DNA of 64,000 nt from a phage. Of this stretch, positions 1 through 64,000 are shown one piece after another. The notes under the pieces were generated by a model. The model had not been told where the DNA came from. It ran no database searches and was given only the letters and a program-made list of their open reading frames with translations. The stretch lies in sequence record PZ386973.1. The stretch is one strand, 5' to 3'. Positions within the stretch are counted from its first letter, which is position 1; each line of letters opens with the position of its first letter. Made by a program: the position numbers and the translations under genes.

Positions 1-58
1 CAATAATCCCAAAGTTCATCATCGGGCTTGAAATAGGCTTTATTAGATATAACAACCT

Positions 59-556
59 TCATAATTTTATTCTAAGTCTAGGAATTTCAGGCTCCTCTTG
101 ATGGACTTGATAAATAACAGGGCTATTATTTACCAGAATATAGCTTATATAAGCTGGAACATAGGATAATACAAATGGATAAGGGACTTTAGCCACATAG
201 CATTGGTATTTTCCGTTATAAATTCTAGCTGAATGCAAAACTTTAGAGGTGACAACATCATAGAACGTAGTTTTCTTCCAGTTAATAAGATTTCCATCAG
301 AATCTATAAATTGGCTACGCTTTGACCCAACTAATTGAGACAACATTGATATTCTGCCCCTAATAGGATAGAGCTTGTAGGGTAATTCCTTCCGTTTCTC
401 AAATAGAATAAGCCTACGTTGAGAAAACGTGCCAGGCAACTTCCTGTTATCTAGCACATATTTATTATACCTTGTTGTAATTACGGAATAATCACCTTCT
501 TGCTCAATTGATACAAACGCCCGTAACGCATAGACGGGCAATTTGAAATTAAGCAC
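59..556 (-). CDS. hypothetical protein
   Basis: 165-aa ORF on the leftward strand directly downstream of the polymerase gene; no recognisable motif. Confidence 0.35.
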   Translation of the reverse strand: MLNFKLPVYALRAFVSIEQEGDYSVITTRYNKYVLDNRKLPGTFSQRRLILFEKRKELPYKLYPIRGRISMLSQLVGSKRSQFIDSDGNLINWKKTTFYDVVTSKVLHSARIYNGKYQCYVAKVPYPFVLSYVPAYISYILVNNSPVIYQVHQEEPEIPRLRIKL

Positions 557-3116
557 CGAGAATCCTTTTCACGTTATCCAGATCTTTACATACAGCAATA
601 AACTTATCATCCTTGTACTTGCTGTGATCTGGATGCTCTTTATCCATTGCAGCTAGTTTCTTATACTCGAACTCTGCATCAAGTAATACACCCTTGACAT
701 AACGAGTATATTCATCATCATCAATACAAGCGATTGATGGGTGCTGTTTCTTCATCTTACCACAAGAATAGTCACGAGAACCCCCAGCTTCAGAATCTGA
801 ATCAATACCAATCGGACAGCCAGGAATACTGATACCACGGTCTTTCTGAATATTACGAATCAGGATTTCATTGTATTGGTCGATCAAATCCTCACGAACA
901 ATAGCAACTACGGAGTCATGAACCAGCATAACAATCTTCATCTCTTGTTCTAAGCCAAGAGAAATGATCTCATTATCTGCATCTACAGCACCTAAAAGGA
1001 GACTATCAGAAGAAGCAGACTGAATGATTGCGTTAAATCCAGAACGAATTTCTTCACCCTGAACGCCACGGTCTTCGGAGTGGATATTATGCAGACGACG
1101 TTTACGACCAAAGTGACTATAGATAAATCCATGATTCTTGATCTGGTCGTGACACTTATCAATCCAACGCTTAAGCTGCGGGAACTGACCGAAGTAAGTT
1201 TCGATATAGTCCTTCGCATCCGCAACAGTACACTCAACAAACGGTTCTCCTGTCTTAGCAGCCTGTTCCAGAAGAGCTTCGTTAACAGAATGAGCTACTT
1301 TAGCTGGGCCAGAACCATACAGAATACCGAAGGTAATTGCTTTAGCTGCTTGACGCAGAGCTGGGAACAGCTTTTTAACATCACGGGGTTCGCACTGGAG
1401 CTTAAATACCATGTGTGCGATGTTAGAGTGGAAGTCCGGGTATTTATCAGGTTCATTTCTCATGTTGATAAATACCTGTTGCATATTTCTATCACCAGAT
1501 AGAACAGCAGCATAATAAACTTCCGCAGTTGTTAAGTCCCACGCGATTACACGATACCCCGGAGGAGCTACTACACAACCCTTGATAATAGATTCATCAC
1601 GAGGTAACTGCTGCAGGTTCAGTTTACCAGAAGAACTCAGACGACCGGAAGTAGTCATGTGTTCGTGGAAACCAGTACGAATGCAACCATCTGCATCAAT
1701 ACTCAGAAGAATTTTCTCAACATAAGTAGAGATTAGCTTAGTCAGCTTACGAATCTCTAGCAGAGTTTTAGCAATTGGATGCTGCGTAGCCAGTTCGTTC
1801 AGAGCTTCTGCATCTGTAGAATCTGCCCCAGTATCTGTCAGTTTACCTGTTGGAGTTAACCCAACATAATCAAACAGAAGAACACGTAGCTGCTTAACAG
1901 AGTTTGGGTTAAACGCTTCGTTCTGATCTTTTTCTAGCTGAACGACTTCTGGATAAGTATACAGTTTCTCACGGGCTTTATTCAGATTATGAGTTAACTG
2001 ATACTGAGCTTCTTTTAAACGATCAACAGAAATAGGTACACCACGATCTTCAACACGCTGTAGGAATACACAACCAGGCATTAGAACATCATAATACAGA
2101 CTGCAAAGTTTTTCATTCTTCTCAATTTTTGGTAAGAAGAAGTTGTGCAAACGTATGGTAGCATCTGTATCTTTCGCAGCGTAAGGCCACATAATATCAA
2201 ACGGAATTAAATCATAGGTGAAATCCTCTTTCTTGATTTTATGTGCTTTGCAATAATCATCCTTGAATTTATCTAGTTCGAAGTCATAGTCACCCATATC
2301 GGTGTACTTCATCGCTAGAGATTTCAAGCCATGAGTACCACGACGTTCATCTAGAACATAGTGCTGCAACATGGTATCATGGAGCCTGCGTTCTTTATGT
2401 GCTTTATCAAAAGTAAGTCCCAGATGGTACTTATAAAAGTGCATATCAAACTTCAAGTTGTGAAAAACAATGGTGTGGTTTTCACTATCCAGAATTTTCT
2501 GGAGATAATATACTGCAACCTCTGTGAGACAATCAGAATCGATATATACACCCTGATATTCTTGGTGAGACATAGAAACACCAAGCAGATAACCATCCCG
2601 ACAGTATAGTGCTGAGGTTTCGGAGTCGAATGCGACAGGTCCGATAACCATATTATACACCATCTTGATATATTCTTCCGCCTCATCAGGGTCAGTAATA
2701 GGACGGTAATCACCAGCTTTTGCAATCTTCTCACGACCATTGATAATATCGTGGATATTCTCTACTGTTGCATCAAAAACTGGTTTCATTTCAGGTTTAA
2801 AATGTAACTGGGCTGGGCTGATACTCGCAATCCAGTTAGCATACCCATTATACTCTACACGTTTACCGGTATAATCACCAATACCTTTCTTACCTGCAAA
2901 GTACAGGAAAGGTTCGGCACCTACCAGTATAACAAAATCATAATCATTCGGATCAAATGGGTTTTCTGGTGTTCCAATAGTAATGTGCTTTTTAAGCAAA
3001 CGACCAGATAACTTCTCGTTACACATATGGAATACATCAACTTCCTCGCCGTATAGCTGGAAATGTTTATCATAACGAGTGTTATTTAGAGCTTTATCAA
3101 CTACTGCGATTTTCAA
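549..3116 (-). CDS. DNA polymerase, family A, with 3'-5' exonuclease domain
   Basis: 855 aa; exonuclease motif FDSETS; Pol A motif B-like KAITFGILYG; probable TTG start behind an AGGAGA ribosome-binding site. Confidence 0.9.
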   Translation of the reverse strand: MKIAVVDKALNNTRYDKHFQLYGEEVDVFHMCNEKLSGRLLKKHITIGTPENPFDPNDYDFVILVGAEPFLYFAGKKGIGDYTGKRVEYNGYANWIASISPAQLHFKPEMKPVFDATVENIHDIINGREKIAKAGDYRPITDPDEAEEYIKMVYNMVIGPVAFDSETSALYCRDGYLLGVSMSHQEYQGVYIDSDCLTEVAVYYLQKILDSENHTIVFHNLKFDMHFYKYHLGLTFDKAHKERRLHDTMLQHYVLDERRGTHGLKSLAMKYTDMGDYDFELDKFKDDYCKAHKIKKEDFTYDLIPFDIMWPYAAKDTDATIRLHNFFLPKIEKNEKLCSLYYDVLMPGCVFLQRVEDRGVPISVDRLKEAQYQLTHNLNKAREKLYTYPEVVQLEKDQNEAFNPNSVKQLRVLLFDYVGLTPTGKLTDTGADSTDAEALNELATQHPIAKTLLEIRKLTKLISTYVEKILLSIDADGCIRTGFHEHMTTSGRLSSSGKLNLQQLPRDESIIKGCVVAPPGYRVIAWDLTTAEVYYAAVLSGDRNMQQVFINMRNEPDKYPDFHSNIAHMVFKLQCEPRDVKKLFPALRQAAKAITFGILYGSGPAKVAHSVNEALLEQAAKTGEPFVECTVADAKDYIETYFGQFPQLKRWIDKCHDQIKNHGFIYSHFGRKRRLHNIHSEDRGVQGEEIRSGFNAIIQSASSDSLLLGAVDADNEIISLGLEQEMKIVMLVHDSVVAIVREDLIDQYNEILIRNIQKDRGISIPGCPIGIDSDSEAGGSRDYSCGKMKKQHPSIACIDDDEYTRYVKGVLLDAEFEYKKLAAMDKEHPDHSKYKDDKFIAVCKDLDNVKRILGA

Positions 3117-3177
3117 ATTTAATCTCCTCTTGGTAAGTAAGTATAACTTCAGTGTTTCTTCTCTAACTTACCAATAT

Positions 3178-3206
3178 ATTATATCAAAATATTGGGATAA
3201 TAGCAA
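3178..3206 (-). promoter_or_regulatory. sigma70-type promoter (-35 TTGCTA, 17-bp spacer, -10 TATAAT) upstream of the polymerase gene
   Basis: Reverse complement reads TTGCTA-17 nt-TATAAT; same architecture as the other promoters in the window. Confidence 0.5.
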
Positions 3207-3209
3207 ATA

Positions 3210-3539
3210 CTATTTATAGGTGTGAAGTAATTTACGCATTTCATTGCGCTGCTTTTCTAGTACCCGAAATTCTTCATCTATACGCAGAAAAGCATCTAGC
3301 GCTTTCATAGATTGCTCAGTATTTTCTACAACAGCCCAATCATATGTTAGGTATACCTCTTGACCTGTATCTTTTACTTTAAAGTAAATATAAGATGCAG
3401 GTAATTTAGGATCACCAAATAAATGGAAATTCTTTCGTTTATTAAGGGACTCCAGTGTTGTAAACCGCTCTAGTTTAACCTCTTTGTGTGTTATACTATC
3501 ATACACTGGAACATCCGCATAAATATATACATATTCCAT
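3210..3539 (-). CDS. hypothetical protein
   Basis: 109-aa ORF between primase and polymerase, same strand. Confidence 0.4.
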   Translation of the reverse strand: MEYVYIYADVPVYDSITHKEVKLERFTTLESLNKRKNFHLFGDPKLPASYIYFKVKDTGQEVYLTYDWAVVENTEQSMKALDAFLRIDEEFRVLEKQRNEMRKLLHTYK

Positions 3540-3565
3540 AGTAGCTCCTCAGTTATTTAGGACTA

Positions 3566-4456
3566 TTATACCAAATCTTTAAGCGATTCAGCAACTAAAA
3601 TTTCAATACGTTTTGCTAACATATCAATTTCTTCTTTATTTAAGTCACCTGGGTCTTTACCTTCAGGCAGAAGAAAGTTAGCAACTACAGGTGTTAAACG
3701 CGTTTTTGTACGAATTAGCTTGGCCAGTGCTTGTGCAGCTTTATTACCAGAAGCATCATTATCTAGTAAGATAACAACAACTTTTACACCAGCAATAATA
3801 TAAGGACTAAACTTATCTGCAATGTTATCCGAAGTAAACTGATGTGTACCAAAGCAGCAAGAAGCATAGTCTATGCCATTATCCTCTAGGTTCAGCATAT
3901 CAAAGATACCTTCAACTAAAATAAGAACTGGAGTATTATATCGTACAGGAAAAATTGGCGGTGAAACTTGTTTTGGTTTTACTAAGTATTTAGGAGGGGC
4001 AGAACTGTTTATAGAACGACCCAAAAATAGGGTATTGCGTCCAACAGCATCTGTGATTGGGAATACAATTCTGCCTTCCCAGTCTGCTTGGTGTTGGAAA
4101 GCAAAATATTTCTTCAAGGTCTTAGAACTTATACCTCGGAAATCACCTTCGAAAAGGTAAGCAGATTCAGGAATTGCAAGATTCGTTGATCCATTCCTAA
4201 TCTCTGAAATCTTTTTACGTACTTGCGATAGCCTTGGAGACTGTCGGTACTGAGTCTCATTAAAATAATGGTAAATGCTCGGTATACCTTTACCGAAGCC
4301 ACAACTCAAGCAGTGCATAATACCTGTTTCAGGATCAATACGCAAACTTGGGTGTTTATCGTCATGATCTGGATTGAGACAACAGATGAGGATGTCCCCA
4401 CCTGTGTCTTTATATTCAATGCCTTTCAGATCAAGTAGTTCTGTTATTCTACTCAT
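3566..4456 (-). CDS. DNA primase (DnaG-like, zinc finger plus Toprim)
   Basis: CHC2-type zinc finger (CLNPDHDDKHPS...HCLSCGFG); Toprim E (LILVEG) and DxD (LLDNDASG); 4-bp overlap with helicase gene. Confidence 0.8.
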   Translation of the reverse strand: MSRITELLDLKGIEYKDTGGDILICCLNPDHDDKHPSLRIDPETGIMHCLSCGFGKGIPSIYHYFNETQYRQSPRLSQVRKKISEIRNGSTNLAIPESAYLFEGDFRGISSKTLKKYFAFQHQADWEGRIVFPITDAVGRNTLFLGRSINSSAPPKYLVKPKQVSPPIFPVRYNTPVLILVEGIFDMLNLEDNGIDYASCCFGTHQFTSDNIADKFSPYIIAGVKVVVILLDNDASGNKAAQALAKLIRTKTRLTPVVANFLLPEGKDPGDLNKEEIDMLAKRIEILVAESLKDLV

Positions 4457-5925
4457 ATATCGCTGGCCTGTTCACCTGTTGAATTTTCAGCTTTGTCTTT
4501 CTTAGCACGTTTAGGTTGAGCCGGCTTATCCTTCTCAATAGGGATAACGAACTCAGCTTCCATTTGAGATATATCTTCCATTGCTAGGTTGGTAGTGTTA
4601 TCCATCCGCAGGGTTTCCCAGTTCATCTTAGGCATAAACTTAACGCTATCAGAAGAACGAGTCTTAACGAAGTCAAACATAATAGCACCTTGACCATTAT
4701 CAGCTTTTGCAGCATTAAGATTAGCAGCCATGTCTGCGGAATCAAGAATCCCCTTTGACATACGTGTTCTACCATCTTGATCGATCTGGTAAGGAGCTAC
4801 GCCAGCCACGTTATGTTTCTGGCAGATAGATTTGAAAGACGAGCTAACAACCATCTGTTCTTTCCAGTCATACATATCAATGGTTTTAGAGTCTGGAAGT
4901 CGGGTTTGGTTAATATAGTCAAGTAGAGCTACTGTAACTTTATCACCATATCTAGCAACTAATTTATTTAATTCTACGTCAACTGTTGTAATAGACAACT
5001 CAGGGTCATAAACAATAATCATAGGAGTATGTAGCTCATACCCTTCTATTAGCCTACTCTCCATATCGTAGAAATCACTCATCTTAGCCATTGTGTACTG
5101 TTTAACGAAGCTATCAAAAAGCTCTTCGCCACCATTAAACATCCTAGCTCTAGTTCTGGCTAATCTCAACAGAGCTGCACCTTCTAGAGTATTATTACGC
5201 ATTGCTAGTGCTGATACACCAGCTAACATGGCTAGATTACGTCTAAATACTTCATGTTCTTTCATCTCAATTGAGAAGTATGGAGCAATATCTCCATTCA
5301 AATATTGCTGAACCTGTATGTTTGAACAGATAATGGATTTACCAGTACCACGCCAACCACCAAGCAGTAACGTTTCTGTGCGAGCTAAACCAATTTGAGC
5401 GTCGAACTCATTACAAATACCAAGAGCGATTAAGTTCAGTTTGGTATCTTCTTCTCTCTGGAAAATACGCATGTTATCTGCGTTGAATACTTTTCCAGTA
5501 TTCGTTACTTTCTCTTCTAATTTTAAGTGAAGGGAGGCAACTCGGTTGAGAATTTCTCCCTGATCCAGCATTGTTAAATCTTGAAGCACGTCTGTTTCTA
5601 GAAGCTTCAGGAATAAATCCTGTGTATACTCGGCCTCTAGGACTTCAAGTGCCTGTTCCATGCTCACTTCTGGAATTTGAGTGTTAGCTAAGACGACTAG
5701 GGCTTGAGAAAGGCGGGCGTTCCTATTAGCTTCAAGCATAAGTGCGTCAATGGACGGCATTGTGTTATATTTTTTATAATAATTCTGGACGGCTTGGTAA
5801 ATTGAGGAGAAAGCGTCATTAAAATGATCTTTATGCAGTTTTGAGAATGTTTCCAATGCTATTTGCTTCTGTTCGGAAGCTAGAAGCATCTTCAACACTA
5901 CAGCTTGCACGTTAAACAAGGTCAT
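4453..5925 (-). CDS. DnaB-like replicative helicase
   Basis: Walker A GGWRGTGKS; start moved to the ATG at 5925, which has an AAGGAGA ribosome-binding site; track ORF extends to 5976. Confidence 0.7.
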   Translation of the reverse strand: MTLFNVQAVVLKMLLASEQKQIALETFSKLHKDHFNDAFSSIYQAVQNYYKKYNTMPSIDALMLEANRNARLSQALVVLANTQIPEVSMEQALEVLEAEYTQDLFLKLLETDVLQDLTMLDQGEILNRVASLHLKLEEKVTNTGKVFNADNMRIFQREEDTKLNLIALGICNEFDAQIGLARTETLLLGGWRGTGKSIICSNIQVQQYLNGDIAPYFSIEMKEHEVFRRNLAMLAGVSALAMRNNTLEGAALLRLARTRARMFNGGEELFDSFVKQYTMAKMSDFYDMESRLIEGYELHTPMIIVYDPELSITTVDVELNKLVARYGDKVTVALLDYINQTRLPDSKTIDMYDWKEQMVVSSSFKSICQKHNVAGVAPYQIDQDGRTRMSKGILDSADMAANLNAAKADNGQGAIMFDFVKTRSSDSVKFMPKMNWETLRMDNTTNLAMEDISQMEAEFVIPIEKDKPAQPKRAKKDKAENSTGEQASDI

Positions 5926-5957
5926 TCTCCTTTGCACGCTTTCGTGCCTTCTAAATG

Positions 5958-5992
5958 CAAAAAGGGGAAGGAGCATAGCCCCCTCCCCTTAG
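5958..5992 (-). terminator. rho-independent terminator candidate
   Basis: GC-rich hairpin (GGGGAGG...CCTTCCCC) followed by a T-run on the minus strand, just downstream of the 6008-6775 gene. Confidence 0.5.
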
Positions 5993-6007
5993 GTTTAATT
6001 TACCAGA

Positions 6008-6775
6008 TTATTCAGCAGCCGCAGCTTTTGCATCCAGTTTAGCACGCTTAGCGGCACCATCATAGTCCTTAGCAACCAGACCACGACGAGACAGCATAGA
6101 TTTAACACCGCGCTCAGACTTACCAGTTTTCTCAGCGATCTCAGCAACAGTCATGTTAACCAGATCCAGGCCTTCTAACAGATCTTCACGAGTTTTAGCA
6201 CTTGAGGTTTCCTGTACCGGCATAGCAGCGATACGACCTTCACGAAGCAGGCTCAGAGCTTTACCACGGATCTGCTTGATATTACGACCGAAGTGAGCAG
6301 CGATAGCTTCAATAGTAGCACCAGCAACAACCTGATTAACAAAATCAGTTTCTTCATCCGGAGTGAAGGAACGAACAGCGGCGGCTTTTTCGGTTGGTTT
6401 AACAGAAGCGGTCATTTCCAGGCTCAGAATTTTACCCTGTACCTGTTTAGCACCGAACTGACCACCAGCTACAGCAGCAGCGATTTCAGCATAAGTATAC
6501 TGACCAGCATGAGCGTTCAGGAAATCAACCAGTTCAGCTTCCTGCTCAGGAGTCCACGGGGATTTCTGTACTTCGTTAGCTTTCTGTACTTCGAAACCTT
6601 CTTTACGCAGCTTAGAGCCAACAGAGCGAGCGGTAACGTCTTTGCCAGTTTCAGCAGCCAGTTCAGCGGCGATAGCAGCTACTTGTTCTTGAGAGATTAC
6701 AGAAACACCCAGAGCAGTGGCTTTTGCTTTCAGAGACTCGGTTACACCTTCTACGTTCCAGTTCAGTTTAGACAT
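6008..6775 (-). CDS. hypothetical alanine-rich protein
   Basis: 255-aa ORF with internal repeated Ala/Lys-rich segments; position between helicase and ligase genes; function not readable from sequence. Confidence 0.45.
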   Translation of the reverse strand: MSKLNWNVEGVTESLKAKATALGVSVISQEQVAAIAAELAAETGKDVTARSVGSKLRKEGFEVQKANEVQKSPWTPEQEAELVDFLNAHAGQYTYAEIAAAVAGGQFGAKQVQGKILSLEMTASVKPTEKAAAVRSFTPDEETDFVNQVVAGATIEAIAAHFGRNIKQIRGKALSLLREGRIAAMPVQETSSAKTREDLLEGLDLVNMTVAEIAEKTGKSERGVKSMLSRRGLVAKDYDGAAKRAKLDAKAAAAE

Positions 6776-7550
6776 TATTATTTTTCTCCAATAGTTCTTT
6801 AATCGACAGGATTTCTATCCCATTCGTTTCGGCTTTCTTATAAGATGAGGAAGAACGTTTTGATTCATCCTCACAGATTAGGTATTTGACGTCTTTAGTA
6901 ACGGATTTCTTAACCGTATACCCTAGACTTTCTAAATAGTTTGTTGCATCCGTTCTATTTGCAAAATCTTGCAAAGATCCGGTAATACATACCGCGATTC
7001 CATTTGGCTGGGCAACTAATTCATCTGCAATGATGATGTCAGCTTTAGCACCCTTAATACCATTTGAGAATTTCCACGGTAATTCAATAACATCCTTGCC
7101 TTGTGGGGAATTTAGCCAGGCTTTATAATTTTCTCCAGCTTTGCCGTCAGCTCTCACATCTTGAAAACTGGTGCAATTTTGGGATAATTTCTTTGCTGCA
7201 ACCTCTCCAATTAGGGGGATTCCTAAAGAACCGAGAACTGAACCAAAGTCAATGTCTCCGCGAACTTTAGTATTTAATTCGCTAGTTAACTTAGCGGCAA
7301 CCTTGCTACCCACGGCTCTAACCAAATCTTCTTCGGTTAGGTAAAATAGTTCTGAAATCTTCGTCAGCTCCAGCTTCTCAATAGTTTTTGGGCCAAAACC
7401 CTTTAACTTCATCTTTGTACAGAAGTTCTCGATTAACTTACTTGATTGCGCTGGACAGTTGGACTTATTCCGACAGAATAATTGTCCGTTGACAAGATCT
7501 AGCTTAGAACCACAAGAGGGACATTGTGTTGGAATTTCGATTTTCATCAA
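6768..7550 (-). CDS. NAD-dependent DNA ligase, C-terminal part (zinc finger, helix-hairpin-helix, BRCT-like)
   Basis: Cys4 motif CPSCGSKLD...CRNKSNCP; separate ORF from the adjacent adenylation-domain ORF. Confidence 0.7.
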   Translation of the reverse strand: MMKIEIPTQCPSCGSKLDLVNGQLFCRNKSNCPAQSSKLIENFCTKMKLKGFGPKTIEKLELTKISELFYLTEEDLVRAVGSKVAAKLTSELNTKVRGDIDFGSVLGSLGIPLIGEVAAKKLSQNCTSFQDVRADGKAGENYKAWLNSPQGKDVIELPWKFSNGIKGAKADIIIADELVAQPNGIAVCITGSLQDFANRTDATNYLESLGYTVKKSVTKDVKYLICEDESKRSSSSYKKAETNGIEILSIKELLEKNNNV

Positions 7551-7577
7551 ATTTCTTCCTTATCAATTTATATAAAT

Positions 7578-7606
7578 ATTATAGCAAGTATTTAAGCATT
7601 TAGCAA
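7578..7606 (-). promoter_or_regulatory. sigma70-type promoter upstream of ligase C-terminal part
   Basis: Reverse complement TTGCTA-17 nt-TATAAT followed by the conserved ATAAATTGATA leader. Confidence 0.5.
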
Positions 7607-7749
7607 CTACAATTTTAACTAACTTTGCTTACCCTCGCCATAACTTTCTATCCCTCAACTGAATGATAATAGTATATACCTAAGCGGCGAAAATGTCAAT
7701 AACCACTTTATAATTCCGATATGGTAGATGGGTAGCAAAGGGTTATGTA

Positions 7750-8721
7750 TTAATCGTATACTCGCTCTACTATGCACGGGATTACACCACCAGCACGAAT
7801 CACTCGAATCTGGCAACCGATCTCTAGATCAAGAGAGTTAATATAATCAACGTTATTAAGAGTCGCTTTAACAATTGTAGCATCATCAATAATTACCGGT
7901 TCGAAATAACCAACTGGAGTTACTTTACCAGAAGCCCCTACCTGCCATTCAACTTTAGTAAGAGTTGTAATCTCGCCTTCTTCATCCTCTTTAATAGCGA
8001 ATGCTCCACGAGGGAATTTATTAGTCCAGCCTTCTCGGAAGAATTTGTTGTTGTCATTAATACGAACAACTTTACCGTCCGTCGGAATCCATTTAAAGAA
8101 GGAACGCACATTAACAACTGTTAAGAAGTTCTCATTCTCTAGCCAAAGCATATCTTTTAAATACGATTCTGTAATACCTACAGATTCAGTAGAGCACTGG
8201 ATACCGTATGCAACGAAGATTAAACCACCTTCCCCGATACGTTGTACGAAATCATCACTATCTTTGAGGTTAATAGCACCCGAGGCAAAGTTACGTTTAT
8301 TTTCTACTTCTTTTGTAATTAGAACTTCACCAGTGATTTGGGTTGGTACTTTTTGGGAAATCCTTTTAGGAATGTTCAGCAATCTTACGTTGCTTGTGAC
8401 ATCATTCCCTAGAATACCATTACCCCGAGTTAGTGCTTGAACAAATTCGCCATTAATATATAACAGAGAAATCGCACAACCATCTAACTTATCAGTTTCT
8501 ACCTGACCTAATGGGTTAAACGGAGGTTTATCTCCACGATTATAATAAACTTTCTGTAAAGAATACATACGATACAGATGTGGAATATCACCCTTAGGCC
8601 CGATCTCTTCTTCTAACGGAAATCTTTTAATCAGACGATCATATTCTTCGTCAGAGATTAAAGACATTCCCTGGTAATATGCTTCTTGGCAACGTTTAAT
8701 AAATTCTTTTACATTAGTCAT
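7750..8721 (-). CDS. NAD-dependent DNA ligase, N-terminal adenylation domain
   Basis: Adenylation motif KLDG (DKLDGCAI); 323 aa; lies directly upstream of the C-terminal part. Confidence 0.8.
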   Translation of the reverse strand: MTNVKEFIKRCQEAYYQGMSLISDEEYDRLIKRFPLEEEIGPKGDIPHLYRMYSLQKVYYNRGDKPPFNPLGQVETDKLDGCAISLLYINGEFVQALTRGNGILGNDVTSNVRLLNIPKRISQKVPTQITGEVLITKEVENKRNFASGAINLKDSDDFVQRIGEGGLIFVAYGIQCSTESVGITESYLKDMLWLENENFLTVVNVRSFFKWIPTDGKVVRINDNNKFFREGWTNKFPRGAFAIKEDEEGEITTLTKVEWQVGASGKVTPVGYFEPVIIDDATIVKATLNNVDYINSLDLEIGCQIRVIRAGGVIPCIVERVYD

Positions 8722-8752
8722 TTATTTGTATCTCTCATTAATTTATATAAAT

Positions 8753-8781
8753 ATTATATAACAAAACTGAGTTGAAAGCAA
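8753..8781 (-). promoter_or_regulatory. sigma70-type promoter upstream of ligase adenylation-domain gene
   Basis: Reverse complement TTGCTT-17 nt-TATAAT plus ATAAATTAATGAGAG leader. Confidence 0.5.
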
Positions 8782-8808
8782 ATACATTTATAAAGAAAAA
8801 GCCAAGAA

Positions 8809-9117
8809 CTAGGCATTCTTGGCTTTGAGTTCTTCAGCTCGTTTCTGTACTTCATGTAAAACCTCAGATTCGCTAAGAATCTGTGTAAACGCATAGAAAA
8901 GCTGTGATGTTGTTTCTAGAGTGTAAGGAAAAGAGAAGCCAGATTTCGTTGGAAACCATTCATCATTAATATCAAGAAGCCAGTAACGAATACCCATGTA
9001 TAGATTCCCACGAAATTCAGATACTGTTAATCTTACTTGTTCTCCCTCCTTCTCCCAAAGTATGATGGACTGGTCATCAACGTGTCCTTCATAGTTTTGA
9101 TTTACCTGTTCGCTCAT
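8809..9117 (-). CDS. hypothetical protein
   Basis: 102-aa ORF, leftward strand. Confidence 0.4.
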   Translation of the reverse strand: MSEQVNQNYEGHVDDQSIILWEKEGEQVRLTVSEFRGNLYMGIRYWLLDINDEWFPTKSGFSFPYTLETTSQLFYAFTQILSESEVLHEVQKRAEELKAKNA

Positions 9118-9167
9118 TTACATATCCCAAATACACAAAAAGCCCCATATAGGGGCTAATTGGTTTC

Positions 9168-9464
9168 TTATCGGCCTACTGGAGAAGCACGATCTAACTC
9201 TGATTGGAGGCTAGTCACACGACGGACTTTCTCGACAGGAATAAAACGGAAGCTATCATTAGTACGAGAGAAGACAAGGATTTCATCATCTTTCGCTTTA
9301 CGAATACGTTCACGTTTAATACGCTCAGCCAGATATTTATCCTGGGCTGGATCAAATTCCATCGTACCCTGAAGGTACGTGGTTCCTTTCTGACGAAGTT
9401 TCTCGTAATGAAGATAAAACTCACCAAATTTTTCACATTGTGCGATAATTTCAGCTTTGGTCAT
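9168..9464 (-). CDS. hypothetical protein
   Basis: 98-aa ORF, leftward strand. Confidence 0.4.
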   Translation of the reverse strand: MTKAEIIAQCEKFGEFYLHYEKLRQKGTTYLQGTMEFDPAQDKYLAERIKRERIRKAKDDEILVFSRTNDSFRFIPVEKVRRVTSLQSELDRASPVGR

Positions 9465-9500
9465 AACTGTGTTCCTTTTGTTGGTGGATTTATCTAAAAA

Positions 9501-9911
9501 TTACTTAGTGATAGCTCGGATTGCTTCTGCCAGATGAGCAGCTGCTTTACCGGTCAGTTTGTCGATAATTGCATCATCCAGAAAATCTGGTGCTAAGCCA
9601 GCATCAGAGAATGCTGAACGAAGATCGGCGTGGGCTTGGGCTTTGGAAGTACGAGAACCACCAGAAGCTTTTTCTCCGGTAGACGCGCTAGATTTAGAAG
9701 CAGAGCCAGCAGCTTTCTTGATATACAAACCTGCTTTAGTTAGCTTCATACGAAAACCGTTCGGAGTTACACCATTTTCCTGGGCAATTTCGCTAACAAT
9801 TTCCATGCTAACACCCGGACGTTCATCTTCTGGGAATTTCTCCATACGAGCAACATATTCGGAAGACATTTTTTCGAACAGTTCATCAGTCCACTGAGTT
9901 GGAGTAGTCAT
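9501..9911 (-). CDS. hypothetical protein
   Basis: 136-aa ORF with Ser/Ala/Gly-rich C-terminal half. Confidence 0.4.
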   Translation of the reverse strand: MTTPTQWTDELFEKMSSEYVARMEKFPEDERPGVSMEIVSEIAQENGVTPNGFRMKLTKAGLYIKKAAGSASKSSASTGEKASGGSRTSKAQAHADLRSAFSDAGLAPDFLDDAIIDKLTGKAAAHLAEAIRAITK

Positions 9912-10017
9912 ATTTTATATTTCCTTAATTAAGAATTAAACAGAATAGTTCTTTCAAACTATGAGAATATTATATCAAGAATTATAGGATTAAGCAACTG
10001 AAATTTTTCGGTAATTG

Positions 10018-10278
10018 CTACACATCTAGCTCAACAATCTCCCAATCATCCGCTAGAGCTTCGTCTAGTGTTAATTCAACTTCTTCATCACTAGGCAGTA
10101 GTGTAGTATCTGAAGGCATCCACACATATTGGCGTACAGTATTGCTGTCTACGTCAAATTTCAATAGTACAGTATATTCTTTATTATTTTCCCAGCAATC
10201 TCGCTGGAGATATTTTACGTCTCCAGCTTTCAGCAAATCAGTTAGCTTACTCACGGCGTTTTCCTTTTTCTTTATCAA
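10018..10278 (-). CDS. hypothetical acidic protein
   Basis: 86-aa ORF; overlaps the start of the next gene. Confidence 0.35.
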   Translation of the reverse strand: MIKKKENAVSKLTDLLKAGDVKYLQRDCWENNKEYTVLLKFDVDSNTVRQYVWMPSDTTLLPSDEEVELTLDEALADDWEIVELDV

Positions 10279-10951
10279 GTTTCAGGGCAGCCTTAACAGC
10301 TTCGTTAATCAATGTAATAATTTCTTCACGAGTCCACTTGTACCCAAGGGATTTTACGTCAACCCCTAACTTTTCCAGGTGTTTAACAGAAGCCAGCTCA
10401 TAATTCATATAATGAACGTTCTGTTGTTTGCCTTCCGATAGAAGCCATACGCGGTAACAACCAACAGGGTTATCCATTGCTTTTTTGATTTCACCGATAC
10501 ACTGATATCCAGGAACCCAGACAAGTTCTCCAACCTCAAATTCTTCTGCTACAGCATCATCAGGAATAATTGGTGGATTCAATGGATCTACAATATCATT
10601 CAAACGAAGCAGAGCGCCATAGCGTTCCAGAACAGATTTAACCATTGCTACAGAGCGGTAATTACGATCGGCAATTTCTTCAAAAGAATCACCAGACAAA
10701 TACTGCTCAATAACGTTAGCTAACTCAATGCCTTCAATGAGAGTGCCGCGTTTCTTTTTCTTCATTTCGGCAACTTGAATCTGGCGGTCTTGCCATTCTT
10801 CAATCATCCTTTCCATAGTTGGATTGGACGATACGCCGAGCATTTCACATGCTGCTTTCTTGGTACCACCGTTCTCCAGATGCTCTATAACCTTTTTAAA
10901 GACTTCATCAGGGATTTCATGGATATGTTTCTTTCTGCGAGAACCAGCCAT
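10247..10951 (-). CDS. hypothetical protein (possible DNA-binding regulator)
   Basis: 234-aa ORF; N-terminal helix-turn-helix-like segment (GGTKKAACEMLGVS); directly downstream of the PN25-like promoter. Confidence 0.45.
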   Translation of the reverse strand: MAGSRRKKHIHEIPDEVFKKVIEHLENGGTKKAACEMLGVSSNPTMERMIEEWQDRQIQVAEMKKKKRGTLIEGIELANVIEQYLSGDSFEEIADRNYRSVAMVKSVLERYGALLRLNDIVDPLNPPIIPDDAVAEEFEVGELVWVPGYQCIGEIKKAMDNPVGCYRVWLLSEGKQQNVHYMNYELASVKHLEKLGVDVKSLGYKWTREEIITLINEAVKAALKLDKEKGKRRE

Positions 10952-10982
10952 ATTTAAACTCCTCTCTCAAATTTATGAATCT

Positions 10983-11011
10983 ATTATACAGAAAAATTTT
11001 CCTGAAAGCAA
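10983..11011 (-). promoter_or_regulatory. strong early promoter matching the T5 PN25 sequence
   Basis: Reverse complement AAAAATTTATTTGCTTTCAGGAAAATTTTTCTGTATAATAGATTCATAAATTTGAGAGAGGAG matches the PN25 promoter as recalled from memory. Confidence 0.7.
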
Positions 11012-11019
11012 ATAAATTT

Positions 11020-11262
11020 TTACGATTCCTTGAGCAAAGAAGCAAGTTCAGCATAGACTTTATCTAACTCAAAGCCGATGCGAAGAGACACGTTTGTTTT
11101 CCGTTGTTTAAGTAACCACTCGGATATGTTAGGGATGCCAGCTAGTCTAGCAGGAACCACCCTACATAGCTTTTCCGAAGTGTCGTAAACAGGAACTTTA
11201 CGTTCTTTTACAGGGAACTTCCTTGTTTCCCATTTTTTATTCTTCACTGTCATTTCTAGCAC
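11020..11262 (-). CDS. hypothetical protein
   Basis: 80-aa ORF. Confidence 0.35.
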   Translation of the reverse strand: MLEMTVKNKKWETRKFPVKERKVPVYDTSEKLCRVVPARLAGIPNISEWLLKQRKTNVSLRIGFELDKVYAELASLLKES

Positions 11263-14104
11263 CTAGCTCTGCCATTGCTTCATCATGCATATGTTTTTCC
11301 TCATCAGTCATAAACTTATATGGAATTGGCATACACTCGATTTTACAATAGGTTCTGTACCAGTCTACAATATTTTCAGTGTTCATATCCTTACCAATAC
11401 CCATCATACCAAGATACATTCTCGCATATTTTGGGTTAGCACTCTGACCTGTTTTAAGGAAGAAATCTTTCTTCTTACCTTTCAGAGCTTCTATGAATGG
11501 TTTGATAGTGATATTTGAACACTTCTTAATATCCTCCCAGAACATCTCGTGCATCTTATGGAAGAATGCAGCTCGATCATTCGGTTTATCCTTGATATAT
11601 TGTTCGACATGCTCAACTGTTACATCTTTAATAGACTCAAGATGATAATAGCGAACAAGAAGTAGTTTAGCTTCATACGCATCTGCATGGCGTGGAGCAC
11701 AATAATCAGGAGTTGAATACAAAATAGCTTTGATTCGCTCTTCCGTATACTCTTTTCCTGCACCTTCGATAGTTCCCCAGCTTTCACTGAAAATATCAAT
11801 AGTTGCACCCTGATCAAGCAAGTAATAACGTAAAGTACTAGTATAGTTCCTAGACTCCAGCTCCCTACGACGTGTGTATAATTGCTGTGCTAACTCCAGC
11901 CAACCTTCATCAATGTTATATTGTTCAGAGCCTGCGGAGAATCCACTCGTAGATTTATCAATAAAATAATAAATGTTCTGAGCGCCACGGTCGCGCCTGA
12001 TTGCTTGAAAACGCATGTTTGGCGCTTGATTACTGGTTCTAGTAATAACGAATACGTTATCAAAATAGTTGAAGTCAACACCACTCGTTACGGATGGACT
12101 ACATAATAAGCAATCAATTTGTTGATCAATTAGCTCATTAGTTGTATAATCCAGGATACGTCGAATATCTACATCAGACGTAGAATTTGAGTGAATTTCC
12201 TTAACTAACGCACCCGTATTACGACGCAATGCCATGCCCTTCTCATTCAGTTCATCCGGTCCACAGTCAGATACTAGGATAGATTTCTCACCCATCTCTA
12301 GGGAAGTCTGAAGTGCAACCCAAATACTGGATTCATCAGGAAACTCATAAGCATGAGCTTTTGATAGCATTTTACGGTGATGATTATAAAATGCAACCGG
12401 TTTATCAAACTCAATCAAAGAACCATATGCTTCAATTGTTTCTGCACTAATATCCCCATCAGATAATATAATGATTTTTGCAGTTGCAAGAATATCCCGA
12501 AGAACCTGAATACATTCACGACGTTGTTTAACAACCGGGGCGAATAATAGGTCATTCATTACAGCATCACATTCATCGATAAAGATTGCATCAATTTGAC
12601 CAATAAAACTCTTGAACTTATGCAAAGAGTGAATAGTTGTGGACATACGGTCAATAGCACCACGCTTAAAATTAAGCATATCTACAGACTTATCATATTG
12701 TCCTGCACTAAATTTCTTAGCATTTGAAGATACCAGTGCTCGAGTATTGGTAATTGCTAAGAAATTACCATTAATAACTCCTGAATCTAACCAACGCACA
12801 ACCGCCGTAGTTTTACCTGTACCTAGACTTGCTTTTACAAAAGTCATATAACCTTCTGGTGGTACAGTATTTAATTTCAAGAAGTTATCAGTCTCTAAAG
12901 AGTTAGTTTCTAGCTTTTTAAGTGGAATACCTTTTAAAACATCCGGTATATCACGTTTAGAATTATTAACAAACGCTTTCAGAGCCTGTTTACGACCATT
13001 ATTAAAGTAGTCTTGAATATTACGACTATTATCTTTAGTTGCAATATATTCTGATAAGGCTGGACGAATTTCTTTTTCTAGCCATGCAAAATCAACACCA
13101 TCCTCTAAAGCCCTGTGATAGAGTTTAGGAATAATACGTAGATACACTCCATCCTCAGCTTCTTCTAGTTCGCTGATAGTTTCTTCTACTTTATCAGAGG
13201 CAGCTTTTTTACCCTTAATTTGGTCGAGTAAAGAGTAGAACTCTTCTTTAAACTCACCTCTAGTTGTTTCATAGTCAACCAGATTATTGGGTAAATTTAC
13301 TTTAGAACCCTTAACAAATACCAGACGTGAAGCACCCTCCGCTTTAAACGGATCTACTATACCATCAGTAAATAAAGGATCTGCAAAATAATGGAGCTGT
13401 ACGGAAGAGTAATAAGCTAAGTCGGCAATATCAAAGCCATACTTTTGTCTACTACTTTCGTTGATAGATGTAAATAAGAATTTGATTTGACCCTGAGTTA
13501 CTTTAACATTAGATTCTAGTATTAAGTGCATTCGGATACCTGGTTTTAGCCCAGCCGAAGACGATGCATGAGCGATAAACCCTGCATCAAGAGGAAACAT
13601 ATCCTCACTAATACTATTTAACATTCTAATAATATGTCGAGCCATGCCAACAAGATCAAACTTGTTACAACCACCTGTATCTACAATACCATCCACGTCC
13701 ATTGCAATTATATGGCTTGGATTAGATACATTAAAGTTGCCCTTCTTACGTCGCACATTATTTTTAGGTGCAAGACATCGACCTCGTACCGCAACGATAT
13801 GAGGGTCAGACGTTAAACGTCTCATAAGAGGAAGCATTTCTACTAGGGTTTGAGGATCAACTTCATCAATTACATCAAACTTGAAGGGCATTGAAGCTGG
13901 TTTACCTTCAGGATGCTTTGAGGAAAATCTTTTAGCAAAAAGATAATCTTCTGCTTTAACTTCTCGCCAATTGCCTGTGGCTAAATCGCGATGAAATCCT
14001 GCATGACCTTGTAGGATTGAGAACACAACAATACTCCTGTGTTGGAAATGAAATAAGTTTTCTTTAGGACTATTCAGAAAGAATAGAACAACTGTTACTG
14101 TCAA
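11237..14104 (-). CDS. large P-loop NTPase, helicase-like (possible origin-binding or replicative helicase)
   Basis: Walker A SLGTGKTTAV and Walker B-like IFIDECDAV; 955 aa; an alternative start at 13891 is possible. Confidence 0.5.
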   Translation of the reverse strand: MTVTVVLFFLNSPKENLFHFQHRSIVVFSILQGHAGFHRDLATGNWREVKAEDYLFAKRFSSKHPEGKPASMPFKFDVIDEVDPQTLVEMLPLMRRLTSDPHIVAVRGRCLAPKNNVRRKKGNFNVSNPSHIIAMDVDGIVDTGGCNKFDLVGMARHIIRMLNSISEDMFPLDAGFIAHASSSAGLKPGIRMHLILESNVKVTQGQIKFLFTSINESSRQKYGFDIADLAYYSSVQLHYFADPLFTDGIVDPFKAEGASRLVFVKGSKVNLPNNLVDYETTRGEFKEEFYSLLDQIKGKKAASDKVEETISELEEAEDGVYLRIIPKLYHRALEDGVDFAWLEKEIRPALSEYIATKDNSRNIQDYFNNGRKQALKAFVNNSKRDIPDVLKGIPLKKLETNSLETDNFLKLNTVPPEGYMTFVKASLGTGKTTAVVRWLDSGVINGNFLAITNTRALVSSNAKKFSAGQYDKSVDMLNFKRGAIDRMSTTIHSLHKFKSFIGQIDAIFIDECDAVMNDLLFAPVVKQRRECIQVLRDILATAKIIILSDGDISAETIEAYGSLIEFDKPVAFYNHHRKMLSKAHAYEFPDESSIWVALQTSLEMGEKSILVSDCGPDELNEKGMALRRNTGALVKEIHSNSTSDVDIRRILDYTTNELIDQQIDCLLCSPSVTSGVDFNYFDNVFVITRTSNQAPNMRFQAIRRDRGAQNIYYFIDKSTSGFSAGSEQYNIDEGWLELAQQLYTRRRELESRNYTSTLRYYLLDQGATIDIFSESWGTIEGAGKEYTEERIKAILYSTPDYCAPRHADAYEAKLLLVRYYHLESIKDVTVEHVEQYIKDKPNDRAAFFHKMHEMFWEDIKKCSNITIKPFIEALKGKKKDFFLKTGQSANPKYARMYLGMMGIGKDMNTENIVDWYRTYCKIECMPIPYKFMTDEEKHMHDEAMAELGARNDSEE

Positions 14105-14526
14105 TTTCTCAACAAATTAATCGCAAATACTGAAGTGGGGTGGCAACTTCCACTTTCACGCTGCGCTGCTGCCTCATTATACCGCACAAATCCTTGAGGA
14201 TGGCCGCTAAGCCAGATTTGCTCACCTAATGCTTCATATACTAGCTCATACTAGATGCAATATAACTTACAGAATCACGTCTCGGTAGTTTTTCACTCCT
14301 CCCATCTCACTTCACAACCACCTCATACTAGGTTGCTTCGAGGCCTTACCAGGGTTCCTATGGGACGCAGATCGCTAAGTATTCTATTAACTATTTGTTT
14401 AAAAACTAACACGTAACAGTTAAAACAACCCTTAATGGGGCAGCCTAACTGTTCCGTATCGCGGATTGTAAACAAGAAAAATTAGCAAAATCAATTTTTA
14501 CTAATGTCTCTCAATTCAATATAAAT

Positions 14527-14555
14527 ATTATATCAAGATTTTGGGCATCCTGCAA
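14527..14555 (-). promoter_or_regulatory. sigma70-type promoter (-35 TTGCAG, -10 TATAAT)
   Basis: Reverse complement TTGCAG-17 nt-TATAAT; about 400 nt upstream of the 955-aa gene. Confidence 0.4.
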
Positions 14556-14649
14556 GTAAAATTTTCCGGATGGTGCTATCATTGGTCTTGAGTACGGATA
14601 AAACCGAGCCAAAATGACTCGGTAATCAGAGTTCAGCTAATAAAAATCA

Positions 14650-15039
14650 TTAGTCATTTAGGCCAGGAACATAGATCCCAACACGGTTTAATTGTTCTTT
14701 AGCTTCTTTAAGAATATCTGGAGTGTACTCCCAAACATCATCTTCCACCTGTAAAAGATGGGGCGAACAACCATCATCCGGCACACGACATATGGCCAGA
14801 CCACGTGGATGGAACAAAGAGAAATTTAGGGCAACAATCAAGCCCATAGCAGACAATTCATTCCAATCCAATTCCCATTCCCCGGCATATCCAGACAGGA
14901 AAACACCAATGCAGGGATCATCTATTTGCTGCTCCGGAAAAGTGAAGGAGGCTTGTCTTACCCCCAACCAACGTTGTAGTAGCTTCTCCGCACGTCTCAC
15001 CAAACTAGGGTCAATCTGACGCCAATATACTTGTTCCAT
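14650..15039 (-). CDS. hypothetical protein, paralog of adjacent ORF
   Basis: 129 aa; shares GL(I/V)(V/F)ALN..LF.P and C-terminal PGL motifs with 15049-15477. Confidence 0.45.
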   Translation of the reverse strand: MEQVYWRQIDPSLVRRAEKLLQRWLGVRQASFTFPEQQIDDPCIGVFLSGYAGEWELDWNELSAMGLIVALNFSLFHPRGLAICRVPDDGCSPHLLQVEDDVWEYTPDILKEAKEQLNRVGIYVPGLND

Positions 15040-15048
15040 TCTGCCCCC

Positions 15049-15477
15049 TTAAGCAGTTAAACCTGGGATCATATACCCGAAACGTCGAAGTTTCTGAATC
15101 CCCTCATTTACTTCTTCCGGTGAGTAAGACCAACCATAACGTTCATTAACCTGAAAACCAGGGGATTCACTAGTCTTATAGTTAACAACGAGGCGATGCT
15201 TAGCAGGCATAAACAGCTTATAGTTTAACGCAAAAACTAAGCCCATTTCATCTAACTCTTTCCAGCCAACAATTTCTTCAAGACCCTCCTCTACCTGAAC
15301 AATTAAACCAATACAGAGGGCCTCATCAATATCATCTTTAAAAGCAAAGGAGATTTCGTTATTCTCACACCATATTTTCAAGGAATTAATAGCCTCATTA
15401 TACAGGCTAGCCGGGAGAGTACGCCAAAAGTTAACCAAAATTGGGTTAGCTTCTTTAGAGAATACATTATTGAACAT
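15049..15477 (-). CDS. hypothetical protein, paralog of adjacent ORF
   Basis: 142 aa; tandem duplicate of 14650-15039. Confidence 0.45.
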   Translation of the reverse strand: MFNNVFSKEANPILVNFWRTLPASLYNEAINSLKIWCENNEISFAFKDDIDEALCIGLIVQVEEGLEEIVGWKELDEMGLVFALNYKLFMPAKHRLVVNYKTSESPGFQVNERYGWSYSPEEVNEGIQKLRRFGYMIPGLTA

Positions 15478-15479
15478 AC

Positions 15480-15986
15480 TTACACCTTAAATTGTTGTAA
15501 GGATTTACACATTTCAAGATCCGGGCTAAATTCTAGCATATAGCTAACAGCTTTTAAATCTTGAAGATTTATCCCAGTCCTACCGTTGACTATAACTGTT
15601 GGATACTGATACATCATAGCACCAGCATCATCAAGCACACACCAATGTTTGAGCTTATGCTTTTCAACGAAGCGAAGAACAGAATTACCCCTAGATAATC
15701 CACCACCAGTAAAATCCGTTGTACCAAGAAAACGATCGATAAGACCTAATCCGGTCATAATTCGAACGTTCTCCATTTCATTTTTAACAGAAAACCACGA
15801 AGATACCCCAACAATCATTATTGAAGAGGGACGAATAAAATCCTGAAAAGCCTTGAGAAGTGGCTTAAAAACCCAATCACTTCCGAAGAAGATCTTTTCA
15901 TCATCCGGCGCATGGTGGTGCGAGATGCTCGAATTGAGCACCCCATCAATATCTAGAAAAATAACTGGAGTATTACTTATTTCCAT
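15480..15986 (-). CDS. HAD-superfamily hydrolase/phosphatase-like protein
   Basis: N-terminal HAD motif I FLDIDGVL; 168 aa. Confidence 0.55.
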   Translation of the reverse strand: MEISNTPVIFLDIDGVLNSSISHHHAPDDEKIFFGSDWVFKPLLKAFQDFIRPSSIMIVGVSSWFSVKNEMENVRIMTGLGLIDRFLGTTDFTGGGLSRGNSVLRFVEKHKLKHWCVLDDAGAMMYQYPTVIVNGRTGINLQDLKAVSYMLEFSPDLEMCKSLQQFKV

Positions 15987-16155
15987 TTTTGTTCCTTTCT
16001 AAGAACGTATCATACTCAACCGTATCAACATATATGACACCATAGTCATCGGATTTATAGTCCATTTCCCACAGCTCACAGCGATAACACCAACTACCAT
16101 CCGCCCATACAAATATATCATCGGGATGTGTATATACAGATTTAACTATAGACAT
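15973..16155 (-). CDS. hypothetical small protein
   Basis: 60-aa ORF overlapping both neighbours by a few bases. Confidence 0.3.
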   Translation of the reverse strand: MSIVKSVYTHPDDIFVWADGSWCYRCELWEMDYKSDDYGVIYVDTVEYDTFLERNKNGNK

Positions 16156-16970
16156 ATTTGTTTCCCTGGCATATAAGGTCTACCCTCTAAATGAGCTTCC
16201 ACACGAGCAATAAAATCAGGATCACTGAAAGCATCTACCGCACCTTTACTCCAGTAAGGGACCCCACGTTCTTCCAGCTGGTACATCTCACTACGAGTCA
16301 TACCTTGATAGCCGGGCTCCGCTGCTAGAGCACTATCATAGTAGTTAACAACCATAAGTTTCGCAGCAGTCAAATTAAGAACAGGAAATAATTCCCAGTA
16401 GAAGTTAATTACTTGGTTAGAGCAACCAACTACAATAATCATATCTTGACTGGTAATACTGTCAAAAACATTATACATTTCTGCGTATGCAGGAGCATGC
16501 TCTCCAAAGAAGATTACATTAGGTTTAGCCCATTTATAATCATCCGGATCGATAGAACTGTATCCTACATCAATAATCCGTTTATTGCTACTATTGTATC
16601 TATCAGCTACAACAACCTCTTTTAAATATCCGTGAATGTGCAGAATGTCACTATGTGGAACGCCAGCACGCTCAATAAGGTCATCAACGTTGGTAGTCAA
16701 GTTTACTACTTGACCAGGGTATTGTTTATGCCATTCACCAATACGCAAATGCGCAAGATTGGGTTCGACAGTTTTTAGCTCTTCACGACGCTTGTTATAA
16801 AACATATGGGTTTTATGGTAAAAATTACCACGAAAGGCATGAATATTACATACTTCTTCTAGATCATAATCATCCCACAATGCTTTACCACTAGCAGTAT
16901 CAGTACGAAAAGCTCGTACACCACTTTCAACGCTCAAACCTGCACCGCTAATAATAATTACTCTACGCAT
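16146..16970 (-). CDS. Sir2-like (sirtuin family) NAD-dependent protein
   Basis: Rossmann signature SGAGLSVESGVRAFR and HG motif (ILHIHGY); no Cys4 zinc-ribbon visible. Confidence 0.7.
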   Translation of the reverse strand: MRRVIIISGAGLSVESGVRAFRTDTASGKALWDDYDLEEVCNIHAFRGNFYHKTHMFYNKRREELKTVEPNLAHLRIGEWHKQYPGQVVNLTTNVDDLIERAGVPHSDILHIHGYLKEVVVADRYNSSNKRIIDVGYSSIDPDDYKWAKPNVIFFGEHAPAYAEMYNVFDSITSQDMIIVVGCSNQVINFYWELFPVLNLTAAKLMVVNYYDSALAAEPGYQGMTRSEMYQLEERGVPYWSKGAVDAFSDPDFIARVEAHLEGRPYMPGKQICL

Positions 16971-17184
16971 TTTTCACCTGTTCTCTGAAGTTTTGCCCAA
17001 TGCTGTCTAATAGCTCAGCTAATTCTTTATTGCCTTTCTCCATTAAGGTATTAGCAATAACTTCTAGCATAGTAGCACAGGATTCAACACCATCCTTATA
17101 GCCAGTTTCCCACTGCTGCATTAATGCATTTTCCAAAGCGGCATTTAAACCATTATCTGGTAGCATCGGCTTCGAGAATGCCAT
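16963..17184 (-). CDS. hypothetical small protein
   Basis: 73-aa ORF. Confidence 0.3.
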   Translation of the reverse strand: MAFSKPMLPDNGLNAALENALMQQWETGYKDGVESCATMLEVIANTLMEKGNKELAELLDSIGQNFREQVKNA

Positions 17185-17356
17185 AAAGTTTCTCCTCTAG
17201 TTCCATAACACGATTTTCATAAGAGGCACGCAACTTTTCAATTGCCAGCGCACGCACTGTAACCTCATTAGAATTAATAGCTAATTGGGCCAGGTCTTCT
17301 GTTTCCATACGTCCATTGTAAATTAAGCGATATTTAAGATGTTTTACGTTTTTCAT
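17153..17356 (-). CDS. hypothetical small protein
   Basis: 67-aa ORF. Confidence 0.3.
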   Translation of the reverse strand: MKNVKHLKYRLIYNGRMETEDLAQLAINSNEVTVRALAIEKLRASYENRVMELEEKLYGILEADATR

Positions 17357-17365
17357 TCTTGTTCC

Positions 17366-17647
17366 TTAGTTCTGTACTGTAAATTTATTCTTATCACAGT
17401 AAGCATAATAATACCCATACATACGATAAATTTTCACAGCCTTAGTAGACCCCTTCGATTCTTCATAATCAATCCAGAGCCACTTGTCTTTACCTACATA
17501 ATGTACCCGAAACTTCTTAACTTTCTTATCATTCCATGTTGCAACAACACGACGATAATCAAATCCGCCCAACCAATCTAGAGCCTTACGTTCTTCACTA
17601 GGCTCTCCAAGATGGGAGACATCTACTTTAGGAAGCAATTCGCTCAT
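17366..17647 (-). CDS. hypothetical protein
   Basis: 93-aa ORF downstream of a minus-strand promoter. Confidence 0.4.
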   Translation of the reverse strand: MSELLPKVDVSHLGEPSEERKALDWLGGFDYRRVVATWNDKKVKKFRVHYVGKDKWLWIDYEESKGSTKAVKIYRMYGYYYAYCDKNKFTVQN

Positions 17648-17675
17648 AGCTTTCTCCTCTCAAATTTATAAATCT

Positions 17676-17704
17676 ATTATATATAAATTTTTGGCTGAAA
17701 GCAA
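17676..17704 (-). promoter_or_regulatory. sigma70-type promoter
   Basis: Reverse complement TTGCTT-17 nt-TATAAT plus ATAAATTTGAGAGGAG leader. Confidence 0.5.
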
Positions 17705-17746
17705 ATAAAATAAAAGCCAGGTCGACTAGCAACCCGGCTGATTAGC

Positions 17747-19624
17747 TTATTTAGCTCGAATATCCTGATGTTTCACTCTGCCCATCACCTCGTGCTGTTT
17801 GCCGGGGTTAAATGGACGAGCACCTGGATTTCCAAGATACCCACAAACTCGACGAGTTACTTCAAGAGTTTCGGGGTCATGATTACCACAGATAGGGCAC
17901 TTAAATCCATCTTCGGATGCTATTGTTTCACCTAAGAATCCACATTTACCACAAGAATCCACTGGAGTATTAATACCGAAGTAATGAACCTTACTAGCAG
18001 CATAATTAATAACCCATTCCAGTGCATCTGGGAATCGTTTCATATCCGGTAGTTCCACATAGGAAATGCATCCACCAGAAGCAATCGGCGTAAAATTAGA
18101 TTCATAGTCGAACTTCACGTTTGGAGCAACCTTACGCTCCACATCTAGGTGGTGCGAGTTAGTGTAGTAACCTTTACTAAGAATATCTTCATGCTCCGGG
18201 AAATATTCACGATCTAAACGGCAGAAACGATCACATAAGGATTCAGATGGTGTAGCATACAGACTATAGCCTAACTGAGTCTCTTCCTTCTTCTGATCCA
18301 CTCTATCCCGCATATATTGTAGAACACGTTGTACAAACTTAATACAGGTCTCGGACATTGTATCTACATCTTTGCCAAACATAAATTGTAGCATCTCATG
18401 GCAACCAATATATCCCAGAGATACAGAAGCACGGTTATAGAAATGATCAAATACATATTCATCAGGCCCCAAGCGTAGTCCAAAGGCTCCTGACATATAG
18501 AGGATGGGTGCGGCTTTAGCTTGAATGTATTTTAAGCGATCAACTCTCCACTCCAGTGCTTTAAGCGCGGTATCCACACGTAGCTCAAGCAAATCAAAGA
18601 ATAGATCAATGTTCCCTTCAGCTTCGATAGCAATTCTAGGCAAGTTTACAGAAACAACACCTAAGTTATTACGACCGGCAGTTTCTCCATCTTCTGCAGC
18701 AGCTAGGAACGAACGGCAGCCCATAGAAACTTTATAGTCACCAGTAACTTCCACAACCTTATCATAGCTGATGTAATCAGGATACATACGTTCAGCAGTA
18801 CATTTCATAGCTAACTTCTTGATGTCATAATTAACATCCCCTGGTTTCATATTTACGCCATCACGAAGTACAAATACCAGTTTCGGGAAGATAGCTGTAC
18901 GTTTATTGATACCTAAACCATCCATGCGTACTTTCAGTATTGCTTTCTGTACTAGACGTGCTTCCCAAGAAGTTCCTAGACCAAAACCAAAGGTAATAAA
19001 TGGACTCTGACCATTAGAGTTGAACATGGTATTGATTTCATATTCTAAACCCTGACAAGCGTCATAGACTTCTTTTTCAGTCATCTCCGTAGCCATTACG
19101 GATGCTTTAGCTTCATCCTTAGTCCAACGTTTTGCAAACGCATGATTTTTGTCATAGGATTTACGAACATAAGGGGCTAATACTTCATCAAGGCGATCTA
19201 CAGAAGTACCACCATACTGATGGGAGCTAACCTGAGTAATAATTTGAGCAGTAATAGCCGCCGCAGTAGTGATAGAGTTTGGAGTGCTAATTTCAGCATT
19301 ACCAACTTTCATACCATTCTTCAACATATCTTCCAGAGCTACCAGACAACAGTTAGTCATGCCTAATGCAGCATAATCAGCATCATGGAAATGAATATCC
19401 CCAATCATATGAGCATTTCGAATCTGAATTGGCATTTCTTCTAGAATTAGATACTTACTCAATTCACCTGCAAGCATATCCCTTTGTGTAGGGAAACGTT
19501 CTGAGGGTTTATTGGCATTATTAAATAGCAGTTCTTCATCTGCTGACCCTTCGATAATCTCTTTGCAGTTTCTAATTAACGCCTGCATTTCTTTATATTT
19601 TAGTTCTTCATTACGATTCATCAC
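17747..19624 (-). CDS. nrdD: anaerobic ribonucleoside-triphosphate reductase (class III)
   Basis: 625 aa; C-terminal glycyl-radical motif RRVCGYLG and zinc ribbon CGKCGF...CPICG. Confidence 0.85.
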   Translation of the reverse strand: MMNRNEELKYKEMQALIRNCKEIIEGSADEELLFNNANKPSERFPTQRDMLAGELSKYLILEEMPIQIRNAHMIGDIHFHDADYAALGMTNCCLVALEDMLKNGMKVGNAEISTPNSITTAAAITAQIITQVSSHQYGGTSVDRLDEVLAPYVRKSYDKNHAFAKRWTKDEAKASVMATEMTEKEVYDACQGLEYEINTMFNSNGQSPFITFGFGLGTSWEARLVQKAILKVRMDGLGINKRTAIFPKLVFVLRDGVNMKPGDVNYDIKKLAMKCTAERMYPDYISYDKVVEVTGDYKVSMGCRSFLAAAEDGETAGRNNLGVVSVNLPRIAIEAEGNIDLFFDLLELRVDTALKALEWRVDRLKYIQAKAAPILYMSGAFGLRLGPDEYVFDHFYNRASVSLGYIGCHEMLQFMFGKDVDTMSETCIKFVQRVLQYMRDRVDQKKEETQLGYSLYATPSESLCDRFCRLDREYFPEHEDILSKGYYTNSHHLDVERKVAPNVKFDYESNFTPIASGGCISYVELPDMKRFPDALEWVINYAASKVHYFGINTPVDSCGKCGFLGETIASEDGFKCPICGNHDPETLEVTRRVCGYLGNPGARPFNPGKQHEVMGRVKHQDIRAK

Positions 19625-19871
19625 ACCCTCCTTCTCTAACTAAGACTACTATTATAACTCATTCGAGGGCGGATGTCAACAATATTTTACTATAAAGTTC
19701 TGTAACATGATCTGAGTCAAAAAATTTTATTTGCCAACCTCTATTAAAAATTGTATAATCACGCACTCGTGTATGCGATATAAAATGATTGTCTAGTATC
19801 ACACATCTACCATTAAAAGCAAGCAAATTTTTTATTTAAATGCAATATCATAGGCTTATTTAAAATTGTAG

Positions 19872-19900
19872 TTGCTTTTTACTGTATATATTGGTATAAT
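19872..19900 (+). promoter_or_regulatory. sigma70-type promoter upstream of the PhoH-like gene
   Basis: TTGCTT-17 nt-TATAAT; a second candidate (TTTGCC...TGTATAAT) lies at about 19728-19765. Confidence 0.5.
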
Positions 19901-19973
19901 ATATTTGTAAGTTGATAAACAAGATCTTTTTGTTGATCCTCTGTTAGCGAAGTACACTATAGGAGTGTTATTT

Positions 19974-20726
19974 ATGGGAAAAGCACGTCAAAAAAGAGAG
20001 AACCGCAATGGTTCAAGAAAGCGTGGCAACAAATATGAGAATAACGTAATTCAGGCTGATTTTTCTAATGATTACGCTAACCCAGTTGCTAAATCCCTAG
20101 TAGGTAAAAACCGCGAGCAAAAATCATATATCAATATGATCAAGAACAACACAGTGACTGTGGGTATCGGTGAGCCAGGTACTGGTAAAACCTTTATTCC
20201 GTCTGTTCTTGCAGCTCAGGAACTCGTAGACATTCACTCAGATATTGAGCAAGTGATTCTCGTACGTCCTAATGAACCTCTAGGTAAGTCTCTTGGTATG
20301 CTTCCTGGTGATCTAGCGGAAAAGCTAGAGCCTTGGTTGGAGCCAATAGCTGATGGTATGAAATGGGCCATCGGCGACCATGCATATAAAGGATATGTCG
20401 AACGTCAGAAAATTAAATTTTTGGCTATCGAACATGCTCGTGGCAGAACTTTCAACAACTCCTATGTAATTGTCGATGAAGCTCAGAATATTTCCGTTGA
20501 GGCAATGATTTGTCTCCTAACTCGTGTAGGACAAGATTGCCGTTTAATTATCTGCGGAGATATAGCTCAGAAAGACATTAAAGGTGACTCAGGTCTAGCA
20601 CTACTTATGGAAGTCTATGAGAAATACGAAAATGCCCCATTCTCAATGATCGAATTGATTGATAACGTTCGTTCTGTTGAGTCTAAAGCATTCTATGATA
20701 TTTTTAAAGACATGGGGAAGGTGTAA
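19974..20726 (+). CDS. phoH: PhoH-like ATPase
   Basis: Walker A GIGEPGTGKTF; start set at the ATG behind an AGGAG ribosome-binding site (track start 19965 is GTG). Confidence 0.8.
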   Translation: MGKARQKRENRNGSRKRGNKYENNVIQADFSNDYANPVAKSLVGKNREQKSYINMIKNNTVTVGIGEPGTGKTFIPSVLAAQELVDIHSDIEQVILVRPNEPLGKSLGMLPGDLAEKLEPWLEPIADGMKWAIGDHAYKGYVERQKIKFLAIEHARGRTFNNSYVIVDEAQNISVEAMICLLTRVGQDCRLIICGDIAQKDIKGDSGLALLMEVYEKYENAPFSMIELIDNVRSVESKAFYDIFKDMGKV

Positions 20727-20727
20727 T

Positions 20728-20949
20728 ATGGGAAACGTCGTTCATCTGAGCCGTAAAACTAAAATACATCGTACTTCACTGAGTGCTGCTAATATGATTA
20801 CACGTAGGGAAGGGGAAGAAAGTCCTAAGACAACCCTAGCGTGGAAAATTGTAACCTCAAATCCAAATAAACCATTCAATTATAACGAGCTGAGCACCTC
20901 CATAGATATTCTATTAAAAGAAGTAGCTAGAGCTAAAGTAATTGAATAA
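20728..20949 (+). CDS. hypothetical small protein
   Basis: 73 aa from the ATG at 20728, overlapping the PhoH stop. Confidence 0.35.
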   Translation: MGNVVHLSRKTKIHRTSLSAANMITRREGEESPKTTLAWKIVTSNPNKPFNYNELSTSIDILLKEVARAKVIE

Positions 20950-21091
20950 GCTAAAAAGCTAGACTGACAACACAGAAGGCCTGGGTATGAAAATACTCGG
21001 GCCTTTTCTATCAGAAAATTTTATTTGCCTAATGACCGATAATAAAGTAGAATATTTCCTAAATCCTGATAACTATAAAAAGGAAAACCAA

Positions 21092-23422
21092 ATGAGCCAT
21101 CGTATTGAAAAAGTAATTAAACGTGACGGTACTGTAGAAGACTTTGCTCCTGAAAAAATCAATGGTTGGGCAGAGTATGGTTGCAAAACAGTTGATGTAA
21201 GTTGGTCAGCCATTACTATGGCTGCTCAAAAAACTCTGCCTAAAGGGGTTGTAGATTCCGACACTCTGATGGACGCATTAATTAAAGCTGCTGAAAGTCT
21301 TATCAAAGATAACCCAGCATACGACGTGCCGGCAAAGGAATTACGTCTTGCGCAAATGCGTAAACGCCTCTATGATTCCTTCGAACCGCCTTCTCTGCGC
21401 TTCTTCCATGACCATATGGTTAGCGTAGGTGCATGGGAAGACATGAGTGCATGGATTACCGATGAGCAATTTGAAGCTCTGAATCAGGTTATCGACCATG
21501 ATCGTGATCGTCTTTTTACTAGTGGTGGACTGAAGCAGTTCTTTGATAAGTATTCCCGTCGTAATATAGCCACTGGTGAAATTTATGAAACCCCGCAATT
21601 TGCCTACATGGGTATGGCAATGGCGATGCTATCTCAACCTAACTGGACAATTCTAGATGCAATCGACCTCTACAACGCAATGTCGCTCCACAAAATCAAC
21701 GTTCCTACGCCGCCACTGGTTGGTCTGCGCTCTAGTGACCGCGGATTTGCTAGTTGCTGCCTCGTGGATTCCACTGACACATTGGATTCAATCGACACCG
21801 CCGAGCACATCGTCTTCAAAATGGTCGCAGCCAGAGCGGGAATCGGGTATCATCTTGAAAGCCGATCAATTGCTGATCCGGTGCGAAATGGGGCATTCCC
21901 GCATTCCGGAAAACTGCCATATTATCGACACATTGATCGATCAGTAAAAGCGAACACTCAGCAAACCCGTGGTGGTTCTGCTACTGTATCTTACCCGTAC
22001 TTCGATCCTGAAATCATTCAGTTGATGCAGGTTAAGCAACAACGTGCTACAGACGAGAATAAAATCGACAAGATGGATTATTCTCTGAGCTTCAATAATC
22101 TTTTGTTAAAACGTTATCTGAAAAACGAAGATATTACGCTAATGTCGTACTTCTATGCCCCAGAAGTTCATGAAGCGTTTTATAGTGATGACGAGGCTAA
22201 ATTTGAAGAAATCTATGTGGCAGCGGAGAAACGTGTGGCATCTCTTACAAAGATCGACCACGAAGGAAAAACAGTTCCAGCAGCTCCTAAAGTCTCTGCA
22301 AAAGAAATCCTAGATACCTGGCTGCGTATCCGAATGGAAACAGGACGTATGTATGCTCATCACATTGGGGAATCTAATCGTCATGGTAACTTCCTTGATC
22401 CGATCCGTATGACAAACCTTTGTGTTGAAATTACTCAGCCTACACGCCCGTTCCACCATATCACAGAACTGTATAAGACAAAAGAGCAGCTTGATCAAAT
22501 GAAGCCAGAGGATATTGGTGAAGTATCTCTGTGTAACTTAGGCGGTGTTGTACTTGGACGCATGGAATCTCTGGCTGAGTGGGAAAAGACTTGCTATATT
22601 CTTCTGAAATTCGTTGATACCATCATTGAAATTCAGGATTATCCATTCCCAACTATGGAATATACGGCTAAGAAACGTCGTAACGTTGGTATTGGTCTGA
22701 TGAACGCAGCAGGTGCAATGGCAGCGGAAGGTTTGGCTTATGAAGGCGTTGAAGCGCGTAACTGGATTCATCGTGAAGCTGAAAAACTGTCCTACTTCCT
22801 GCATAAAGCCTCTGTACGCCTAGCCAAAGAGCAAGGTGCATGTGAATGGTTTGACCGTACTAAACCGTCTAAAGGAATACTGGTAATCGACACGTACAAG
22901 AAAACTGTTGATGAACTGGTATCAGTAGGTCTAGAAATGGATTGGGAATCTCTACGTGCAGATATTCTGAAATATGGTATGCGTAACTCTGTTCTGACTG
23001 CTCAGATGCCTGGAGAAAGTTCTTCTGTACTGTTGGGTGTTACTAACTCTATCGAACCGCCTCGTAAGATTGTATCTATCAAGGGTAGTGCGGTGAATAA
23101 AGTAATTGCAATTGCTCCAGGTGCAACCGATTGGGAAACGTTAATGAGCTATAAACTGGCTTATGATGTAGATCGTATCGAGTGGATCAAATGGGTAGCA
23201 ACTATGCAGAAATTCTTCAGTCAGTCTATCAGTACGAATATGTACTATGACTACACCAAGTTTGAGAATGAAATCATTCCTGGCCCAGTAGTAGTTCGTG
23301 ATTTCATGACTGCTGTTAAGTATGGGTGGAAAACTTGGTATTATGCTAACTTCAACACTGCAAATGGTGGAGGTGCTGGAGAAGAAGCAGCCGGTTGTGC
23401 ATCCGGTGGTTGTACTATTTAA
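21092..23422 (+). CDS. nrdA: ribonucleoside-diphosphate reductase alpha subunit (class I)
   Basis: ATP-cone start (MSHRIEKVIKRDG) and active-site NLCVEI; start moved from 20987 to the ATG behind an AAAGGAAAA ribosome-binding site. Confidence 0.9.
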   Translation: MSHRIEKVIKRDGTVEDFAPEKINGWAEYGCKTVDVSWSAITMAAQKTLPKGVVDSDTLMDALIKAAESLIKDNPAYDVPAKELRLAQMRKRLYDSFEPPSLRFFHDHMVSVGAWEDMSAWITDEQFEALNQVIDHDRDRLFTSGGLKQFFDKYSRRNIATGEIYETPQFAYMGMAMAMLSQPNWTILDAIDLYNAMSLHKINVPTPPLVGLRSSDRGFASCCLVDSTDTLDSIDTAEHIVFKMVAARAGIGYHLESRSIADPVRNGAFPHSGKLPYYRHIDRSVKANTQQTRGGSATVSYPYFDPEIIQLMQVKQQRATDENKIDKMDYSLSFNNLLLKRYLKNEDITLMSYFYAPEVHEAFYSDDEAKFEEIYVAAEKRVASLTKIDHEGKTVPAAPKVSAKEILDTWLRIRMETGRMYAHHIGESNRHGNFLDPIRMTNLCVEITQPTRPFHHITELYKTKEQLDQMKPEDIGEVSLCNLGGVVLGRMESLAEWEKTCYILLKFVDTIIEIQDYPFPTMEYTAKKRRNVGIGLMNAAGAMAAEGLAYEGVEARNWIHREAEKLSYFLHKASVRLAKEQGACEWFDRTKPSKGILVIDTYKKTVDELVSVGLEMDWESLRADILKYGMRNSVLTAQMPGESSSVLLGVTNSIEPPRKIVSIKGSAVNKVIAIAPGATDWETLMSYKLAYDVDRIEWIKWVATMQKFFSQSISTNMYYDYTKFENEIIPGPVVVRDFMTAVKYGWKTWYYANFNTANGGGAGEEAAGCASGGCTI

Positions 23423-23430
23423 TAAAAACA

Positions 23431-23456
23431 AGGAGATCTTCGGGTCTCCTTTTTCT
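23431..23456 (+). terminator. rho-independent terminator
   Basis: Hairpin GGAGA-TCTTCGGG-TCTCC followed by TTTTTCTTT. Confidence 0.6.
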
Positions 23457-23528
23457 TTGAAATTTTACTTGCTAATCTCTACCAGATTTGCTATAATATT
23501 CCTGAAATAGTGAGAAAGAGGAAAATCA

Positions 23529-24674
23529 ATGACTACTTTACTAAACCTGAATTGGGACCATACTAACGCTGACCTTTTCCTGGGAGATTCTCTCGGTGTC
23601 GCAGATTATGTACGCGTAGCACATCCAGAACTAGAACGTCTGGCACTTCTGCAACGCTCTCAATTTTGGACTGAAACTGAAATCAGTCTGGAAGCAGATA
23701 AGAAACAATGGCCTAATCTCCCACGTGAAATTCAGGAAATTACACTCCTGAACTTAGCATGGCAGACTCAAACTGATTCCTTTATCAGTCGTGCCCCTGA
23801 AGCAGCTATTATGCCGCTTGTAAGTCGTCCAGAATTGGAAGGAATGTTAAAGCAGTGGAGCTACTTCGAAGACCTGCATAGTCGTGCTTATAGTAATATT
23901 ATTCGTAATGTGTTGACTGACCCAGCAGAATTTATTGATTCTGTAACTAAAAACCAAGAAGCATTCGCACGAATCGCTGATTCTGTTGAACTATTCGATG
24001 AACTGTACCAGTTAGGTCAGTATTTCATTGCAGTACGCGATCATCGTGGCGACAATACTTATCCAGAAACTGAGTTCCCTGAAGTTAAACGTGAAACTCA
24101 GGCTAAACTATTAGACGCTTACTTTGCTATCTATGGTCTGGAAGCAATGCAGTTTTACGCATCATTTGCATGTACCTTTGCATTAGCAGAGAACGATATT
24201 CTGCAAGGTATTGCTAAAAATCTGCAATTAATCGCTAAAGATGAAGCTCTGCACACTCAGATGTCCAAAGCAATCATCCAGATTATGTTCCAGCAGTTTG
24301 ACAAAGACCTGGTGGATGAAGCAGTGGCTAAAGCACCAGCACAGCTCCTGAAAACTCTGAAAACTGAAATTGAATGGGGTCATTTCATTTTCAAAGGTCG
24401 TAGTCTGATTGGCTTGAATGCAGAACTTCTAGAAGAATATCTGTACTTTGTGGGGCGTAATGCATTTATGCACATCGGTGTAGAATGGCCTAGTCACTTA
24501 CCAGTAATCACCAAAAACCCTATTCCGTGGATCATGAACTGGTTGGATACTACTTCTCTACAGCCTGCTCCGCAAGAAATCCAGATTGGTGCAGCTTACC
24601 GTGTAGGTCAGGTAACTGAGACCTCTACGGATACCCTGAAAGATCTGGGTAATGAATTTGGAGATTTCTTATGA
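23529..24674 (+). CDS. nrdB: ribonucleoside-diphosphate reductase beta subunit
   Basis: 381-aa ORF directly downstream of nrdA with a ferritin-like profile; 4-bp overlap with the next gene. Confidence 0.8.
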   Translation: MTTLLNLNWDHTNADLFLGDSLGVADYVRVAHPELERLALLQRSQFWTETEISLEADKKQWPNLPREIQEITLLNLAWQTQTDSFISRAPEAAIMPLVSRPELEGMLKQWSYFEDLHSRAYSNIIRNVLTDPAEFIDSVTKNQEAFARIADSVELFDELYQLGQYFIAVRDHRGDNTYPETEFPEVKRETQAKLLDAYFAIYGLEAMQFYASFACTFALAENDILQGIAKNLQLIAKDEALHTQMSKAIIQIMFQQFDKDLVDEAVAKAPAQLLKTLKTEIEWGHFIFKGRSLIGLNAELLEEYLYFVGRNAFMHIGVEWPSHLPVITKNPIPWIMNWLDTTSLQPAPQEIQIGAAYRVGQVTETSTDTLKDLGNEFGDFL

Positions 24675-25204
24675 TTACAGCAATGTATGCAGTTGGGCCG
24701 AATGGGGAGTTCGGCCTCCGCGGTAAACTTCCATGGGGTTCTTTCAAAGAAGAACTAGATGCTTTCTATTCTCAACTGGACGTGTTGAATCCAGATAACA
24801 TCATTATTGGTGCGGGTACTTATTTAGCTCTTCCATACGCCGTTAGGGAACGTATGATTGGAGCCTCCGACCTATTTATTCGTGCAGATCGTCCACTGCC
24901 AGACGATATTACACATGATATTTACACCCCAATTTCTAGGATTGGGGATACATTGCCCACGTTCTTAAAAGATCAGCAAACAGTAGTTCTAGGCGGAGCT
25001 AATCTTCTTTTGGAAATGTACCAGCACGGGCACATAGAAAGTGCTTTTGTATCTACAATCTTTAGCGAACAGAAGCTAGAGGCAGATATACACCTAGATA
25101 GCACAATCCTGGATTATAATTATGAATCCACTAGATTAGTTTATGCAGTTGGCGCTAACAGTGATAACAGCCTGCGATTTGTACAGGAATTGGTTACTTA
25201 TTAA
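24671..25204 (+). CDS. dihydrofolate reductase
   Basis: N-terminal motif VGPNGEFGLRGKLPW; 177 aa; stop overlaps the thymidylate synthase start. Confidence 0.7.
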   Translation: MITAMYAVGPNGEFGLRGKLPWGSFKEELDAFYSQLDVLNPDNIIIGAGTYLALPYAVRERMIGASDLFIRADRPLPDDITHDIYTPISRIGDTLPTFLKDQQTVVLGGANLLLEMYQHGHIESAFVSTIFSEQKLEADIHLDSTILDYNYESTRLVYAVGANSDNSLRFVQELVTY

Positions 25205-26043
25205 TGCAACAATACTTAAAAATTCTAACAGATGTAATTTTATTGGGTGAACCACGTAACGATCGTACGGGAACAGGCACAGTTTCAATTTTCGATTCCT
25301 ATGCTAAGTTCGACCTACGTGAAGGATTCCCTGCCGTAACCACTAAACGTCTAGCTTGGAAATCGGTAGTTGGGGAACTCTTATGGTTTTTATCTGGATC
25401 TACAAATCTTCATGATCTACGTGTATTCACATTTGGTCGTGACGAAGGACAGTGGACCATCTGGACTCCAAATTATGAAGACCAAGCTATAAGTATGGGG
25501 TATGATAAGGGTAATCTAGGACCAGTATATGGTAAACAGTGGCGTAACTTTGGTGGACGAGATCAGATTCTAGAACTTATTGAGGGACTCAAGAATAATC
25601 CTCATGGCCGCAGACATCTAGTTTCTGCATGGAATGTTGCTGAACTTGATAAAATGGCATTACCACCCTGTCACTACGGCTTCCAGTGCTATGTAAGTAA
25701 CGATGGATACCTAGATCTTAAATGGACACAACGTTCTGTAGATTGTTTCCTCGGTTTACCTTTCAATATTGCTAGTTATGCTTTATTAACGCATATAATA
25801 GCAAAACTGACAGGATTAAAACCTCGTTATCTTATCTTTAGTGGCGGTGATACTCATATCTATAATGACCACATGGAACAGGTAGAAGAACAGGTAAAAC
25901 GTAAACCTCGTCCTTTACCGACTCTAGTAATGCCAGAATTTGTAGATCTTTACGACTTACTAGAAAATAATACGGCAGCTTGGTCATTCCATTTAGAGGG
26001 GTACGATCCTCACCCAGCTCTTAAAGCTAAGATGTCTTCTTAA
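25204..26043 (+). CDS. thyA: thymidylate synthase
   Basis: Active-site motif LPPCHYGFQCYV; 279 aa. Confidence 0.9.
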   Translation: MQQYLKILTDVILLGEPRNDRTGTGTVSIFDSYAKFDLREGFPAVTTKRLAWKSVVGELLWFLSGSTNLHDLRVFTFGRDEGQWTIWTPNYEDQAISMGYDKGNLGPVYGKQWRNFGGRDQILELIEGLKNNPHGRRHLVSAWNVAELDKMALPPCHYGFQCYVSNDGYLDLKWTQRSVDCFLGLPFNIASYALLTHIIAKLTGLKPRYLIFSGGDTHIYNDHMEQVEEQVKRKPRPLPTLVMPEFVDLYDLLENNTAAWSFHLEGYDPHPALKAKMSS

Positions 26044-26082
26044 CTCAAATAGCCCTTCGGGGCTATTATATCTAAATTTCAT

Positions 26083-26111
26083 TTGCTTACTGAGTGAAAT
26101 TTAGATATAAT
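26083..26111 (+). promoter_or_regulatory. sigma70-type promoter
   Basis: TTGCTT-17 nt-TATAAT. Confidence 0.5.
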
Positions 26112-26135
26112 ATATTTTATAAATCGGAGACAACT

Positions 26136-26390
26136 ATGGGACTCTTTAAAAAGAAAGTTTATTTAACACAAAGTCAAGAACGTAGGTTCTTAGCTCTGTC
26201 TCAGTATTATCACTTACCTTTCGATCATTTTGTAGAACGGGCGTTAGAACAATTCCTAGAAAAGGAATTAAAGGCAATTAGACCTGAACCGCCAAGAGTA
26301 CCAAATGATGCACAGAGAGGTCATCCATGTATTCCTCCTATGCCGCCAATTCCTCCAGCGACTAGGGTAATTATAGAAGGCGAAAACTAA
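26136..26390 (+). CDS. hypothetical protein with proline-rich C-terminus
   Basis: Start at the ATG behind a GGAGA ribosome-binding site; C-terminal PCIPPMPPIPP. Confidence 0.4.
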   Translation: MGLFKKKVYLTQSQERRFLALSQYYHLPFDHFVERALEQFLEKELKAIRPEPPRVPNDAQRGHPCIPPMPPIPPATRVIIEGEN

Positions 26391-26659
26391 TGTCTATTCT
26401 TTTATCTGCTTTAGAAGCAAAACAAAATACTATTGCTGTTATTAAACAGGAAGTACTTAATCTAGAGTCACTTATTGCCGTAGAGATTGATAAAGCAATC
26501 AAAGAAAAAGAATTTAACTGCCATATTCAGGGATTAACTGAATATTCAGAAAACGCCAGAAACAGCGTTATGCAACGACTCACTAAACTAGGCTATGTCG
26601 TAGAAGCTAAGTATGAGCAGCGTGAAGGTTTTTGGCTTGAAATTGACTGGAGCAAATAA
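26390..26659 (+). CDS. hypothetical protein
   Basis: 89-aa ORF, translationally coupled to both neighbours. Confidence 0.4.
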   Translation: MSILLSALEAKQNTIAVIKQEVLNLESLIAVEIDKAIKEKEFNCHIQGLTEYSENARNSVMQRLTKLGYVVEAKYEQREGFWLEIDWSK

Positions 26660-27135
26660 TGTCGGTTTTCCACATTTACACAGATGGTGCTTGTAAGTCT
26701 AACCCAGGTCCAGGTGCTTGGGGTTTTATTGTCTATGATGATAACGACGATCGTTTAGGTTCTAAATCGGGTTATAGTCCTAAAACTACAAATAATGAGA
26801 TGGAACTCACAGCTATTGTAGAAGCTCTACGTTGGTCTGTTAAAAAAGATAATAGACCAATTGCTATCTATACTGACTCTGCTTATTGCAAAAATGGCAT
26901 GGAAAGTTGGATGTTTTCTTGGCAAAGGAAAGGCTGGAAGAAAGCAGATGGTGAAGTTCCTCTTAATCTAGAACTTTGGCAGGAAGCATTTAGATTAACA
27001 CAGCAGTATATTAACTTTCATAATACTAACCCTACCTTTATTAAGGTTAAAGGACATTCTGGTATTAGTGGTAATGAAGCTGTAGATGCCTTATGTAATA
27101 CAGTTATTACTGAAGCTGAAATGGCTGAGATGTAA
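26659..27135 (+). CDS. ribonuclease H
   Basis: Motif YTDGACKSNPGPGAWG typical of RNase HI; 158 aa. Confidence 0.85.
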   Translation: MSVFHIYTDGACKSNPGPGAWGFIVYDDNDDRLGSKSGYSPKTTNNEMELTAIVEALRWSVKKDNRPIAIYTDSAYCKNGMESWMFSWQRKGWKKADGEVPLNLELWQEAFRLTQQYINFHNTNPTFIKVKGHSGISGNEAVDALCNTVITEAEMAEM

Positions 27136-27155
27136 TAAATAAATTAAAAATTCTC

Positions 27156-27184
27156 TTGCTTAAAGCTCTCTAATTTAGTATAAT
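27156..27184 (+). promoter_or_regulatory. sigma70-type promoter
   Basis: TTGCTT-17 nt-TATAAT. Confidence 0.5.
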
Positions 27185-27211
27185 ATTCGTATTGAAAGTG
27201 AGGAGGGCTTT

Positions 27212-27496
27212 ATGCGGATTTATAACTCAAATTCATTAGGATTTAAACCATTGAGAAAACGTGCACAATCACCTCGTCAAATAAGAAAGGCTAATATTGG
27301 TGAGCCAGAAACACGTCTTCCACCTCCTCCAGAACAACGTTTAGTTTATCTGGACGAAGAATTAGCTGAACGCGAAAGAAAAGCTCAAGAAGAGATTGAG
27401 CGTAAGAAAATGTGTACTGCTCCAGCCTACTCCAAGGGGGCTTATCAGTATATCTATACAGCCGAGGAGGCTAAAGATGCGGGGCGTAAAAAATGA
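27212..27496 (+). CDS. hypothetical protein
   Basis: 94-aa ORF; 4-bp overlap with the NADAR gene. Confidence 0.4.
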   Translation: MRIYNSNSLGFKPLRKRAQSPRQIRKANIGEPETRLPPPPEQRLVYLDEELAERERKAQEEIERKKMCTAPAYSKGAYQYIYTAEEAKDAGRKK

Positions 27497-27942
27497 AGAT
27501 TACTGAATTTAAAGGTACTTATAGTTTCTTATCTAACTTTTATTTATCACCAATTACTTTCGAATATCTAAATGAGATATGGCATGCTGATACTGTAGAA
27601 CATGCCTTTCAGGCTATGAAATCCGACCAAAAAGATGATGTAGCTCATGTACTGCGCTCCCTAAGTGCAGGAGTTGCCAAACGTAGGGGACGTAAATTAA
27701 CTCTGCGCTCTGACTGGGATAAGGTAAAAGATGATGTAATGCTAGAGCTTTTACGGTTAAAGTTTGCAATCCCTGATTTGAGAGACAAACTGTTAGCAAC
27801 AAAAAATGCAACTTTGGTCGAAGGAAATACCTGGGGAGATACATATTGGGGTGTTTGCCGAGGCATCGGGGATAATACTTTAGGAGTTCTTTTGATGCAG
27901 GTAAGGTCTGAAATTAAAAGAAGCTTACAGTTAATAAATTAA
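27493..27942 (+). CDS. NADAR-domain (YbiA-like) protein
   Basis: Motifs FLSNFY, VEHAFQAMK and WGVCRGIGDNTLGVLLMQVR match the NADAR/DUF1768 family. Confidence 0.75.
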   Translation: MKITEFKGTYSFLSNFYLSPITFEYLNEIWHADTVEHAFQAMKSDQKDDVAHVLRSLSAGVAKRRGRKLTLRSDWDKVKDDVMLELLRLKFAIPDLRDKLLATKNATLVEGNTWGDTYWGVCRGIGDNTLGVLLMQVRSEIKRSLQLIN

Positions 27943-27950
27943 AAATTCAT

Positions 27951-27979
27951 TTGCTAAACGCTTCAAATTCTCGTATAAT
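27951..27979 (+). promoter_or_regulatory. sigma70-type promoter
   Basis: AAAAATTCATTTGCTA...TCGTATAAT plus CATAAATTGATAAAC leader. Confidence 0.55.
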
Positions 27980-28017
27980 ATACTTCATAAATTGATAAAC
28001 AAAAAGGAAAATAAATA

Positions 28018-28533
28018 ATGGCTAAGCAGAAAAACGCAAAAACTCAAGCAGCTCCGGCAGTTAAAACTTTCCCTCAGACTGAGGCTAATCGCAAAGCTCG
28101 TCTGGAACGCCACCTGCGCAAGCATCCTACCGATGCTCAGGCTGCGCAAGCACTGAATAACCCGGCTCCGATTCGCCAGAAACCTAAGGCTAAGAATACT
28201 GCTCGTTCTGTAGCCCGCCTTGTAACCTATGTGCAGGGTTATGGTCACAAATCTGTTCCAGTAACACTGAGTTTCAATGCTGGGGCTGAATTGTTCCCTC
28301 GTAATGGCATGGCTATGAAAGACTATGAGAAGGCAGTTAACCAGAAGCGTAAACCAACGGCAGATGTACTTCGTGACACTCGTGGCCAGTTTGGTTCTGT
28401 TAAACCAAATATTTTTGGCGTAGAATATAGCAAAGATAACGTTCGTGCTCTGTGCTACGGTGTAGGAATTAAGTTCACCGGCGATTCTGCTCGTAAATCT
28501 GCTAAACCAGCTCGCAAGCGTAAAGCGAAGTAA
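28018..28533 (+). CDS. hypothetical basic protein
   Basis: 171 aa, Lys/Arg/Ala-rich termini. Confidence 0.45.
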   Translation: MAKQKNAKTQAAPAVKTFPQTEANRKARLERHLRKHPTDAQAAQALNNPAPIRQKPKAKNTARSVARLVTYVQGYGHKSVPVTLSFNAGAELFPRNGMAMKDYEKAVNQKRKPTADVLRDTRGQFGSVKPNIFGVEYSKDNVRALCYGVGIKFTGDSARKSAKPARKRKAK

Positions 28534-28596
28534 TAGATAAATAGGGGCAGAAGCCCCTACAATCTACTAATTCTCTAACTAATCAAGGATATTTTT

Positions 28597-28812
28597 ATGT
28601 TCTCTAAGAAACCACGTTCCGTTACTGAAATCGTTGCTTCCTTTACCACTATCACTGATGAGCTTCAAGCTCGTATTGAGGCTGATCAAAAAATTGCTGC
28701 GGATATTCAGAAACAGCAGGAAGAACTCGCTTTAAAGTTGGCTGAAACCAACAAGAGTGAAAAATCTGCCCAAACTATTATGGAAAATATCCTTAAACTG
28801 CTGGGCAAGTAA
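28597..28812 (+). CDS. hypothetical small protein
   Basis: 71-aa ORF flanked by GC hairpins. Confidence 0.35.
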   Translation: MFSKKPRSVTEIVASFTTITDELQARIEADQKIAADIQKQQEELALKLAETNKSEKSAQTIMENILKLLGK

Positions 28813-28853
28813 TTTAAATCAGGGGGCGAAAGCCCCTCTTATTTGGAGAAACT

Positions 28854-29090
28854 ATGCGTAATTTTGTAGCAAAGAATGATTTTAACCGTGCTAGCACCCA
28901 TAAGTCAGCTAGGGATTATACACGACTTTCTAGTCATGAGGTAATGGATACCTGTTATGAAGAGCTGGAAGGTAGCTGGAATGAATGGCCCGACTTCTCT
29001 ATGGAAGAGAACTGGGATGTCAGTGAGGATATGCTTCCTGGTTTTAAAGACCCCAAGAAGTGGGAGTCTATTAAAGAGACAGCTCTTTAA
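28854..29090 (+). CDS. hypothetical small protein
   Basis: 78-aa acidic ORF. Confidence 0.35.
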   Translation: MRNFVAKNDFNRASTHKSARDYTRLSSHEVMDTCYEELEGSWNEWPDFSMEENWDVSEDMLPGFKDPKKWESIKETAL

Positions 29091-29118
29091 TAGTTTTCTA
29101 CACAATAAAGGATAAGTT

Positions 29119-29820
29119 ATGAAAGTAAAACCATTTGGTATGCTAGATATTGAATCTCTAGGAACCCCTGGAGATTGTGGTACTACCCATATCGCAATGC
29201 CTTCATTCGCTTTTGTGGCTATGCATGGAATTGATAAAGACCCTGATCTAGTATTTGTTACTTTAGATGTACAAGATCAACTTAATTCTGGTGCCAAAGT
29301 TACAGCATCTACTCTAGCATTCTGGATGGATCAGGCTAAACATAGCCCGTCTGCTATTCACATTATGGAAGCTATGAAGGAACGTAATCCAAAACTGATT
29401 GCCTTCCAAAATGGTAAACATCATTGCACTAATAAATTAGGCTCAAACTATGCTGCCTTCTCTATGGCTCAAAATATTATGGAGTTGGCTCTAGGCGAAA
29501 ATGCTTTGTATTATGGCAATGGCCCAGAGTTTGATATGACTATCTACTCTGCAAACACGTTCCATGCTGGAACCAATGAAGAGGTAGTTCCGTGGAAATT
29601 CTGGAATTTGGGTAATGTTCGATCTCTTCGTAATCTCTGGATGCAAGCTGGATACAGTTATAAAGCTCTAGAGACAGAAGGTATTAGCTGGGCAATAGCT
29701 AAAATGGAGAAGATGGACACTATTCGTTATGGGATCTATCCGGTTAAGCATGATCCTGCATTTGATGCCTTAGTTGAAAGCTATTGTGTTGCAGCTATGA
29801 TCGAAAAAATGAAAATTTGA
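29119..29820 (+). CDS. putative DEDDh 3'-5' exonuclease (DnaQ-like)
   Basis: Exo I-like LDIESLG and Exo III-like HDPAFDALVESY; 233 aa. Confidence 0.5.
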   Translation: MKVKPFGMLDIESLGTPGDCGTTHIAMPSFAFVAMHGIDKDPDLVFVTLDVQDQLNSGAKVTASTLAFWMDQAKHSPSAIHIMEAMKERNPKLIAFQNGKHHCTNKLGSNYAAFSMAQNIMELALGENALYYGNGPEFDMTIYSANTFHAGTNEEVVPWKFWNLGNVRSLRNLWMQAGYSYKALETEGISWAIAKMEKMDTIRYGIYPVKHDPAFDALVESYCVAAMIEKMKI

Positions 29821-29821
29821 T

Positions 29822-29850
29822 TTGCCTCCGGCTCCAAAATTCTGTATAAT
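29822..29850 (+). promoter_or_regulatory. sigma70-type promoter
   Basis: TTGCCT-17 nt-TATAAT. Confidence 0.5.
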
Positions 29851-29890
29851 ATATTCATAAATTTGAGAAAACAATAAAAGGAAAACAAAT

Positions 29891-30073
29891 ATGCCAGTAT
29901 CTAAAAATGTTCGTAAAAATGGTAAGAAAGCTACTCGTAATCTGGGTATCCGTCGTATGGCTGAACGTCAATCAGGTGTCCAGAAAATCTTTGATCTGCT
30001 AAATCGTGCTAATCCTAAAATTGATAACAGTAACGATACTGTTCTACGCACTCTGCTGGCAATTGGTCTGTAA
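29891..30073 (+). CDS. hypothetical small basic protein
   Basis: 60-aa ORF behind a promoter and a GGAAAACAAAT leader. Confidence 0.35.
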   Translation: MPVSKNVRKNGKKATRNLGIRRMAERQSGVQKIFDLLNRANPKIDNSNDTVLRTLLAIGL

Positions 30074-30126
30074 TAGACCAAATTTAAACAAATTCAAATC
30101 TCAAACCTCATATAAGGAAGCAAATA

Positions 30127-30765
30127 ATGACTACTCGTATTTCTAAAACTCGCGCTCTGGCAACTATCAAATCTCTGGAAGCTAAAATCCGTAAAGCTAC
30201 TGAACAGCAGCTTCTGATCGCTGTTGGTGAAGGTAAGGATAAAAATAAGGTTGTAGTTGGCGCTGCAATCGAAGTAGACGATCTGTCTGCTCGTATTAAG
30301 GCAGATTTCCAATCTCTCCTGGATATGATGTCCCAGCGTGACCGTATCAAAGCTGCTCTGATTAAGAGCAATGCGGAAACAGTAGTTGAGATTGGTTCTC
30401 GTAAGATGACTGTTGCGGAAGCAATTGAAGCTAAACGTTCTATGGAGCTTAAAGCTCAGCTGCTGGCTAACATGCGTAAGCAGTTCCATGCCGCAACGGT
30501 TAAGTTTAATACCCAGAAAGCACAGTTTGATGCTAAATATGAGCGTTTGCAGGATAGCATGGCTACCCGCGATAAGAAAACTTCCGAAGATGAAGTTAAA
30601 ATGCAGCTCAACCTGCTGGAACTCAAGAATACCCCATTCTTGATTGATCCGCTGGAACTGGAGAAGCTGATTAAGCAGCATGACGAGGAATATCAGGACT
30701 TTGCAACAAATGTTGACTTTGTTCTGTCCGAGTCTAACGCCTCTACTTTCATTGAAGTAGAGTAA
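30127..30765 (+). CDS. hypothetical protein
   Basis: 212 aa, predicted coiled-coil-rich; ribosome-binding site AAGGAAG. Confidence 0.45.
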   Translation: MTTRISKTRALATIKSLEAKIRKATEQQLLIAVGEGKDKNKVVVGAAIEVDDLSARIKADFQSLLDMMSQRDRIKAALIKSNAETVVEIGSRKMTVAEAIEAKRSMELKAQLLANMRKQFHAATVKFNTQKAQFDAKYERLQDSMATRDKKTSEDEVKMQLNLLELKNTPFLIDPLELEKLIKQHDEEYQDFATNVDFVLSESNASTFIEVE

Positions 30766-31148
30766 TGATTTGAAAGCTAGTAAATCGGTAGACGAAAGCC
30801 CAAGCATCTTACCTCGCAGCAGCGGTTGAAATACGAGGTTAAATAAGACCGCTGACCATACTATAAAGTATAATCTATTGGAGATTATGTTTATTACACC
30901 AGCCTTTTAAGCTGACACGTAAGAACAAAGCGTCGTTGATATTACCGACACAACTTCAAAGATCAACATTTAAGTATGAAAGCTGAAAAGTTTAAAGAAC
31001 TCAAACTTCTAAACTTCTAAAGCTAAAAGATGCAAAGTATTCGTTGATGATTCAAACCCTAGATCAAAGGTACATGGCTCATAAGATATGGCCTGTGGCG
31101 CCTCTAGGCTGTTTATCGGTTTACTAGTTTCACAATTTAAAAATGTAT

Positions 31149-31177
31149 TTGCTAATTTATTAAGTTATCTGTATAAT
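31149..31177 (+). promoter_or_regulatory. sigma70-type promoter
   Basis: TTGCTA-17 nt-TATAAT. Confidence 0.5.
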
Positions 31178-31207
31178 ATATTTTTAAATTGATGAAACGA
31201 GGCTATT

Positions 31208-32029
31208 ATGGGTAAATTACAAAAACAAATACTACCATATATAGATTATATTCGAGAAATTATAGAGTATAATCCTTATACCGGTAAATTATTTTATAAG
31301 CCTAATAAATACAAGAATAAAACTTGGCACACCCTATATGCTGGGAGAGAAATATGTAGTAAGAACTCTGATGGGTACATCAGGGTTAGTTTGCTATTAG
31401 ATAATAAACCCACAATTATTTATGGACACCGAATAGCGTGGTTGCTCCATTATGGTGAAGAGCCGCCTTATATGATCGACCATATAAATACCATACCGTG
31501 GGATAACAGAATTATTAATCTAAGAGAGACAAATTTTAAGTTAAATAGGATTAATACTAGTAAAACCGTAGGTGTAGAACTCCTCCCCGAGGGTTTTGTG
31601 TATAGCATTACATTAGGTGGAAAGTTTTTCGTATCTCCTGGCTTCACCACTTTCGAACAAGCTAAAGTAGAAAGAGAAAAACTAGTAAATGGTTTATGTA
31701 ATGCAGAAATTGGGAAGCAGACCAATATTCTAATAGACGATGTTAGAGATTTACCTGAAATGTCCATTATTTGTCGTACAGTTATAGGTGCGCTGGAACT
31801 ATCAGATGTGTTTAGTTTTACAGGATCCTATTTATTTATGGACTCAGATTTAGGAGATCCAGAGGTACAAGGAAAAGATTTATTAGATCATATACTATCA
31901 TTAGGTCAAAGACCCCTAAAAGTGATTCTAGTAACATCTAATCCTGTTGACGCAGAGTACATGAGAGGTACTCTTACGTCTTATGGATACCGAGAAAATC
32001 CCAATAGATTAGAATATGATCTATTTTAA
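31208..32029 (+). CDS. HNH homing-endonuclease-like protein
   Basis: HNH motif GHRIAWLLHYGEEPPYMIDHINTIPWDNRIINL; 273 aa. Confidence 0.7.
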   Translation: MGKLQKQILPYIDYIREIIEYNPYTGKLFYKPNKYKNKTWHTLYAGREICSKNSDGYIRVSLLLDNKPTIIYGHRIAWLLHYGEEPPYMIDHINTIPWDNRIINLRETNFKLNRINTSKTVGVELLPEGFVYSITLGGKFFVSPGFTTFEQAKVEREKLVNGLCNAEIGKQTNILIDDVRDLPEMSIICRTVIGALELSDVFSFTGSYLFMDSDLGDPEVQGKDLLDHILSLGQRPLKVILVTSNPVDAEYMRGTLTSYGYRENPNRLEYDLF

Positions 32030-32041
32030 GGAGTAAAAAGA

Positions 32042-32491
32042 ATGAAGGCAGCTTTGCTTTTAGTAGCTGCCCTTACCTTTAGCTTTAGTAGTCAGGCATC
32101 GCACGATGCAAAAGAAATAGATTGCATTGCTAAAAATATCTATTTCGAAAGTCGTGGTGAGGGCATAAAGGGAATGACGGCGATTGCACACGTTACTAAA
32201 AACCGTGTAAACTCCGGTAAATTCCCAGATTCCTACTGTAAAGTAGTATATCAGTCTAACCAGTTCTCTTGGGTATCTAAGAGACCAAAAGTTGATAAAA
32301 CTGATGAGGCTTGGCAAACCGCCAAGAATTTAGCTAGAGTGATATACTACGTTGATTTACCACAAGATCCTACACATGGAGCTTTATACTTCCATAGTGG
32401 TAAAGATAAACCGTACTGGACAAAGAAGTTTAAGAAAACAACTAAGATTAAGGGACATACATTCTATAAACCTGTTGCCACTAAAACTTAA
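32042..32491 (+). CDS. SleB/CwlJ-like cell-wall hydrolase with signal peptide
   Basis: N-terminal signal peptide; motif NIYFESRGEGIKGMTAIAHVTKNRV typical of the SleB hydrolase domain. Confidence 0.7.
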   Translation: MKAALLLVAALTFSFSSQASHDAKEIDCIAKNIYFESRGEGIKGMTAIAHVTKNRVNSGKFPDSYCKVVYQSNQFSWVSKRPKVDKTDEAWQTAKNLARVIYYVDLPQDPTHGALYFHSGKDKPYWTKKFKKTTKIKGHTFYKPVATKT

Positions 32492-32499
32492 AAATTTAC

Positions 32500-32528
32500 T
32501 TGCTTAAATACTTAAATTTCCGTATAAT
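32500..32528 (+). promoter_or_regulatory. sigma70-type promoter
   Basis: TTGCTT-17 nt-TATAAT. Confidence 0.5.
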
Positions 32529-32559
32529 ACTTCCATAAATTAATGAGAGGAAGCGAAAT

Positions 32560-32730
32560 ATGAAATCAGTTGTAATTATTGGTGTTAACACTCGCGGTAT
32601 TCGTACTACGAAAACTGTTAAAACTTCTAACATTGCTGAAATCACTACGAACCCTAAAAAGTTTGATTTCGCCAAAGTCTCAGCAGTTATGACAGAACAA
32701 TCTTTTAACCAAGCATTGGGGATGAAATAA
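32560..32730 (+). CDS. hypothetical small protein
   Basis: 56-codon ORF not in the supplied track (below 60 aa); stop overlaps the next start (TAATG). Confidence 0.3.
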   Translation: MKSVVIIGVNTRGIRTTKTVKTSNIAEITTNPKKFDFAKVSAVMTEQSFNQALGMK

Positions 32731-33164
32731 TGGGTACGAACATGATTCGTGTACTACGAGAGTTGATTGAAGATGCTCGTAAACGTGGAGATACTGTATC
32801 GGTTAAGCACCTAAGTACGATTCTAGGTGACTTGCAACGTATTAACAAGGATTGCATAACTAAGCTGGAATTTACTAACTGGCTGAAATCCCAGTTCAAG
32901 GCAATTGAGAATACACAGACTGCTGCTGAAAAAGCAAATGTCGAATATATTCCTGATGATGAATATCTAGATCTTTTAGCAGGTTTAGAGTATGAATACG
33001 CTTTGCAACAGCTGACTGAAACCGAAATTCGTAAATACTTTGCAGAACTAGTTAAATTAAACCCAGGTATTACCAAAGCCCTACTAATGAAAACTATTAA
33101 GGCAGAGTTCCCAGGGCGTTATGATGGTAAAACAACTGCTTTGATTGCTAGTGAATTTTTCTAA
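32730..33164 (+). CDS. hypothetical protein
   Basis: 144-aa ORF. Confidence 0.45.
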   Translation: MGTNMIRVLRELIEDARKRGDTVSVKHLSTILGDLQRINKDCITKLEFTNWLKSQFKAIENTQTAAEKANVEYIPDDEYLDLLAGLEYEYALQQLTETEIRKYFAELVKLNPGITKALLMKTIKAEFPGRYDGKTTALIASEFF

Positions 33165-33172
33165 AAATTCAT

Positions 33173-33201
33173 TTGCTAAATGCTTATAAATTCTGTATAA
33201 T
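33173..33201 (+). promoter_or_regulatory. sigma70-type promoter reading into an ORF-free region
   Basis: TTGCTA-17 nt-TATAAT; no ORF of 60 aa or more for about 900 bp downstream. Confidence 0.5.
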
Positions 33202-34013
33202 ATATTCATAAATTAGAGAACAGCGAGCCGATTACGCTGAGTGCAGAATCCCAACCGGAGCGCATTGAATAGAGTCGGTGGGTTAGTTGTAAAACTAGTA
33301 CACAGGGGGCGGCAATCCCGGTTAGTGGCTAGAACGTGTAAAATGGGGCGTCTGAAACCTCTCCCTTAAACTCTTCTCTAATCTATAAATAGTGGGGTGT
33401 GGAAATCACTTATGTAGTAACACTGCCGTCCTAAGTTAATTGGTAGACTTCTGCACGCGGAGATTATATCTCCAGATGCGGAAAGTGCAGGTTCGAATCC
33501 TGCGGTCGGTAAGAACTGGATAACTGGTGCTTTTAACGTAAAAGCTTCCGAGGTTAGTTGCGCACTGCCTAAACCACGCGGTAGTTGGTTCCAGGCTAAC
33601 CAACCCGTCTGCTGAATAGTTTTATTACGATTTAGCTATGTCCAGGCTAAAGAAGAACTTTAGAAGGTATTCTAGGATAGTGAAGTTCTTTCTCCATATC
33701 GGAGTAGTTTTTCAGGCTATCCACAAAGTGGGAAATGCTGACATGAGAGATGTCACTAATGGTGCACAATAGCACAGGTAATTCGCGATAACTCCTGTTG
33801 AGTAGCAGCAAAAGGCGGGAAGTCATGACCCCAAGCCTAACCGAGTCCTCAATATACCGCAGGACATAACCACTAAGTCACCCTGACTTAAACTGGAAAA
33901 TAATAGACGTTACTGTATTTTGTCTTGAAATACTTAATGAGTGAGACTTATGACTCTCCCGGTATCGTCTGTATTTTTAAGAATTTTTACGAGAGTTCTT
34001 AAAAATACTTAAA

Positions 34014-34088
34014 CGGGGTGTAGTCTAAGGGAGAGGCAGGAGTCTTCTAAATTCCTTTATGCAGGTTCGAATCCTGTCACCTCGGCCA
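34014..34088 (+). tRNA. tRNA-Arg (anticodon TCT), read by eye
   Basis: Acceptor CGGGGTG/CACCTCG, T-arm GCAGG-TTCGAAT-CCTGT, anticodon loop CTTCTAA, encoded CCA. Confidence 0.55.
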
Positions 34089-34122
34089 ATTTTATTAACT
34101 GTAACTAAAACAAAGGAAATAT

Positions 34123-35070
34123 ATGTTTGCTACTAAAAATATGAAAGAACTGACTTCTGAGCAGAAAGTAATTCGTACTATTAAACGTTGGGGTATTGGT
34201 GCTGTAGTTGGTTTAGCAGGTTTAATCCTAGCTTTTAATTCATATACTATTGTTTCTGATGGTACGGTTAAAACCCAAACATTCCTGGGTAAAGTAGACC
34301 CTAATCCAGTATTGCCAGGTTTCCATCTTGTAAACCCGTTTGCATCTTTCGATACTTTTAGTACAAAAGATATTGCTGTAAAATTAGATAAACTTCAGGT
34401 TCCTAGTCAGGATAAGTTTAAATCCACTGTTGACCTGACTGTTATGTTGCAGTTTGATGGTTCTAAGGCACCTATTAACCGTATTAATGCGGGTACTCAG
34501 GATCAGGCACTAGACAAGTATGTAACTGAAAAATTACTATCTACTATTCGTGAGTTTGGTAAGTCTGTACCTAAAGCACAAGATTTGTTTGATGCTAAAA
34601 TTCAGGCTCAATTGCAAACTGCAATTCAACAGGAAGTTGAAGAGTATGCACGCCCATATGGTTACACAGTTAAGCAGGTGTTCCTTCAGGATATTACTTT
34701 GCCACCGGTAATCATGGAACAGGTACAGAATACCAAAGTTCGTGAAGAGCAAGTTAATGCTGCGAAAGCTGAACTGGCTCGTGTTGAACAGGAAGCACAG
34801 CAAAAAGTTAAACAAGCAGAAGCAGATCGTGAAGCTCGCAACAACCAAGCTATTGCTAATGAACGTGACGCAGATGCTAAACTGTACGCAGCTAAGAAAG
34901 AAGCTGAAGCTAACGCCGCATTGCAACGTACCATTACTCCTGAGATGATTCGCTGGAAGCAACTGGAAGTTGAAATGATTCGTGCTCAGAAATACCAAGG
35001 TGGTGTACCACAGACGGTAGTTGGTACTGGTTATGATGGCCAGATGATTATGGATATGCGTAACAAGTAA
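34123..35070 (+). CDS. SPFH/band-7 (prohibitin-like) membrane protein
   Basis: N-terminal transmembrane helix, band-7-like core, C-terminal coiled coil; 315 aa. Confidence 0.6.
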   Translation: MFATKNMKELTSEQKVIRTIKRWGIGAVVGLAGLILAFNSYTIVSDGTVKTQTFLGKVDPNPVLPGFHLVNPFASFDTFSTKDIAVKLDKLQVPSQDKFKSTVDLTVMLQFDGSKAPINRINAGTQDQALDKYVTEKLLSTIREFGKSVPKAQDLFDAKIQAQLQTAIQQEVEEYARPYGYTVKQVFLQDITLPPVIMEQVQNTKVREEQVNAAKAELARVEQEAQQKVKQAEADREARNNQAIANERDADAKLYAAKKEAEANAALQRTITPEMIRWKQLEVEMIRAQKYQGGVPQTVVGTGYDGQMIMDMRNK

Positions 35071-35139
35071 TAGTTACACGTAATCTTCGAACCAAGCCTG
35101 CGTTTCCCTCGAGAGCGCGGGCTTTTCTGTATTTAAGGC

Positions 35140-35186
35140 AAAAGAAAAAGCCCCTTACCTTTCGGCAGGGGCTTTTGTTTTTGGTT
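35140..35186. terminator. bidirectional rho-independent terminator
   Basis: Hairpin AGCCCCT...AGGGGCT flanked by an A-run and a T-run, between convergent genes. Confidence 0.7.
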
Positions 35187-35389
35187 TAGAACCACACTCT
35201 CGGTATACAGCAACCACCCATACGGGAGGCCAATCTTGACTGAAAATCTACTCTAGGGGGCAGGATAAGAGTAGGCTTAAAGGCAAACGGATTGAACGCC
35301 GGTATTTGCGTAAACATTGCTGGAGAGCAACAACGTGCTACAGGCATTGGGCAGCACGAAACAGATTTTCTGCAACACATAATTCCTCC

Positions 35390-35806
35390 TTAGGAGTTAT
35401 TACCGCTATTTTGAGCTTTTGCAATTTGGCTTTGGCAGAAGCTATTAAACTTACCCATAAGTGATACAAGCTGCCTCCCATCCTCTGTCTTTGCGAAGTC
35501 TTCGAAAAGGGCTAGTACTGCCTGTCCTTCCGCAGAAACCTGCGGTTGTTGGGTTTGCTGCTGAACTTGCTGCTGAGGCACCTGTTGCTGCATTTGTTGA
35601 GGCATTTGCGACTGCCCGCTCATTTGCTGCATCATTTGCATAGGACTTACACTTCCAGGGTTTTGCTGGAGTTGTTGCTGCATCTGTTGCGCTTCTGCTA
35701 AACGCTGTTGCAATTGTTGTAAGTAGGGGTTATCCAGACCCGGAATGGGCTGCTGGGAGCCCATACTTTGATTAAGTCCGTTATTTACAAAACCATATTT
35801 ACTCAT
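35390..35806 (-). CDS. hypothetical Gln-rich low-complexity protein
   Basis: 138 aa with long Q/M/P-rich tracts. Confidence 0.4.
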   Translation of the reverse strand: MSKYGFVNNGLNQSMGSQQPIPGLDNPYLQQLQQRLAEAQQMQQQLQQNPGSVSPMQMMQQMSGQSQMPQQMQQQVPQQQVQQQTQQPQVSAEGQAVLALFEDFAKTEDGRQLVSLMGKFNSFCQSQIAKAQNSGNNS

Positions 35807-35827
35807 AATGGGCTCCTCCCCTTAATA

Positions 35828-36814
35828 TTAAGCCGGCAGTTTAGCCTGCAGACCAGCCAGAGTCTGAGTGATCGCACCAAGACTTACAGCGATTTGATTA
35901 ATTACCTGACCATTAGCACCGTTACCCGCAGCGATTGCCTCACGTAGGCGACATGCATCTAACTCATCCTGAATACGCGCAGTAGTTACACCAGCGATCG
36001 CAGTCTGAAGTTCACAGCAACATTCAGAGATCTGACGTTCCAGAGAATTCTGGTTAGCACACATCTGAGCCTGAACAGCGGCAAACTGGTTATTAGTTTG
36101 TAAAGTCTGCTGGAAAGCGATCTGTGCAGAATCAAACTTATCTTGTGCACGAGCTATCTGGTTAGCTGCGAAAGATTGATCAATCTGGCGAGAAAGATCG
36201 AACTGACCCTGAATAACGTTGCGAGTTTCCTGGCAGATCTGATTAGACAGATTAGCACCTGTACCATAGATCGTAGTTAGTACAGACTGAGTATCACGGC
36301 TCTGGTTTTGGGATGTCTGGCTAAAACCATTGTTAACTGCGCTTAAAACAGCTCCAGTACCCTGGTTAGCTTCTGTACGAGTAGTGTTAATAGCTGCTAG
36401 AATACTAGCGGTATCTTGGTTCTGAAGTACTGCATCAACTGCGGTACCATCACCAACTACACCACGTCCACCGAATCCACCGAAACCACCGAATCCGCCT
36501 GTTAATAGAGCACCGATTAGGATAGCTCCGAATAGTCCCATACCTTCACCACCGAAAGCACCTGCGTTTGCTGGGTAACCACCCAGTAGGCCAGGGAGGC
36601 CACTAGTAAATACGTTTACTGGTTCTTGCATTTTATGTTTTCCATATTTATGACAATGTTCATCATCGTCATCTTCTTCATCATCGTGTTCACGATGCTT
36701 TTCTTCGTAGGCTCTGACCTTCTCCCACTTTTTCTTATCTGATTCCTCGTGACGGTGCAGTTCTGCTGCAACGCTAGCGACGGTCTCAGGACTCTTAGCT
36801 ACTTCTTCTGTCAT
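35828..36814 (-). CDS. hypothetical Gly-rich protein
   Basis: Start moved to the ATG with an AGGAGG ribosome-binding site (MTEEVAKS); acidic His-rich N-terminus, GGFGGFGGFGG tract, Q/N-rich C-terminal half. Confidence 0.45.
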   Translation of the reverse strand: MTEEVAKSPETVASVAAELHRHEESDKKKWEKVRAYEEKHREHDDEEDDDDEHCHKYGKHKMQEPVNVFTSGLPGLLGGYPANAGAFGGEGMGLFGAILIGALLTGGFGGFGGFGGRGVVGDGTAVDAVLQNQDTASILAAINTTRTEANQGTGAVLSAVNNGFSQTSQNQSRDTQSVLTTIYGTGANLSNQICQETRNVIQGQFDLSRQIDQSFAANQIARAQDKFDSAQIAFQQTLQTNNQFAAVQAQMCANQNSLERQISECCCELQTAIAGVTTARIQDELDACRLREAIAAGNGANGQVINQIAVSLGAITQTLAGLQAKLPA

Positions 36815-37021
36815 TTTTTGACACCTCCTAGTATATAGAAAATGTGTGTCTCTTTGATCACTCATCCATAACATATACTTTACACTACCCCAGCGAAAAT
36901 GTCAAGGGGTCTTTAAAAATTGCCCCCGGATTTTTAGTGGGGTCACAAATTTTGGTCCTCACCACTTATATGCTACCCTTAAGTGCCCTATGATTTTCCT
37001 CTAAAAAGTTAAAAAATTTGA

Positions 37022-37050
37022 TTGCTTGAATGCTAAATTCTCTGTATAAT
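37022..37050 (+). promoter_or_regulatory. sigma70-type promoter
   Basis: TTGCTT-17 nt-TATAAT. Confidence 0.5.
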
Positions 37051-37080
37051 GTATCTATAAATTTGAGAGAGGAACCAAAT

Positions 37081-37599
37081 ATGAATGTTGACGAGCTAAC
37101 ACAGCACCTCTTATCTAGAGGATTTGATACAGATAAATATCATTGCTGGTTAAGTCCGGAAGGATGGCTAACAGTCCCGTTGTATGATTTCTCTGGGATG
37201 TTGAGGGGCTATCAGACGTATAATCCTTCTGCTCCAAAAGGTCATGGTAAGTGCCCCTTTGAGGCTAAATATTTTACCTGCTCTACTACACAGTGTGTAT
37301 GGGGGCTAGAAACTCTCAATGGAGATGAAAAAGTAGTATTGATCGCTGAATCTGTATTTAAGGCAGTTGCGTTACACAACGCTGGTTATCCAGCCCTGGC
37401 AATGTTGGGTTCTTCTCCAGGAAAAGCGTTATTAAAGCAACTGAAATTATTACCTTTTAAATTGGTAGCTGTCGGAGATAATGATCCTGCGGGTGAAAAA
37501 TTTGCTAGAAAATTAAACGGCTTTGTTTCTCCCGTAGATGTGGATGAGATGTCTACCGAAAACTTGAAAAATTTTCTTGCTATGAAGCTAAATTTCTAA
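37081..37599 (+). CDS. Toprim-domain protein
   Basis: Toprim E (LIAES) and DxD (GDNDPAGE); start at the ATG behind a GAGAGAGG ribosome-binding site. Confidence 0.5.
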   Translation: MNVDELTQHLLSRGFDTDKYHCWLSPEGWLTVPLYDFSGMLRGYQTYNPSAPKGHGKCPFEAKYFTCSTTQCVWGLETLNGDEKVVLIAESVFKAVALHNAGYPALAMLGSSPGKALLKQLKLLPFKLVAVGDNDPAGEKFARKLNGFVSPVDVDEMSTENLKNFLAMKLNF

Positions 37600-37620
37600 T
37601 ATAATATATCTTATAAATTC

Positions 37621-37714
37621 GGAAGATTAACCCTAAAGGTAAGGGAGCTGTTTGCTAAACAGCCAGTAACTGTGGAAACATGGTGTGCCAGTTCGAGTCT
37701 GGCATCTTCCTCCA
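37621..37714 (+). tRNA. tRNA-Ser (anticodon GCT), long variable arm
   Basis: Perfect acceptor GGAAGAT/ATCTTCC, T-arm TGCCA-GTTCGAGTC-TGGCA, anticodon loop TTGCTAA, encoded CCA. Confidence 0.65.
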
Positions 37715-37720
37715 GATTTT

Positions 37721-37798
37721 GGTTCTCAAGCTCATATGGTATGAGCACCCGGCTCATAACCGGAAGGTACGTAGGTTCGAATCCTCGGGGAGCCACCA
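37721..37798 (+). tRNA. tRNA with CAT anticodon (Met or Ile), read by eye
   Basis: Acceptor GGTTCTC/GGGAGCC, D-arm GCTC...GAGC, anticodon loop CTCATAA; T-stem weak. Confidence 0.45.
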
Positions 37799-37818
37799 AC
37801 TTAATTAGGGGATTACAA

Positions 37819-38007
37819 GTGGAATTATACATAGTTTATGTTGTGTTTATTCAAGATAGAGAATACCCGGATGAATATAAAAAAGGATATAGGTTAGCCA
37901 GAGCTACCTCTGAGGCCCAAGCTATGGATAAAGTGGCAGATTATATGATTATGGTAGAAAACGTATACTATATCGACTCCCTTGAAGCCTCAAAAGTAAT
38001 TGACTAA
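37819..38007 (+). CDS. hypothetical small protein
   Basis: GTG start after an AGGGGA ribosome-binding site; the track ORF 37672-38007 overlaps two tRNAs. Confidence 0.35.
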   Translation: MELYIVYVVFIQDREYPDEYKKGYRLARATSEAQAMDKVADYMIMVENVYYIDSLEASKVID

Positions 38008-38016
38008 GGAGACTAT

Positions 38017-38202
38017 ATGTCTAAGTTTCAAGAACTCAAGCAAGAGCTAGAAGAATGTGCCTGCCCTGAATGTAGGGGGATTGGTGAAAGTTCTGATGCA
38101 GAAGCAGGAGATACTTTTTGCAATATCTGGATTTGTTCAAATTGCAACGGTACAGGTATTAATCCTAACTGCGGTATTTCCCTAGATATTGAACGAGGAT
38201 AA
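38017..38202 (+). CDS. small zinc-ribbon-like protein
   Basis: 61 aa with CxxC pairs (CACPEC...CSNCNG). Confidence 0.4.
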   Translation: MSKFQELKQELEECACPECRGIGESSDAEAGDTFCNIWICSNCNGTGINPNCGISLDIERG

Positions 38203-38304
38203 TACCTGTGAAACTAAAAGATTATTATATTGGTTGGTTTGTGGGACTAGTAGTAGGATTTTCACTAGGCTATAATATGTATCAACTAATAAACTGATTA
38301 CATG

Positions 38305-38381
38305 GGGGGTGTAATCGAATTGGCATAGGTACTGGACTTAAAATTCAGGTTTTGTGGGTTCGAATCCCACCACCCCTACCA
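38305..38381 (+). tRNA. tRNA, anticodon read as TAA, short variable arm
   Basis: Acceptor GGGGGTG/CACCCCT, T-arm GTGGG-TTCGAAT-CCCAC, anticodon stem CTGGA/TTCAG, encoded CCA; identity needs software. Confidence 0.5.
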
Positions 38382-38556
38382 AATTAAGGAATTAAGATGT
38401 ATAGACCTCCTCCGCCACCAACACGTCGTTCTAGGGAAGTCATCCTTATGGAATTGACGAAAAACTTCAAGGCGACTCTTGAGGATAGAGACTTAGGCAC
38501 AGATGAAGACGTTGATTTCATTTGTAAACTATTAAAAATGAAACTGGAGAAACAAC

Positions 38557-38763
38557 ATGGCTAATCCTGAAATTACCATGCAACGACTCATGACTAAAGG
38601 CATGATAGCCGAGGCAGGTATTGAACAAGAAGTAAAAGGCTATTACGAACAGATTAAGACTATTATAGACTCTGCTAAAAACACCGGAGAAAAAGAACAC
38701 GGTGCAGCAATTATGGCTATAACTCTTATTAGTCTAGACTTGGCCGAAGAATCTGGAGTTTAG
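38557..38763 (+). CDS. hypothetical small protein
   Basis: 68-aa ORF with a GGAGA ribosome-binding site. Confidence 0.35.
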   Translation: MANPEITMQRLMTKGMIAEAGIEQEVKGYYEQIKTIIDSAKNTGEKEHGAAIMAITLISLDLAEESGV

Positions 38764-38793
38764 CTCCTCCAAACAGAATTTTTAAAAATGTAC

Positions 38794-38823
38794 TTGCTTT
38801 TTGTCTTAAATTTCTGATATAAT
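38794..38823 (+). promoter_or_regulatory. sigma70-type promoter
   Basis: TTGCTT-18 nt-TATAAT. Confidence 0.45.
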
Positions 38824-38853
38824 AGTCATATAAATTGATGAAGGAGTTAACTA

Positions 38854-39129
38854 ATGCAAAATCGTGTTGTAGCAACTGGTATTGAAAGTGCAATCTGTAA
38901 ATCCTGGGAAGGCTGGGAAGGTGAGATTGAATGGCTTTATTTCTACGATGTAGAACTCCTGCCGGAAGTTAAAGCTAAATGCGTTGAAGCTGGTATGGCT
39001 CCAGATGCAAAAGCTGATATTGATATTTCAATGTCTGAACTTAAAGGTCGTGTAGTTACCGTTAGTAATGAGGGGGAAGAAGTTTTTGAACTTCCGTTCT
39101 CCTTAGCTGTCACTCCTAAGTTCGACTAA
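38854..39129 (+). CDS. hypothetical protein
   Basis: 91-aa ORF with an AAGGAG ribosome-binding site. Confidence 0.45.
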   Translation: MQNRVVATGIESAICKSWEGWEGEIEWLYFYDVELLPEVKAKCVEAGMAPDAKADIDISMSELKGRVVTVSNEGEEVFELPFSLAVTPKFD

Positions 39130-39136
39130 CTAATAC

Positions 39137-39177
39137 AGCACTGAGCAAGTTCTTCAAAATCTGACTTGCTCAGTGCC
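39137..39177 (+). terminator. stable hairpin, terminator or processing-site candidate
   Basis: 13-14-bp perfect stem AGCACTGAGCAAGT...ACTTGCTCAGTGC; no clear T-run. Confidence 0.4.
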
Positions 39178-39257
39178 CTAAAACTTGATATAATAGTTAT
39201 CTAATTTGGAAACATATTTAAAAGTGTTTAAACAAGTATTTGAATGCTTCTAAATAT

Positions 39258-39345
39258 GGGCGTTTATTCCGTAAGTGGTAGCGGAGGGGATTGTAAATCC
39301 CTGGTCATTGCGACTCGAGTGGTTCGACTCCATTAACGCCCACCA
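39258..39345 (+). tRNA. tRNA-Tyr (anticodon GTA), long variable arm
   Basis: Acceptor GGGCGTT/AACGCCC, anticodon stem-loop GGGGA-TTGTAAA-TCCCT, encoded CCA. Confidence 0.65.
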
Positions 39346-39353
39346 AATTTAAT

Positions 39354-39428
39354 GCACCTATCGTCTAATGGCTAGGACATCAGGATTTCAATCTGAGAAT
39401 CGGAGTTCAATTCTCCGTGGGTGTACCA
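39354..39428 (+). tRNA. tRNA-Glu (anticodon TTC)
   Basis: Acceptor GCACCTA/TGGGTGT, anticodon stem-loop TCAGG-ATTTCAA-TCTGA, T-arm CGGAG-TTCAATT-CTCCG. Confidence 0.55.
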
Positions 39429-39435
39429 ATTTCTG

Positions 39436-39513
39436 CATTCCTAGAGTGTTACTGGACAGCATGTCGGTCTCCAAAACCGTACGGTCTAGGTTCGAGTCCT
39501 AGTGGGTTTGCCA
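39436..39513 (+). tRNA. tRNA-like element with Trp-type anticodon arm (CCA); acceptor stem not resolved
   Basis: Anticodon arm TCGGT-CTCCAAA-ACCGT and T-arm CTAGG-TTCGAGT-CCTAG present; 5' acceptor pairing not found by eye. Confidence 0.35.
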
Positions 39514-39519
39514 AAATTT

Positions 39520-39594
39520 GCACCTTTAGCTGAGATGGATTAGCGCTTGCCTGAAGAGCTTGAGAGGTTCGTTCGATTCGAACAGGGTGCACCA
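39520..39594 (+). tRNA. tRNA-Phe (anticodon GAA), read by eye
   Basis: Acceptor GCACCTT/AGGGTGC, T-arm GTTCG-TTCGATT-CGAAC, anticodon loop CTGAAGA; anticodon stem has two mismatches. Confidence 0.5.
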
Positions 39595-39611
39595 ATTTGA
39601 AGGAGATGCTG

Positions 39612-39884
39612 ATGCATCCTGAAAACTTCTTTATTTACTGCGCGGATAAGTCGCTGAAACGTAGAATTAACAAAGTCTATCATTATCGTGCTAGTCAACA
39701 GCCTTATATATACGCTTTTGACGGTGATCACATTCCACTAGAACAATTATCCTGTGATTACATGATATTGAAGAACTTTGACGAGACAAAGATCTCAAGC
39801 GTTCATAATCGACAGAATCCATTAACGTGGAAATATAAGAAGAAAAAGAAAGGCATCAAATTCTTAAAAAATGTAGTTGCTTAG
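39612..39884 (+). CDS. hypothetical protein
   Basis: Start at the ATG behind a GAAGGAG ribosome-binding site; track start 39597 is TTG. Confidence 0.4.
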   Translation: MHPENFFIYCADKSLKRRINKVYHYRASQQPYIYAFDGDHIPLEQLSCDYMILKNFDETKISSVHNRQNPLTWKYKKKKKGIKFLKNVVA

Positions 39885-39905
39885 TTTCCAAAAGTTCTGT
39901 ATAAT
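39877..39905 (+). promoter_or_regulatory. sigma70-type promoter upstream of tRNA genes
   Basis: TTGCTT-17 nt-TATAAT. Confidence 0.5.
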
Positions 39906-39953
39906 AATTACATAAATTGAACTGGAGAAGCAACATGACAGAACAAGATAAAT

Positions 39954-40029
39954 CGACCGTTGGCTGAATGGCTTAGGCGAAGGATTGCAAATCCTTTTTA
40001 TGTGAGTTCAAATCTCATGCGGTCGTCCA
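39954..40029 (+). tRNA. tRNA-Cys (anticodon GCA)
   Basis: Acceptor CGACCGT/GCGGTCG, anticodon stem-loop AAGGA-TTGCAAA-TCCTT, T-arm GTGAG-TTCAAAT-CTCAT. Confidence 0.65.
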
Positions 40030-40181
40030 ATTTGCTGAAAGAATTGTTAAATCAATTCAGGCACGCGTAGGAACACTGTCTCCGTAATTGAAAGATGAGA
40101 CACGGTTTGGAGAGGTATGCCGCTACACGCTACGGTGCTAACTCCGTCTAGGTGAAAATCCTAGTCAGCAATATAAATTTA

Positions 40182-40264
40182 GGGTCGTTAGCCAAGCGGT
40201 TTGGCGGTGGACTGTTAATCCATGTCGAAAGACAACGTAGGTTCGAATCCTACACGGCCCGCCA
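40182..40264 (+). tRNA. tRNA with long variable arm; anticodon read as GTT, identity uncertain
   Basis: Acceptor GGGTCGT/ACGGCCC, T-arm GTAGG-TTCGAAT-CCTAC, variable stem-loop GTC-GAAA-GAC. Confidence 0.5.
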
Positions 40265-40366
40265 AATTCTGTGTAGAGTTAAGTAAACCGGTAGCCAACC
40301 AGCTATCATTGCTGACATCGAATTCAGCCACAGATACCATTTTCATTAATAACTGAGGAAACAAGC

Positions 40367-40552
40367 ATGTCCAAGAATGTAATTGCGCAGCTAGAAGTTC
40401 ATCGTGATAGCACTATCAATAATATTGAAGTTGAGAAGAAATACATCGAAGAACTTAAACATGATATACTAGTAAGTCTCAACCGTCTTAATGTACGAAA
40501 AGAGTTTCTTAAAGAACTTAATGCAGCTATTGAAAAACTCAAAGCTGAGTAA
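40367..40552 (+). CDS. hypothetical small coiled-coil protein
   Basis: 61-aa ORF with a GAGGAAACAAGC ribosome-binding site. Confidence 0.35.
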   Translation: MSKNVIAQLEVHRDSTINNIEVEKKYIEELKHDILVSLNRLNVRKEFLKELNAAIEKLKAE

Positions 40553-40561
40553 ATAAATTAT

Positions 40562-40638
40562 GCGACCGGGGCTGGCTTGGTAATGGTACTCCCCTGTCAC
40601 GGGAGAGAATGTGGGTTCAAATCCCATCGGTCGCGCCA
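40562..40638 (+). tRNA. tRNA-Asp (anticodon GTC)
   Basis: Perfect acceptor GCGACCG/CGGTCGC, anticodon stem-loop CTCCC-CTGTCAC-GGGAG. Confidence 0.7.
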
Positions 40639-40655
40639 AATAAGGTAGGTTAGCT

Positions 40656-40808
40656 ATGGAACGTAGGGAGTTTACTCCAGAAGAGATAGAGCAGATAAAA
40701 GAATCTGCTATGAAAAATGCTAGAATATCTCTGTCACTGGAAGGTATCATTATTAGTGACGTAAACTTTGAAAAAATCAAAGCCATAGCTGATGAACTGG
40801 AAAAAGTA
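40656..40808 (+). CDS. hypothetical 50-aa protein with S-x3-E-G motif
   Basis: ATG behind an AAGGTAGG ribosome-binding site; sequence RISLSLEG fits the [S/T]xxxE[G/N] motif of FicA/VbhA-type Fic inhibitors. Confidence 0.3.
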
Positions 40809-40814
40809 ATTTAA

Positions 40815-40890
40815 TACATCCATAGCTCAATGGTTAGAGCTACCGCCTCTTAAGCGGAGGGTTCTAGGTTCAAGTCCTAGTGGGTGTACC
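40815..40890 (+). tRNA. tRNA-Lys (anticodon CTT), read by eye
   Basis: Acceptor ACATCCA/TGGGTGT, D-arm GCTCAATGGTTAGAGC, anticodon loop CTCTTAA, T-arm CTAGG-TTCAAGT-CCTAG. Confidence 0.55.
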
Positions 40891-40917
40891 AAATTAAACT
40901 AGCACGAGAAATATGCT

Positions 40918-41265
40918 ATGATTAATGCTAAAGAAGAGTTGTTACTTGCCCTAAAGAATACTAAGTCTGAAGTTAAGTGTATTAAGATAGAATTCGGTTA
41001 TTATGGGGATAAAGAAGTTTGGGTATTACCCGTAGGTTATACAGAAAAAGATATTGAAGATTTTCTAGATAATCTAGACTTTAAATATGATTCTGGTTTC
41101 GGCGGACAACTGCTTTATGGTAACGTATGGTTTACTGATGGAACTTGGTTAGAACGTGGTGAATATGATGGTTCTGAATGGTGGGAATATAAGACTACAC
41201 CAGCAATCCCAGAAGAATGCCGAACAATTAATGGTGAAGTAGATCGTACTTTACTATTAAATTAA
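40918..41265 (+). CDS. hypothetical protein
   Basis: 115-aa ORF. Confidence 0.45.
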   Translation: MINAKEELLLALKNTKSEVKCIKIEFGYYGDKEVWVLPVGYTEKDIEDFLDNLDFKYDSGFGGQLLYGNVWFTDGTWLERGEYDGSEWWEYKTTPAIPEECRTINGEVDRTLLLN

Positions 41266-41657
41266 CAAAATTTCAGTGCAGAACACGGAGCTAGCAATTC
41301 GGAAGTGCTGACTCATGATAAGCTGCCTATGTACTTGCGAAGCGGTCGTGTCCAAGACTCGGACTCTTGCACTGAAAACAATCAAACATTCTAGCGTGGT
41401 TGATGGGGAAACCAGCTTGGCTAGGGCAGAAGCTCGTTCGATTCGAGTGGAAGAATGGTTCTCGTAAGTCCGCACAAGTGATAACAGGTTCGAGTCCTGT
41501 CTAGAATGACACTATAAAGTTTACTTATTGAGTAGGTTCCGATAGATCGGCGGGTCTATTCTGGCATTTAAGAGAGGTCTCGCAAACTTCTTTGTCAGCC
41601 GTGGGGTTCATAGCCTCCAGGTGGCCTACACAATAAGTAAATTTATTAAAAATTCAT

Positions 41658-41686
41658 TTGCTATTCTGCTTAATTATCTGTATAAT
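41658..41686 (+). promoter_or_regulatory. sigma70-type promoter
   Basis: TTGCTA-17 nt-TATAAT. Confidence 0.5.
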
Positions 41687-41718
41687 ATATTTTATAAAGT
41701 GAAGAGAAGGAAAGCAAA

Positions 41719-41877
41719 ATGAAACACAAGATAGCTCAAGTTTTTATGGCATTATGGTGTATGCCAATAGCTATAACAGCATTTAATCTAGATACTCTTA
41801 CTATAGAAGAAAAATGTATCGGATTAGTTAGCGGCTTTAGTATGCTGGGCTTATCTTTGCTGTGGTTAAAGAAATAA
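41719..41877 (+). CDS. hypothetical small membrane peptide
   Basis: 52-codon ORF with a GGAAAG ribosome-binding site; two hydrophobic segments. Confidence 0.3.
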   Translation: MKHKIAQVFMALWCMPIAITAFNLDTLTIEEKCIGLVSGFSMLGLSLLWLKK

Positions 41878-41881
41878 TATT

Positions 41882-41959
41882 CTCCGTGTAGCTCAGTTTG
41901 GCCAGAGCGTTTCGTTTGGGGCGATAGGGTCGGGGGTTCAAATCCTCCCACGGAGACCA
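41882..41959 (+). tRNA. tRNA-Pro (anticodon TGG)
   Basis: Perfect acceptor CTCCGTG/CACGGAG, D-arm GCTCAGTTTGGCCAGAGC, anticodon loop TTTGGGG. Confidence 0.6.
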
Positions 41960-41965
41960 AACAAT

Positions 41966-42043
41966 TGCGGGTTAGATCTCTGGTAGAGATCGCTAGTCTC
42001 ATAAGCTAGAAAGAGGTAGGTTCGATTCCTGCACCCGCTTCCA
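41966..42043 (+). tRNA. tRNA with CAT anticodon (Met or Ile); 1-72 mismatch
   Basis: Acceptor TGCGGGT/ACCCGCT with T-T at 1-72, anticodon stem-loop CTAGT-CTCATAA-GCTAG, T-arm GTAGG-TTCGATT-CCTGC. Confidence 0.5.
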
Positions 42044-42063
42044 TTTTAATAGAGGATTTCGAA

Positions 42064-42231
42064 ATGAAAGTATTTCGATTAGTAGTAAGTGATAAACGTT
42101 TAGGTAAGAATACATCAAAATCCTTACTCGCTCATTACGGTAAAAATTGGGATGAAGTAATGGTAGAGTTTAGTACTAATCACCCTTACCTGAAAGTTCA
42201 CTCTATTAAAGAAGTATACAATGGTTACTAA
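42064..42231 (+). CDS. hypothetical small protein
   Basis: 55-codon ORF with an AGAGGA ribosome-binding site between two tRNAs. Confidence 0.3.
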   Translation: MKVFRLVVSDKRLGKNTSKSLLAHYGKNWDEVMVEFSTNHPYLKVHSIKEVYNGY

Positions 42232-42232
42232 T

Positions 42233-42311
42233 AGATCGCTAGCTCAATAGGTTTAGTAGCATCCGACTTTTAATCGGAAGGTTCTGGGTTCAAGTCCCAG
42301 GCGATCTACCA
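42233..42311 (+). tRNA. tRNA-Lys (anticodon TTT)
   Basis: Perfect acceptor AGATCGC/GCGATCT, anticodon stem-loop TCCGA-CTTTTAA-TCGGA, T-arm CTGGG-TTCAAGT-CCCAG. Confidence 0.7.
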
Positions 42312-42329
42312 ATTTCAAGAAAAACGCAG

Positions 42330-42358
42330 TTGCTTGATGCTTAATTTCTTGTTATAAT
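42330..42358 (+). promoter_or_regulatory. sigma70-type promoter
   Basis: TTGCTT-17 nt-TATAAT. Confidence 0.5.
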
Positions 42359-42596
42359 ATTTATATAAATTGATGAGGATTTCTCCTCATCATAGTTCAC
42401 TAAGGTATTAGCTCGACCTAGGACTGGCTGCCAAAAAGCACGATCCCTACGATTCGGGAGAAGTTCTAGATTAGTCCACTAGATTCAGCGGCAACTGAAT
42501 AGTGTATCGGGTTTGCGAGATGACGTAGTTCCTTCCGCTCGAAGCGAAGGTGCTGTAGTTACGCCGAGCTAATAGCCTTAGTAAATTAAAGAATTT

Positions 42597-42675
42597 GGGG
42601 GATGGGTCTGCTAGGAGTGGACACCTCGCTTGCACCGAGGACATCAGAACGATTCGAATTCGTTATCCTCCACCA
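42597..42675 (+). tRNA. tRNA-Ala (anticodon TGC)
   Basis: Acceptor GGGGGAT/ATCCTCC, anticodon stem-loop CCTCG-CTTGCAC-CGAGG, T-arm AACGA-TTCGAAT-TCGTT. Confidence 0.6.
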
Positions 42676-42680
42676 AATAC

Positions 42681-42757
42681 GCGTGATTGATGGAATGGGC
42701 ATACATACCGTCCTTAGAAGTCGGGTTTTGAGGGTTCGAATCCCTTGTCACGCACCA
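42681..42757 (+). tRNA. tRNA, anticodon read as TAG, short variable arm
   Basis: Acceptor GCGTGAT/GTCACGC, T-arm GAGGG-TTCGAAT-CCCTT; identity needs software. Confidence 0.5.
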
Positions 42758-42869
42758 AATTTGATGGTCAGAGTAAATTAAACCTACTATCTCGGTTGAG
42801 CTGTTTTAATGGGTTCGAATCCCAGCGAGGCGTAACTGCCTGGCGTGATAGAGGCATCATCTTATTATT

Positions 42870-42960
42870 GGAAGAGCAAATCGAATTGGCGACGAAAACC
42901 GCTTGGAAAGTGGCTGACTGGTAAAACGGCTTGAGAGTTCAAATCTCTTCTCTTCCGCCA
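42870..42960 (+). tRNA. tRNA-Ser (anticodon GGA), long variable arm
   Basis: Perfect acceptor GGAAGAG/CTCTTCC, anticodon loop TTGGAAA, T-arm GAGAG-TTCAAAT-CTCTT. Confidence 0.55.
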
Positions 42961-42972
42961 AACAATTTATAT

Positions 42973-43067
42973 GGTAGGTCAATCCAAAGGCTGGCGCTGG
43001 ACTCCGACTTGAAATCGGTTGATCGTAGTGATACGGTGTAAGGGTTCGATCCCCTTACCTACCTCCA
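42973..43067 (+). tRNA. tRNA-Ser (anticodon TGA), long variable arm
   Basis: Perfect acceptor GGTAGGT/ACCTACC, anticodon loop CTTGAAA, T-arm AAGGG-TTCGATC-CCCTT. Confidence 0.55.
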
Positions 43068-43432
43068 AATCTTGGAATATGCCGGAATTAGTAGACGGGA
43101 CTGCCGAATAGGTTTACTAGGAACATCCACTCCTAGAAATATACCTTAAAGGCGGTTGAGATAAATGGTCTATCTCGTGAAGGTTCAAGTCCTTCTATTC
43201 CTTGATACATCAATGGCTCAAAGTGTAACGGTGCTATTTGATGCTCTTGGAAAGACTTTCCCGACAGGCGTTCGGGGGTAAGCTTCTGAGGCTAGAATAG
43301 AAGAGTTTCTGAGAGCCGCCACAATTGAAAATTCGTACTCGTCTTGAGCTGCGTGCAATAGGAGATAACTTGATTAGTATTCTAGAACATGCTAATTGAG
43401 GATGGTTTCGCTAACCCTGCGAGTTTTCAATT

Positions 43433-43509
43433 GTGGCTATATCATAATTGGTTAATGATCCTGATTGTGAATCAGGCCTATGTGGATTCGAATTCCACTA
43501 GCCACCCCA
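43433..43509 (+). tRNA. tRNA-His (anticodon GTG)
   Basis: Perfect acceptor GTGGCTA/TAGCCAC, anticodon stem-loop CCTGA-TTGTGAA-TCAGG, T-arm GTGGA-TTCGAAT-TCCAC. Confidence 0.7.
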
Positions 43510-43534
43510 AATTAACTTAAATAGGAAATAAAAT

Positions 43535-43732
43535 ATGGCTGATTTCTGCAAACAATGCTCTATTGATATGTGGGGCAGAGATACTGGTGATCTTTCTGGT
43601 TTGATTACAGAAGCCGAAGTTAAAGAAGGTTATGGTGCAGTTGTGATTTGCGAAGGATGCGGAGTTATTCGAGTGGATCATGAAGGCAAACGTTTAGAAG
43701 AGCAGGAAAATTTAGGAGAAACAAATGAGTAA
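43535..43732 (+). CDS. small zinc-ribbon-like protein
   Basis: 65 aa with CKQC...CEGCG pairs. Confidence 0.4.
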   Translation: MADFCKQCSIDMWGRDTGDLSGLITEAEVKEGYGAVVICEGCGVIRVDHEGKRLEEQENLGETNE

Positions 43733-43961
43733 TGCCTTAATTAGTGAAATTATGTTAACACGTCTTGCAGAATTACAAACTCTTCGAGATGAATCTCAGA
43801 ATAACTTAGCCTACCATAAACAGATGGTAGATACTCTTACTACTCGTATTGAAACTTACGAGCGCGATATTGCAGCATTACAAGCCCTTTTCTCTGTGTC
43901 AGCACCCGATACGTTAGAACAGCCTCCTGTGTCTCAGCCGGTAGAAACAGCATCTAGTTAA
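43725..43961 (+). CDS. hypothetical small coiled-coil protein
   Basis: 78-aa ORF overlapping the previous stop. Confidence 0.35.
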   Translation: MSNALISEIMLTRLAELQTLRDESQNNLAYHKQMVDTLTTRIETYERDIAALQALFSVSAPDTLEQPPVSQPVETASS

Positions 43962-43970
43962 TAGCATTCT

Positions 43971-44046
43971 TGGAGTGTAGATCAATTGGCAGATCGTCGG
44001 CCTCTGACTCCGAAGGTTCCTGGTTCGATCCCAGGCACTCCAGCCA
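43971..44046 (+). tRNA. tRNA-Gln (anticodon CTG)
   Basis: Perfect acceptor TGGAGTG/CACTCCA, anticodon loop CTCTGAC, T-arm CCTGG-TTCGATC-CCAGG. Confidence 0.6.
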
Positions 44047-44052
44047 AACAAT

Positions 44053-44128
44053 TGGAGAGTAGTGTAACGGTTAGCACAACGGCCTTTGACTCCGTTAATG
44101 GTAGGTTCGATTCCTCCTTCTCCAGCCA
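44053..44128 (+). tRNA. tRNA-Gln (anticodon TTG)
   Basis: Acceptor TGGAGAG/TTCTCCA, anticodon loop CTTTGAC, T-loop TTCGATT. Confidence 0.55.
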
Positions 44129-44136
44129 AATAATAG

Positions 44137-44212
44137 GCGGTTAAGCACACGGGTTGTGTCGCAGGCCTTCCAAGCCTCGCTGAGTAGGGTTCGATTCCCT
44201 CTAGCCGCTCCA
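44137..44212 (+). tRNA. tRNA-Gly (anticodon TCC)
   Basis: Acceptor GCGGTTA/TAGCCGC, anticodon loop CTTCCAA, T-arm TAGGG-TTCGATT-CCCTC. Confidence 0.55.
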
Positions 44213-44228
44213 ACTTTAAGGAAACGTT

Positions 44229-44480
44229 ATGCACGTTTTTGAGTTTCGTAATAAAAGTACCGATAAACGAGTTATTGTTATTGGAGAAACATACCGAGCA
44301 TACGAACAAACTGACGGCTCTGTTATCCTGAATGATGAGAAAGGAGGTTTTAGCTTTTATCCAGAAGAACCTTATGAAGAGTTTCGAAAACAATTTAACC
44401 TAGACTGGAGAAAGCATTTAAACACTGTTGCTTCATCTGTAGTATTGCCAACTACCAGTACTGTACCCCCTAATGGCTGA
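44229..44480 (+). CDS. hypothetical protein
   Basis: 83-aa ORF with an AAGGAAACG ribosome-binding site. Confidence 0.4.
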   Translation: MHVFEFRNKSTDKRVIVIGETYRAYEQTDGSVILNDEKGGFSFYPEEPYEEFRKQFNLDWRKHLNTVASSVVLPTTSTVPPNG

Positions 44481-44637
44481 CAACCTAAAAGTAAAGATCG
44501 ATAAACAAAAGAAACGTGTAGAAGTAGAGATTGGTGAAGAACGTGTAGCCTTCACCTTTGAATTTCTTCAGCAGTTGGCAATGACAGTTATGACTGATAA
44601 GTCTCCTGTTATTGAAAAAGAAATCCCGTTGAAATAA
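44473..44637 (+). CDS. hypothetical small protein
   Basis: 54-codon ORF overlapping the previous stop (ATGGCTGA). Confidence 0.3.
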   Translation: MADNLKVKIDKQKKRVEVEIGEERVAFTFEFLQQLAMTVMTDKSPVIEKEIPLK

Positions 44638-44645
44638 CGGGTTTT

Positions 44646-44720
44646 GCTCCTAAAGCATTGCTGGCGATGCAGTTGCCTTGTAAGCATCTGAACCGGGTTC
44701 GATTCCTGGTGGGAGCACCA
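44646..44720 (+). tRNA. tRNA-Thr (anticodon TGT)
   Basis: Acceptor GCTCCTA/TGGGAGC, D-arm GCAT...ATGC, anticodon loop CTTGTAA, T-arm CCGGG-TTCGATT-CCTGG. Confidence 0.6.
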
Positions 44721-44735
44721 AATTTAAAAATTCAT

Positions 44736-44764
44736 TTGCCTTCTCTCTTATTTATTGTTATAAT
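44736..44764 (+). promoter_or_regulatory. sigma70-type promoter
   Basis: TTGCCT-17 nt-TATAAT. Confidence 0.5.
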
Positions 44765-44794
44765 ATTTATATAAATTAATGAGAGGGAAACCAA

Positions 44795-45088
44795 ATGAAA
44801 CGTTATCTTTCTGTATTATTCCAAGCTGGTGGTCAACGCTATACTTACGAATTTCCTAGCTCTTGGAAAATAAAAGAAGGTGATCAAGTAGTAGTGTTAA
44901 CACCACGTGAAGGGTATAAAGTAGTAACGGTTAAACAAGTATTTCCAAAAGATCATGAACCGGCTAAAGGCATTCGCTATAAGATGATTCATGGTGTGGT
45001 TCGTCAAGTACCACGAGCGGAAGTAGAAATCAGAGTAGATAAAGATGGTAAACTTAAGTATACTTCTTGCTTAGATGAGTTACTATAA
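44795..45088 (+). CDS. hypothetical protein
   Basis: 97-aa ORF. Confidence 0.45.
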   Translation: MKRYLSVLFQAGGQRYTYEFPSSWKIKEGDQVVVLTPREGYKVVTVKQVFPKDHEPAKGIRYKMIHGVVRQVPRAEVEIRVDKDGKLKYTSCLDELL

Positions 45089-45294
45089 TGAGGATTACTT
45101 TCACAGAAAAGATCATGAGTAATGGTGTTATGATCATTACCGCATGGGATGGTAATCAGTGGTGTAGTGTTTCAGGTATTAAGCCCGAAGAACAAACACT
45201 AGAAAATATCTCAAAGATTAAGCGAAGAATGGCAGAACGTGCACGACTTCCAGGTGCGCCTAGAAATGGTAAACGTTCTGCAATTAAATGTTAA
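45088..45294 (+). CDS. hypothetical small protein
   Basis: 68-aa ORF, coupled start (TAATG). Confidence 0.35.
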   Translation: MRITFTEKIMSNGVMIITAWDGNQWCSVSGIKPEEQTLENISKIKRRMAERARLPGAPRNGKRSAIKC

Positions 45295-45295
45295 T

Positions 45296-45372
45296 GCTTC
45301 GGTAGCTTAGCGATCTAAAGCACTCGGCTGATAACCGAGAGATCGGGGGTTTAAATCCCTCCCGGAGTACCA
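45296..45372 (+). tRNA. tRNA-Ile (anticodon GAT)
   Basis: Acceptor GCTTCGG/CCGGAGT, anticodon stem-loop CTCGG-CTGATAA-CCGAG. Confidence 0.6.
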
Positions 45373-45468
45373 AATTTAGGAATTAAGACTATGCGTCCAG
45401 GAAAGTTTAAAAAAGCTAATTGGTCTAAAGAGTATAAAGAATACTTACTTAGTCTAATAAAACATAAT

Positions 45469-45544
45469 AGTTAGTTGGCAGAGTGGTTATGCACCTCCTT
45501 CATACGGAGCGACTACAGTGGTTCAAATCCACTACTAACTACCA
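45469..45544 (+). tRNA. tRNA with CAT anticodon (Met or Ile)
   Basis: Perfect acceptor AGTTAGT/ACTAACT, T-arm AGTGG-TTCAAAT-CCACT, anticodon loop TTCATAC. Confidence 0.55.
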
Positions 45545-45567
45545 AATTCTAACATCGGGGAGATCTA

Positions 45568-45936
45568 ATGAAAGCATATCAAAATCTTAAATCTGGCGTA
45601 ATTAACCTTGTTCATGAAAATCAGATTATTCAGCTATACTCCGACAACGGTGAACTTAAACAGAAAGTTCTAGTTGAAGATCTAGAAGGTATCACCCCAC
45701 AATTCGATCCTGAAGCCTTCCGTGAAGTCAAAGTGGAAGTCGCCCCTCAAATCGAAGGTGGTCAGCACCTAAATGTCAATGTGTTAAGCCGTGATCAGCT
45801 TTTGGATGCGCAGAAACATCCTGAAAAATATCCTCAGTTGACCATCCGTGTCTCTGGCTACGCTGTTCGATTTAACGCACTGACTCGTGAACAACAGAAC
45901 GACGTTATTAGTCGTACATTTACTCAGGCGATGTAA
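45568..45936 (+). CDS. GrcA/YfiD-like autonomous glycyl-radical cofactor protein
   Basis: C-terminal glycyl-radical signature [19 protein letters not shown]; 122 aa. Confidence 0.75.
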
Positions 45937-46017
45937 TGGGGTTTGGATACGATTTCTCCGAGCTACATGAGGTAGTCGAGCAAACTCCATTTATCTCCCA
46001 AGTTTTAGGAGAAATGT

Positions 46018-46323
46018 GTGGATCGAGCATTAAGACGCCATCACCGGCAACGTGTGAAGAACAACCGTAAGAAGTATTGGACAGTCTTTCCACATGAAGA
46101 AAGCCCTAAGCGGTTAGGTATTATCACTACTACTCCTTGCATCTGTTCTTGTTGGATGTGTGGGAACCCTCGCAAATATTATAAGAATAGTAAAGCAGGT
46201 ATGAAAACCTCGGAGATCAGGAAAATGGAAGCGATGATTGCGGACATCACCTATACTGGTGGTATTTCAAATGATGAATTTGATGGCTTCGTAGCGTTCG
46301 AAGATGAACGCCCCGATCTGTAA
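46018..46323 (+). CDS. hypothetical Cys-rich protein (CxxxCxxC)
   Basis: GTG start behind an AGGAG ribosome-binding site; motif C-ICS-C-WM-C; basic N-terminus. Confidence 0.4.
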   Translation: MDRALRRHHRQRVKNNRKKYWTVFPHEESPKRLGIITTTPCICSCWMCGNPRKYYKNSKAGMKTSEIRKMEAMIADITYTGGISNDEFDGFVAFEDERPDL

Positions 46324-46331
46324 TTAATAAC

Positions 46332-46367
46332 AAACCCCAGCTATTGAATAAGTAGTCTGGGGTTTTT
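46332..46367 (+). terminator. rho-independent terminator
   Basis: AAACCCCAG...CTGGGGTTTTTCTG. Confidence 0.6.
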
Positions 46368-46444
46368 CTGTATAAAGGTACATAATATATGTATAATAAA
46401 ATTCATCCACATTAGGTTAATTTAAAAGACTTAATGGAGGTAAT

Positions 46445-46792
46445 ATGAGCCGTACTTATCGTAAACAATCTGGTGATCAGTGGTGGAAGTCTAAAGAACA
46501 ATTCTCTCAAGAATATTCTTTCCTCAAAGAAAATGGCTACTGGATTCGTGTTATTTATGCCAAATCCTGGGACGACATCAAAAAAGAAATGAAGGAAGCA
46601 ACCATTCGTAATGAGAAAAAGGATGGTTATAACTGGAATTCTATTAGTAAGAATGTTAAGTGGCATTCTAATAAAATGGTTCGTCAAGGGAATCGTCAAG
46701 AACTCCACCGCGTGATGAAAGATCCAGAAAATTATGATTATAATCGCGATCATGACATGCGTAAACGTGGGTTATGGTGGTGCTATGACTAA
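46445..46792 (+). CDS. hypothetical Trp-rich protein
   Basis: 115-aa ORF with a GGAGG ribosome-binding site. Confidence 0.45.
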   Translation: MSRTYRKQSGDQWWKSKEQFSQEYSFLKENGYWIRVIYAKSWDDIKKEMKEATIRNEKKDGYNWNSISKNVKWHSNKMVRQGNRQELHRVMKDPENYDYNRDHDMRKRGLWWCYD

Positions 46793-46809
46793 ATTCTGAA
46801 ATAATTCAT

Positions 46810-46838
46810 TTGCTAAACCTCTCTTTTCTTGTTATAAT
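46810..46838 (+). promoter_or_regulatory. sigma70-type promoter
   Basis: TTGCTA-17 nt-TATAAT. Confidence 0.5.
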
Positions 46839-46868
46839 ATGTTTATAAATTGATGAGAGAGGTTTGAA

Positions 46869-47150
46869 ATGAAAACTCGTCTAGACTGTGCTGTTCATGT
46901 TCTTGAACATGATGTTGCGGGAACCTGTATGTCTTACCACGAAGCAGGTCGTTTAATTAAAGAACGTGTGGCAGATGTGTGCGGATTGAAGATTACTGCT
47001 GAGGAAGCTGATGATCTTTTAGGTCAAGCACTGGAGAAAACCGAAATGTTTCTCTGTGATTCTTGTTCTTGGTGGTGTGAAGCCCACGAACGTTCTTTCA
47101 ACGATTATGATGTATGTCGTGATTGTAGTGGGGAGGATGAAGATGAATAA
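46869..47150 (+). CDS. hypothetical Cys-rich acidic protein
   Basis: 93 aa; CDSCSWWC and CRDCSGEDEDE C-terminus. Confidence 0.4.
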   Translation: MKTRLDCAVHVLEHDVAGTCMSYHEAGRLIKERVADVCGLKITAEEADDLLGQALEKTEMFLCDSCSWWCEAHERSFNDYDVCRDCSGEDEDE

Positions 47151-47442
47151 GTTTATTATTGCACTGATGATCTCCGCAGTTAGTTTCGGTTCTCTGGCGT
47201 CTACCAAAGTTTCTATGAAAAATGGTAATGTTAAAGTCCAACAGAACGGCATTATTACCGAGTATGGTAAAGTTCGTGATGTTAAGGAACGTAATGGTAA
47301 AGTAGAAATATATACTAATAAAAACTTCTCTACTCCAGCCGTTACTATTAGCAAACGCGGTGAAATAACCACTCAACGTACTAATAGCTCCAGTTCTTTT
47401 ACTTGTCGTTATGATTGCGACTTTGAAGGTGAAGATGAATAA
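47143..47442 (+). CDS. hypothetical secreted protein
   Basis: Start at the ATG giving an N-terminal signal peptide (MNKFIIALMISAVSFGSLAS); C-terminus CRYDCDFEGEDE. Confidence 0.4.
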   Translation: MNKFIIALMISAVSFGSLASTKVSMKNGNVKVQQNGIITEYGKVRDVKERNGKVEIYTNKNFSTPAVTISKRGEITTQRTNSSSSFTCRYDCDFEGEDE

Positions 47443-47854
47443 TTTAGACCCTAGAATTAAATTTGCAATTACAGAAATCCAAGATCAAATTGATGAGGAC
47501 TTCACCGTTTGGTCAAGGTCTGGTAATGGAGAATATTGCCAGCTTTATAGCCTGAAAATGGGTATCTCAATTGAGCTTAATATCAACTCTGAAGGTAGAG
47601 TAGAGGCCCAACCCATGTTCAGTGTTCCAGGCTTCTCTGGATTTGTTGCAGGTATAAAATTGTGTCTACCAAATAACCATCTTCATCGAGTTATTTGTCA
47701 GTTAGAGACTATTAAGCATTTCTTGCCAGAAGGTAATATTAATGACTACTACCATGAAGTTGTAGCAGCTCATATGATGAAAGAAAGTAAACGTCGGAGA
47801 GAAGAACGTGAAAAGACTAAACATCAACAGCACAGTGCAGATTCCAGCAACTAA
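47411..47854 (+). CDS. hypothetical protein
   Basis: 147-aa ORF. Confidence 0.4.
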   Translation: MIATLKVKMNNLDPRIKFAITEIQDQIDEDFTVWSRSGNGEYCQLYSLKMGISIELNINSEGRVEAQPMFSVPGFSGFVAGIKLCLPNNHLHRVICQLETIKHFLPEGNINDYYHEVVAAHMMKESKRRREEREKTKHQQHSADSSN

Positions 47855-48104
47855 GGATGTTCTAACATTCCTACGTAGTGAGAATACCCAGTTTTGGCAT
47901 GACTATATTCAGGAAAATAAAAATAATCCAGATGTAGTTGCTTTTGCCAAAAAACGTATTGGTGAATATAAAGATCCAGAGATTAAAGATGGGATGATTA
48001 CCATGCAATTATGGATAGCTATGAAAACCTTTGGACCCACTATGAGTCTAGGATTTACTCCACTGTTTACTAATATTCTAGTTAATGAAAAGGATCTGAA
48101 ATGA
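47808..48104 (+). CDS. hypothetical protein
   Basis: 98-aa ORF. Confidence 0.35.
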   Translation: MKRLNINSTVQIPATKDVLTFLRSENTQFWHDYIQENKNNPDVVAFAKKRIGEYKDPEIKDGMITMQLWIAMKTFGPTMSLGFTPLFTNILVNEKDLK

Positions 48105-48385
48105 TTATCTCTCCATTTGCTCTTTGGTTCGTCATTGGATCTGTGGTTGCTATTTACAGCTTGATTGATGATCTGTATATTTCTAAGAATAAAGATGTAA
48201 TATTATACGTTATACATAAAACTCGACCGTTAGATCTGCCACCTCTTGATGATAAAACATTACTCAGATGTGCTAGATCTATGATATTTATTGTGGATAT
48301 TCTTCTAGGCCCAACATCTGTGTTTTTCTTTTATAGAAAAACTCGTAATATGAAAAAATTTAAAGCTGAAATGCAGAATACCTAA
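48101..48385 (+). CDS. hypothetical membrane protein
   Basis: 94 aa with an N-terminal hydrophobic helix. Confidence 0.4.
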   Translation: MIISPFALWFVIGSVVAIYSLIDDLYISKNKDVILYVIHKTRPLDLPPLDDKTLLRCARSMIFIVDILLGPTSVFFFYRKTRNMKKFKAEMQNT

Positions 48386-48459
48386 AGAACTCGCGTAGGA
48401 CCGAGTTGCGTCACCTGCAACTGTTACGGATAAGGGAGTCGTGCCCCTTAGTGCGGTAA

Positions 48460-48840
48460 GTGGTGAGGTGGCTGCTAGCCCTAACTGGAGATAATATGAC
48501 TATATTACTAATTCTTGTTACAACTTGGTTTTTAATTGGTGCTGGATATGCGATAGCTATTATTAGACATTTGGACGAATACTCTGCTGAATGGTTTGTT
48601 AAGTATCTACGTATTGATGATCAAGAGCAGAAGTTTAAAGATGAAAAGCAGAAAAAAGCAGTAAATAATATGACAGCCAAAGAATGCTTGTTCTACATGC
48701 GTATTGTAGGGTTCTTTGGACTATTAGTTGCTGGCCCAATTGGTTCTACCATTGCCCCATATAAAGAAACAGTTGCTGACATCAAATTGTGGAGAAATGC
48801 AGGGGTACTACGCAAAGCTAGAGAAACTAATATTACATAA
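48460..48840 (+). CDS. hypothetical membrane protein
   Basis: 126 aa with two hydrophobic helices. Confidence 0.4.
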   Translation: MVRWLLALTGDNMTILLILVTTWFLIGAGYAIAIIRHLDEYSAEWFVKYLRIDDQEQKFKDEKQKKAVNNMTAKECLFYMRIVGFFGLLVAGPIGSTIAPYKETVADIKLWRNAGVLRKARETNIT

Positions 48841-48883
48841 GATTGATGCTAAATCAACTTACTAGCAAAAGCAAATAATGACA

Positions 48884-48919
48884 AAGCCCAGCCTGCACTT
48901 TTGCGACTGGGCTATTTTT
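48884..48919 (+). terminator. rho-independent terminator
   Basis: AGCCCAG...CTGGGCT followed by ATTTTTA. Confidence 0.6.
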
Positions 48920-48934
48920 ATAATAAAATTTTAG

Positions 48935-48963
48935 TTGCTTAGATGCCCAAACTTTTGTATAAT
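48935..48963 (+). promoter_or_regulatory. sigma70-type promoter
   Basis: TTGCTT-17 nt-TATAAT. Confidence 0.5.
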
Positions 48964-48994
48964 ATGTTTATAGATTGAGGCAAGAGGATTAAAT

Positions 48995-49693
48995 ATGAGG
49001 ATTATTTCTAAGTTCGCCGATGTGTATGATTTGCAGAACAGTTTGTTCGACCCAGATCGTGTGTGGGAACGTAAAACTGAGGAGTTGCTGGTTAAAGTAA
49101 CCGATGACGCAGAAAAGAACATTGTGCATACTCGCCAGGTATTTCGTGATGGTTCGCTATCTTTCCGTGGTGATTTCGAATATTTTGTAAACCCACTATT
49201 TGTTGCAGGTGAGGTTTACTGGTTACACGAGCTGTACTGCTGGCATCCAGCATTTAGCTTCAAAACGTTTAATCTCGACACTATGTTTGATAAAATGGAA
49301 GAGATGGGATTACATGCTCGCTCTTACTTAATGGATAAGAGTCGCGGAGATGTTCGTGAAACAATGCGTGATTTGCTCGCTGAAGCAAAACCTAAAGCAG
49401 AACGTATCTTATCCGAACTGCGTGTACCGATTGCATATGTGAAAGGTATTAAAAAGAACGATAACGATGATGTTCGTAACTTCGTAATTCAGACTAACAT
49501 TCGTTTCCATCAGTCCGGTATTCCGTGGCAGGAAATTGAAAGTAACTTATACCGTTTACACCAAGTTCTCGAACAGTATATCTTCGGTGTACTAGGAACT
49601 GGTGAGCCTGATATGATTAAAGTATCAGATAAAGACAGGTTAGCAGCGCATGGATTTGATACAAAAACTTCTTTCAGGAATATGGCACGGTAA
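48995..49693 (+). CDS. hypothetical protein
   Basis: 232-aa ORF. Confidence 0.45.
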   Translation: MRIISKFADVYDLQNSLFDPDRVWERKTEELLVKVTDDAEKNIVHTRQVFRDGSLSFRGDFEYFVNPLFVAGEVYWLHELYCWHPAFSFKTFNLDTMFDKMEEMGLHARSYLMDKSRGDVRETMRDLLAEAKPKAERILSELRVPIAYVKGIKKNDNDDVRNFVIQTNIRFHQSGIPWQEIESNLYRLHQVLEQYIFGVLGTGEPDMIKVSDKDRLAAHGFDTKTSFRNMAR

Positions 49694-50099
49694 GTGGTAT
49701 ATCCTGGGAGCAGGTCTAGCGATAGGCATCGGATTCGGTGCTTATCACTTAGTAGATAAAGTGGAGACTTTAGCCGGAGATCTTGCGGTAGCTACTAAAA
49801 AGATCTCTTCTCTAGAAACTTCCCTTAATAAGGTGAAAGCTGAGAGCGAACTTCGTGAGACTAGAATGAATCAGTATTTCACAATGAATAATATTTCGCA
49901 AGCAGATCTAGACAAAAAGATTAAGCAGTTAGATAAAGCGCTTAGTCGCCAAGATATTATAGCTGCAAAGCCTGGATTGGTAACATTAATTGCTAAAAAG
50001 CAGAGTAAAGAGTTCGAGGAAAGATTAGCGTGTTTAACTGGAAACTTGGAATACTGCTCGCAGCCGCAATCACAATCACAGGCTGTGCAGAAGAAATAA
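49650..50099 (+). CDS. membrane-anchored coiled-coil protein, i-spanin candidate
   Basis: N-terminal transmembrane helix (WYILGAGLAIGIGFGAY) then a long helical region; overlaps the downstream lipoprotein ORF. Confidence 0.4.
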   Translation: MDLIQKLLSGIWHGKWYILGAGLAIGIGFGAYHLVDKVETLAGDLAVATKKISSLETSLNKVKAESELRETRMNQYFTMNNISQADLDKKIKQLDKALSRQDIIAAKPGLVTLIAKKQSKEFEERLACLTGNLEYCSQPQSQSQAVQKK

Positions 50100-50383
50100 A
50101 ACCAGAGCCATCTCATGAGTTAAAGCAAGCTCATGTAGACTGGCCTAAAGGACTTCAACCTTGTAGCTTTAACTTTAGGTTTGAAAAGAAATTAGCTACA
50201 AATGGAGAAGATGGCGTAGTAGTTGTTATACCATACAAAGATTGGAATGCAAAAGCAAAATGTGAGGAAGCAGTTTACTCTTACATTTCACGACTGACTG
50301 GTATGGTCTGCTTCTATCGTCAAGATTTACAAGAAAAACGTTGCTTAGTTTACTATCCACCCATTACAAATAGGAAAGATTAA
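50030..50383 (+). CDS. lipoprotein, o-spanin candidate
   Basis: Lipobox-like signal LLAAAITITGC; start embedded in the 3' end of the upstream ORF in a different frame. Confidence 0.4.
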   Translation: MFNWKLGILLAAAITITGCAEEIKPEPSHELKQAHVDWPKGLQPCSFNFRFEKKLATNGEDGVVVVIPYKDWNAKAKCEEAVYSYISRLTGMVCFYRQDLQEKRCLVYYPPITNRKD

Positions 50384-51135
50384 TGTCAGTATTAGTCGGT
50401 TTACATGGTGAAGCTGGTTCGGGAAAAGATACCGTTGCAAAATTAATTATCGATTGGTGTAGTGACACGTATCCAACGTGTTTATCCCGTCGTTACAGTT
50501 TTGCTAAGCCCGTTTATGAACTTGCATCCGTAATCCTCGGTGTAACTCCAGAGTTTCTAGGAGAGCGCAGGGGAAAAGAGATTGATCAATGGTTTACGGT
50601 CACACAATCTCAATTGGAGCGAGCCAGAGATGTGTGGTTTAAGTACGGTATCGATAAGTTTGAAGACTTCTCGTACGTTTGGCCTATTTTTGAGGAAAAA
50701 TATCTTAATCCTCAACAACTTATCTCAGAGAGTAAAGAAGACGGACTTTATAGTTTATTTATTTCTCCGAGAAAAATGTTACAGCTCGTAGGAACAGAGC
50801 TAGGAAGGCAGCTGGTGCATGAACGCATTTGGCTCATAATTCTGGAGCAATCCATCGCTAAAGACGACCCAGACGTCGCCATAATAACAGATGTTAGATT
50901 CCCCAATGAAGGAGAGCTACTCAGAGAAACAAACCATTTAGATATGGATTCTTTGATAGTAAATGTAGTACCCGCTGAGCAGAAGTTCACTATTAAATCA
51001 GATCATCCATCTGAAAGTGGTATTCCTGCAAAATATATTACTCACGAATTAGTTAATAAATTCGATGGTATCAATAACCTTAAACTAGAAGTTTATAACT
51101 TCTGTGACTTAGAGCTAGAACCACTAGTTGGATAA
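50383..51135 (+). CDS. deoxynucleoside monophosphate kinase-like P-loop protein
   Basis: Walker A GLHGEAGSGKDT; 250 aa; coupled start. Confidence 0.6.
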   Translation: MSVLVGLHGEAGSGKDTVAKLIIDWCSDTYPTCLSRRYSFAKPVYELASVILGVTPEFLGERRGKEIDQWFTVTQSQLERARDVWFKYGIDKFEDFSYVWPIFEEKYLNPQQLISESKEDGLYSLFISPRKMLQLVGTELGRQLVHERIWLIILEQSIAKDDPDVAIITDVRFPNEGELLRETNHLDMDSLIVNVVPAEQKFTIKSDHPSESGIPAKYITHELVNKFDGINNLKLEVYNFCDLELEPLVG

Positions 51136-51147
51136 TCAAGGATCGCT

Positions 51148-51747
51148 ATGACTAATAAAAAAGAAGAAAAGACTAACCTGTTTCACTCCATTCGCCAATC
51201 TAACGAGTATACCTTTTTCTTTGATGAAGAGTTAGGCCCGCCGGATGAATACCGTGATTTATCAATGGTACTTATGCAGGCACATGAGGACGACGAAATT
51301 AATCTGATGATTAATGGCCCGGGTGGTTATGTTGATACTGCTGCACAGTTATCTAACTTAATTGCTAATTGCCGTGGAACAGTTATAGGACACCTGATTG
51401 GTCCTAGTGCTTCTGCTTACTGCACAATTTTCCTATCCTGTCATGGATGGGTAGTACATCCACATGCTACGCTAATGGGACACACGTTCTCTGGCGGATT
51501 CTGTGAGAAGGGTCAAGAAATCAAGAAAGCCTATGAATCTTACAACAAGTTCGTAGAAGATATGATGCTAGATGTCTACTATCCGTTCTTCTCAATAGAC
51601 GAAATCGACGAGATGGTAAAAGACAACAAAAATATCTATCTAGATAGCAAAGAAATCCATAAGCGTATTGAAATCTTGGCAAAATATCGATCTGAGCAAT
51701 ATAATAAAGCCCAGTTACCTCAATCAGAGGAGCATAACGAAGAGTAA
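51148..51747 (+). CDS. ClpP-like serine peptidase
   Basis: INGPGG motif resembling ClpP INSPGG, and GPSASAY; 199 aa. Confidence 0.5.
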   Translation: MTNKKEEKTNLFHSIRQSNEYTFFFDEELGPPDEYRDLSMVLMQAHEDDEINLMINGPGGYVDTAAQLSNLIANCRGTVIGHLIGPSASAYCTIFLSCHGWVVHPHATLMGHTFSGGFCEKGQEIKKAYESYNKFVEDMMLDVYYPFFSIDEIDEMVKDNKNIYLDSKEIHKRIEILAKYRSEQYNKAQLPQSEEHNEE

Positions 51748-51757
51748 GTAATTTTAA

Positions 51758-51789
51758 GCCAGGGTTTAACGACCCTGGCTTTTCTTTTA
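51758..51789 (+). terminator. rho-independent terminator
   Basis: GCCAGGGT-TTAACG-ACCCTGGC followed by TTTTCTTTT. Confidence 0.65.
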
Positions 51790-51850
51790 TCTAAAATTCT
51801 TCTTGACAACGACAAAATTTTATGCTCCAGAAGTGATCTTTAAAAACACA

Positions 51851-51879
51851 TTGTAATTTTCCTCCAAAATTAGTATAAT
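51851..51879 (+). promoter_or_regulatory. sigma70-type promoter upstream of lysis genes
   Basis: TTGTAA-17 nt-TATAAT; a TTGACA hexamer lies 45 nt upstream. Confidence 0.45.
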
Positions 51880-51903
51880 GGTACTGGTTAGAGGAGGTTA
51901 CAA

Positions 51904-52560
51904 TTGGAAAAGTTCTTACAATTATTAACGGTACTGCTCCAAGAAGCGAAAGATCCAGCATCGCTTCTTAAACGTCTGCTAACTATCTTAGTTGCTGTCA
52001 TTATTTTCTTATTTGTTAGTAATACTAGCGAGGTGATGTCATTCTTAAAGACTTTCTCCACGTCTGCGGTTCTACAGGATGTTCAAACTCAAAGGATAGA
52101 TAACTTTCCTAATGTAGCTAGAGAAAAGAGCATGGTACTTTTTTCTCAAACGGGTGCGGATGCTGTTTTTGTCGTCAAGTATAAACCAGATGCTATTAAT
52201 GATTATTCTAACATTATTGCATGGGAAAGCAATGCGCAATTAGATAGGGCTGACTTGGCCGATAAAGCGGTAAATAAAACGTCTGAGCTATATAGACGTC
52301 ACTTGGAGGGCTTTAACTACGCATCGGATTTAAGTGTAAAAGTAAATAAATACATGGGGTTAAATATACCTGCGTTTAAGAACGTTACTTTTAATTACAT
52401 ATACACTTGTCCGTATTTCAATCTAAACAATATCTATGCTGGATATATTGGTATTGCTTGGAAAGATAACCCTGTAGATGCAGCCGATTCTGAGAAATTT
52501 AAGGAATATTTAACAAAGCTCTGTTCACCACAACAGAGATCTTTAGGTAGATCAATATGA
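51904..52560 (+). CDS. putative holin
   Basis: 218-aa protein with an N-terminal transmembrane segment directly upstream of the endolysin, 4-bp overlap; TTG start behind an AGAGGAGG ribosome-binding site. Confidence 0.5.
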   Translation: MEKFLQLLTVLLQEAKDPASLLKRLLTILVAVIIFLFVSNTSEVMSFLKTFSTSAVLQDVQTQRIDNFPNVAREKSMVLFSQTGADAVFVVKYKPDAINDYSNIIAWESNAQLDRADLADKAVNKTSELYRRHLEGFNYASDLSVKVNKYMGLNIPAFKNVTFNYIYTCPYFNLNNIYAGYIGIAWKDNPVDAADSEKFKEYLTKLCSPQQRSLGRSI

Positions 52561-52970
52561 GTTTTAAATTTGGTAAAAATAGCGAAAAACAATTAGCTAC
52601 CGTTAAGCCAGAGCTACAAAAAGTAGCTCGTAGAGCTTTAGAATTATCTCCATATGATTTCACGATCGTACAGGGTATTCGTACAGTAGCACAAAGTGCC
52701 CAGAATATTGCTAATGGTACTTCATTTTTAAAAGATCCTAGTAAAAGCAAGCATATTACTGGGGATGCCCTTGATTTTGCTCCATACATTAATGGCAAAA
52801 TTGATTGGAATGATTTAGAAGCATTTTGGGCAGTTAAAAAGGCTTTTGAACAAGCTGGTAAAGAACTGGGCATTAAACTTCGCTTTGGTGCTGATTGGAA
52901 TGCTTCGGGGGATTATCACGATGAAATAAAACGTGGTACCTATGATGGCGGTCATGTCGAACTAGTTTAA
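52557..52970 (+). CDS. endolysin, peptidase M15-like (L-alanyl-D-glutamate peptidase type)
   Basis: 137 aa; zinc-ligand-like H-x6-D (HITGDALD) and C-terminal GGHVE. Confidence 0.75.
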   Translation: MSFKFGKNSEKQLATVKPELQKVARRALELSPYDFTIVQGIRTVAQSAQNIANGTSFLKDPSKSKHITGDALDFAPYINGKIDWNDLEAFWAVKKAFEQAGKELGIKLRFGADWNASGDYHDEIKRGTYDGGHVELV

Positions 52971-52981
52971 TTAATAACTTA

Positions 52982-53004
52982 GGCGGGAATATTCCCGCCT
53001 TTTT
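52982..53004 (+). terminator. rho-independent terminator
   Basis: GGCGGGAAT/ATTCCCGCC hairpin followed by TTTTT. Confidence 0.7.
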
Positions 53005-53047
53005 AGGCAAAGGGGGCTTTAATAATTTTTGAAGATAGGAGAAAGCC

Positions 53048-53464
53048 ATGTTTGCAGAACTATTCACTATGATGCTGCTAGGTATCTGGAAAATAAGTCT
53101 AGTAGTATTCATTTTAATGATAGTCTTTACTATCATTGCATTAACTACCCGAAATAGCTTATTAATAAAGGTTATTCACGGACTAGAGTATATAATTATG
53201 GGTTCATTCGGCGTTTGTAAATGCAATTGCCATAGAGATACGAAATATTGTTGGTTATGGATGGAACTAGAGAATCCTATATCCATAGCTTTGGCTGTTT
53301 CATTCGGCATGATTCTTATGGCCCTTACTCTAGCATTAATACCTTTGATGTTAGCTGGGGGAGTTACAGCGTATTTCACCCTTTTCTCCCCGATACTTAT
53401 GTACTCAATTTACCCAATAACTATGTATCTAGTTAGGAAAAGATTTATACATGCAGTAGATTAA
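53048..53464 (+). CDS. hypothetical multi-pass membrane protein
   Basis: 138 aa, at least three hydrophobic helices. Confidence 0.45.
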   Translation: MFAELFTMMLLGIWKISLVVFILMIVFTIIALTTRNSLLIKVIHGLEYIIMGSFGVCKCNCHRDTKYCWLWMELENPISIALAVSFGMILMALTLALIPLMLAGGVTAYFTLFSPILMYSIYPITMYLVRKRFIHAVD

Positions 53465-53477
53465 GATAAAAAAGTAG

Positions 53478-53506
53478 TTGACTTTTAGCCCTAGTTATTA
53501 TATAAT
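53478..53506 (+). promoter_or_regulatory. sigma70-type promoter
   Basis: TTGACT-17 nt-TATAAT. Confidence 0.5.
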
Positions 53507-53539
53507 ATATACATAAATTAGTTAAGAGAGGTATATATT

Positions 53540-53971
53540 ATGTCTGATCGTTTCTATACTCAAATGGCGGAACATTTTCGTATACCACATTACGAGCTAA
53601 ACATTGCACTCCGTGATCATGACTCTCCTGAGTACAAAAAGCTCGAAAAGAAAGCGGAAAAATCTATTGATACAAAGGTAGGTGCATCTATGTCTAAGGG
53701 CAAAAAGTTAACTCGTCTTGATCTTAATAAAATTTTAACTGAACTTTTGGGTACTGATATTGAAGGTGCTAAATTACCGCTTCTTGTACTAGAGACTATG
53801 ATTAAAAAGGTCAAAAATAAAGAATATAAGAAAGTAGAAGTCCCAGAAGGCAGATTAAAGGCTCCTTATCAGGAAGCATTAACCGAGTGTTTGGGTGTAA
53901 ATCTTGATCTGAGCACCGCAACCGTAAAAACTATGAAAAACTTCTTAGAGGCCATTAATAACTATGAGTAA
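53540..53971 (+). CDS. hypothetical protein
   Basis: 143-aa ORF. Confidence 0.45.
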   Translation: MSDRFYTQMAEHFRIPHYELNIALRDHDSPEYKKLEKKAEKSIDTKVGASMSKGKKLTRLDLNKILTELLGTDIEGAKLPLLVLETMIKKVKNKEYKKVEVPEGRLKAPYQEALTECLGVNLDLSTATVKTMKNFLEAINNYE

Positions 53972-54254
53972 ACTAGTATATCTATTGAAAGGTTCCACTT
54001 GCAACCCTTGCAAAATGTTTGAGCCAGTATTTGATAAAGTAGTCAGTGACTATAATTTGGAAATCCATAAAGAGACTGATAATACAGAATTAATGCAGAA
54101 ATTTGGTGTACGCCAAGTTCCTGTAGTAGTTCTGGCGGATCGCTTACCTAATGGTCGAGTAGAAGCTAATCATATTCTGATTGGACGTCAGCTTCGTAAA
54201 GAAACTATGCACGAAGCTATTAAAAATTTCCTGGATGATAATCCAGAGGATTAA
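53964..54254 (+). CDS. thioredoxin/glutaredoxin-like protein
   Basis: CxxC active-site-like CNPC near the N-terminus; 96 aa. Confidence 0.5.
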   Translation: MSKLVYLLKGSTCNPCKMFEPVFDKVVSDYNLEIHKETDNTELMQKFGVRQVPVVVLADRLPNGRVEANHILIGRQLRKETMHEAIKNFLDDNPED

Positions 54255-54260
54255 TAAACC

Positions 54261-54289
54261 AAGCCTGATCTTAGCTGATCAGGCTTTTA
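54261..54289 (+). terminator. rho-independent terminator
   Basis: AAGCCTGATC...GATCAGGCTT followed by TTATTTT. Confidence 0.7.
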
Positions 54290-54295
54290 TTTTAC

Positions 54296-54324
54296 TTGCT
54301 TTTTGCTAAAAATTTTGGTATAAT
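54296..54324 (+). promoter_or_regulatory. sigma70-type promoter
   Basis: TTGCTT-17 nt-TATAAT. Confidence 0.5.
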
Positions 54325-54351
54325 ATTTATATAAATTGATTGGAGGATTAA

Positions 54352-54597
54352 ATGTTAGCGGAACAAGCAAAACGTTTAGCTAGGATAAATAGAGCTGCTC
54401 TTCTCAAGAGCAGAAAGAAGCCGTATAGATACGTTAAAAGGCGGATTCTAGCTTCTGTAGAGGCTGGGGGTTCTTTTATACAATTTAATCGTGATGAAAT
54501 TAGTTATGAAGCTATAAAAGCTCTTAATAAAGAGGGTTATACTCTAAAACTATCAAATAATTATGGTACAACTATTTTAAATGTTATTTGGGAATAA
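54352..54597 (+). CDS. hypothetical protein
   Basis: 81-aa ORF. Confidence 0.4.
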   Translation: MLAEQAKRLARINRAALLKSRKKPYRYVKRRILASVEAGGSFIQFNRDEISYEAIKALNKEGYTLKLSNNYGTTILNVIWE

Positions 54598-55463
54598 TTA
54601 TGAAAAAAGAATTTAATGTACATAAAACACTAGTAGTACCTGATGATGTTAACCTATTCTTTGTTGGTGATATTCATGGATGCAACGATTTACTAGAAGA
54701 TGCACTACAATTAGCTGCTTATAACGGCAAGAAAGATTGTGTTGTATGTGTGGGGGACTTAATTGACCGAGGCACACAAAACTTACAAGTTTTAGCCAAA
54801 TTCTTATATAACCCACGCTTTATCAGTGTCCGTGGAAACCATGACCAGTTTATGATTGTAGGGGATTGGGCTAACTGGATGTATAACGGTGGTATGTGGG
54901 CTATGAATGAGCTAGATTCTGATACCATTACTAATATAGCTAAGGATATGGCTGAAAAACTTCCAGTATTCCTGACCGTACTACATCGTGGTAAGAAATA
55001 TGGTGTTGTTCATGGTGGTGTACCTTTTACATACAAAGAATGTGGTAATGAAGTAGAAACCCCAGTATGGGATAATCTTATTGCACAAGTAGAAGCAGCC
55101 AAGGAAGACCCACGTGACCATCCTGGATACCATATTGAACCTTATTTATGGGATCGAGATGTAATCCAAGAAATAGGCTTCTACTTATCCAAAAATGGCG
55201 AGGAACATCCGTATTTCCAGCGTTATGCAGGATTTAAGGAAAAATATATGGTAGAAGTGCCAGAAGTTAAAGGGGTAGATTATGTGTTTCATGGGCATAC
55301 TGGAGTACCTTACCCGATTTTATACCAGAACCGTGTTTATCTTGATACTGGCGGTGTTTTCAACGGGCAGTTGACGGTTGCGCAAGTTAATGATGAAACT
55401 GGCAAAATCACCACATTTACCACGCTTCGAGAAGATAGCTGTGGTGTACAGAGGATTCTTTAA
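54588..55463 (+). CDS. Ser/Thr protein phosphatase (calcineurin-like metallophosphoesterase)
   Basis: Motifs GDIHG, GDLIDRG and GNHD; the true start may be the ATG at 54600. Confidence 0.8.
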   Translation: MGIIMKKEFNVHKTLVVPDDVNLFFVGDIHGCNDLLEDALQLAAYNGKKDCVVCVGDLIDRGTQNLQVLAKFLYNPRFISVRGNHDQFMIVGDWANWMYNGGMWAMNELDSDTITNIAKDMAEKLPVFLTVLHRGKKYGVVHGGVPFTYKECGNEVETPVWDNLIAQVEAAKEDPRDHPGYHIEPYLWDRDVIQEIGFYLSKNGEEHPYFQRYAGFKEKYMVEVPEVKGVDYVFHGHTGVPYPILYQNRVYLDTGGVFNGQLTVAQVNDETGKITTFTTLREDSCGVQRIL

Positions 55464-55750
55464 TGAATGATAGAATGAAAGAAGTACAAGAAGAATTACG
55501 AGCAATGCGTATTGATGCCCTTCGTTGGAGGGCATTAGTTAATGCTTTCGTCAAAGGAGATACCGGAGTAATATATTCTGGAATAGCAGTCAATTTTTGT
55601 TTTAATTCTCCTGCTGAAATAGAGATAGAAACAAGGCTTACTACCTACCTTAGTGAGGTAGACCTTAAGGAAGGAGAGACTTCCGAGGAGTTTAAAACTA
55701 GAGTATTAACTACCTGGGTTGATAATTTAATACAAAAAAGGAGTAAGTGA
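55463..55750 (+). CDS. hypothetical protein
   Basis: 95-aa ORF, coupled start. Confidence 0.4.
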   Translation: MNDRMKEVQEELRAMRIDALRWRALVNAFVKGDTGVIYSGIAVNFCFNSPAEIEIETRLTTYLSEVDLKEGETSEEFKTRVLTTWVDNLIQKRSK

Positions 55751-56340
55751 TGAAGGTTAAATTCTGGTCAGACTTGCACTTAGACCACCCTGGAGCACTA
55801 CGTTTCCGTCCGTGGTTTAAGAACATGAAAGAGCACGATGAGTATATTCTAGATACTTTATCCAAGCATATTGGTAAACGAACAAAACTTATTTTGCTAG
55901 GAGATATTGCAGTAGGTCGTGAAGGTCTGGCCAAATTAAAGTCGGTTATCCACAATGTCCCTAATCAACTCATTATGGGTAATCATGATGCGGAGCGTCA
56001 AGGACTGAGTATCAGGGACTTAGCGGAAGTTTATGACGATATTCAAGCTCTAGGCAAACAGACTGGAGGTGGCAAAAAGTTTTGGCTATCTCACTGCCCT
56101 TTGCACCCTAATGAACTTCGTGGCAAACTAAATATTCACGGACATGTACATACTACTTCTTTACGTGATCCACGTTATATTAATGTCTCATTTGAAATGA
56201 GTAGAACTCCAATTCCACTAGAGGATATTGTGTCTGGTAAGTTTACTAGTTACGATAGAGTGGTTAATTGTACTACCGGCGAGGTATTACAAATAGGAGA
56301 AGACGTAGCTGCTGTATTGCGTGGCGATATAAATGTCTAA
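55747..56340 (+). CDS. calcineurin-like metallophosphoesterase
   Basis: Motifs DLHLDHPG, LLGDI and GNHD; 197 aa. Confidence 0.65.
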   Translation: MMKVKFWSDLHLDHPGALRFRPWFKNMKEHDEYILDTLSKHIGKRTKLILLGDIAVGREGLAKLKSVIHNVPNQLIMGNHDAERQGLSIRDLAEVYDDIQALGKQTGGGKKFWLSHCPLHPNELRGKLNIHGHVHTTSLRDPRYINVSFEMSRTPIPLEDIVSGKFTSYDRVVNCTTGEVLQIGEDVAAVLRGDINV

Positions 56341-56448
56341 GTATATAGCTGAGGTTATTATTAAACGAATCATACAGGCGATAGCAATACTTATAATCAT
56401 TTGTATTGCTATTGGCACAGGATTAGGCATTTTAATTGAAAGTTTTAT

Positions 56449-56477
56449 TTGCTAAAATGCTTAAGTTTCTGTATAAT
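56449..56477 (+). promoter_or_regulatory. sigma70-type promoter
   Basis: TTGCTA-17 nt-TATAAT. Confidence 0.5.
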
Positions 56478-56507
56478 TACTTTATAAATTGATGAGAAGG
56501 AATCAAA

Positions 56508-56939
56508 ATGAACAAAGTTGATAAAGCTCTAGTTTTCGCAGCAGCAGATAAGTTTGAACAAGTTAAGGCAACTTTCCAAACCTTGTTCCAGTCTTACGTT
56601 CAAGATAAGTCTAATCCTATTTCTGAACGCTTAATGGTTTGGGAATGTCATGCTTGCAATGCCCTGCTAATTGCGGATTATCGTAGTGATATAGATAAAG
56701 ATCTCTGTGAAATCCTCATCCCTGAGGAAGCAGAACGTTATCAGCTAATCTCTTTTCAAGATTTGGCAGAGCATATTATTCCTGATGATCTTTGGGACAA
56801 GTATTACGGAGACCCTGAGGATGAGGGGATGACTCCAGAAGCATGTATTGAGTTAATCTGTAAGGATCATCCTGAAATTGCAGAAAAATTTGAAAAAGTT
56901 TTTGCTTCTGAGTTCTCTGGTGTTGTTAACGATTGGTAA
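56508..56939 (+). CDS. hypothetical acidic protein
   Basis: 143-aa ORF. Confidence 0.45.
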   Translation: MNKVDKALVFAAADKFEQVKATFQTLFQSYVQDKSNPISERLMVWECHACNALLIADYRSDIDKDLCEILIPEEAERYQLISFQDLAEHIIPDDLWDKYYGDPEDEGMTPEACIELICKDHPEIAEKFEKVFASEFSGVVNDW

Positions 56940-56957
56940 GTAATTAAAAAAATTCAG

Positions 56958-56986
56958 TTGCTTTAAGCCTTAAAATTCTGTATAAT
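56958..56986 (+). promoter_or_regulatory. sigma70-type promoter
   Basis: TTGCTT-17 nt-TATAAT. Confidence 0.5.
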
Positions 56987-57018
56987 AAGTTCATAAATTA
57001 ATGAGAGAGGAAATTCTA

Positions 57019-57270
57019 ATGGAAAACATGACTAAAAATGAAATGGCTAACGTTCTGGCAATTCTCCTCGACATGCAGGGTTTTGAGGGTCAGCTCATGA
57101 AGATGTCTATTCCGGCAATGAAAAAGATGTATGATTCTCTGAATAAGAATGCTATGGCATTCAACCTTGCAAAACAGGAAGCACGTTTTGCTAAAGAGCA
57201 TCAAGCGACTGCCGAGCGTCGTGCAGCATCTTTTGAGCGTGAAGTTAAGCAACTGAAAGGTAAGAAATAA
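57019..57270 (+). CDS. hypothetical protein
   Basis: Start moved to the ATG behind a GAGAGAGG ribosome-binding site; track start 57001 lies in the conserved leader. Confidence 0.4.
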   Translation: MENMTKNEMANVLAILLDMQGFEGQLMKMSIPAMKKMYDSLNKNAMAFNLAKQEARFAKEHQATAERRAASFEREVKQLKGKK

Positions 57271-57292
57271 GGACTAAGGGAGTATATAATTA

Positions 57293-57574
57293 ATGTTAAT
57301 TGAAATTCTCATTGGGTTGCTAGTGCTTATGACACTAGTAGCGATTGGTGGGGTTATTGGTATTGTAAGCATGCGAAAAAATATAGAGAGTATGCTTACT
57401 ACTAATAGTGGACTTCACTGCCGATTAATAGAACAAGAACAAGATATTGAACTAGCACAGAGACGCTCAGATATTCTAAAAGAAAAACTAAACAATATTG
57501 AAGCAATAGTTGGGAATAATAAATTACCTGCTAAAGTAATGCGTACACAGATAATCACGGAGATTAAAAAATGA
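57293..57574 (+). CDS. hypothetical membrane protein
   Basis: 93 aa with an N-terminal transmembrane helix. Confidence 0.4.
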   Translation: MLIEILIGLLVLMTLVAIGGVIGIVSMRKNIESMLTTNSGLHCRLIEQEQDIELAQRRSDILKEKLNNIEAIVGNNKLPAKVMRTQIITEIKK

Positions 57575-57816
57575 TGATGTTTATTCTAGCGTTTTATCTA
57601 ATTGTGGTTGGTGTACTGGTTACTAAGTATCACACATGGGCACCAAAGAATGTAGGTAAGGTAGCACTGTTTGTTATCCCAGTTCCGCTTATTATCTTTT
57701 CTATGTTACTGGTGATGTTAATTGGTAAAGTAACAAAAACTGATATTAAACGTATTGCTGATGAATTGCAACAGTCTTGTGATATGGTAGAGGATATTAT
57801 TAAAGATGAAGCTTAA
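57571..57816 (+). CDS. hypothetical membrane protein
   Basis: 81 aa with two hydrophobic helices. Confidence 0.4.
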   Translation: MMMFILAFYLIVVGVLVTKYHTWAPKNVGKVALFVIPVPLIIFSMLLVMLIGKVTKTDIKRIADELQQSCDMVEDIIKDEA

Positions 57817-58132
57817 TTTTAATGAATTAAATACCTTACATGAGATATTACAATTTGTGAATAATAATATTAGTATTCCAGATGATACTCTAGAAGTTCT
57901 CATGTTAATCGAGAAAAAGGTAGGAATTGAAATTGAGGACTCTTGGAAACCACTTTCTGTATTAACACCTCTTAATATGAAAGTGATTGTTAAAAATATT
58001 GATACTGGTGAAGAGTGTGAAATGATTCGTAAAGAACTAGCTAATAGCTATTCACCAAAGTCTGTAGTAATGTACCATGATGATACCGCTAAGACTCTAC
58101 AGACAGCTAATTACGTATGGCGTCTTCCATGA
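57806..58132 (+). CDS. hypothetical protein
   Basis: 108-aa ORF. Confidence 0.4.
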   Translation: MKLNFNELNTLHEILQFVNNNISIPDDTLEVLMLIEKKVGIEIEDSWKPLSVLTPLNMKVIVKNIDTGEECEMIRKELANSYSPKSVVMYHDDTAKTLQTANYVWRLP

Positions 58133-58231
58133 TTGATTTAGTACCAATTACTGCGGGGCTAATAGCACTATTAGTGCTTGCAGTTTTTATTATTGTGGAG
58201 CAGGCCAAAGTAATAAGGAGACTTAAAAACA

Positions 58232-58432
58232 ATGATAAAACGTCTTGTTTATCAAGCACCAAAGATTGTAACTGAGTATTTTGTATTACTGCCTCAGATT
58301 GTATTTCTAACAGCATTATTTAATATACTTTTCCGACATCTAGGAGTAACAGAAAACGTATTTTACACTTCTGAATTACTTCCTTTTATGTACGAAGGCA
58401 TTATCACGGCGTTTAATGGGGTTCGTAAATGA
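58232..58432 (+). CDS. hypothetical small membrane protein
   Basis: 66-aa ORF. Confidence 0.3.
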   Translation: MIKRLVYQAPKIVTEYFVLLPQIVFLTALFNILFRHLGVTENVFYTSELLPFMYEGIITAFNGVRK

Positions 58433-58890
58433 CAGCACTACAACAACTACAGAATTACTGGTTTGATAACCAATTTAATGATCTCTTCATCCAGTTGTTT
58501 GTCGAAACGAACGGGCGTTTTAACTACCGATTCTTTAATAAGTTTCATGAAACAAAATTCTCGCATACAGAAATTAACGCTGCAATTCAGGACTTAACAG
58601 GTTCTAAGGTAGTTCAGTATCGTGAAGTAGACTTTACACCAGATTGTTTTGGATTTGAATTGTTTAAGAAAGCGTATAAATTTGGCAAGTTTGAGGATGC
58701 TCGTCAATGGGTTCATGATTTCTGGTATAATACTGATATTGTTCCTAGTCGTGTGCTGATTCTTAACTGGATTGCTAAACAACACCCACCTAAAGCTCAA
58801 TCGTCCTTCTTACCAACTGACACAGGAAACCTTTACCATGACAGAAAAGAAAAATCCATTGCTGGAGCAGATGAAGGAATGGGAGAGTAA
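58429..58890 (+). CDS. hypothetical protein
   Basis: 153-aa ORF. Confidence 0.45.
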   Translation: MTALQQLQNYWFDNQFNDLFIQLFVETNGRFNYRFFNKFHETKFSHTEINAAIQDLTGSKVVQYREVDFTPDCFGFELFKKAYKFGKFEDARQWVHDFWYNTDIVPSRVLILNWIAKQHPPKAQSSFLPTDTGNLYHDRKEKSIAGADEGMGE

Positions 58891-59209
58891 TATTGAATCT
58901 GGTCTAGTAGACGGAGAAGATATTGTTAACTCTATGCTAGAAGTAACAGTGGATAATATTAACCCTATTTTGGCCGGAGAAACTTCAGATCTTATAGGAC
59001 TTTCTAGTACCTTCGATTCTTTGGCTAAATTAGCTTTAGACGATGAAGAGATAACCAAAGAAGATCTCGCTACAGCTATGAATATGGCTATTAACGCTTA
59101 CATTGGCAAACGTACCGATGAACTCGACAAACAAATCAAAAAGCGGGATACAACGTTAAATCTTATGGAAATGGCCACTATGTTAAGAAGTGGTAAACAA
59201 CTTCATTAA
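58838..59209 (+). CDS. hypothetical acidic protein
   Basis: Start at the internal ATG (MTEKKNPLL); track start is 58772. Confidence 0.4.
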   Translation: MTEKKNPLLEQMKEWESNIESGLVDGEDIVNSMLEVTVDNINPILAGETSDLIGLSSTFDSLAKLALDDEEITKEDLATAMNMAINAYIGKRTDELDKQIKKRDTTLNLMEMATMLRSGKQLH

Positions 59210-59216
59210 TTTTAGA

Positions 59217-59244
59217 GGCCAGGACTTAATTGTTCTGGCCTTTT
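59217..59244 (+). terminator. rho-independent terminator
   Basis: GGCCAG...CTGGCC followed by TTTTGTG. Confidence 0.55.
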
Positions 59245-59700
59245 GTGTATATTATGAGAGAAAAAGTAAATGAATTATTAATCGAGGAAGCTAACAACTT
59301 CCCAGTAAATAGATTCATCAAATCAGATGGATCTATTAATAGAACTAAGATTAAGCAGCTACATCCCGACTTTCAACAAGAAGCGCTAAACCTTATATTT
59401 ATCAAGAAAGCTGTTGCAGCTCATGGGGCTTTCTTTGGGTATGAGCGTGTAAATTATAAAACAATGCAACAGCAGGTTGAGATCTATTGTCCAGACCACG
59501 ATGGTTATTACTGGCAAACTGCTAGATCTCATTTAGAAGGGCATGGTTGTCGACTGTGCGCACACAAGGTTGTGCAGCGTGTCACGGATTATGGAACTTA
59601 TACCGTACCAGCATGTTATCATAAATTTGTAATTGACGATAATCATATAATTTGGTATAATAAGTTTTCAAAGTTAAGAATGGAGATAAATAGTGAGTAG
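59230..59700 (+). CDS. hypothetical protein
   Basis: 156-aa ORF; the true start may be the ATG at about 59245. Confidence 0.4.
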   Translation: MFWPFVYIMREKVNELLIEEANNFPVNRFIKSDGSINRTKIKQLHPDFQQEALNLIFIKKAVAAHGAFFGYERVNYKTMQQQVEIYCPDHDGYYWQTARSHLEGHGCRLCAHKVVQRVTDYGTYTVPACYHKFVIDDNHIIWYNKFSKLRMEINSE

Positions 59701-59986
59701 CTATATTGTATGGTCAAATCCATTAGCCGCACTTAGTAATAAACTATTTAAAACAGAATGGGGTAAAAACGAAATAGACTTAAGTAGTCGTCCAATACCA
59801 AACAAGCACCCATTAGTCCCTGAGCTATATAGGGTGGTTATAAATGACACAGAGTATTTGGTCGATAAATTTGATAGAAAACGTTTACTAGAGGGTATCT
59901 ATGATAATTCTACATCAATGGATGAATTAATAGAGCATGCCCAAATATATGATAAAAGCTGGATGTTAATATGGAGATCATACTAA
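59693..59986 (+). CDS. hypothetical protein
   Basis: 97-aa ORF. Confidence 0.4.
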   Translation: MSSYIVWSNPLAALSNKLFKTEWGKNEIDLSSRPIPNKHPLVPELYRVVINDTEYLVDKFDRKRLLEGIYDNSTSMDELIEHAQIYDKSWMLIWRSY

Positions 59987-60204
59987 TTATTTTAGGAGTT
60001 ATGCTATTTATTGTAGCATTTGTATATTTTGCTATTATGAGTAGAGCCAGAGAGTTAGAAAAAGATCTAACAAAATTACGAGGTGAGTTGGCAGCCCTTA
60101 AATTACAGCGTGAGGCTTTAAAGTTGTTTGTGGTTCAAGGTAGTGTAGAACATACACCAGAAGACTTCATTGCGTGTCTCAAACGTTATATGGGAATTAA
60201 ATAA
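59971..60204 (+). CDS. hypothetical membrane protein
   Basis: 77 aa with an N-terminal transmembrane helix then a coiled coil. Confidence 0.4.
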   Translation: MEIILIILGVMLFIVAFVYFAIMSRARELEKDLTKLRGELAALKLQREALKLFVVQGSVEHTPEDFIACLKRYMGIK

Positions 60205-60389
60205 TGGAAACACTTTTTCTTTTAATGCTCGTAGGTTCGTTAGTAGTTATATTAGCACTCCTATTAATCTGTAATATTCTTAATAATAAGAATTTAGGAC
60301 TAAAGTGTGAAAACCAAATCCTCAACCGTGAACTTAAACAATATAATCTAGCAGCACATAAGCTGCTAGACAAACTGGAGAATAAGTAA
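60204..60389 (+). CDS. hypothetical membrane protein
   Basis: 61 aa with an N-terminal transmembrane helix. Confidence 0.35.
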   Translation: METLFLLMLVGSLVVILALLLICNILNNKNLGLKCENQILNRELKQYNLAAHKLLDKLENK

Positions 60390-60994
60390 TGACTTTATAT
60401 GCACAACAACCTGTTCAAGTAGTACCAGACCATGAGTTAAATACTTGGGATTATAGCTTCAAAGATTTAACTGCTACTGTACAGTTCAAATCTATGAAAT
60501 TAACCTTTGCACATACTGATATTAAAGCATGTAAAGATTTTGAAGGTAAACTAAAAGAAGCTCGTAAGATTTTTGGCAGGGCTCGCATCCCAGCTGATAA
60601 TCTAATTAATACACTAATCGATGCTGGCTATAAACTCGTGAAGACCGAGGTGAACCGTCCTGATACTCCTATAACTGTTGGAGGTTACTGGGCTAAAAGT
60701 GGTATAGCATTTAATCCTAAAATAACGTCGGAAATGCACAATGTTCCATGCGGTGGCAATATAGAAAATAGTTCCTCATATCGAGTTGGTGAAGATTACG
60801 GCCCATCTGTACAGTTGAAACATACTCAAGAGGCTTTTGAATCTGACATGAAAAGCGTAGCACCTGCGGATACTAAAGGTTTTAGAAGTCCCATCTATGT
60901 TACTCACTTTAATAATCTTAGGCCTGGGAGTATAAATGATACTATCCTTGAAGCGTTGGGAGCTGCTCTTAATGAAGATAAGAGAGGTAGTTAA
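60389..60994 (+). CDS. hypothetical protein
   Basis: 201-aa ORF. Confidence 0.45.
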   Translation: MTLYAQQPVQVVPDHELNTWDYSFKDLTATVQFKSMKLTFAHTDIKACKDFEGKLKEARKIFGRARIPADNLINTLIDAGYKLVKTEVNRPDTPITVGGYWAKSGIAFNPKITSEMHNVPCGGNIENSSSYRVGEDYGPSVQLKHTQEAFESDMKSVAPADTKGFRSPIYVTHFNNLRPGSINDTILEALGAALNEDKRGS

Positions 60995-61725
60995 TGAAAG
61001 ATTTGGCTGTAAAGTTTAAGAATATTCTAGCCCTCGCTAAGGGGGCTGATCATCGCTGTTTCTCTGATTTAACCACTGAAGAGAAACATGCAGTAATGTT
61101 TGTTTGCGAAATGTTCCCAGCTAGATGGGAGGGTGGTAAGATTAAGTATGATAACAAAGCAGCAAAAGCTGACCTTGCTTATTCTTACGTTGATATGAAT
61201 AAACTCCTAAAGTCTTTAGACCCCACTGCTAAAGGTCACATGGGAAACTATATTCATGTTATCATTGATGAACCTCTCCCGGCTTATAGAGAAACATCCG
61301 CTAGAGAAGCATTAGAAGCATATCCAGAACAATTATACATTCCGCCTAAGAAATGTAAGTTCGATCATCTTCCAGCGTTAGCATTTGAAACTAGTATCAC
61401 GTTTGAAGATATTTATAGAACGATTGGAGCTGTAGTAGCACGGATTGCAGTGGCACATCATCGTGGCATAGAACTTACTACAGCGGAAGATTATATTCTA
61501 TACGCTATCCATGATGAAAAGGACTCCTTCAAACGTCTAATGGATGCTCTAGGATTAGGCAGTCTCACAGCGCTTGTGCTTAACCAGGCTCCTAGAACCA
61601 AGCGTTATGCAAAAGGATCTATTACTCTTGAAGAAACAGGGTCTACATCTTCATTCCTTGCTACATATATTTATTTAGCATCTAAAGGAATCTATCTAAA
61701 GGCTAGAAAGAATGTCACTATATAA
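60994..61725 (+). CDS. hypothetical protein
   Basis: 243-aa ORF. Confidence 0.45.
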   Translation: MKDLAVKFKNILALAKGADHRCFSDLTTEEKHAVMFVCEMFPARWEGGKIKYDNKAAKADLAYSYVDMNKLLKSLDPTAKGHMGNYIHVIIDEPLPAYRETSAREALEAYPEQLYIPPKKCKFDHLPALAFETSITFEDIYRTIGAVVARIAVAHHRGIELTTAEDYILYAIHDEKDSFKRLMDALGLGSLTALVLNQAPRTKRYAKGSITLEETGSTSSFLATYIYLASKGIYLKARKNVTI

Positions 61726-62068
61726 AGTATATATTCTTGCAAACAGGGATCTGACAAAGATCCCTAAGAGAACAAAGATCGGTATTAGCATGAATCCACA
61801 TAATAGGATTCAAACACTAAACTTAGATAAGATAGTCTATCGAGGTTTTGACGATTTATACGTGTATGGGGTCTATGAAACCCATAATCCTAGAGATCTA
61901 GAAGCCGCTGCTCATATCTACTTTAAGAAATACCGTTGTAATTTAAAGGGATTCGAAGGATGTACAGAGTTCTTTGATATTCACCCACAACTTGCAGAAC
62001 GATTCCTATTAAATACAGGAGCCAAGAAGATTTACGATCCCAATACCAATCTCGAAGGAGATGTATAA
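61712..62068 (+). CDS. GIY-YIG-like / T5orf172-domain-like protein
   Basis: N-terminal YKVYILAN...KIGIS...R pattern resembling the GIY-YIG-related T5orf172 domain; last plus-strand gene before the repeat region. Confidence 0.4.
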   Translation: MSLYKVYILANRDLTKIPKRTKIGISMNPHNRIQTLNLDKIVYRGFDDLYVYGVYETHNPRDLEAAAHIYFKKYRCNLKGFEGCTEFFDIHPQLAERFLLNTGAKKIYDPNTNLEGDV

Positions 62069-62085
62069 ACATTAACAAAATCTTC

Positions 62086-62115
62086 TTGACAACTCATTGC
62101 GGCACATGTTATAAT
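62086..62115 (+). promoter_or_regulatory. sigma70-type promoter reading into the non-coding repeat region
   Basis: Consensus TTGACA-18 nt-TATAAT with no ORF downstream. Confidence 0.45.
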
Positions 62116-62154
62116 AATCTCATAGATTAAAAACAACTCTTGTTTTGAACTCTA

Positions 62155-62253
62155 GGGGCGATGATTATTACACTTAGTATTACGTCTATACGTTGCGACA
62201 GCACGAGTATAGATCTAATTACTAAGTCTTCCGTAATACTCACGCGCCCCACG
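62155..62253. repeat. large imperfect palindrome
   Basis: GGGGCG...CGCCCC flanks with nested inverted repeats (CTTAGTATTACG/CGTAATACT, TCTATAC/GTATAGA). Confidence 0.5.
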
Positions 62254-62467
62254 AGTAAGCTCTCATGAAATGGGGGGACTATTTACTTTTAAAATATATG
62301 AAAATATTTAAAGGCAATATCTGTGTTCAAGATGGTACACCTGTTGCCGCTCTTCTGCTAGGATGGCACAACACTTTCTTCTAGACTCCTAAGTTTATCA
62401 CGAAATACCACACTTCTAGTGGGCGGTTCTCCTAAGTTTCTAGGAACATATACTAGGCGGTTAATAC

Positions 62468-62508
62468 AGGGCGGTTATAGGGAGGGCGGTTATAGGGAGG
62501 GCGGTTAT
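62468..62508. repeat. tandem direct repeats of GGGCGGTTAT(AGGGA), three copies
   Basis: GGGCGGTTATAGGGAGGGCGGTTATAGGGAGGGCGGTTAT read directly; a further GGCGGTT copy at 62456. Confidence 0.7.
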
Positions 62509-62550
62509 TTCTAGAAGACATTTTTTGAAAACACATTTCCAGAAATTACT

Positions 62551-63150
62551 GTCGGATTTGCACACTGCATTTCTAGAAATTTATGGTCGGATTTGCACAA
62601 ACGCCTAAGTTTTTAGGAACATATAATCTCTTGAAAATAGCAGCATTATTTCGGGCCGAAGGCCCATGATTGCCTGAGTTTTTAGAGCCACAGAAATTTT
62701 CCCTTGTCAAGCTATTTTGCCACATTTAGCTAATAAAATTTTACTTTTTCTGCACCTATCTCAAATCTTCTCCAATTATCTCAACTCTTCCCCAAAATCC
62801 CGGCAAATCTGGTGCTCCGCACCAACCATGCGCCCACATCCCTCTAGTCCCCAAAATTTCTTCGTTCTCTCAACTTCTCTCCAAACCTATACAATCACAC
62901 ACCCTCTAATCGAAGTCATAAAAATCTTGTCGGATTCGCACATCTTAATCCTAGAAAAACCGTGTCGGATTTGCACATACCCCACAGGATTCGAACGCAG
63001 TTCGTGATTGCTGGAGTTTTTGGGAAAATTCATTGTCGGATTCGCACACTATAAAAATTTTTAGGGTCGGATTTGCACACTACCAAAAATTGTCGGATTC
63101 GCACATACACGCCAGCACGTAACCCGTGGAGCAAATGTCGGATTTGCACA
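62551..63150 (+). repeat. iteron array: eight direct copies of GTCGGATT(T/C)GCACA
   Basis: Copies at 62551, 62586, 62929, 62964, 63035, 63066, 63092 and 63137, all same orientation, irregular spacing. Confidence 0.8.
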
Positions 63151-63157
63151 AAAGCGC

Positions 63158-63175
63158 AGGGCAATTGCCCTGCTA
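63158..63175. repeat. perfect 18-bp palindrome GCAGGGCAATTGCCCTGC
   Basis: Read directly; immediately follows the last iteron. Confidence 0.7.
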
Positions 63176-63193
63176 GTTTGAATGCGAATAAAA

Positions 63194-63328
63194 ATGAGAA
63201 TCATTATCATTTAAAAAGCGGAATGCGAATGAGAATCATTATCATTTACGAAAGGGAATGAGAACTATTCAGGAAGTGAAACGATTCTCATTTAGATAGT
63301 GAAATGCGAATGATAATGATTCGCATTT
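63194..63328. repeat. direct and inverted repeats of GAATGAGAATCATTATCATTT
   Basis: Two direct copies (63194, 63227), a partial copy (63257) and an inverted copy (AATGATAATGATTCGCATT, about 63304). Confidence 0.7.
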
Positions 63329-63360
63329 AAAAACGGAAGTGAGAAACACTGTTATTTAAG

Positions 63361-63453
63361 TTATCCACAGACTTATCAACAGCACGATTTGACTTGACAA
63401 AATCCTAGCCATTTTGAGGCGTTATTAACAGACTTATCCACAGCTTATCCTAC
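63361..63453 (+). promoter_or_regulatory. cluster of DnaA-box-like 9-mers
   Basis: TTATCCACA at 63361 and 63434 (consensus), TTATCAACA at 63373, TTATTAACA at 63422, within a direct repeat ACAGACTTATC(A/C)ACAGC. Confidence 0.6.
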
Positions 63454-63470
63454 TGTATAAATATACAGTA
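63451..63470. repeat. perfect palindrome TACTGTATAAATATACAGTA
   Basis: Read directly; adjacent to the DnaA-box-like cluster. Confidence 0.7.
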
Positions 63471-63720
63471 TTCCTACGCAGTGAATAGTTCTAATATAGC
63501 GTTAAAACGTCCTAGATCGCATTCTAACGCGTTTAATTTTGGTGGGGATACTAAAACAAGGGGGTATTTATCTGGAGGGAGAAAAACGGGGATCAGATCC
63601 CCGTCGATTATTAGAAAAGAGGGCAATTATCCCGCTTTGCCATTTCGCGCCACTCATCCTGATGCCTAGACTTGCGACGGCGTACTAAAAACCGTTTATA
63701 CCAGTGATTAAACCATCGTT

Positions 63721-63924
63721 TCATAAATCCTCCTCAGGTAGTCGATGCGTGATCTTCTCCTCTTCCCCATAGGAATCGACCAAATGTTGATAATAACCAT
63801 CGGCATCATAAATCACTTTATCATATTCGCCACGCTCGACCGCTTGCCGATTCTCAGGTGTATCCGGCACATAGAAAACATCAACCATTGTGGTAGTTTT
63901 GGTCACAATAATTTTATTGCTCAT
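63721..63924 (-). CDS. hypothetical small protein
   Basis: 67-aa ORF on the minus strand beyond the repeat region. Confidence 0.3.
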   Translation of the reverse strand: MSNKIIVTKTTTMVDVFYVPDTPENRQAVERGEYDKVIYDADGYYQHLVDSYGEEEKITHRLPEEDL

Positions 63925-64000
63925 AATAACGCTCCGTTATTAAAAATCCCCATATATTCCCGGCCAAATTTTACTAGTAACATAAGTTACTATCCCGGCA

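Follow-up and report, generated by a model that had tools for sequence, protein, structure and literature searches.

The gene at 27493-27942 (+) of a 64,000-nucleotide stretch of phage DNA (sequence record PZ386973.1; the whole stretch is henceforth termed the window) very probably encodes an orphan, antitoxin-like NADAR ADP-ribosylglycohydrolase, i.e., the Bas32-type anti-DarT factor AdfN, which disarms DarTG1. This counter-defence role is already known, having been published in 2025 for the Bas32-type orthologue. The additions made here, namely a natural deletion allele, a second NADAR lineage and the widespread misannotation of these genes, are incremental. The case also illustrates that a genuine counter-defence gene can be recognised by a reader provided only with the text of the sequence.

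The gene, referred to here as adfN, is an ATG-started open reading frame (ORF) of 149 codons with exact coordinates, and its N-terminus is unambiguous because an in-frame stop lies one codon 5′ of the ATG. Its assignment as an adfN orthologue encoding a NADAR-domain ADP-ribosylglycohydrolase draws on the ORF itself, Pfam, identity to the Bas32 protein, AlphaFold2 and Foldseek. In the profile search against NADAR (DUF1768) that an earlier note on this DNA had proposed, PF08719 matched with E=2.9e-22 and 80.1 bits over model positions 9-163 of 163, for a curated gathering cut-off of 35.1 bits. PHROG 1017 was matched at 1.3e-44, and HMMER alignments connected the protein to Escherichia coli YbiA (PDB 2B3W, E=1e-15) and to the Phytophthora nicotianae NADAR protein (PDB 8BAU, E=3e-7). 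An AlphaFold2 model computed from 119 homologues reached a mean pLDDT of 97.1 and a pTM of 0.91. The best Foldseek matches of this model in the PDB were 2B3W (TM 0.82, 39% identity), 8BAU (TM 0.75) and 8BAT (TM 0.50), and every PDB match beyond these three solved NADAR-family structures had E>0.6. Together, model and structural search predict an alpha-helical, YbiA-like core.

The hallmark NADAR/YbiA motifs that the earlier note had read from the letters are present, and they are invariant in the 119 homologues. Residues without variation in this set are S14-N15, E36, Q40, K43, E110, D116 and W119 as well as the G126-x-N128-x-L130-G131 motif; K63 and W75 are nearly invariant. The contacts to ADP-ribose have been defined in 8BAU (Schuller et al., Mol Cell 2023, PMC11543638), and E88, K95 and K115 are essential, along with the catalytic acid, in the NADAR domain of E. 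coli C7 DarG1 (PMC11543638). We mapped equivalent residues between the window protein, 8BAU and C7 DarG1 through HMMER alignments. E36 corresponds to P. nicotianae E43 and C7 E88, K43 to K50 and K95, and K63 to K75 and K115, while R67, D74, W75, K79, E110, D116 and W119 align with P. nicotianae R79, D86, W89, R93, E125, D130 and W133, respectively. The predicted active site comprises S14, E36, K43, K63, R67, D74, W75, E110, D116 and W119, of which S14, E36 and K43 make up the Ser/Glu/Lys triad that, with the catalytic acid or His, marks the distal-ribose pocket of the NADAR superfamily. Its catalytic acid, E110, is the glutamate of YbiA/NADAR-type enzymes and neither the aspartate of DarG1 nor the histidine of T4-type proteins. 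A profile built from the clade of the window protein recovered YbiA at 4e-39 and 8BAU at 1e-19, and gave no match to the DarG1-type structure 8BAT at E<=0.01. The YbiA-type equivalog model TIGR02464 was matched with 68.1 bits (E=1e-18), below its curated cut-off of 73.7. The protein is a core-only, Glu-type NADAR whose closest structural counterpart is YbiA, and it falls outside the housekeeping equivalog, the DarG1 family and the T4-type family alike.

A specific function is suggested by the close relationship to phage Bas32. At 145 of 149 positions (97%), the window protein is identical to bas32_0066 (YP_013435443.1), and the four substitutions (T9A, S58N, K104E and V109I) are conservative and located away from catalytic residues. 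Window and Bas32 also have a gene order in common, consisting of rnh, a 94-aa ORF (the T5.090 homologue), the NADAR gene and a DUF7022 gene. The locus tags of the form bas32_xxxx identify Escherichia phage IrisVonRoten as the BASEL phage Bas32. We scanned all six-frame ORFs of both sequences by phmmer, using the window protein, YbiA and P. nicotianae fragments as queries. In the 112-kb Bas32 genome, bas32_0066 was the sole NADAR-like ORF, and no second NADAR was detected by any of the three queries in Bas32 or in the window. As such, AdfN^Bas32, the NADAR protein that Johannesman et al. (Nat Commun 2025, PMC11825919) reported to be encoded by Bas32 and Bas33, can only be bas32_0066, and near-identity, synteny and the lack of a second candidate in Bas32 make the window gene its orthologue. 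The Bas32 and Bas33 proteins are called identical in that paper, contrary to the deposited records, in which two residues distinguish them (A9/T9 and E104/K104; L004:2501-2947 vs L005:601-1047).

AdfN^Bas32 has been characterised in vivo. Ectopic expression of the protein neutralises DarT1 in uninfected E. coli and brings the plaquing of T5, a DarTG1-sensitive phage, as well as RB69 and Bas25 to full titre on DarTG1 hosts (PMC11825919). It was without effect on the thymidine-modifying DarTG2 system, on which T5 was not rescued, and its activity is described as enzymatic (PMC11825919). According to the main text of the paper, these tests employed ectopic expression, and a Bas32 deletion mutant does not figure there. 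With a 97%-identical, syntenic protein that neutralises DarT1 and rescues phages, the counter-defence against DarTG-like systems envisaged in the earlier note has a direct precedent, and the alternative offered there, nucleotide salvage, found no support. Based on the overall identity of 97% and the untouched active site, we transfer the activity to the window allele, which, despite its four substitutions, would be expected to behave like AdfN^Bas32. A native contribution of the Bas32-type gene to protection from DarTG1 may likewise be presumed. One WP85 record already labels the gene ‘antitoxin-like enzyme, NADAR superfamily’.

Comparison with the known NADAR systems places the window protein next to AdfN^Bas32, with which it shares a length of 149 aa, the genomic slot, the genus Tequintavirus and an identical active site. 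DarG1 (from E. coli C7 and, as 8BAT, from G. lovleyi) has in common with it the core fold, the equivalents of E88, K95 and K115 and, as predicted here, hydrolysis of N2-guanine ADP-ribose. Yet DarG1 adjoins DarT1, whereas the window gene is without a DarT-like neighbour, and the N-terminal beta1-beta2-alpha1 extension of DarG1, a proposed DNA groove, is missing. The absence of this extension follows from the position of the conserved glutamate (36, as opposed to 88 in C7) and from the AlphaFold2 model, which starts at the core. In addition, DarG1 uses a catalytic aspartate (D171 in C7) where the window protein has E110, preceded two residues earlier by L108, and the resemblance to 8BAT is weak in both the structural and the profile comparison. 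AdfN^T4 (gp30.3) is, like the window protein, a core-only orphan without the extension and, as predicted for the window protein, an anti-DarTG1 factor specific for guanine-ADP-ribose; however, T4-type proteins carry a histidine in place of the catalytic glutamate that the Bas32 type retains. [quoted passage not shown] E. coli YbiA shares the Glu-type active site and a similar size (168 aa in the 2B3W chain), but its context is LexA-controlled or related to riboflavin, in contrast to the early region of a phage, and it fails to rescue DarT1 toxicity in vivo (PMC11125620), unlike the Bas32 orthologue (PMC11825919).

In the mechanism that we propose, a T5-type sigma-70 promoter probably drives the early co-transcription of adfN and the T5.090 homologue, and translation of adfN is probably coupled via an overlap of stop and start codons. 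In a host with DarTG1, DarT1 would modify guanines in the phage DNA with ADP-ribose at the N2 amino group and thereby block replication; the NADAR enzyme would then cut the N-glycosidic bond between ribose and guanine, restoring normal DNA such that replication could proceed. Both the guanine-ADP-ribose chemistry and in vivo rescue have been published for DarG1 and AdfN^Bas32 (PMC11543638, PMC11825919). By the same reasoning, DarTG1-type defence would be the pressure that keeps adfN in nature. We regard adfN as an orphan since no DarT-like or other toxin gene adjoins it. Searches of its surroundings with Pfam, PADLOC and NCBIfam gave no toxin partner or defence signature except for two feeble matches, i.e., PDC-M42C, matched weakly, and a model named ‘NADAR family anti-phage protein’, for which 47 bits stayed below the cut-off of 240. 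The immediate neighbours are the T5.090 homologue, which has no Pfam match, and the DUF7022 gene, and neither is matched by an ART or DarT model.

A point against AdfN is that, in both sequence and structure, the protein is nearer to housekeeping YbiA than to DarG1-type NADAR domains. Given the failure of YbiA to relieve DarT1 toxicity, anti-DarT1 activity could not be foreseen from family resemblance alone. The gene might accordingly specify a YbiA-type N-glycosidase that destroys reactive intermediates of the riboflavin pathway, or an enzyme with some role in nucleotide metabolism, in keeping with YbiA as the closest solved structure, with the match to TIGR02464 (‘riboflavin biosynthesis intermediates N-glycosidase’), with the many GenBank labels that read YbiA, N-glycosidase or GTP cyclohydrolase II, and with a location just 3′ of the nucleotide-metabolism genes nrdAB (ribonucleotide reductase), frd (DHFR) and thy (thymidylate synthase). 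We consider such a role very unlikely, as the TIGR02464 score stays below the cut-off, the gene stands alone without a ribA or ribD fusion and without riboflavin genes seen in its neighbourhood, T5 and many close relatives dispense with it, and the nearly identical AdfN^Bas32 neutralises DarT1 in vivo. That the protein acts as a non-enzymatic antitoxin mimic, which inhibits a toxin by binding, as has been reported for another anti-DarT factor from phage, seems extremely improbable. Another phage NADAR protein does need no enzymatic activity (PMC11825919), but the catalytic and ADP-ribose-binding residues are all invariant or nearly so among the 119 homologues of the window protein, which argues for selection on catalysis, and AdfN itself is described as an enzyme.

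The AdfN assignment is compatible with a broader range of substrates, and it is conceivable, if on balance doubtful, that the protein additionally erases ADP-ribosyl-cytidine and/or ADP-ribosylated RNA generated by other ART-based defences or toxins. Its active site is of the Glu type (E110), where DarG1 has Asp and the T4 type has His. In a 2026 study, Glu-type NADAR/YbiA members removed ADP-ribose from both cytidine and guanine in DNA and RNA in vitro, whereas DarG1 and T4 NADAR removed it only from guanine (PMC12945103). The AdfN authors, too, suggest activity against other ADP-ribosylating defences, although AdfN^Bas32 failed to counter the thymidine-modifying DarTG2 system (PMC11825919). 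No defence system is known that ADP-ribosylates cytidine, which weakens the case. If the broader activity were real, it would imply protection against ART-based defences other than DarTG1. That the protein protects T5-like phages in this manner, with two separate NADAR acquisitions in adjacent slots of their genomes reflecting a recurrent need, is a rather unlikely scenario.

The surroundings of adfN in the window match the early region of T5. The genes nrdA, nrdB, frd and thy, two small ORFs and rnh precede the adfN unit in this order, and homologues of T5.089 and T5.087 follow adfN. The RNase H gene (rnh, T5.091 homologue; Pfam RNase_H, E=5.4e-32) occupies 26659-27135 (+), and the T5.090 homologue (94 aa, phrog_4593), identified as an ORF, by PHROG and by comparison with T5, extends over 27212-27496 (+). 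The TGA of the latter overlaps the ATG of the NADAR gene (ATGA), which suggests translational coupling of adfN to the T5.090 homologue; this upstream gene also occurs in phages without NADAR. Further context is provided by the DUF7022 gene (T5.089 homologue) at 28018-28533 (+).

The T5.090 homologue and the NADAR gene form a pair bracketed by 49-nt direct repeats with 78% identity. The first copy, at 27138-27186 (+) and 5′ of the two-gene unit, resembles a T5 early promoter, with TTGCTT (27156-27161), a 17-nt spacer and TATAAT (27179-27184). The second, at 27933-27981 (+) directly 3′ of the NADAR stop codon, contains TTGCTA (27951-27956), again a 17-nt spacer, and TATAAT (27974-27979). At both places the T5 record annotates a promoter, i.e., one between rnh and T5.090 and, as the second, P-H207; the second copy is the equivalent of P-H207 and is predicted to drive the DUF7022 gene. 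The upstream -35 element TTGCTT scores only 3/6 and was missed by a generic promoter scan; it was found through the repeat and the T5 annotation. The motif AAAAATTC-NN-TTGCT-N-AA-N-GCT occurs in five copies in the window vs none in shuffled sequence, each followed by TATAAT (27146-27167, 27941-27962, 33163-33184 and 56948-56969 on the plus strand; 9986-10007 on the minus strand). On the plus strand, no terminator-like site was found between the NADAR gene and the next promoter-like element. The earlier note had placed adfN in an early operon with RNase H. Neighbourhood and strand agree with this placement, but a separate promoter-like element lies between rnh and the T5.090 homologue. The transcription unit likely starts after rnh, with the T5.090 homologue as the immediate partner of adfN, and early expression of adfN in the window phage may be expected from this arrangement.

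Over 3.2 kb around adfN, the window shares 96-97% identity with members of Tequintavirus, vB_EcoD-Elw and vB_EcoS_HASG4 among them, and by this similarity it is assigned to a T5-like phage of the genus Tequintavirus (Demerecviridae, Markadamsvirinae). In the phage collection, tblastn recovered 96 records, Escherichia phage IrisVonRoten among them, with a copy at least 90% identical; all remaining matches were below 60%. Megablast likewise located adfN in 96 records, at 95.6-98.7% nucleotide identity, compared with 446 records that share part of the 3.2-kb neighbourhood. For the adjoining DUF7022 gene, 229 records were recovered, the majority of them at 80-95% identity. The adfN cassette is hence more uniform than its flank, as might result from strong constraint or from recent exchange between T5-like phages. 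Relatives outside this group are 50-60% identical. Some of them reside on phage or phage-like genomes, e.g., a 154-kb contig with dUTPase, DUF932 and QueH, and others stand alone in cellular-looking contexts, e.g., beside a BCCT transporter and Ldh_2.

T5 itself has the order rnh, promoter, T5.090, P-H207 and T5.089 and no NADAR gene, an arrangement shared by the very close relative vB_SalS-SIA3lw. Accessory distribution of this kind is common among counter-defence genes. The absence of adfN from T5 agrees with the published sensitivity of this phage to DarTG1 (PMC11825919). Presence or absence of the gene could help to predict which T5-like phages, therapy candidates included, resist DarTG1 hosts. 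DNA alignment with SIA3lw and Bas32 delimited a NADAR-specific segment at 27427-27940 (+), which consists of the last ca. 22 codons of the T5.090 homologue, in diverged form, and the NADAR gene. Homology between NADAR-carrying and NADAR-less genomes resumes at AAAAATTCATTTGCT, right after the NADAR stop codon and at the promoter element, such that the right junction coincides with one copy of the AAAAATTC motif. In all seven phages compared (7/7), whether or not a NADAR gene follows the T5.090 homologue was reflected in the type of its C-terminal tail. A simple insertion between the 49-nt promoter repeats was considered and rejected, as the T5.090 homologue is retained in relatives without NADAR, which diverge only from ca. 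27427 onwards.

Within adfN, exact 13-nt direct repeats (AAAAGATGATGTA) are located at 27630-27642 and 27726-27738 (+), 96 nt apart. A natural allele of 117 aa, termed P0002 (L017:1501-1854), was found on three T5-like contigs of ca. 107-109 kb. It lacks exactly 96 nt (32 codons, residues 51-82) in frame and retains one AAAAGATGATGTA copy at the junction, which marks it as a repeat-mediated in-frame deletion. Since K63, G66, R67, D74, W75 and K79 are lost, the product is probably inactive.

A second NADAR lineage, 54-59% identical, occurs in other Markadamsvirinae. In Salmonella phage vB_SenS_UTK0009 (OQ359889.1, L015:4001-4450), the gene is situated between the RNase H gene and the T5.090 homologue, and the copy in Bacteriophage Eos (MN478377.1, L016:2986-3495) has the same neighbourhood, apparently after RNase H, in a record whose product labels look shifted by one. 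These positions point to an independent acquisition of a NADAR gene in the same early-gene neighbourhood.

Annotation is where the present assignment has practical value: most of the 96 GenBank records describe the gene as ‘swarming motility protein’, ‘GTP cyclohydrolase II’ or ‘hypothetical’. The full range of adfN labels encountered was ‘swarming motility protein YbiA’, ‘GTP cyclohydrolase II’, ‘N-glycosidase’, ‘DUF1768’ and ‘hypothetical’. Some labels of small genes nearby are implausible as well, e.g., ‘tail length tape-measure protein’ for a 71-aa product and ‘metallopeptidase’ for one of 78 aa. The T5.087 homologue at 29119-29820 (+), which matches an Rv2179c-like 3′-5′ exoribonuclease domain (E=4e-8) and the exonuclease family PHROG 255, is labelled ‘metallopeptidase’ in several records, unlike its domain matches.

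Elsewhere in the window, a 274-aa ORF at 16146-16970 (-) takes the position of the Sir2-like (NAD-dependent) gene T5.102/bas32_0053; if Sir2-like itself, it would be a second gene related to NAD or ADP-ribose in this phage. Typical of T5-like phages is a cluster of tRNA genes, and 22 were called at 34014-45544 (+). This set differs somewhat from the Bas32 annotation; for example, tRNAs for Val and Gly and additional Ser tRNAs are missing from the calls in the window.

What the first reader, a model, noticed from the sequence alone, without database searches (positions are those of the whole stretch)
33205..34013. ORF-free 800-bp segment downstream of a strong promoter with tRNA-like fragments
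There is no ORF of 60 aa or more on either strand between the promoter at 33173 and the tRNA-Arg at 34014. The segment contains T-arm-like motifs (GGTTCGAATCC at about 33489) without a complete cloverleaf that I could fold by eye. It may encode stable non-coding RNA, degenerate tRNAs, or tRNAs with unusual features.
Basis: seen in the sequence. Interest (0 to 1): 0.55.

Follow-up and report, generated by a model that had tools for sequence, protein, structure and literature searches.

The report
T5 RNAX: large structured phage RNA
The ORF-free 0.8 kb is the gene for RNAX, a long-annotated T5-family stable RNA of unknown function, which comparison of relatives shows to be a conserved, highly folded non-coding RNA with a tRNA look-alike inside it.

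Summary
33165-34122 has no ORF of 60 aa or more on either strand. It starts at a near-consensus promoter and ends at tRNA-Arg(UCU). The window is a T5-like phage (Tequintavirus). The segment is 95-96% identical to 'rnaX / RNAX, stable RNA with unknown functions', annotated in the T5, BF23 and phage 5 GenBank records between promoter P16-17 and tRNA-Arg, so the entity is already known.

New here is evidence that it is a real structured RNA. Two conserved domains recur across Tequintavirus, Epseptimavirus, Pantoea phage AAS21 and Klebsiella Sugarlandvirus:
- Domain I, 33388-33583: 15 of 33 pairs changed on both sides.
- Domain II, 33726-33898: 24 of 39 pairs.
- 92-98% of cells stay paired, against 25-52% in slid controls.

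The T-arm motif belongs to a complete cloverleaf (33425-33511; Rfam tRNA 42 bits). Acceptor, D and T arms are conserved. The anticodon arm is non-decoding and varies between phages; here it carries a 14-15 nt extension, a rare cassette otherwise seen in Klebsiella phages.

No Rfam family other than tRNA matches. Function is unknown. I infer a stable trans-acting RNA released by RNase P, closest in kind to GOLLD/ROOL.

The parts
33173..33201 (+). Sigma-70 type early promoter (-35 TTGCTA, 17-bp spacer, -10 TATAAT). It is the homologue of T5 'promoter P16-17'.
   Evidence: 10 of 12 consensus matches. Annotated as a promoter in AJ604531 and AY543070. Conserved in all genera examined.
33214..34013 (+). 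RNAX (rnaX) as delimited by homology to the GenBank misc_RNA feature. The 5' end follows the AJ604531 annotation. The 3' end is the base before tRNA-Arg, which is the inferred RNase P cut.
   Evidence: 95.7% identity to AJ604531 rnaX over the full length. T5 and BF23 records carry the same annotation.
33221..33239 (+). Leader hairpin CAGCG-AGCCGAUUA-CGCUG near the 5' end.
   Evidence: Conserved in Tequintavirus, Epseptimavirus, Klebsiella and Pantoea phages. The stem never varies, so there is no covariation. It is absent from T5 itself.
33240..33387 (+). Variable, mosaic 5' domain. Conserved junction strings (UGAAUAGAGUCGGUG, GUAAAA...UAAACUCUUCUCUAAUUUAUA) separate swappable hairpin modules.
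   Evidence: alignment. About 33220-33368 is missing from T5, L019 and L021-L023. The fold is no more stable than shuffled sequence (z = +0.84).
33388..33583 (+). Domain I. Contains a putative closing helix GUGG 33392-95 / CCAC 33574-77, the tRNA-like element, hairpin c (33529-33545) and hairpin d (33552-33569).
   Evidence: Covariance model R2 gives 189.5 bits in the window and finds the domain in all 30 relatives searched. On alignment A8, 91.9% of cells pair against 25-47% in slid controls, and 15 of 33 pairs changed on both sides.
33425..33511 (+). tRNA-like element (87 nt): acceptor 33425-31 / 33504-10, D arm 33434-49, T arm 33487-33503, discriminator A33511, no encoded CCA. The anticodon arm is replaced by an extended arm: outer stem 33451-55 / 33477-81 and an inner hairpin at about 33459-73.
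   Evidence: Rfam tRNA 42 bits. Fold z = -3.13. Parse and pair tables over 21 variants. ARAGORN -i calls it 'Trp(cca) with a 14-nt intron'. The cassette is shared with 39 Klebsiella phages and only 2 Salmonella phages.
33584..33725 (+). Middle region with local hairpins (GUUGGUU/AACCAAC, GAAGAACUU/AAGUUCUUU enclosing UAGAA-GGUA-UUCUA, CUCC-AUAUC-GGAG). It is replaced by other modules in several Epseptimavirus phages.
   Evidence: alignments. Partial homologue in Klebsiella phage DevonBitter with compensatory changes, read by eye. Not tested statistically.
33726..33898 (+). Domain II. Putative closing helix P1 (GUGG 33728-31 / CCAC 33870-73), six hairpins P2-P7, then P8 (33876-88) and UAAACUGGAA. 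Two loops are palindromic: GAGUCAUGACC (about 33819-33830) in all 24 true homologues aligned, and UCGCGA (33783-88).
   Evidence: Model R1 gives 216 bits in the window, 83 bits in Pantoea AAS21 and 16-17 bits in Klebsiella phages. On A5, 98.1% of cells pair against 31-52% in slid controls, and 24 of 39 pairs changed on both sides. A2 gives the same result on a plain MAFFT alignment. Loop palindromes.
33899..33970 (+). Tail module, probably a three-way junction (closing AGACG/CGUCU, two hairpins, conserved linker CUUAAU). Relatives replace it with different sequences of the same apparent topology.
   Evidence: Read from alignment A2 and from L009/L035. Inference by eye, not tested statistically.
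33971..34008 (+). 17-bp terminal hairpin with a UACG loop, 5 nt before the tRNA-Arg 5' end. Not followed by a U run.
   Evidence: MFE. helix 9: 100% of cells paired, with G-U to A-U and G-C changes on one side. Phage L015 has compensatory C-G changes. Conserved in Klebsiella phages.
34014..34088 (+). tRNA-Arg(UCU), co-transcribed. Its 5' processing site defines the RNAX 3' end.

Best explanation
The segment is the gene for RNAX, a roughly 0.8-kb non-coding RNA of T5-like phages.

Shown here:
- It is homologous to the annotated rnaX of T5, BF23 and phage 5.
- It has no conserved ORF.
- Two domains (I: 33388-33583; II: 33726-33898) and a terminal hairpin are kept as base-paired structures through compensatory changes across at least four Demerecviridae lineages.
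- Many pairs are G-U, so the structure reads on the plus strand, the one the promoter drives.
- Domain I carries a tRNA-shaped module. Its acceptor, D and T arms, together with U8, A14, G18, G19 and A21, are conserved. Its anticodon arm cannot decode: it has a 6-nt loop, a GAGA tetraloop, or, as here, an extended arm.

Inferred:
- The early promoter P16-17 transcribes RNAX, tRNA-Arg and the SPFH gene as one unit, since no intrinsic terminator lies between them.
- RNase P cutting at the 5' end of tRNA-Arg (between 34013 and 34014) releases RNAX.
- The 17-bp 3' hairpin and the 5' leader hairpin protect the ends, which would explain why it was recorded as a 'stable RNA'.

Function, by inference only. 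RNAX acts in trans as a folded RNA scaffold or decoy during early infection. The tRNA-like module would engage tRNA-binding factors, such as processing or modification enzymes or tRNA-directed host defences. The invariant loops of domain II would provide a second, sequence-specific interface, either to a partner or to another RNAX copy. I put about 0.9 on 'structured non-coding RNA identical to RNAX', about 0.7 on release by RNase P at tRNA-Arg, and about 0.25 on the scaffold/decoy role.
For: - Identity. 95-96% identity over the whole length to records where the feature is annotated rnaX.
- Coding potential. No ORF of 60 aa or more. The small ORFs have no PHROG family and are not kept between types.
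- Covariation.
  - A2 (plain MAFFT): 97.9% of cells paired against 32-46% in slid controls; 16 pairs changed on both sides against 5.6 +/- 1.3 in shuffles.
  - A5: 24 of 39 pairs changed on both sides.
  - A8: 15 of 33 pairs changed on both sides.
- Strand. Predominant G-U pairs such as columns 82-92, 356-369, 357-368 and 359-366 would be A-C mismatches on the minus strand.
- Distant homologues. Found by covariance models in Pantoea and Klebsiella phages under ORFs that look mis-annotated.
- Conservation. About equal to the flanking protein genes: domain II 87-88% against endolysin 85-87% and SPFH 85-86% between genera.
- tRNA-like module. Rfam 42 bits; arm-by-arm covariation.
- Transcription. 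Promoter match and no plus-strand terminator.
- Fold stability. The 3' 502 nt has z = -2.78.
Against: - No expression or end-mapping data were available. 'Stable RNA' rests on a GenBank note whose source paper I could not read.
- The long-range closing helices (GUGG/CCAC) never vary, so they are unproven. The two changes in A5 helix 1 come from spurious 43-nt hits.
- A5 and A8 were fitted to the model's structure and so lean towards it.
- The RNA is mosaic and parts are dispensable:
  - T5 lacks 33220-33368.
  - Two Epseptimavirus phages replace the tRNA-like module with a plain hairpin.
  - One metagenomic relative lacks the D arm.
- The 5' 220 nt folds no better than shuffled sequence. The minus strand also folds well (z = -2.51).
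- Nothing here shows what RNAX binds, or whether the internal tRNA-like module is itself cut by RNase P.
Confidence: 0.75

Rival explanations
1. A precursor that is chopped into several small stable RNAs rather than one 0.8-kb RNA. RNase P and RNase E would cut at the internal tRNA-like module (33424/25 and 33511/12) and at the A/U-rich 'hairpin + UAAAC' junctions (33361, 33577, 33891). The pieces would resemble the other small stable RNAs of the T5 tRNA region.
For: - A complete 7-bp acceptor stem and T arm are present.
- The same records annotate seven other 73-172 nt stable or tRNA-like RNAs in this tRNA region, and all have homologues in the window.
- The evolution is modular: blocks are swapped between phages at conserved junctions, and the T5 insertion is flanked by a duplicated AGUCACCUUGAC[U/A]UAAACUGGAA.
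Against: - The depositors, who separated the other small RNAs, annotated RNAX as a single 719-785 nt species.
- The module has a G1-U72 or G1-A72 top pair, usually a U5-U68 mismatch, and no encoded CCA. From general knowledge these weaken RNase P recognition.
- The putative GUGG/CCAC helices would enclose whole domains.
Confidence: 0.3
2. Evolutionary debris: a decayed tRNA gene plus spacer that serves only as the leader of the tRNA-Arg/SPFH operon.
For: - The tRNA-like element is a pseudo-tRNA by every annotator's call: tRNA-Pseudo, OTHER, Sec, Pro, Ser or Undet.
- Parts are deleted or swapped in relatives.
- The 5' part shows no excess folding.
Against: - Compensatory changes are far above both controls in two domains.
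- The invariant 11-nt loop GAGUCAUGACC persists in all genera while its stem covaries.
- Conservation equals that of the neighbouring protein genes.
- Homologues persist in genera whose flanking genes differ.
Confidence: 0.05
3. A cluster of small protein-coding genes, as many GenBank records annotate the region ('hypothetical protein' x2-6).
For: Hypothetical proteins are annotated across the homologous stretch in several records, for example vB_Sen_I1, DevonBitter, Sugarland and AAS21.
Against: - In the window nothing reaches 60 aa, and the two longest ORFs are antisense to the promoter.
- The ORFs differ between closely related phages, and T5 loses the 59-aa one.
- No PHROG family matches.
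- The annotated ORFs of AAS21 and DevonBitter lie on top of covariance-model hits to domain II.
- The substitutions are pairwise compensatory.
Confidence: 0.03
4. A functional but unusual tRNA: tRNA-Trp(CCA) interrupted by a 14-nt intervening hairpin. In relatives it would be a suppressor-type tRNA, with UCA in Epseptimavirus and UAA in T5.
For: - Removing 14 nt leaves the loop CUCCAGA.
- The Rfam tRNA score is above the gathering threshold.
- Tertiary-interaction nucleotides are kept.
Against: - The window already has a normal tRNA-Trp at 39437-39513.
- The insert is a symmetric 3x3 internal loop plus hairpin, not a bulge-helix-bulge. From general knowledge it is also far too short for a group I intron.
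- In the Klebsiella version position 33 would be C.
- Relatives have 6-nt loops or a GAGA tetraloop, two phages have no tRNA-like module at all, and the 1:72 pair is never Watson-Crick.
Confidence: 0.04
5. A DNA-level element such as protein-binding palindromes, a recombination hot spot or a homing-endonuclease target, rather than an RNA.
For: - The conserved strings GTCATGAC and TCGCGA/CGCGCG/CTCGAG are DNA palindromes.
- HNH endonuclease ORFs are inserted just upstream in some relatives.
- The region is strongly mosaic.
Against: - Helices rely on G-U pairs that exist only in plus-strand RNA.
- Covariation keeps pairing, not sequence.
- The palindromes sit in hairpin loops of covarying stems.
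Confidence: 0.05

Closest known systems
RNAX (rnaX) of bacteriophages T5, BF23 and phage 5. GenBank AY543070/NC_005859, AJ604530 and AJ604531: 'stable RNA with unknown functions'.
   Same: Same locus (promoter P16-17, then RNAX, then tRNA-Arg, then the SPFH/band-7 ORF). 95.7% identity to phage 5 rnaX over the full length. Same domains.
   Different: - The window carries a different tRNA-like cassette: 87 nt with an extended arm, against 72 nt in T5.
- That cassette is otherwise seen in Klebsiella Sugarlandvirus phages and in two Salmonella phages.
- T5 itself lacks about 150 nt of the 5' domain and has an ~82-nt hairpin insertion after domain II.
GOLLD and ROOL, large ornate RNAs of phages and prophages.
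   Same: According to PMC12286853, these RNAs:
- are encoded in phages, often near tRNA islands;
- measure about 600 to more than 800 nt;
[quoted passage not shown]
- sometimes carry tRNAs inside the GOLLD linker;
- have no known function and use kissing loops in assembly.

RNAX sits at the head of the T5 tRNA island and measures 0.68-1.27 kb. It has a variable 5' part and a conserved 3' domain, embeds a tRNA-like unit and has invariant self-complementary loops.
   Different: - No sequence or structure match: no GOLLD or ROOL hit in the Rfam scan even at E <= 10.
- The helices and motifs are different.
- Oligomerisation of RNAX is untested.
- Hosts are Enterobacterales phages of one family only.
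tRNA-like modules inside longer non-coding RNAs: bacterial Y RNA YrlA, and MALAT1/NEAT1 mascRNA-type 3' processing.
   Same: - A T arm, D arm and acceptor-like stem embedded in a larger RNA.
- YrlA is modified by tRNA enzymes, and the M. smegmatis form is cut by RNase P and CCA-tailed.
- One Y RNA has a 6-nt 'anticodon' loop (PMC4201824).
[quoted passage not shown]
   Different: - No Rfam Y-RNA hit.
- In RNAX the RNA chain enters and leaves through the acceptor stem rather than the anticodon side.
- I saw no Ro60 gene in the annotated neighbourhoods. I did not check this systematically.
The other small stable and tRNA-like RNAs of the T5 tRNA region (RNA I, RNAIII, RNAIV, RNA 2H, RNA1, RNA2, RNA3), and, from my own memory, the T4 tRNA-cluster stable RNAs (species 1 and 2, rnaC/rnaD).
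   Same: Phage-encoded, co-transcribed with tRNAs, recorded as stable, function unknown. All seven T5-type RNAs have homologues in this window.
   Different: They are 73-172 nt, whereas RNAX is 5-10 times longer and multi-domain. The T4 comparison was not tested here.

Membership tests
T5-family RNAX (rnaX) | Lies between early promoter P16-17 and tRNA-Arg(UCU), upstream of the SPFH/band-7 ORF. | tested here: met
   same gene order; Band_7 Pfam hit on 34123-35067.
T5-family RNAX (rnaX) | Sequence homology to the deposited rnaX features. | tested here: met
   95.7% identity over the full length to AJ604531 rnaX. Domain II is 94.3% identical to BF23 rnaX and 82.2% to T5 rnaX.
T5-family RNAX (rnaX) | Accumulates as a stable RNA in infected cells. 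| not testable with these tools
   Only the GenBank note is available. No paper on RNAX was found in the searchable library.
Canonical tRNA (Rfam RF00005) | Cloverleaf scoring above the family threshold. | tested here: met
   42 bits against a gathering score of 29 at 33425-33511.
Canonical tRNA (Rfam RF00005) | 5-bp anticodon stem with a 7-nt loop (U33, anticodon, purine 37). | tested here: not met
   The window has a 21-nt 'loop' containing a hairpin. Relatives have 6-nt loops or a GAGA tetraloop. Default ARAGORN rejects it.
Canonical tRNA (Rfam RF00005) | CCA end and aminoacylation. | not testable with these tools
   No CCA is encoded (AAGA follows the discriminator). The neighbouring tRNA-Arg does encode CCA.
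Intron-containing tRNA | A recognisable splicing signal (group I intron or bulge-helix-bulge) and conservation of the spliced anticodon loop in relatives. | tested here: not met
   ARAGORN -i proposes Trp(cca) with a 14-nt intron. The fold is a symmetric internal loop plus hairpin. Relatives lack both the insert and a CCA anticodon.
GOLLD / ROOL large ornate RNAs | Match to the family covariance model. | tested here: not met
   No hit in the gathering scan of the window or at E <= 10 over 33100-34150.
GOLLD / ROOL large ornate RNAs | Phage-encoded, next to a tRNA island, several hundred nt long, extensive covarying structure. | tested here: met
   Family description from PMC12286853. This is a likeness of kind, not membership.
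GOLLD / ROOL large ornate RNAs | RNA-only homo-oligomer. | not testable with these tools
   Only a hint: the palindromic loop GUCAUGAC in every true homologue aligned, and the P4-loop palindromes UCGCGA, CGCGCG and CUCGAG.
tmRNA | tRNA-like domain split around a tag reading frame. | tested here: not met
   ARAGORN -m finds nothing. No Rfam hit.
Bacterial Y RNA (YrlA) | Match to the family model, with the Ro-binding stem formed by the RNA ends. | tested here: not met
   No Rfam hit at E <= 10. The chain enters and leaves the tRNA-like module through the acceptor stem, unlike the YrlA layout as I recall it; one search did not show that layout.

The most novel reading that the evidence does not exclude
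RNAX is an unclassified family of large 'ornate' phage RNAs, a functional counterpart of GOLLD/ROOL in the model phage T5. It would self-associate through its conserved self-complementary loops: GUCAUGAC, and UCGCGA with its variants CGCGCG and CUCGAG. Its tRNA-shaped domain would hold or decoy tRNA-binding factors, or tRNAs, during early infection.
Probability: 0.15. Interest if true: 0.85.

Novelty: already known. Interest (0 to 1): 0.55.

Why it matters
RNAX has sat in the T5 reference annotation since about 2004 as a 'stable RNA with unknown functions'. It is absent from Rfam. Many newer genome records cover it with hypothetical ORFs or with contradictory tRNA calls (Pro, Ser, Sec, Gln, OTHER).

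Showing that it is a conserved, multi-domain folded RNA has three consequences:

1. It corrects those annotations.
2. It adds a large structured RNA family in a genetically tractable phage-host pair (T5 and E. coli).
3. It offers a practical system for asking what large phage RNAs next to tRNA islands do. That question is still open for GOLLD and ROOL. It touches current work on phage tRNAs and tRNA-targeting host defences.

Tried and rejected
- Rfam at gathering threshold and at E <= 10 returned only the two tRNA hits. The others (Hrs13, mir-3167, SCARNA7 and the like) are far below threshold and were dismissed.
- Default ARAGORN and tmRNA mode found nothing inside the segment. Very relaxed ARAGORN settings gave mutually inconsistent calls, which I treated as noise.
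- PHROGs gave no family for the four small ORFs.
- Pfam gave no hit for the upstream 144-aa protein. The 'YqeY / tRNA amidotransferase' label that relatives carry is therefore unverified for this allele, and I dropped the idea of a linked tRNA-binding protein. Klebsiella phages also lack that gene.
- A global RNAalifold run on the mosaic full-length alignment gave an unreliable fold, so I switched to per-domain analysis.
- I suspected that domains I and II are paralogues because they share the motif order AGUGGG...ACUNAUG...GAUAACU...AACCAC. Model R1 finds no second copy in the window at E <= 10, so this is not supported.
- I checked whether RNAX might be a CsrA-type sponge by counting GGA motifs by eye. 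There were roughly as many as a rough chance estimate, so I dropped the idea.
- Scans outside phage isolates:
  - IMG/VR added only isolate-type T5-like contigs.
  - The metagenome scan gave 11 T5-like contigs, including one 99% identical to the window.
  - GTDB genomes gave nothing for domain II, and two motif matches in MAGs that the covariance models reject.
- Literature searches found no accessible paper describing RNAX.
Full report
**1. Observation**

The window is a T5-like phage. The query 33150-34100 matches 578 phage records, almost all Demerecviridae, at up to 96% identity.

Inside 33205-34013 the longest ORFs are 59 aa and 55 aa on the minus strand and 44 aa and 42 aa on the plus strand. 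The stretch 33165-34122 is the second-longest in the window free of any ORF of 60 aa or more.

The promoter TTGCTA-17-TATAAT lies at 33173-33201 and tRNA-Arg(tct) at 34014-34088. The T-arm string GGTTCGAATCC is at 33490-33500.

**2. Identity**

GenBank AJ604531 (phage 5 tRNA gene region) annotates the homologous 785 nt as 'rnaX, RNAX, stable RNA with unknown functions', preceded by 'promoter P16-17' and followed by tRNA-Arg. The T5 reference AY543070/NC_005859 and the BF23 record AJ604530 carry the same annotation.

The same curated record lists seven further small 'stable' or 'tRNA-like' RNAs in the tRNA region. All have homologues in this window.

I found no accessible paper describing RNAX. 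Its 'stable' status therefore rests on the database note.

**3. The tRNA-like element**

The Rfam tRNA model scores 33425-33511 at 42 bits, with 20 unmodelled bases in the anticodon loop. Default ARAGORN misses it. With introns allowed it reports 'tRNA-Trp(cca), 14-nt intron at position 33'.

Across 21 distinct variants:

- The acceptor stem covaries at pairs 5-7 (U-U, A-U, U-A; C-G, U-G, U-A).
- The D stem covaries (GUAU/UUAU, AGUU/GACU, GUCU/AGAC).
- The T stem covaries (GUAGG, GCAGG, GUGGG with matching partners).
- U8, A14, G18, G19 and A21 are kept.
- The 1:72 pair is always G-U or G-A, and no CCA is encoded.

The anticodon arm is not a decoding arm in any lineage:

| Lineage | Anticodon arm |
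|---|---|
| T5 and Klebsiella Kpn13-P2 | 6-nt loop GUAACU on covarying stems |
| Epseptimavirus | 6-nt loop UUCACU/C |
| Pantoea AAS21 | GAGA tetraloop |
| Window and Sugarlandvirus | 5-bp stem, 3x3 internal loop, extra hairpin with a compensatory A-U to G-C change |

Two Epseptimavirus phages replace the whole module with a plain hairpin closed by a similar stem. One metagenomic relative lacks the D arm.

The flanks of the window's module are about 99% identical to T5-type phages, but the core is swapped. The window-type cassette occurs in only 2 Salmonella phages (phB7, Kenya-K44) and 39 Klebsiella phages. GenBank annotators call the element Pro, Ser, Sec, Gln, OTHER or Pseudo.

**4. The rest is a folded RNA**

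Alignments show conserved junction strings separating hairpins whose sequences change while pairing is kept.

| Region (window) | Alignment | Sequences | Cells paired | Slid controls | Pairs changed on both sides |
|---|---|---|---|---|---|
| 33726-34012 | A2, plain MAFFT | 25 distinct | 97.9% | 32-46% | 16 of 55 (shuffles 5.6 +/- 1.3, 0 of 500; slid 0-4) |
| Domain II, 33726-33898 | A5, fitted to model R1 | 24 distinct | 98.1% | 31-52% | 24 of 39 |
| Domain I, 33388-33583 | A8, fitted to model R2 | 30 | 91.9% | 25-47% | 15 of 33 |

A5 and A8 are model-fitted alignments and lean towards the structure. The plain MAFFT result (A2) agrees with them.

Model R1 recovers domain II from Pantoea phage AAS21 (83 bits) and from Klebsiella Sugarlandvirus phages (16-17 bits). 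In those the strings AAGUGGGA, GGAGUCAUGACC, CCGAG and CAUAACCAC are kept and the P6 stem is replaced by GUGAC/GUCAC. Model R2 recovers domain I from all 30 relatives searched.

Many pairs are G-U in most sequences. The fold therefore belongs to the plus-strand transcript, not the minus strand and not the duplex DNA.

The long-range helices that would close each domain never vary and remain hypothetical: GUGG 33392-95 with CCAC 33574-77, and GUGG 33728-31 with CCAC 33870-73. The apparent variation in helix 1 of A5 comes from spurious 43-nt hits.

Fold stability is mixed:

- The 3' 502 nt folds better than shuffled sequence (z = -2.78).
- The tRNA-like element has z = -3.13.
- The 5' 220 nt does not fold better than shuffled sequence (z = +0.84).

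**5. Architecture and variation**

The order of parts is:

1. Leader hairpin, 33221-39.
2. Variable 5' domain. About 33220-33368 is absent from T5. Some Epseptimavirus phages and the Klebsiella phages insert a further ~190-nt module before domain I.
3. Domain I, with the tRNA-like unit and two covarying hairpins.
4. Variable middle region.
5. Domain II.
6. P8 hairpin plus UAAACUGGAA.
7. Tail module, which has three different sequences but the same apparent three-way topology and a conserved CUUAAU linker (read by eye).
8. 17-bp terminal hairpin, 33971-34008.
9. tRNA-Arg.

T5 carries an ~82-nt hairpin insertion flanked by a duplicated P8 motif.

Family members range from about 680 nt to about 1270 nt in Klebsiella phage DevonBitter, where five small 'hypothetical protein' ORFs are annotated over it. 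Some relatives have HNH endonuclease or other ORFs inserted between the promoter and domain I, or between the terminal hairpin and tRNA-Arg.

Nucleotide conservation is about the same as in the flanking protein genes. Between genera, domain II is 87-88% identical, the endolysin gene 85-87% and the SPFH gene 85-86%.

**6. Coding potential**

- No ORF is conserved between types.
- The four small ORFs have no PHROG family.
- The two longest ORFs are antisense to the promoter.

**7. Mechanism**

*Shown.* This is a conserved, plus-strand, base-paired non-coding RNA gene downstream of a strong promoter, with no plus-strand terminator before tRNA-Arg.

*Inferred from established tRNA processing.* RNase P cutting at the 5' end of tRNA-Arg creates the RNAX 3' end at 34013, five bases after the terminal hairpin. 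The terminal and leader hairpins would slow exonucleolytic and 5'-end-dependent decay, which fits a 'stable RNA'.

Whether the internal tRNA-like unit is also cut is open. Its non-Watson-Crick 1:72 pair, its U5-U68 mismatch and the missing CCA argue for poor cleavage. The depositors' single-species annotation agrees.

*Function is inference only.* I favour a trans-acting scaffold or decoy. The tRNA-shaped module would present an elbow and acceptor to tRNA-binding factors. The invariant loops of domain II would form a second interface.

Those loops are self-complementary. GUCAUGAC is present in all 24 true homologues aligned (the three loop-less rows of A5 are the spurious 43-nt hits). The P4 loop keeps a GC-rich palindrome while its sequence changes: UCGCGA in 23 aligned rows, CGCGCG in T5, CUCGAG in phage 26175III, and only CGCG in three. 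This is a hint of loop-loop self-association, not a demonstration.

**8. Comparison with known families**

- Membership in RNAX is met on position and homology.
- It is not a canonical tRNA. The anticodon arm fails, so I do not file it as a tRNA.
- It is not an intron-containing tRNA, a tmRNA, a Y RNA, GOLLD or ROOL by covariance model.
- In kind it most resembles GOLLD/ROOL. Those are phage-encoded, lie next to tRNA islands and run to several hundred nt. GOLLD has a conserved 3' and variable 5' region, tRNAs sometimes sit inside it, its function is unknown, and its assemblies use kissing loops (PMC12286853).
- It also resembles RNAs that embed a tRNA-like module, such as YrlA, where one such module is cut by RNase P and CCA-tailed (PMC4201824).

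**9. Distribution**

- Domain II is found by BLAST in 415 phage records, almost all Salmonella and Escherichia phages of the T5 group, plus a few listed under other hosts. The covariance model also finds it in the Pantoea and Klebsiella phages tested.
- Domain I is found in every lineage examined.
- Nothing credible turned up in 185,579 species-representative bacterial and archaeal genomes.
- One metagenomic contig (ERZ1026892 NODE-7, 112 kb) is 99% identical to the window across the region.

**10. Verdict**

The entity is already annotated in the T5 literature record, so it is not new.

What this analysis adds is comparative evidence that RNAX is a large, multi-domain, structurally constrained RNA family across Demerecviridae. 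It is missing from Rfam and widely mis-annotated, and its tRNA-like module has a lineage-variable arm in place of an anticodon arm. Function remains unknown.

Noticed in passing
window 37721-37798: A tRNA that default ARAGORN misses but Rfam scores at 40.3 bits. Relaxed ARAGORN calls it tRNA-Met(cat). It is 100% identical to 'tRNAI2' (tRNA-Ile, CAU anticodon) in AJ604531.
   Followed up: partly
window 40267-40339, 41387-41511, 41530-41632, 42406-42577, 43071-43214, 43215-43321, 43326-43431: Homologues (85-100% identity) of seven other RNAs annotated in AJ604531 as 'stable RNA' or 'tRNA-like RNA with unknown functions': RNA3, RNA2, RNAIV, RNA 2H, RNA1, RNA I and RNAIII. They lie in the other tRNA-free, ORF-free gaps of the tRNA island, including part of the window's longest ORF-free stretch (42003-43534). 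None has an Rfam family.
   Followed up: partly
window 32730-33164: The 144-aa gene just upstream of the RNAX promoter is only 52-61% identical in protein to its counterpart in phages whose RNAX is ~96% identical in DNA. It is 84-85% identical to the T5 allele. Relatives label it 'YqeY-like / tRNA amidotransferase', but this allele has no Pfam hit at E <= 0.01. This looks like an allelic replacement next to a conserved RNA gene.
   Followed up: partly
L009 1635-2536, L016 2079-2681, L008 2025-2251 (relatives): Small 'hypothetical protein' ORFs annotated in Klebsiella and Pantoea phage records lie on top of covariance-model hits to RNAX domains I and II. They are probably annotation artefacts.
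   Followed up: partly
L010 1017-1499, L006 1016-1495, L015 1517-1999 (relatives): An ORF of about 160 aa, annotated as an HNH endonuclease in JLBYU43, is inserted between the P16-17-type promoter and domain I, replacing the RNAX 5' domain. A different 169-aa ORF sits between the RNAX terminal hairpin and tRNA-Arg in several Epseptimavirus phages.
   Followed up: no
window 31208-32029: A 273-aa ORF upstream of the endolysin contains an HNH-like string (YGHRIAW...IDHINTIPWDNRIINL). It may be another free-standing homing endonuclease. Not analysed.
   Followed up: no
window 62069-62716 and 14105-14649: Two further stretches of 648 bp and 545 bp lack any ORF of 60 aa or more on either strand. Neither gave an Rfam hit at gathering threshold. 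Not examined.
   Followed up: no
window 33162-33215 versus 32489-32543: The RNAX promoter region is about 82% identical to a second promoter-like copy upstream of the 56-aa DUF7616 gene. That copy corresponds to T5 'promoter P-D/E 33' and 'repeat c'. Repeated promoter cassettes could mediate the deletions known in this region.
   Followed up: no

What the first reader, a model, noticed from the sequence alone, without database searches (positions are those of the whole stretch)
34014..45544. About 27 tRNA candidates with several non-canonical features
By eye the cluster covers Arg, Ser (three), Tyr, Glu, Phe, Cys, Asp, Lys (two), Pro, Ala, His, Gln (two), Gly, Thr, Ile and three CAT-anticodon tRNAs. 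Oddities include short-variable-arm tRNAs whose anticodons read TAA and TAG (normally long-arm Leu), a long-arm tRNA reading GTT, U-U mismatches in stems, and one element (39436-39513) with a Trp-type anticodon arm but no pairable acceptor stem.
Basis: seen in the sequence. Interest (0 to 1): 0.45.

Follow-up and report, generated by a model that had tools for sequence, protein, structure and literature searches.

The report
Phage tRNA cluster with odd-shaped tRNAs
This is the well-known tRNA gene cluster of a T5-like phage, but several of its tRNAs have unusual shapes that are real and conserved (leucine tRNAs lacking their long arm, an asparagine tRNA that has gained one, a tryptophan tRNA with fixed mismatches), and these shapes are barely described and may help the phage keep translating when the host attacks tRNAs.

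Summary
The window comes from a T5-like phage (Tequintavirus, 96% identical to sequenced relatives). Positions 34014-45544 hold 26 plus-strand tRNA genes, all with an encoded CCA end, covering 19 amino acids (no Val). ARAGORN and Rfam confirm every by-eye anticodon call. The third Ser (GGA, 42870-42960) is missed by ARAGORN and is far below threshold in Rfam. The oddities are real and conserved. (1) Leu(UAA) and Leu(UAG) are class I, with a 5-nt variable loop. They keep every E. coli LeuRS identity element, and 19 distinct phage homologues covary almost perfectly. (2) Asn(GUU) carries a 13-nt variable hairpin. This type occurs in 561 phage records from T5-like, T4-like and phAPEC8-like phages, and the hairpin shows compensatory changes. 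(3) The Trp acceptor stem is pairable at 5 of 7 positions. Its 2·71 and 3·70 mismatches are fixed across Demerecviridae while neighbouring pairs covary. (4) Ten of 20 stem mismatches are U·U, and several are deeply conserved. The most likely reading is functional tRNAs charged by host synthetases, part of the T5 tRNA-rich region already shown to counter PARIS and retron-Eco7. That the shape changes themselves help escape tRNA-targeting enzymes is inference. The cluster is known; the structural variants are nearly undescribed.

The parts
33425..33511 (+). tRNA-like element outside the finding. It has acceptor, D and T arms but a 21-nt 'anticodon loop' containing a hairpin, and no CCA. It lies inside the homologue of T5 'RNAX'.
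   Evidence: Rfam tRNA 42 bits; sequence. Relatives carry a 73-74 nt version with a different anticodon arm and a covarying T stem. RNAX homology covers 33369-34013.
34014..34088 (+). tRNA-Arg(UCU), 75 nt
   Evidence: 75/75 identical to T5 tRNA-Arg
37621..37714 (+). tRNA-Ser(GCU), 94 nt, long arm, U73
37721..37798 (+). CAT-1, the homologue of T5 tRNA-Ile2(CAU); irregular T stem
   Evidence: Rfam 40.3 bits; ARAGORN relaxed; 76/78 identical to T5 Ile2 with a compensatory change in the anticodon stem; T5 annotation
38305..38381 (+). tRNA-Leu(UAA), class I: 5-nt variable loop GTTTT, 3-bp D stem with 11-nt Leu-type D loop, A73
   Evidence: family alignment and covariation
39258..39345 (+). tRNA-Tyr(GUA), 88 nt, long arm
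39354..39428 (+). tRNA-Glu(UUC)
39437..39513 (+). tRNA-Trp(CCA) with U2·U71, U3·U70, U27·U43 and G8; A1-U72 and G73 are kept
   Evidence: mismatch conservation with flanking covariation
39520..39594 (+). tRNA-Phe(GAA) with U28·U42 and U29·U41
   Evidence: 74/75 identical to T5 Phe
39954..40029 (+). tRNA-Cys(GCA)
   Evidence: identical to T5
40182..40264 (+). tRNA-Asn(GUU), 83 nt, with a 13-nt variable arm (GTC-GAAA-GAC stem-loop plus AAC), G73, and an anticodon stem-loop like that of E. coli tRNA-Asn
   Evidence: family
40267..40339 (+). homologue of T5 'RNA3', a putative tRNA-like RNA ending in ACCA
   Evidence: 100% identical to T5 RNA3; sequence
40562..40638 (+). tRNA-Asp(GUC)
   Evidence: identical to T5
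40816..40891 (+). tRNA-Lys(CUU)
41387..41632 (+). homologues of the T5 stable RNAs RNA2 (tRNA-like, 41387-41511) and RNAIV (41532-41632)
   Evidence: 95-96% identical
41882..41959 (+). tRNA-Pro(UGG) with U28·U42
41966..42043 (+). CAT-2, the homologue of the T5 'initiator tRNA fMet': U1·U72 and A11-U24 present, but no GGG/CCC in the anticodon stem
   Evidence: 78/78 identical to T5; T5 annotation
42233..42311 (+). tRNA-Lys(UUU), 79 nt, 11-nt D loop
42406..42577 (+). homologue of T5 stable RNA 'RNA2H'
   Evidence: 97% identical
42597..42675 (+). tRNA-Ala(UGC), 79 nt, G3·U70 present
42681..42757 (+). tRNA-Leu(UAG), class I: 5-nt variable loop, Leu-type D arm, A73, U30·U40
42870..42960 (+). tRNA-Ser(GGA), 91 nt, 2-bp D stem, G73, long arm; not called by ARAGORN and far below threshold in Rfam
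   Evidence: 70.5% identical over 95 aligned positions to T5 Ser(GGA); by eye close to TrudiGerster's annotated tRNA-Ser (sequences; identity not computed); Rfam tRNA-Sec 21.3 bits, E=0.11
42973..43067 (+). tRNA-Ser(UGA), 95 nt, perfect acceptor stem GGTAGGT/ACCTACC, U73
43071..43431 (+). homologues of the T5 stable RNAs RNA1 (tRNA-like), RNAI and RNAIII
   Evidence: 96-100% identical
43433..43509 (+). tRNA-His(GUG)
   Evidence: 77/78 identical to T5
43971..44046 (+). tRNA-Gln(CUG) with C31·U39
44053..44128 (+). tRNA-Gln(UUG) with C31·U39
44137..44212 (+). tRNA-Gly(UCC)
   Evidence: ARAGORN relaxed; Rfam sub-threshold; 76/76 identical to T5 Gly, which is annotated as an effective suppressor after anticodon change
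44646..44720 (+). tRNA-Thr(UGU) with U28·U42
   Evidence: the same anticodon arm recurs in many divergent phage Thr tRNAs
45296..45372 (+). tRNA-Ile(GAU)
45469..45544 (+). CAT-3, elongator tRNA-Met
   Evidence: identical to T5 tRNA-Met

Best explanation
This is the tRNA-rich region of a T5-like (Tequintavirus) phage. It holds 26 tRNA genes with encoded CCA ends, interspersed with small ORFs and T5-type stable RNAs. By homology with the annotated T5 promoters it is transcribed from early sigma-70-type promoters. The tRNAs would then be processed and aminoacylated by host enzymes (inferred). They supply the phage with a nearly complete tRNA set for 19 amino acids, which keeps translation going when host tRNAs are limiting or are destroyed by tRNA-targeting defences.

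The non-canonical tRNAs are functional genes and not decay products. The two Leu tRNAs have lost the long variable arm. They can do so because E. coli-type LeuRS does not read that arm, and they retain everything it does read (A73, A14, A15-U48, G18G19, A20a). The Asn tRNA has gained a short class II-like variable hairpin while keeping the AsnRS identity set (GUU anticodon plus G73). The Trp tRNA keeps A1-U72, G73 and CCA but carries two fixed mismatches in the acceptor stem.

Inference, not shown: remodelling of parts that the synthetases ignore is favoured because it makes the phage tRNAs poor substrates for host enzymes that recognise tRNA shape or stem sequence.
For: Identity of the region:
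- 624 phage records match it, the best at 96%.
- Gene order matches the annotated T5 cluster, whose notes record suppressor tests.
- 11 genes are identical or nearly identical to T5 genes.
- TTGCTA-17-TATAAT promoters lie at 33173, 37577 and 41658.

Leu:
- 19 distinct 77-nt class I Leu tRNAs align without gaps. A14, A15, G18, G19, A20a, U48 and A73 are invariant.
- 99.5% of cells are paired, 18 of 20 pairs show compensatory changes, and 0 of 500 shuffles reach this.
- These invariant positions are the E. coli LeuRS determinants, and the long arm is dispensable for that enzyme (review PMC9976931).
- Among the class II isotypes only Leu is bimodal in length. In the loci sampled, apart from three 74-nt ARAGORN 'Ser' calls (anticodon ACT in the two read back) that fall on the CCA-less tRNA-like element, all Ser (85-97 nt) and all Tyr (81-91 nt) keep long arms, matching which synthetases need the arm.
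- A truncation series of 15, 9 and 5 nt occurs in tRNAs that share one anticodon arm.

Asn:
- 14 distinct 82-86 nt versions occur in T5-like, T4-like and phAPEC8-like phages.
- The variable helix is 100% paired, and 2 of its 4 pairs show compensatory changes.
- It is found in 561 phage records and in none of 5,426 E. coli genomes.
- It replaces the T5-type Asn at exactly the same site, 2 nt upstream of RNA3.

Trp: positions 2·71 and 3·70 are unpaired in 5 of 5 distinct sequences, while pairs 4-7 and four T-stem pairs change compensatorily.

Other conserved mismatches: Thr U28·U42, Gln C31·U39 and Pro U28·U42.

Function of the region: T5 tRNA-Lys, Thr and Asn neutralise PARIS/AriB, which cuts between positions 40 and 41 (PMC12409363). 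T5-type tRNA-Tyr rescues phage from retron-Eco7 (PMC11555353).
Against: - No expression, processing or charging data exist for these particular alleles. T5 itself carries a class II Leu and a class I Asn, so the classical T5 experiments do not cover them.
- The adaptive (escape) rationale is untested. Across phage Lys, Thr and Asn tRNAs, having a long arm shows no clean association with keeping the AriB motif UAAUC.
- Loss of the arm in Leu could be neutral.
- The Asn alignment was collected with a pattern that fixes the anticodon arm and the first two bases of the variable arm, so the invariance there is by construction.
- The Phe double U·U mismatch is seen only in near-identical relatives.
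Confidence: 0.8

Rival explanations
1. Neutral drift under relaxed constraint. Phage tRNAs only need to work briefly and at high dosage, so any part that the host synthetases and the ribosome do not read is free to change. On this view the Leu arm loss, the Asn insertion and the tolerated U·U mismatches have no role of their own.
For: - The pattern follows synthetase requirements exactly. Leu loses the arm, whereas Ser and Tyr do not, apart from three 74-nt ARAGORN 'Ser' calls on the tRNA-like element.
- Intermediates with 9-nt arms exist.
- Long arms also turn up sporadically on Thr, Lys and Ile(UAU).
- There is no clean link to the AriB motif.
Against: - Specific mismatches stay fixed while their neighbours covary: Trp 2·71/3·70, Thr 28·42 and Gln 31·39. 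That is a sign of selection on the mismatch itself.
- The long-arm Asn has spread across three unrelated phage families and 561 records, with its hairpin maintained by compensatory changes.
- U·U makes up 10 of 20 mismatches.
Confidence: 0.3
2. The odd elements are pseudogenes, or artefacts of by-eye or software misregistration, sitting among genuine tRNAs.
For: - Trp scores only 34 bits against a gathering score of 29.
- Ser(GGA) is missed by ARAGORN and is sub-threshold in Rfam.
- Some annotations of relatives call several of these genes tRNA-OTHER.
- T5's own Trp, Asn and Ser(GGA) did not become suppressors after anticodon replacement.
Against: - Near-perfect covariation for Leu.
- Compensatory changes in Asn, including the extra arm, and in Trp.
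- Invariant identity nucleotides.
- All genes carry an encoded CCA.
- Conservation extends across subfamilies and families.
- Failure as a suppressor is expected for synthetases that read the anticodon, such as AsnRS and TrpRS.
Confidence: 0.04
3. Recoding or decoy function. The long-arm tRNA(GUU) would be charged by a class II-tRNA synthetase (SerRS, since it has G73 and an extra arm) and insert Ser at Asn codons. Alternatively, the odd tRNAs are not used in translation but act as decoys or inhibitors of tRNA-targeting nucleases.
For: - G73 plus an extra arm, and in the T4-like and phAPEC8-like versions a class II-like 3-bp D stem, resemble tRNA-Ser.
- The AriB study raises the possibility that overexpressed viral tRNAs inhibit AriB by competition.
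Against: - The arm has only a 3-4 bp stem. [quoted passage not shown]
- The complete AsnRS identity set (G34 U35 U36 plus G73) is present.
- The gene occupies the Asn slot, replacing a conventional Asn gene.
Confidence: 0.04

Closest known systems
tRNA gene region of bacteriophage T5 (NC_005859; 'tRNA-rich region' of T5-like phages)
   Same: The gene order is the same, and the interspersed small ORFs, promoters and stable RNAs (RNAX, RNA1-3, RNAI, III, IV, 2H) are present. Eleven tRNA genes are identical or nearly identical. The region is experimentally linked to escape from PARIS and retron-Eco7.
   Different: About half the genes are different alleles. T5 has a class II Leu(UAG) of 85 nt, no Leu(UAA), a conventional 78-nt Asn and a 71-nt Trp. 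The window has two class I Leu genes, a long-arm Asn, a Trp with U·U mismatches, an extra Lys(CUU) and no Val.
Class I (short-arm) tRNA-Leu of animal mitochondria, and engineered minimal E. coli tRNA-Leu lacking the variable arm
   Same: Leucine tRNAs that work without the long arm. Identity rests on A73 and on D/T-loop tertiary elements (PMC9976931).
   Different: These are natural tRNAs meant for a bacterial cytoplasmic LeuRS, and they keep a full-size, class II-type D arm (3-bp stem, 11-nt loop). The review states that Leu carries the long arm everywhere except animal mitochondria.
Short-variable-loop tRNA-Leu(TAG) in mycobacterial tRNA gene clusters (Behra et al. 2019, PMC6582537)
   Same: A Leu(TAG) isoacceptor with a short variable loop, encoded in a horizontally acquired tRNA array that also contains an HNH endonuclease gene.
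   Different: It is mentioned in one sentence, in a different host group. No identity-element or covariation analysis was done, and no link to phages of enterobacteria was made.
T5 tRNA-Lys(UUU), Thr(UGU) and Asn(GUU) variants that resist AriB (PARIS)
   Same: Phage copies of host tRNAs that differ from the host copy at sites a defence nuclease reads.
   Different: Known escape works through base substitutions at positions 39-41. The window's Asn keeps the host-like U36AAUCC41 and differs instead by an inserted variable hairpin. The window's Lys(UUU) keeps U39 and C40 and differs only at position 41.
Nematode 'nev-tRNAs' (class II tRNAs carrying Gly or Ile anticodons; recalled from memory, not checked here)
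   Same: A long variable arm on a tRNA whose anticodon belongs to a class I isotype.
   Different: Nev-tRNAs are charged with Leu. Here the AsnRS identity set is intact and the arm is short. This is a resemblance only.

Membership tests
Canonical tRNA (Rfam RF00005 cloverleaf) | Match to the covariance model at or above the gathering score (29 bits) | tested here: met
   Twenty-one of the 26 genes, plus the tRNA-like element at 33425, score 34-65 bits. Tyr, Ala, Gly, Ser(UGA) and Ser(GGA) do not reach it. Four of these are called by ARAGORN. Ser(GGA) is supported only by homology.
Canonical tRNA (Rfam RF00005 cloverleaf) | 7-bp acceptor stem, 5-bp anticodon stem with 7-nt loop and U33, 5-bp T stem with GTTCRANNC-type loop, 3' CCA | tested here: met
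   All 25 parsed tRNAs fit this frame, with 405 of 425 stem positions paired, and all end in an encoded CCA. The exceptions are listed individually (Trp, Phe, Ile2 and others).
Bacterial class II tRNA-Leu | Long variable arm (more than 10 nt, with a stem) | tested here: not met
   The variable loop is 5 nt (GTTTT) in both Leu genes. The same is true of 19 distinct homologues.
Bacterial class II tRNA-Leu | E. coli LeuRS identity set: A73, A14, A15-U48 Levitt pair, G18G19 placement, A20a | tested here: met
   All are invariant in alignment A1. The set is as listed in PMC9976931.
Bacterial class II tRNA-Leu | Aminoacylation with leucine by the host LeuRS | not testable with these tools
   Needs in vitro charging or tRNA-seq of charged species.
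tRNA-Asn (substrate of E. coli AsnRS) | Anticodon G34 U35 U36 and discriminator G73 | tested here: met
   identity set from PMC9976931.
tRNA-Asn (substrate of E. coli AsnRS) | Class I architecture (4-5 nt variable loop) | tested here: not met
   The variable region is 13 nt, with a 3-bp stem and a GAAA loop. The helix is supported by covariation.
tRNA-Trp (substrate of E. coli TrpRS) | Anticodon CCA and G73; A1-U72 is treated as an identity pair from my own knowledge, since the review text read here lists it only as a feature of E. coli tRNA-Trp that repels MetRS | tested here: met
tRNA-Trp (substrate of E. coli TrpRS) | Fully paired acceptor stem | tested here: not met
   U2·U71 and U3·U70 are unpaired in 5 of 5 distinct Demerecviridae sequences.
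Bacterial initiator tRNA-fMet (CAT-2, 41966-42043) | 1·72 mismatch | tested here: met
   U1·U72. Homologues show U·U, C·U or U·C, and one shows U-A.
Bacterial initiator tRNA-fMet (CAT-2, 41966-42043) | Three consecutive G-C pairs at the bottom of the anticodon stem (feature recalled from my own knowledge) | tested here: not met
   The anticodon stem is CTAGT/GCTAG. T5 nevertheless annotates the identical gene as the initiator.
T5-like (Demerecviridae) tRNA-rich region | Synteny and sequence identity with T5 and Tequintavirus tRNA regions, including the T5 stable RNAs | tested here: met
Nuclease-resistant phage tRNA variants (PARIS/AriB escape) | Substitutions at or next to the AriB site U36AAUC|N41 | tested here: inconclusive
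   Thr has G39, like T5. Lys(UUU) differs only at position 41. Asn keeps the host motif UAAUCC. Resistance itself cannot be tested here.

The most novel reading that the evidence does not exclude
Remodelling of the variable arm is a general phage counter-defence. On this reading, phages delete the long arm from tRNA-Leu, and add a small arm to tRNAs such as Asn(GUU), Thr(UGU) and Lys(UUU), so that host enzymes which recognise tRNAs by shape can no longer dock. Such enzymes would include nucleases that cut the anticodon stem next to the arm, like AriB, or arm-reading enzymes analogous to the mammalian Schlafens, which target type II tRNAs. Host synthetases, which ignore these parts, would still charge the tRNAs. 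The fixed acceptor-stem mismatches of tRNA-Trp would be the same trick directed at an acceptor-reading toxin.
Probability: 0.2. Interest if true: 0.75.

Novelty: new variant of a known kind. Interest (0 to 1): 0.45.

Why it matters
The cluster itself is ordinary for a T5-like phage. Three things in it still matter.

1. **Class I leucine tRNAs.** They are common in phage and mobile tRNA arrays. That contradicts the textbook statement that Leu keeps its long arm everywhere except animal mitochondria. It is also a natural confirmation of what LeuRS identity experiments predicted.

2. **The long-arm tRNA-Asn.** A class II-like tRNA-Asn has spread across three unrelated phage families and more than 500 genomes. 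I found no published description or explanation of it.

3. **Fixed mismatches.** Specific mismatches, such as those in the Trp acceptor stem and the Thr anticodon stem, are held fixed by selection.

Phage tRNAs have just been shown to defeat PARIS, retron-Eco7 and PrrC. These shape variants are therefore ready-made natural mutants for finding out what tRNA-targeting defence enzymes recognise. They are also candidate scaffolds for orthogonal or nuclease-resistant tRNAs. A practical point: ARAGORN misses one gene entirely and Rfam scores it far below threshold, and annotation pipelines label others tRNA-OTHER, tRNA-Xle or tRNA-Cys.

Tried and rejected
1. **An extended Trp acceptor helix.** In the window the 5' leader GC can pair with G73 and C74, giving a 9-bp helix. 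The leader is not conserved in relatives (ctgc, acaat or attct), so I dropped the idea.

2. **A long arm as an alternative to mutating the AriB motif.** Within T5-like phages, the long-arm Asn and Thr keep UAAUC while the short-arm alleles are mutated. Across all phage tRNAs sampled, however, three of five long-arm Thr lack the motif and many short-arm tRNAs keep it. There is no clean association.

3. **Using Bas34 as a natural test.** Bas34 has its own Asn yet needs the T5 Asn to escape PARIS. I tried to find which Asn allele it carries. IrisVonRoten turned out to be Bas32 and SuperGirl Bas29. The record NC_105120 is not in the collection, and no supplements are held.

4. **Literature on class I Leu or long-arm Asn in phages.** Searches found no treatment beyond one sentence on a mycobacterial tRNA cluster. 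Genome papers on T5-like phages only count tRNAs.

5. **ARAGORN's relaxed-threshold call for Ser(TGA).** It has three acceptor mismatches and is a 4-nt misregistration. I rejected it in favour of 42973-43067.

6. **T5's own Trp.** It is a different and more aberrant 71-nt gene, not the orthologue of the window's Trp.

Full report
**What the region is.** The window is part of a T5-like phage genome. The stretch 34000-45600 matches 624 phage records. The best are Salmonella and Escherichia Tequintavirus genomes at 94-96% identity over 93-98% of its length. Gene order is the same as in the annotated tRNA region of T5 (NC_005859). That record also carries experimental notes on which tRNAs become amber suppressors when the anticodon is replaced. 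G+C is about 40%. Three perfect TTGCTA-17-TATAAT promoter-like sites lie on the + strand at 33173, 37577 and 41658. This matches the T5-type early promoter consensus reported for AKFV33.

**Checking the observation.**
- ARAGORN finds 22 tRNAs at default settings and 25 at a relaxed threshold.
- Rfam finds 22 at gathering score.
- Sub-threshold Rfam matches cover Tyr, Ser(UGA) and Gly.
- Homology to T5 revealed one more gene, Ser(GGA) at 42870-42960. ARAGORN does not call it, and Rfam scores it only 21.3 bits.

The range therefore holds 26 tRNA genes. All are on the + strand, all end in an encoded CCA, and together they cover 19 amino acids. Val is missing, although relatives have Val(UAC) after Lys(UUU). 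T5's annotation names the CAT genes Ile2(CAU), initiator fMet and elongator Met.

Two corrections are needed. The Trp element does have an acceptor stem, paired at 5 of 7 positions. And ARAGORN's relaxed-threshold call for Ser(UGA) is 4 nt out of register.

**Relation to T5.**
- Eleven genes are identical or nearly identical to T5 genes: Arg, Ile2, Phe, Cys, Asp, fMet, His, Gly, Thr, Ile1 and Met.
- The rest are different alleles or extra genes: both Leu, Asn, Trp, Tyr, Glu, Pro, Lys(UUU), Ala, two Ser, two Gln and Lys(CUU).
- T5's own Leu(UAG) is an 85-nt class II tRNA, its Asn is a conventional 78-nt tRNA, and its Trp is a distinct 71-nt gene.

The classical T5 work therefore never examined the odd alleles seen here. 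The Asn alleles replace each other precisely. In both phages the gene ends 2 nt before the 100% conserved RNA3.

**Short-arm leucine tRNAs.** Both Leu genes are 77 nt. Each has a 5-nt variable loop (GTTTT), a 3-bp D stem, an 11-nt D loop (GAATTGGCATA or GAATGGGCATA) and A73.

Nineteen distinct 77-nt homologues were collected. They come from other Demerecviridae (Pectobacterium phages DU_PP_V and My1, Vibrio phage JSF10) and from many unrelated viral metagenome contigs. They align without a single gap. A14, A15, G18, G19, A20a, U48 and A73 are invariant. On the class I cloverleaf, 99.5% of cells are paired and 18 of 20 pairs show changes on both sides. None of 500 shuffles and none of the slid controls comes close.

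The invariant positions are exactly the E. coli LeuRS determinants. According to the identity review, neither the anticodon nor the long arm is needed by that enzyme (PMC9976931).

In the loci I sampled, 54 of 127 ARAGORN Leu calls are 78 nt or shorter. Apart from three 74-nt ARAGORN 'Ser' calls on the CCA-less tRNA-like element described below (anticodon ACT in the two read back), every Ser (85-97 nt) and every Tyr (81-91 nt) keeps a long arm. So only the isotype whose synthetase ignores the arm has lost it.

Intermediates exist. Klebsiella phage K7_rec23 has an 87-nt Leu(UAG) with a 15-nt arm. TrudiGerster and phagemcphageface have an almost identical tRNA with a 9-nt arm. DU_PP_V has a 77-nt tRNA with the same anticodon arm and a 5-nt loop.

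The Leu(UAA) allele occurs in 388 phage records and in none of 5,426 complete E. coli genomes.

I scanned bacterial and archaeal genomes for one D-loop motif. Of 123 matches, ARAGORN recognised a Leu tRNA at 31. Twenty-seven were ordinary class II Leu and four were class I Leu. Three of the four sit in arrays of 10-16 tRNA genes on metagenome-assembled-genome (MAG) contigs. The fourth lies on a 635-nt stretch with no context.

The review says Leu has the long arm everywhere except animal mitochondria. The only published remark I found is one sentence on a short-loop Leu(TAG) in a mycobacterial tRNA cluster (PMC6582537).

**Long-arm asparagine tRNA.** The GUU tRNA is 83 nt. It has a normal acceptor stem, a 4-bp D stem and a normal T arm, with G73. 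Its anticodon stem-loop is that of E. coli tRNA-Asn apart from one compensated pair. Its variable region is 13 nt: GTC-GAAA-GAC-AAC.

Fourteen distinct versions of 82-86 nt were found. They occur in T5-like phages, in a T4-like Bragavirus, in phAPEC8 and in viral contigs of 100-175 kb. The extra helix is paired in every sequence. Two of its four pairs show compensatory changes (C-G/U-A/U·G and C-G/A-U/U·G).

One caveat applies. The search pattern fixed the anticodon arm and the first two arm bases, so invariance there means nothing.

BLAST finds this tRNA in 561 phage records, including Klebsiella, Enterobacter and Serratia T4-like phages. One record annotates it as tRNA-Cys. E. coli genomes have none. 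AsnRS identity is the anticodon plus G73, and both are present.

**Tryptophan tRNA and other mismatches.** Five distinct Demerecviridae Trp sequences all have A1-U72. All have a non-pair at 2·71 (U·U) and at 3·70 (U·U, or C·U in My1), and a non-pair at 27·43. Meanwhile pairs 4-7 and four T-stem pairs change compensatorily. An unrelated viral contig (L034) has a Trp with U2·U71 and C3·C70. G73 and the CCA anticodon are kept.

In the acceptor, anticodon and T stems of the 25 tRNAs tabulated (Ser(GGA) was not included), 20 of 425 positions are non-pairs, and 10 of those are U·U. Several are old:
- The Thr arm GUUGC-CUUGUAA-GCAUC, with U28·U42, recurs in at least ten divergent phage Thr tRNAs whose acceptor stems differ.
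- Both Gln tRNAs keep C31·U39 across lineages with different stems.
- Pro keeps U28·U42 while the next pair covaries.

The double U·U mismatch in Phe is seen only in near-identical relatives. It is the T5 tRNA-Phe, which is already known to behave unusually with PheRS.

**How it most likely works.**
- Shown by others for T5-type regions: the tRNA-rich region is what lets T5-like phages escape retron-Eco7 (through tRNA-Tyr) and PARIS. T5 tRNA-Lys(UUU), Thr(UGU) and Asn(GUU) replace the host tRNAs that AriB cuts between positions 40 and 41.
- Shown here: the odd tRNAs are under purifying selection for a tRNA fold and for the identity nucleotides of the cognate synthetase.
- Inferred: they are charged by the host LeuRS, AsnRS and TrpRS and used in translation.
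- More speculative: the remodelled parts are selected because they spoil recognition by host tRNA-targeting enzymes.

The window's Thr has G39, like T5's resistant Thr. Its Lys(UUU) differs from the host site only at position 41. Its Asn keeps the host site UAAUCC, so if it resists AriB the hairpin beside the cut strand would have to be the reason. I could not support this statistically.

There is a mammalian precedent for nucleases that select type II tRNAs. SLFN11 targets type II tRNAs, and SLFN12 targets tRNA-Leu(UAA). This is only an analogy.

**Rivals.**
- Neutral drift explains why Leu alone loses its arm. It does not explain mismatches that stay fixed while their neighbours covary, nor the spread of the Asn hairpin across phage families.
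- Pseudogenes or misregistration are excluded by the covariation.
- Recoding (Ser on the GUU tRNA) is unlikely, because the arm is short and the Asn identity set is complete.

**Verdict.** As a locus this is the known T5-type tRNA region. The structural variants in it are real, widespread, nearly undescribed and experimentally tractable. Interest is moderate.

Noticed in passing
window 33425-33511 (inside 33369-34013): A tRNA-like element about 500 nt upstream of tRNA-Arg. It has good acceptor, D and T arms but no CCA, and its 'anticodon loop' is 21 nt and contains a 6-bp hairpin (GGAGAT/ATCTCC). T5, TrudiGerster, phagemcphageface, DU_PP_V and My1 have a 73-74 nt version at the same place. In those the T stem covaries, the anticodon arm is different and degenerate, and there is again no CCA. 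It lies within the homologue of T5 'RNAX', annotated as a stable RNA of unknown function.
   Followed up: partly
window 40267-40339, 41387-41632, 42406-42577, 43071-43431: All the other T5 'stable RNAs with unknown functions' (RNA3, RNA2, RNAIV, RNA2H, RNA1, RNAI, RNAIII) are present at 95-100% identity between the tRNA genes. RNA3 is 73 nt, ends in ACCA, and has a 6-bp acceptor-like stem with U1·U72. Neither ARAGORN nor Rfam calls it.
   Followed up: partly
L022 and L101 (T5-like IMG/VR contigs); L059; L015, L026, L030, L032, L037, L039, L051, L074, L075, L130 and genome contig L227: Other phage tRNAs with class II-like long variable arms on class I isotypes: Thr(UGU) of 87 nt in T5-like phages, Lys(UUU) of 88 nt, and a recurrent Ile(UAU) of 91-95 nt in ten viral contigs and one MAG tRNA array. 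Plasticity of the variable arm seems to be general in phage tRNA sets.
   Followed up: partly
L034 (IMGVR_UViG_3300031519_004379): A tRNA-Trp from an unrelated viral contig also has non-pairs at exactly 2·71 (U·U) and 3·70 (C·C), with the rest of the acceptor stem paired. This may be convergence with the Demerecviridae Trp.
   Followed up: no
window 42312-42405: The Val(UAC) gene that follows Lys(UUU) in T5, TUMS_E3 and TrudiGerster is absent here. No BLAST match to T5 Val was found anywhere in the window.
   Followed up: partly
L201 (Lachnospiraceae MAG contig), L227 (Aquiluna MAG contig), L234: Dense arrays of 10-16 tRNA genes within a few kb on contigs binned as bacterial genomes. They contain class I Leu tRNAs. 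L201 has four Leu genes in a row, three of them 74-77 nt long. They look like phage-derived or mobile tRNA arrays.
   Followed up: no
L009 12654-13074 (Vibrio phage 70E37.6): A GOLLD ncRNA is annotated next to the tRNA cluster of this Vibrio Demerecviridae phage. No GOLLD match was reported by Rfam in the window.
   Followed up: no
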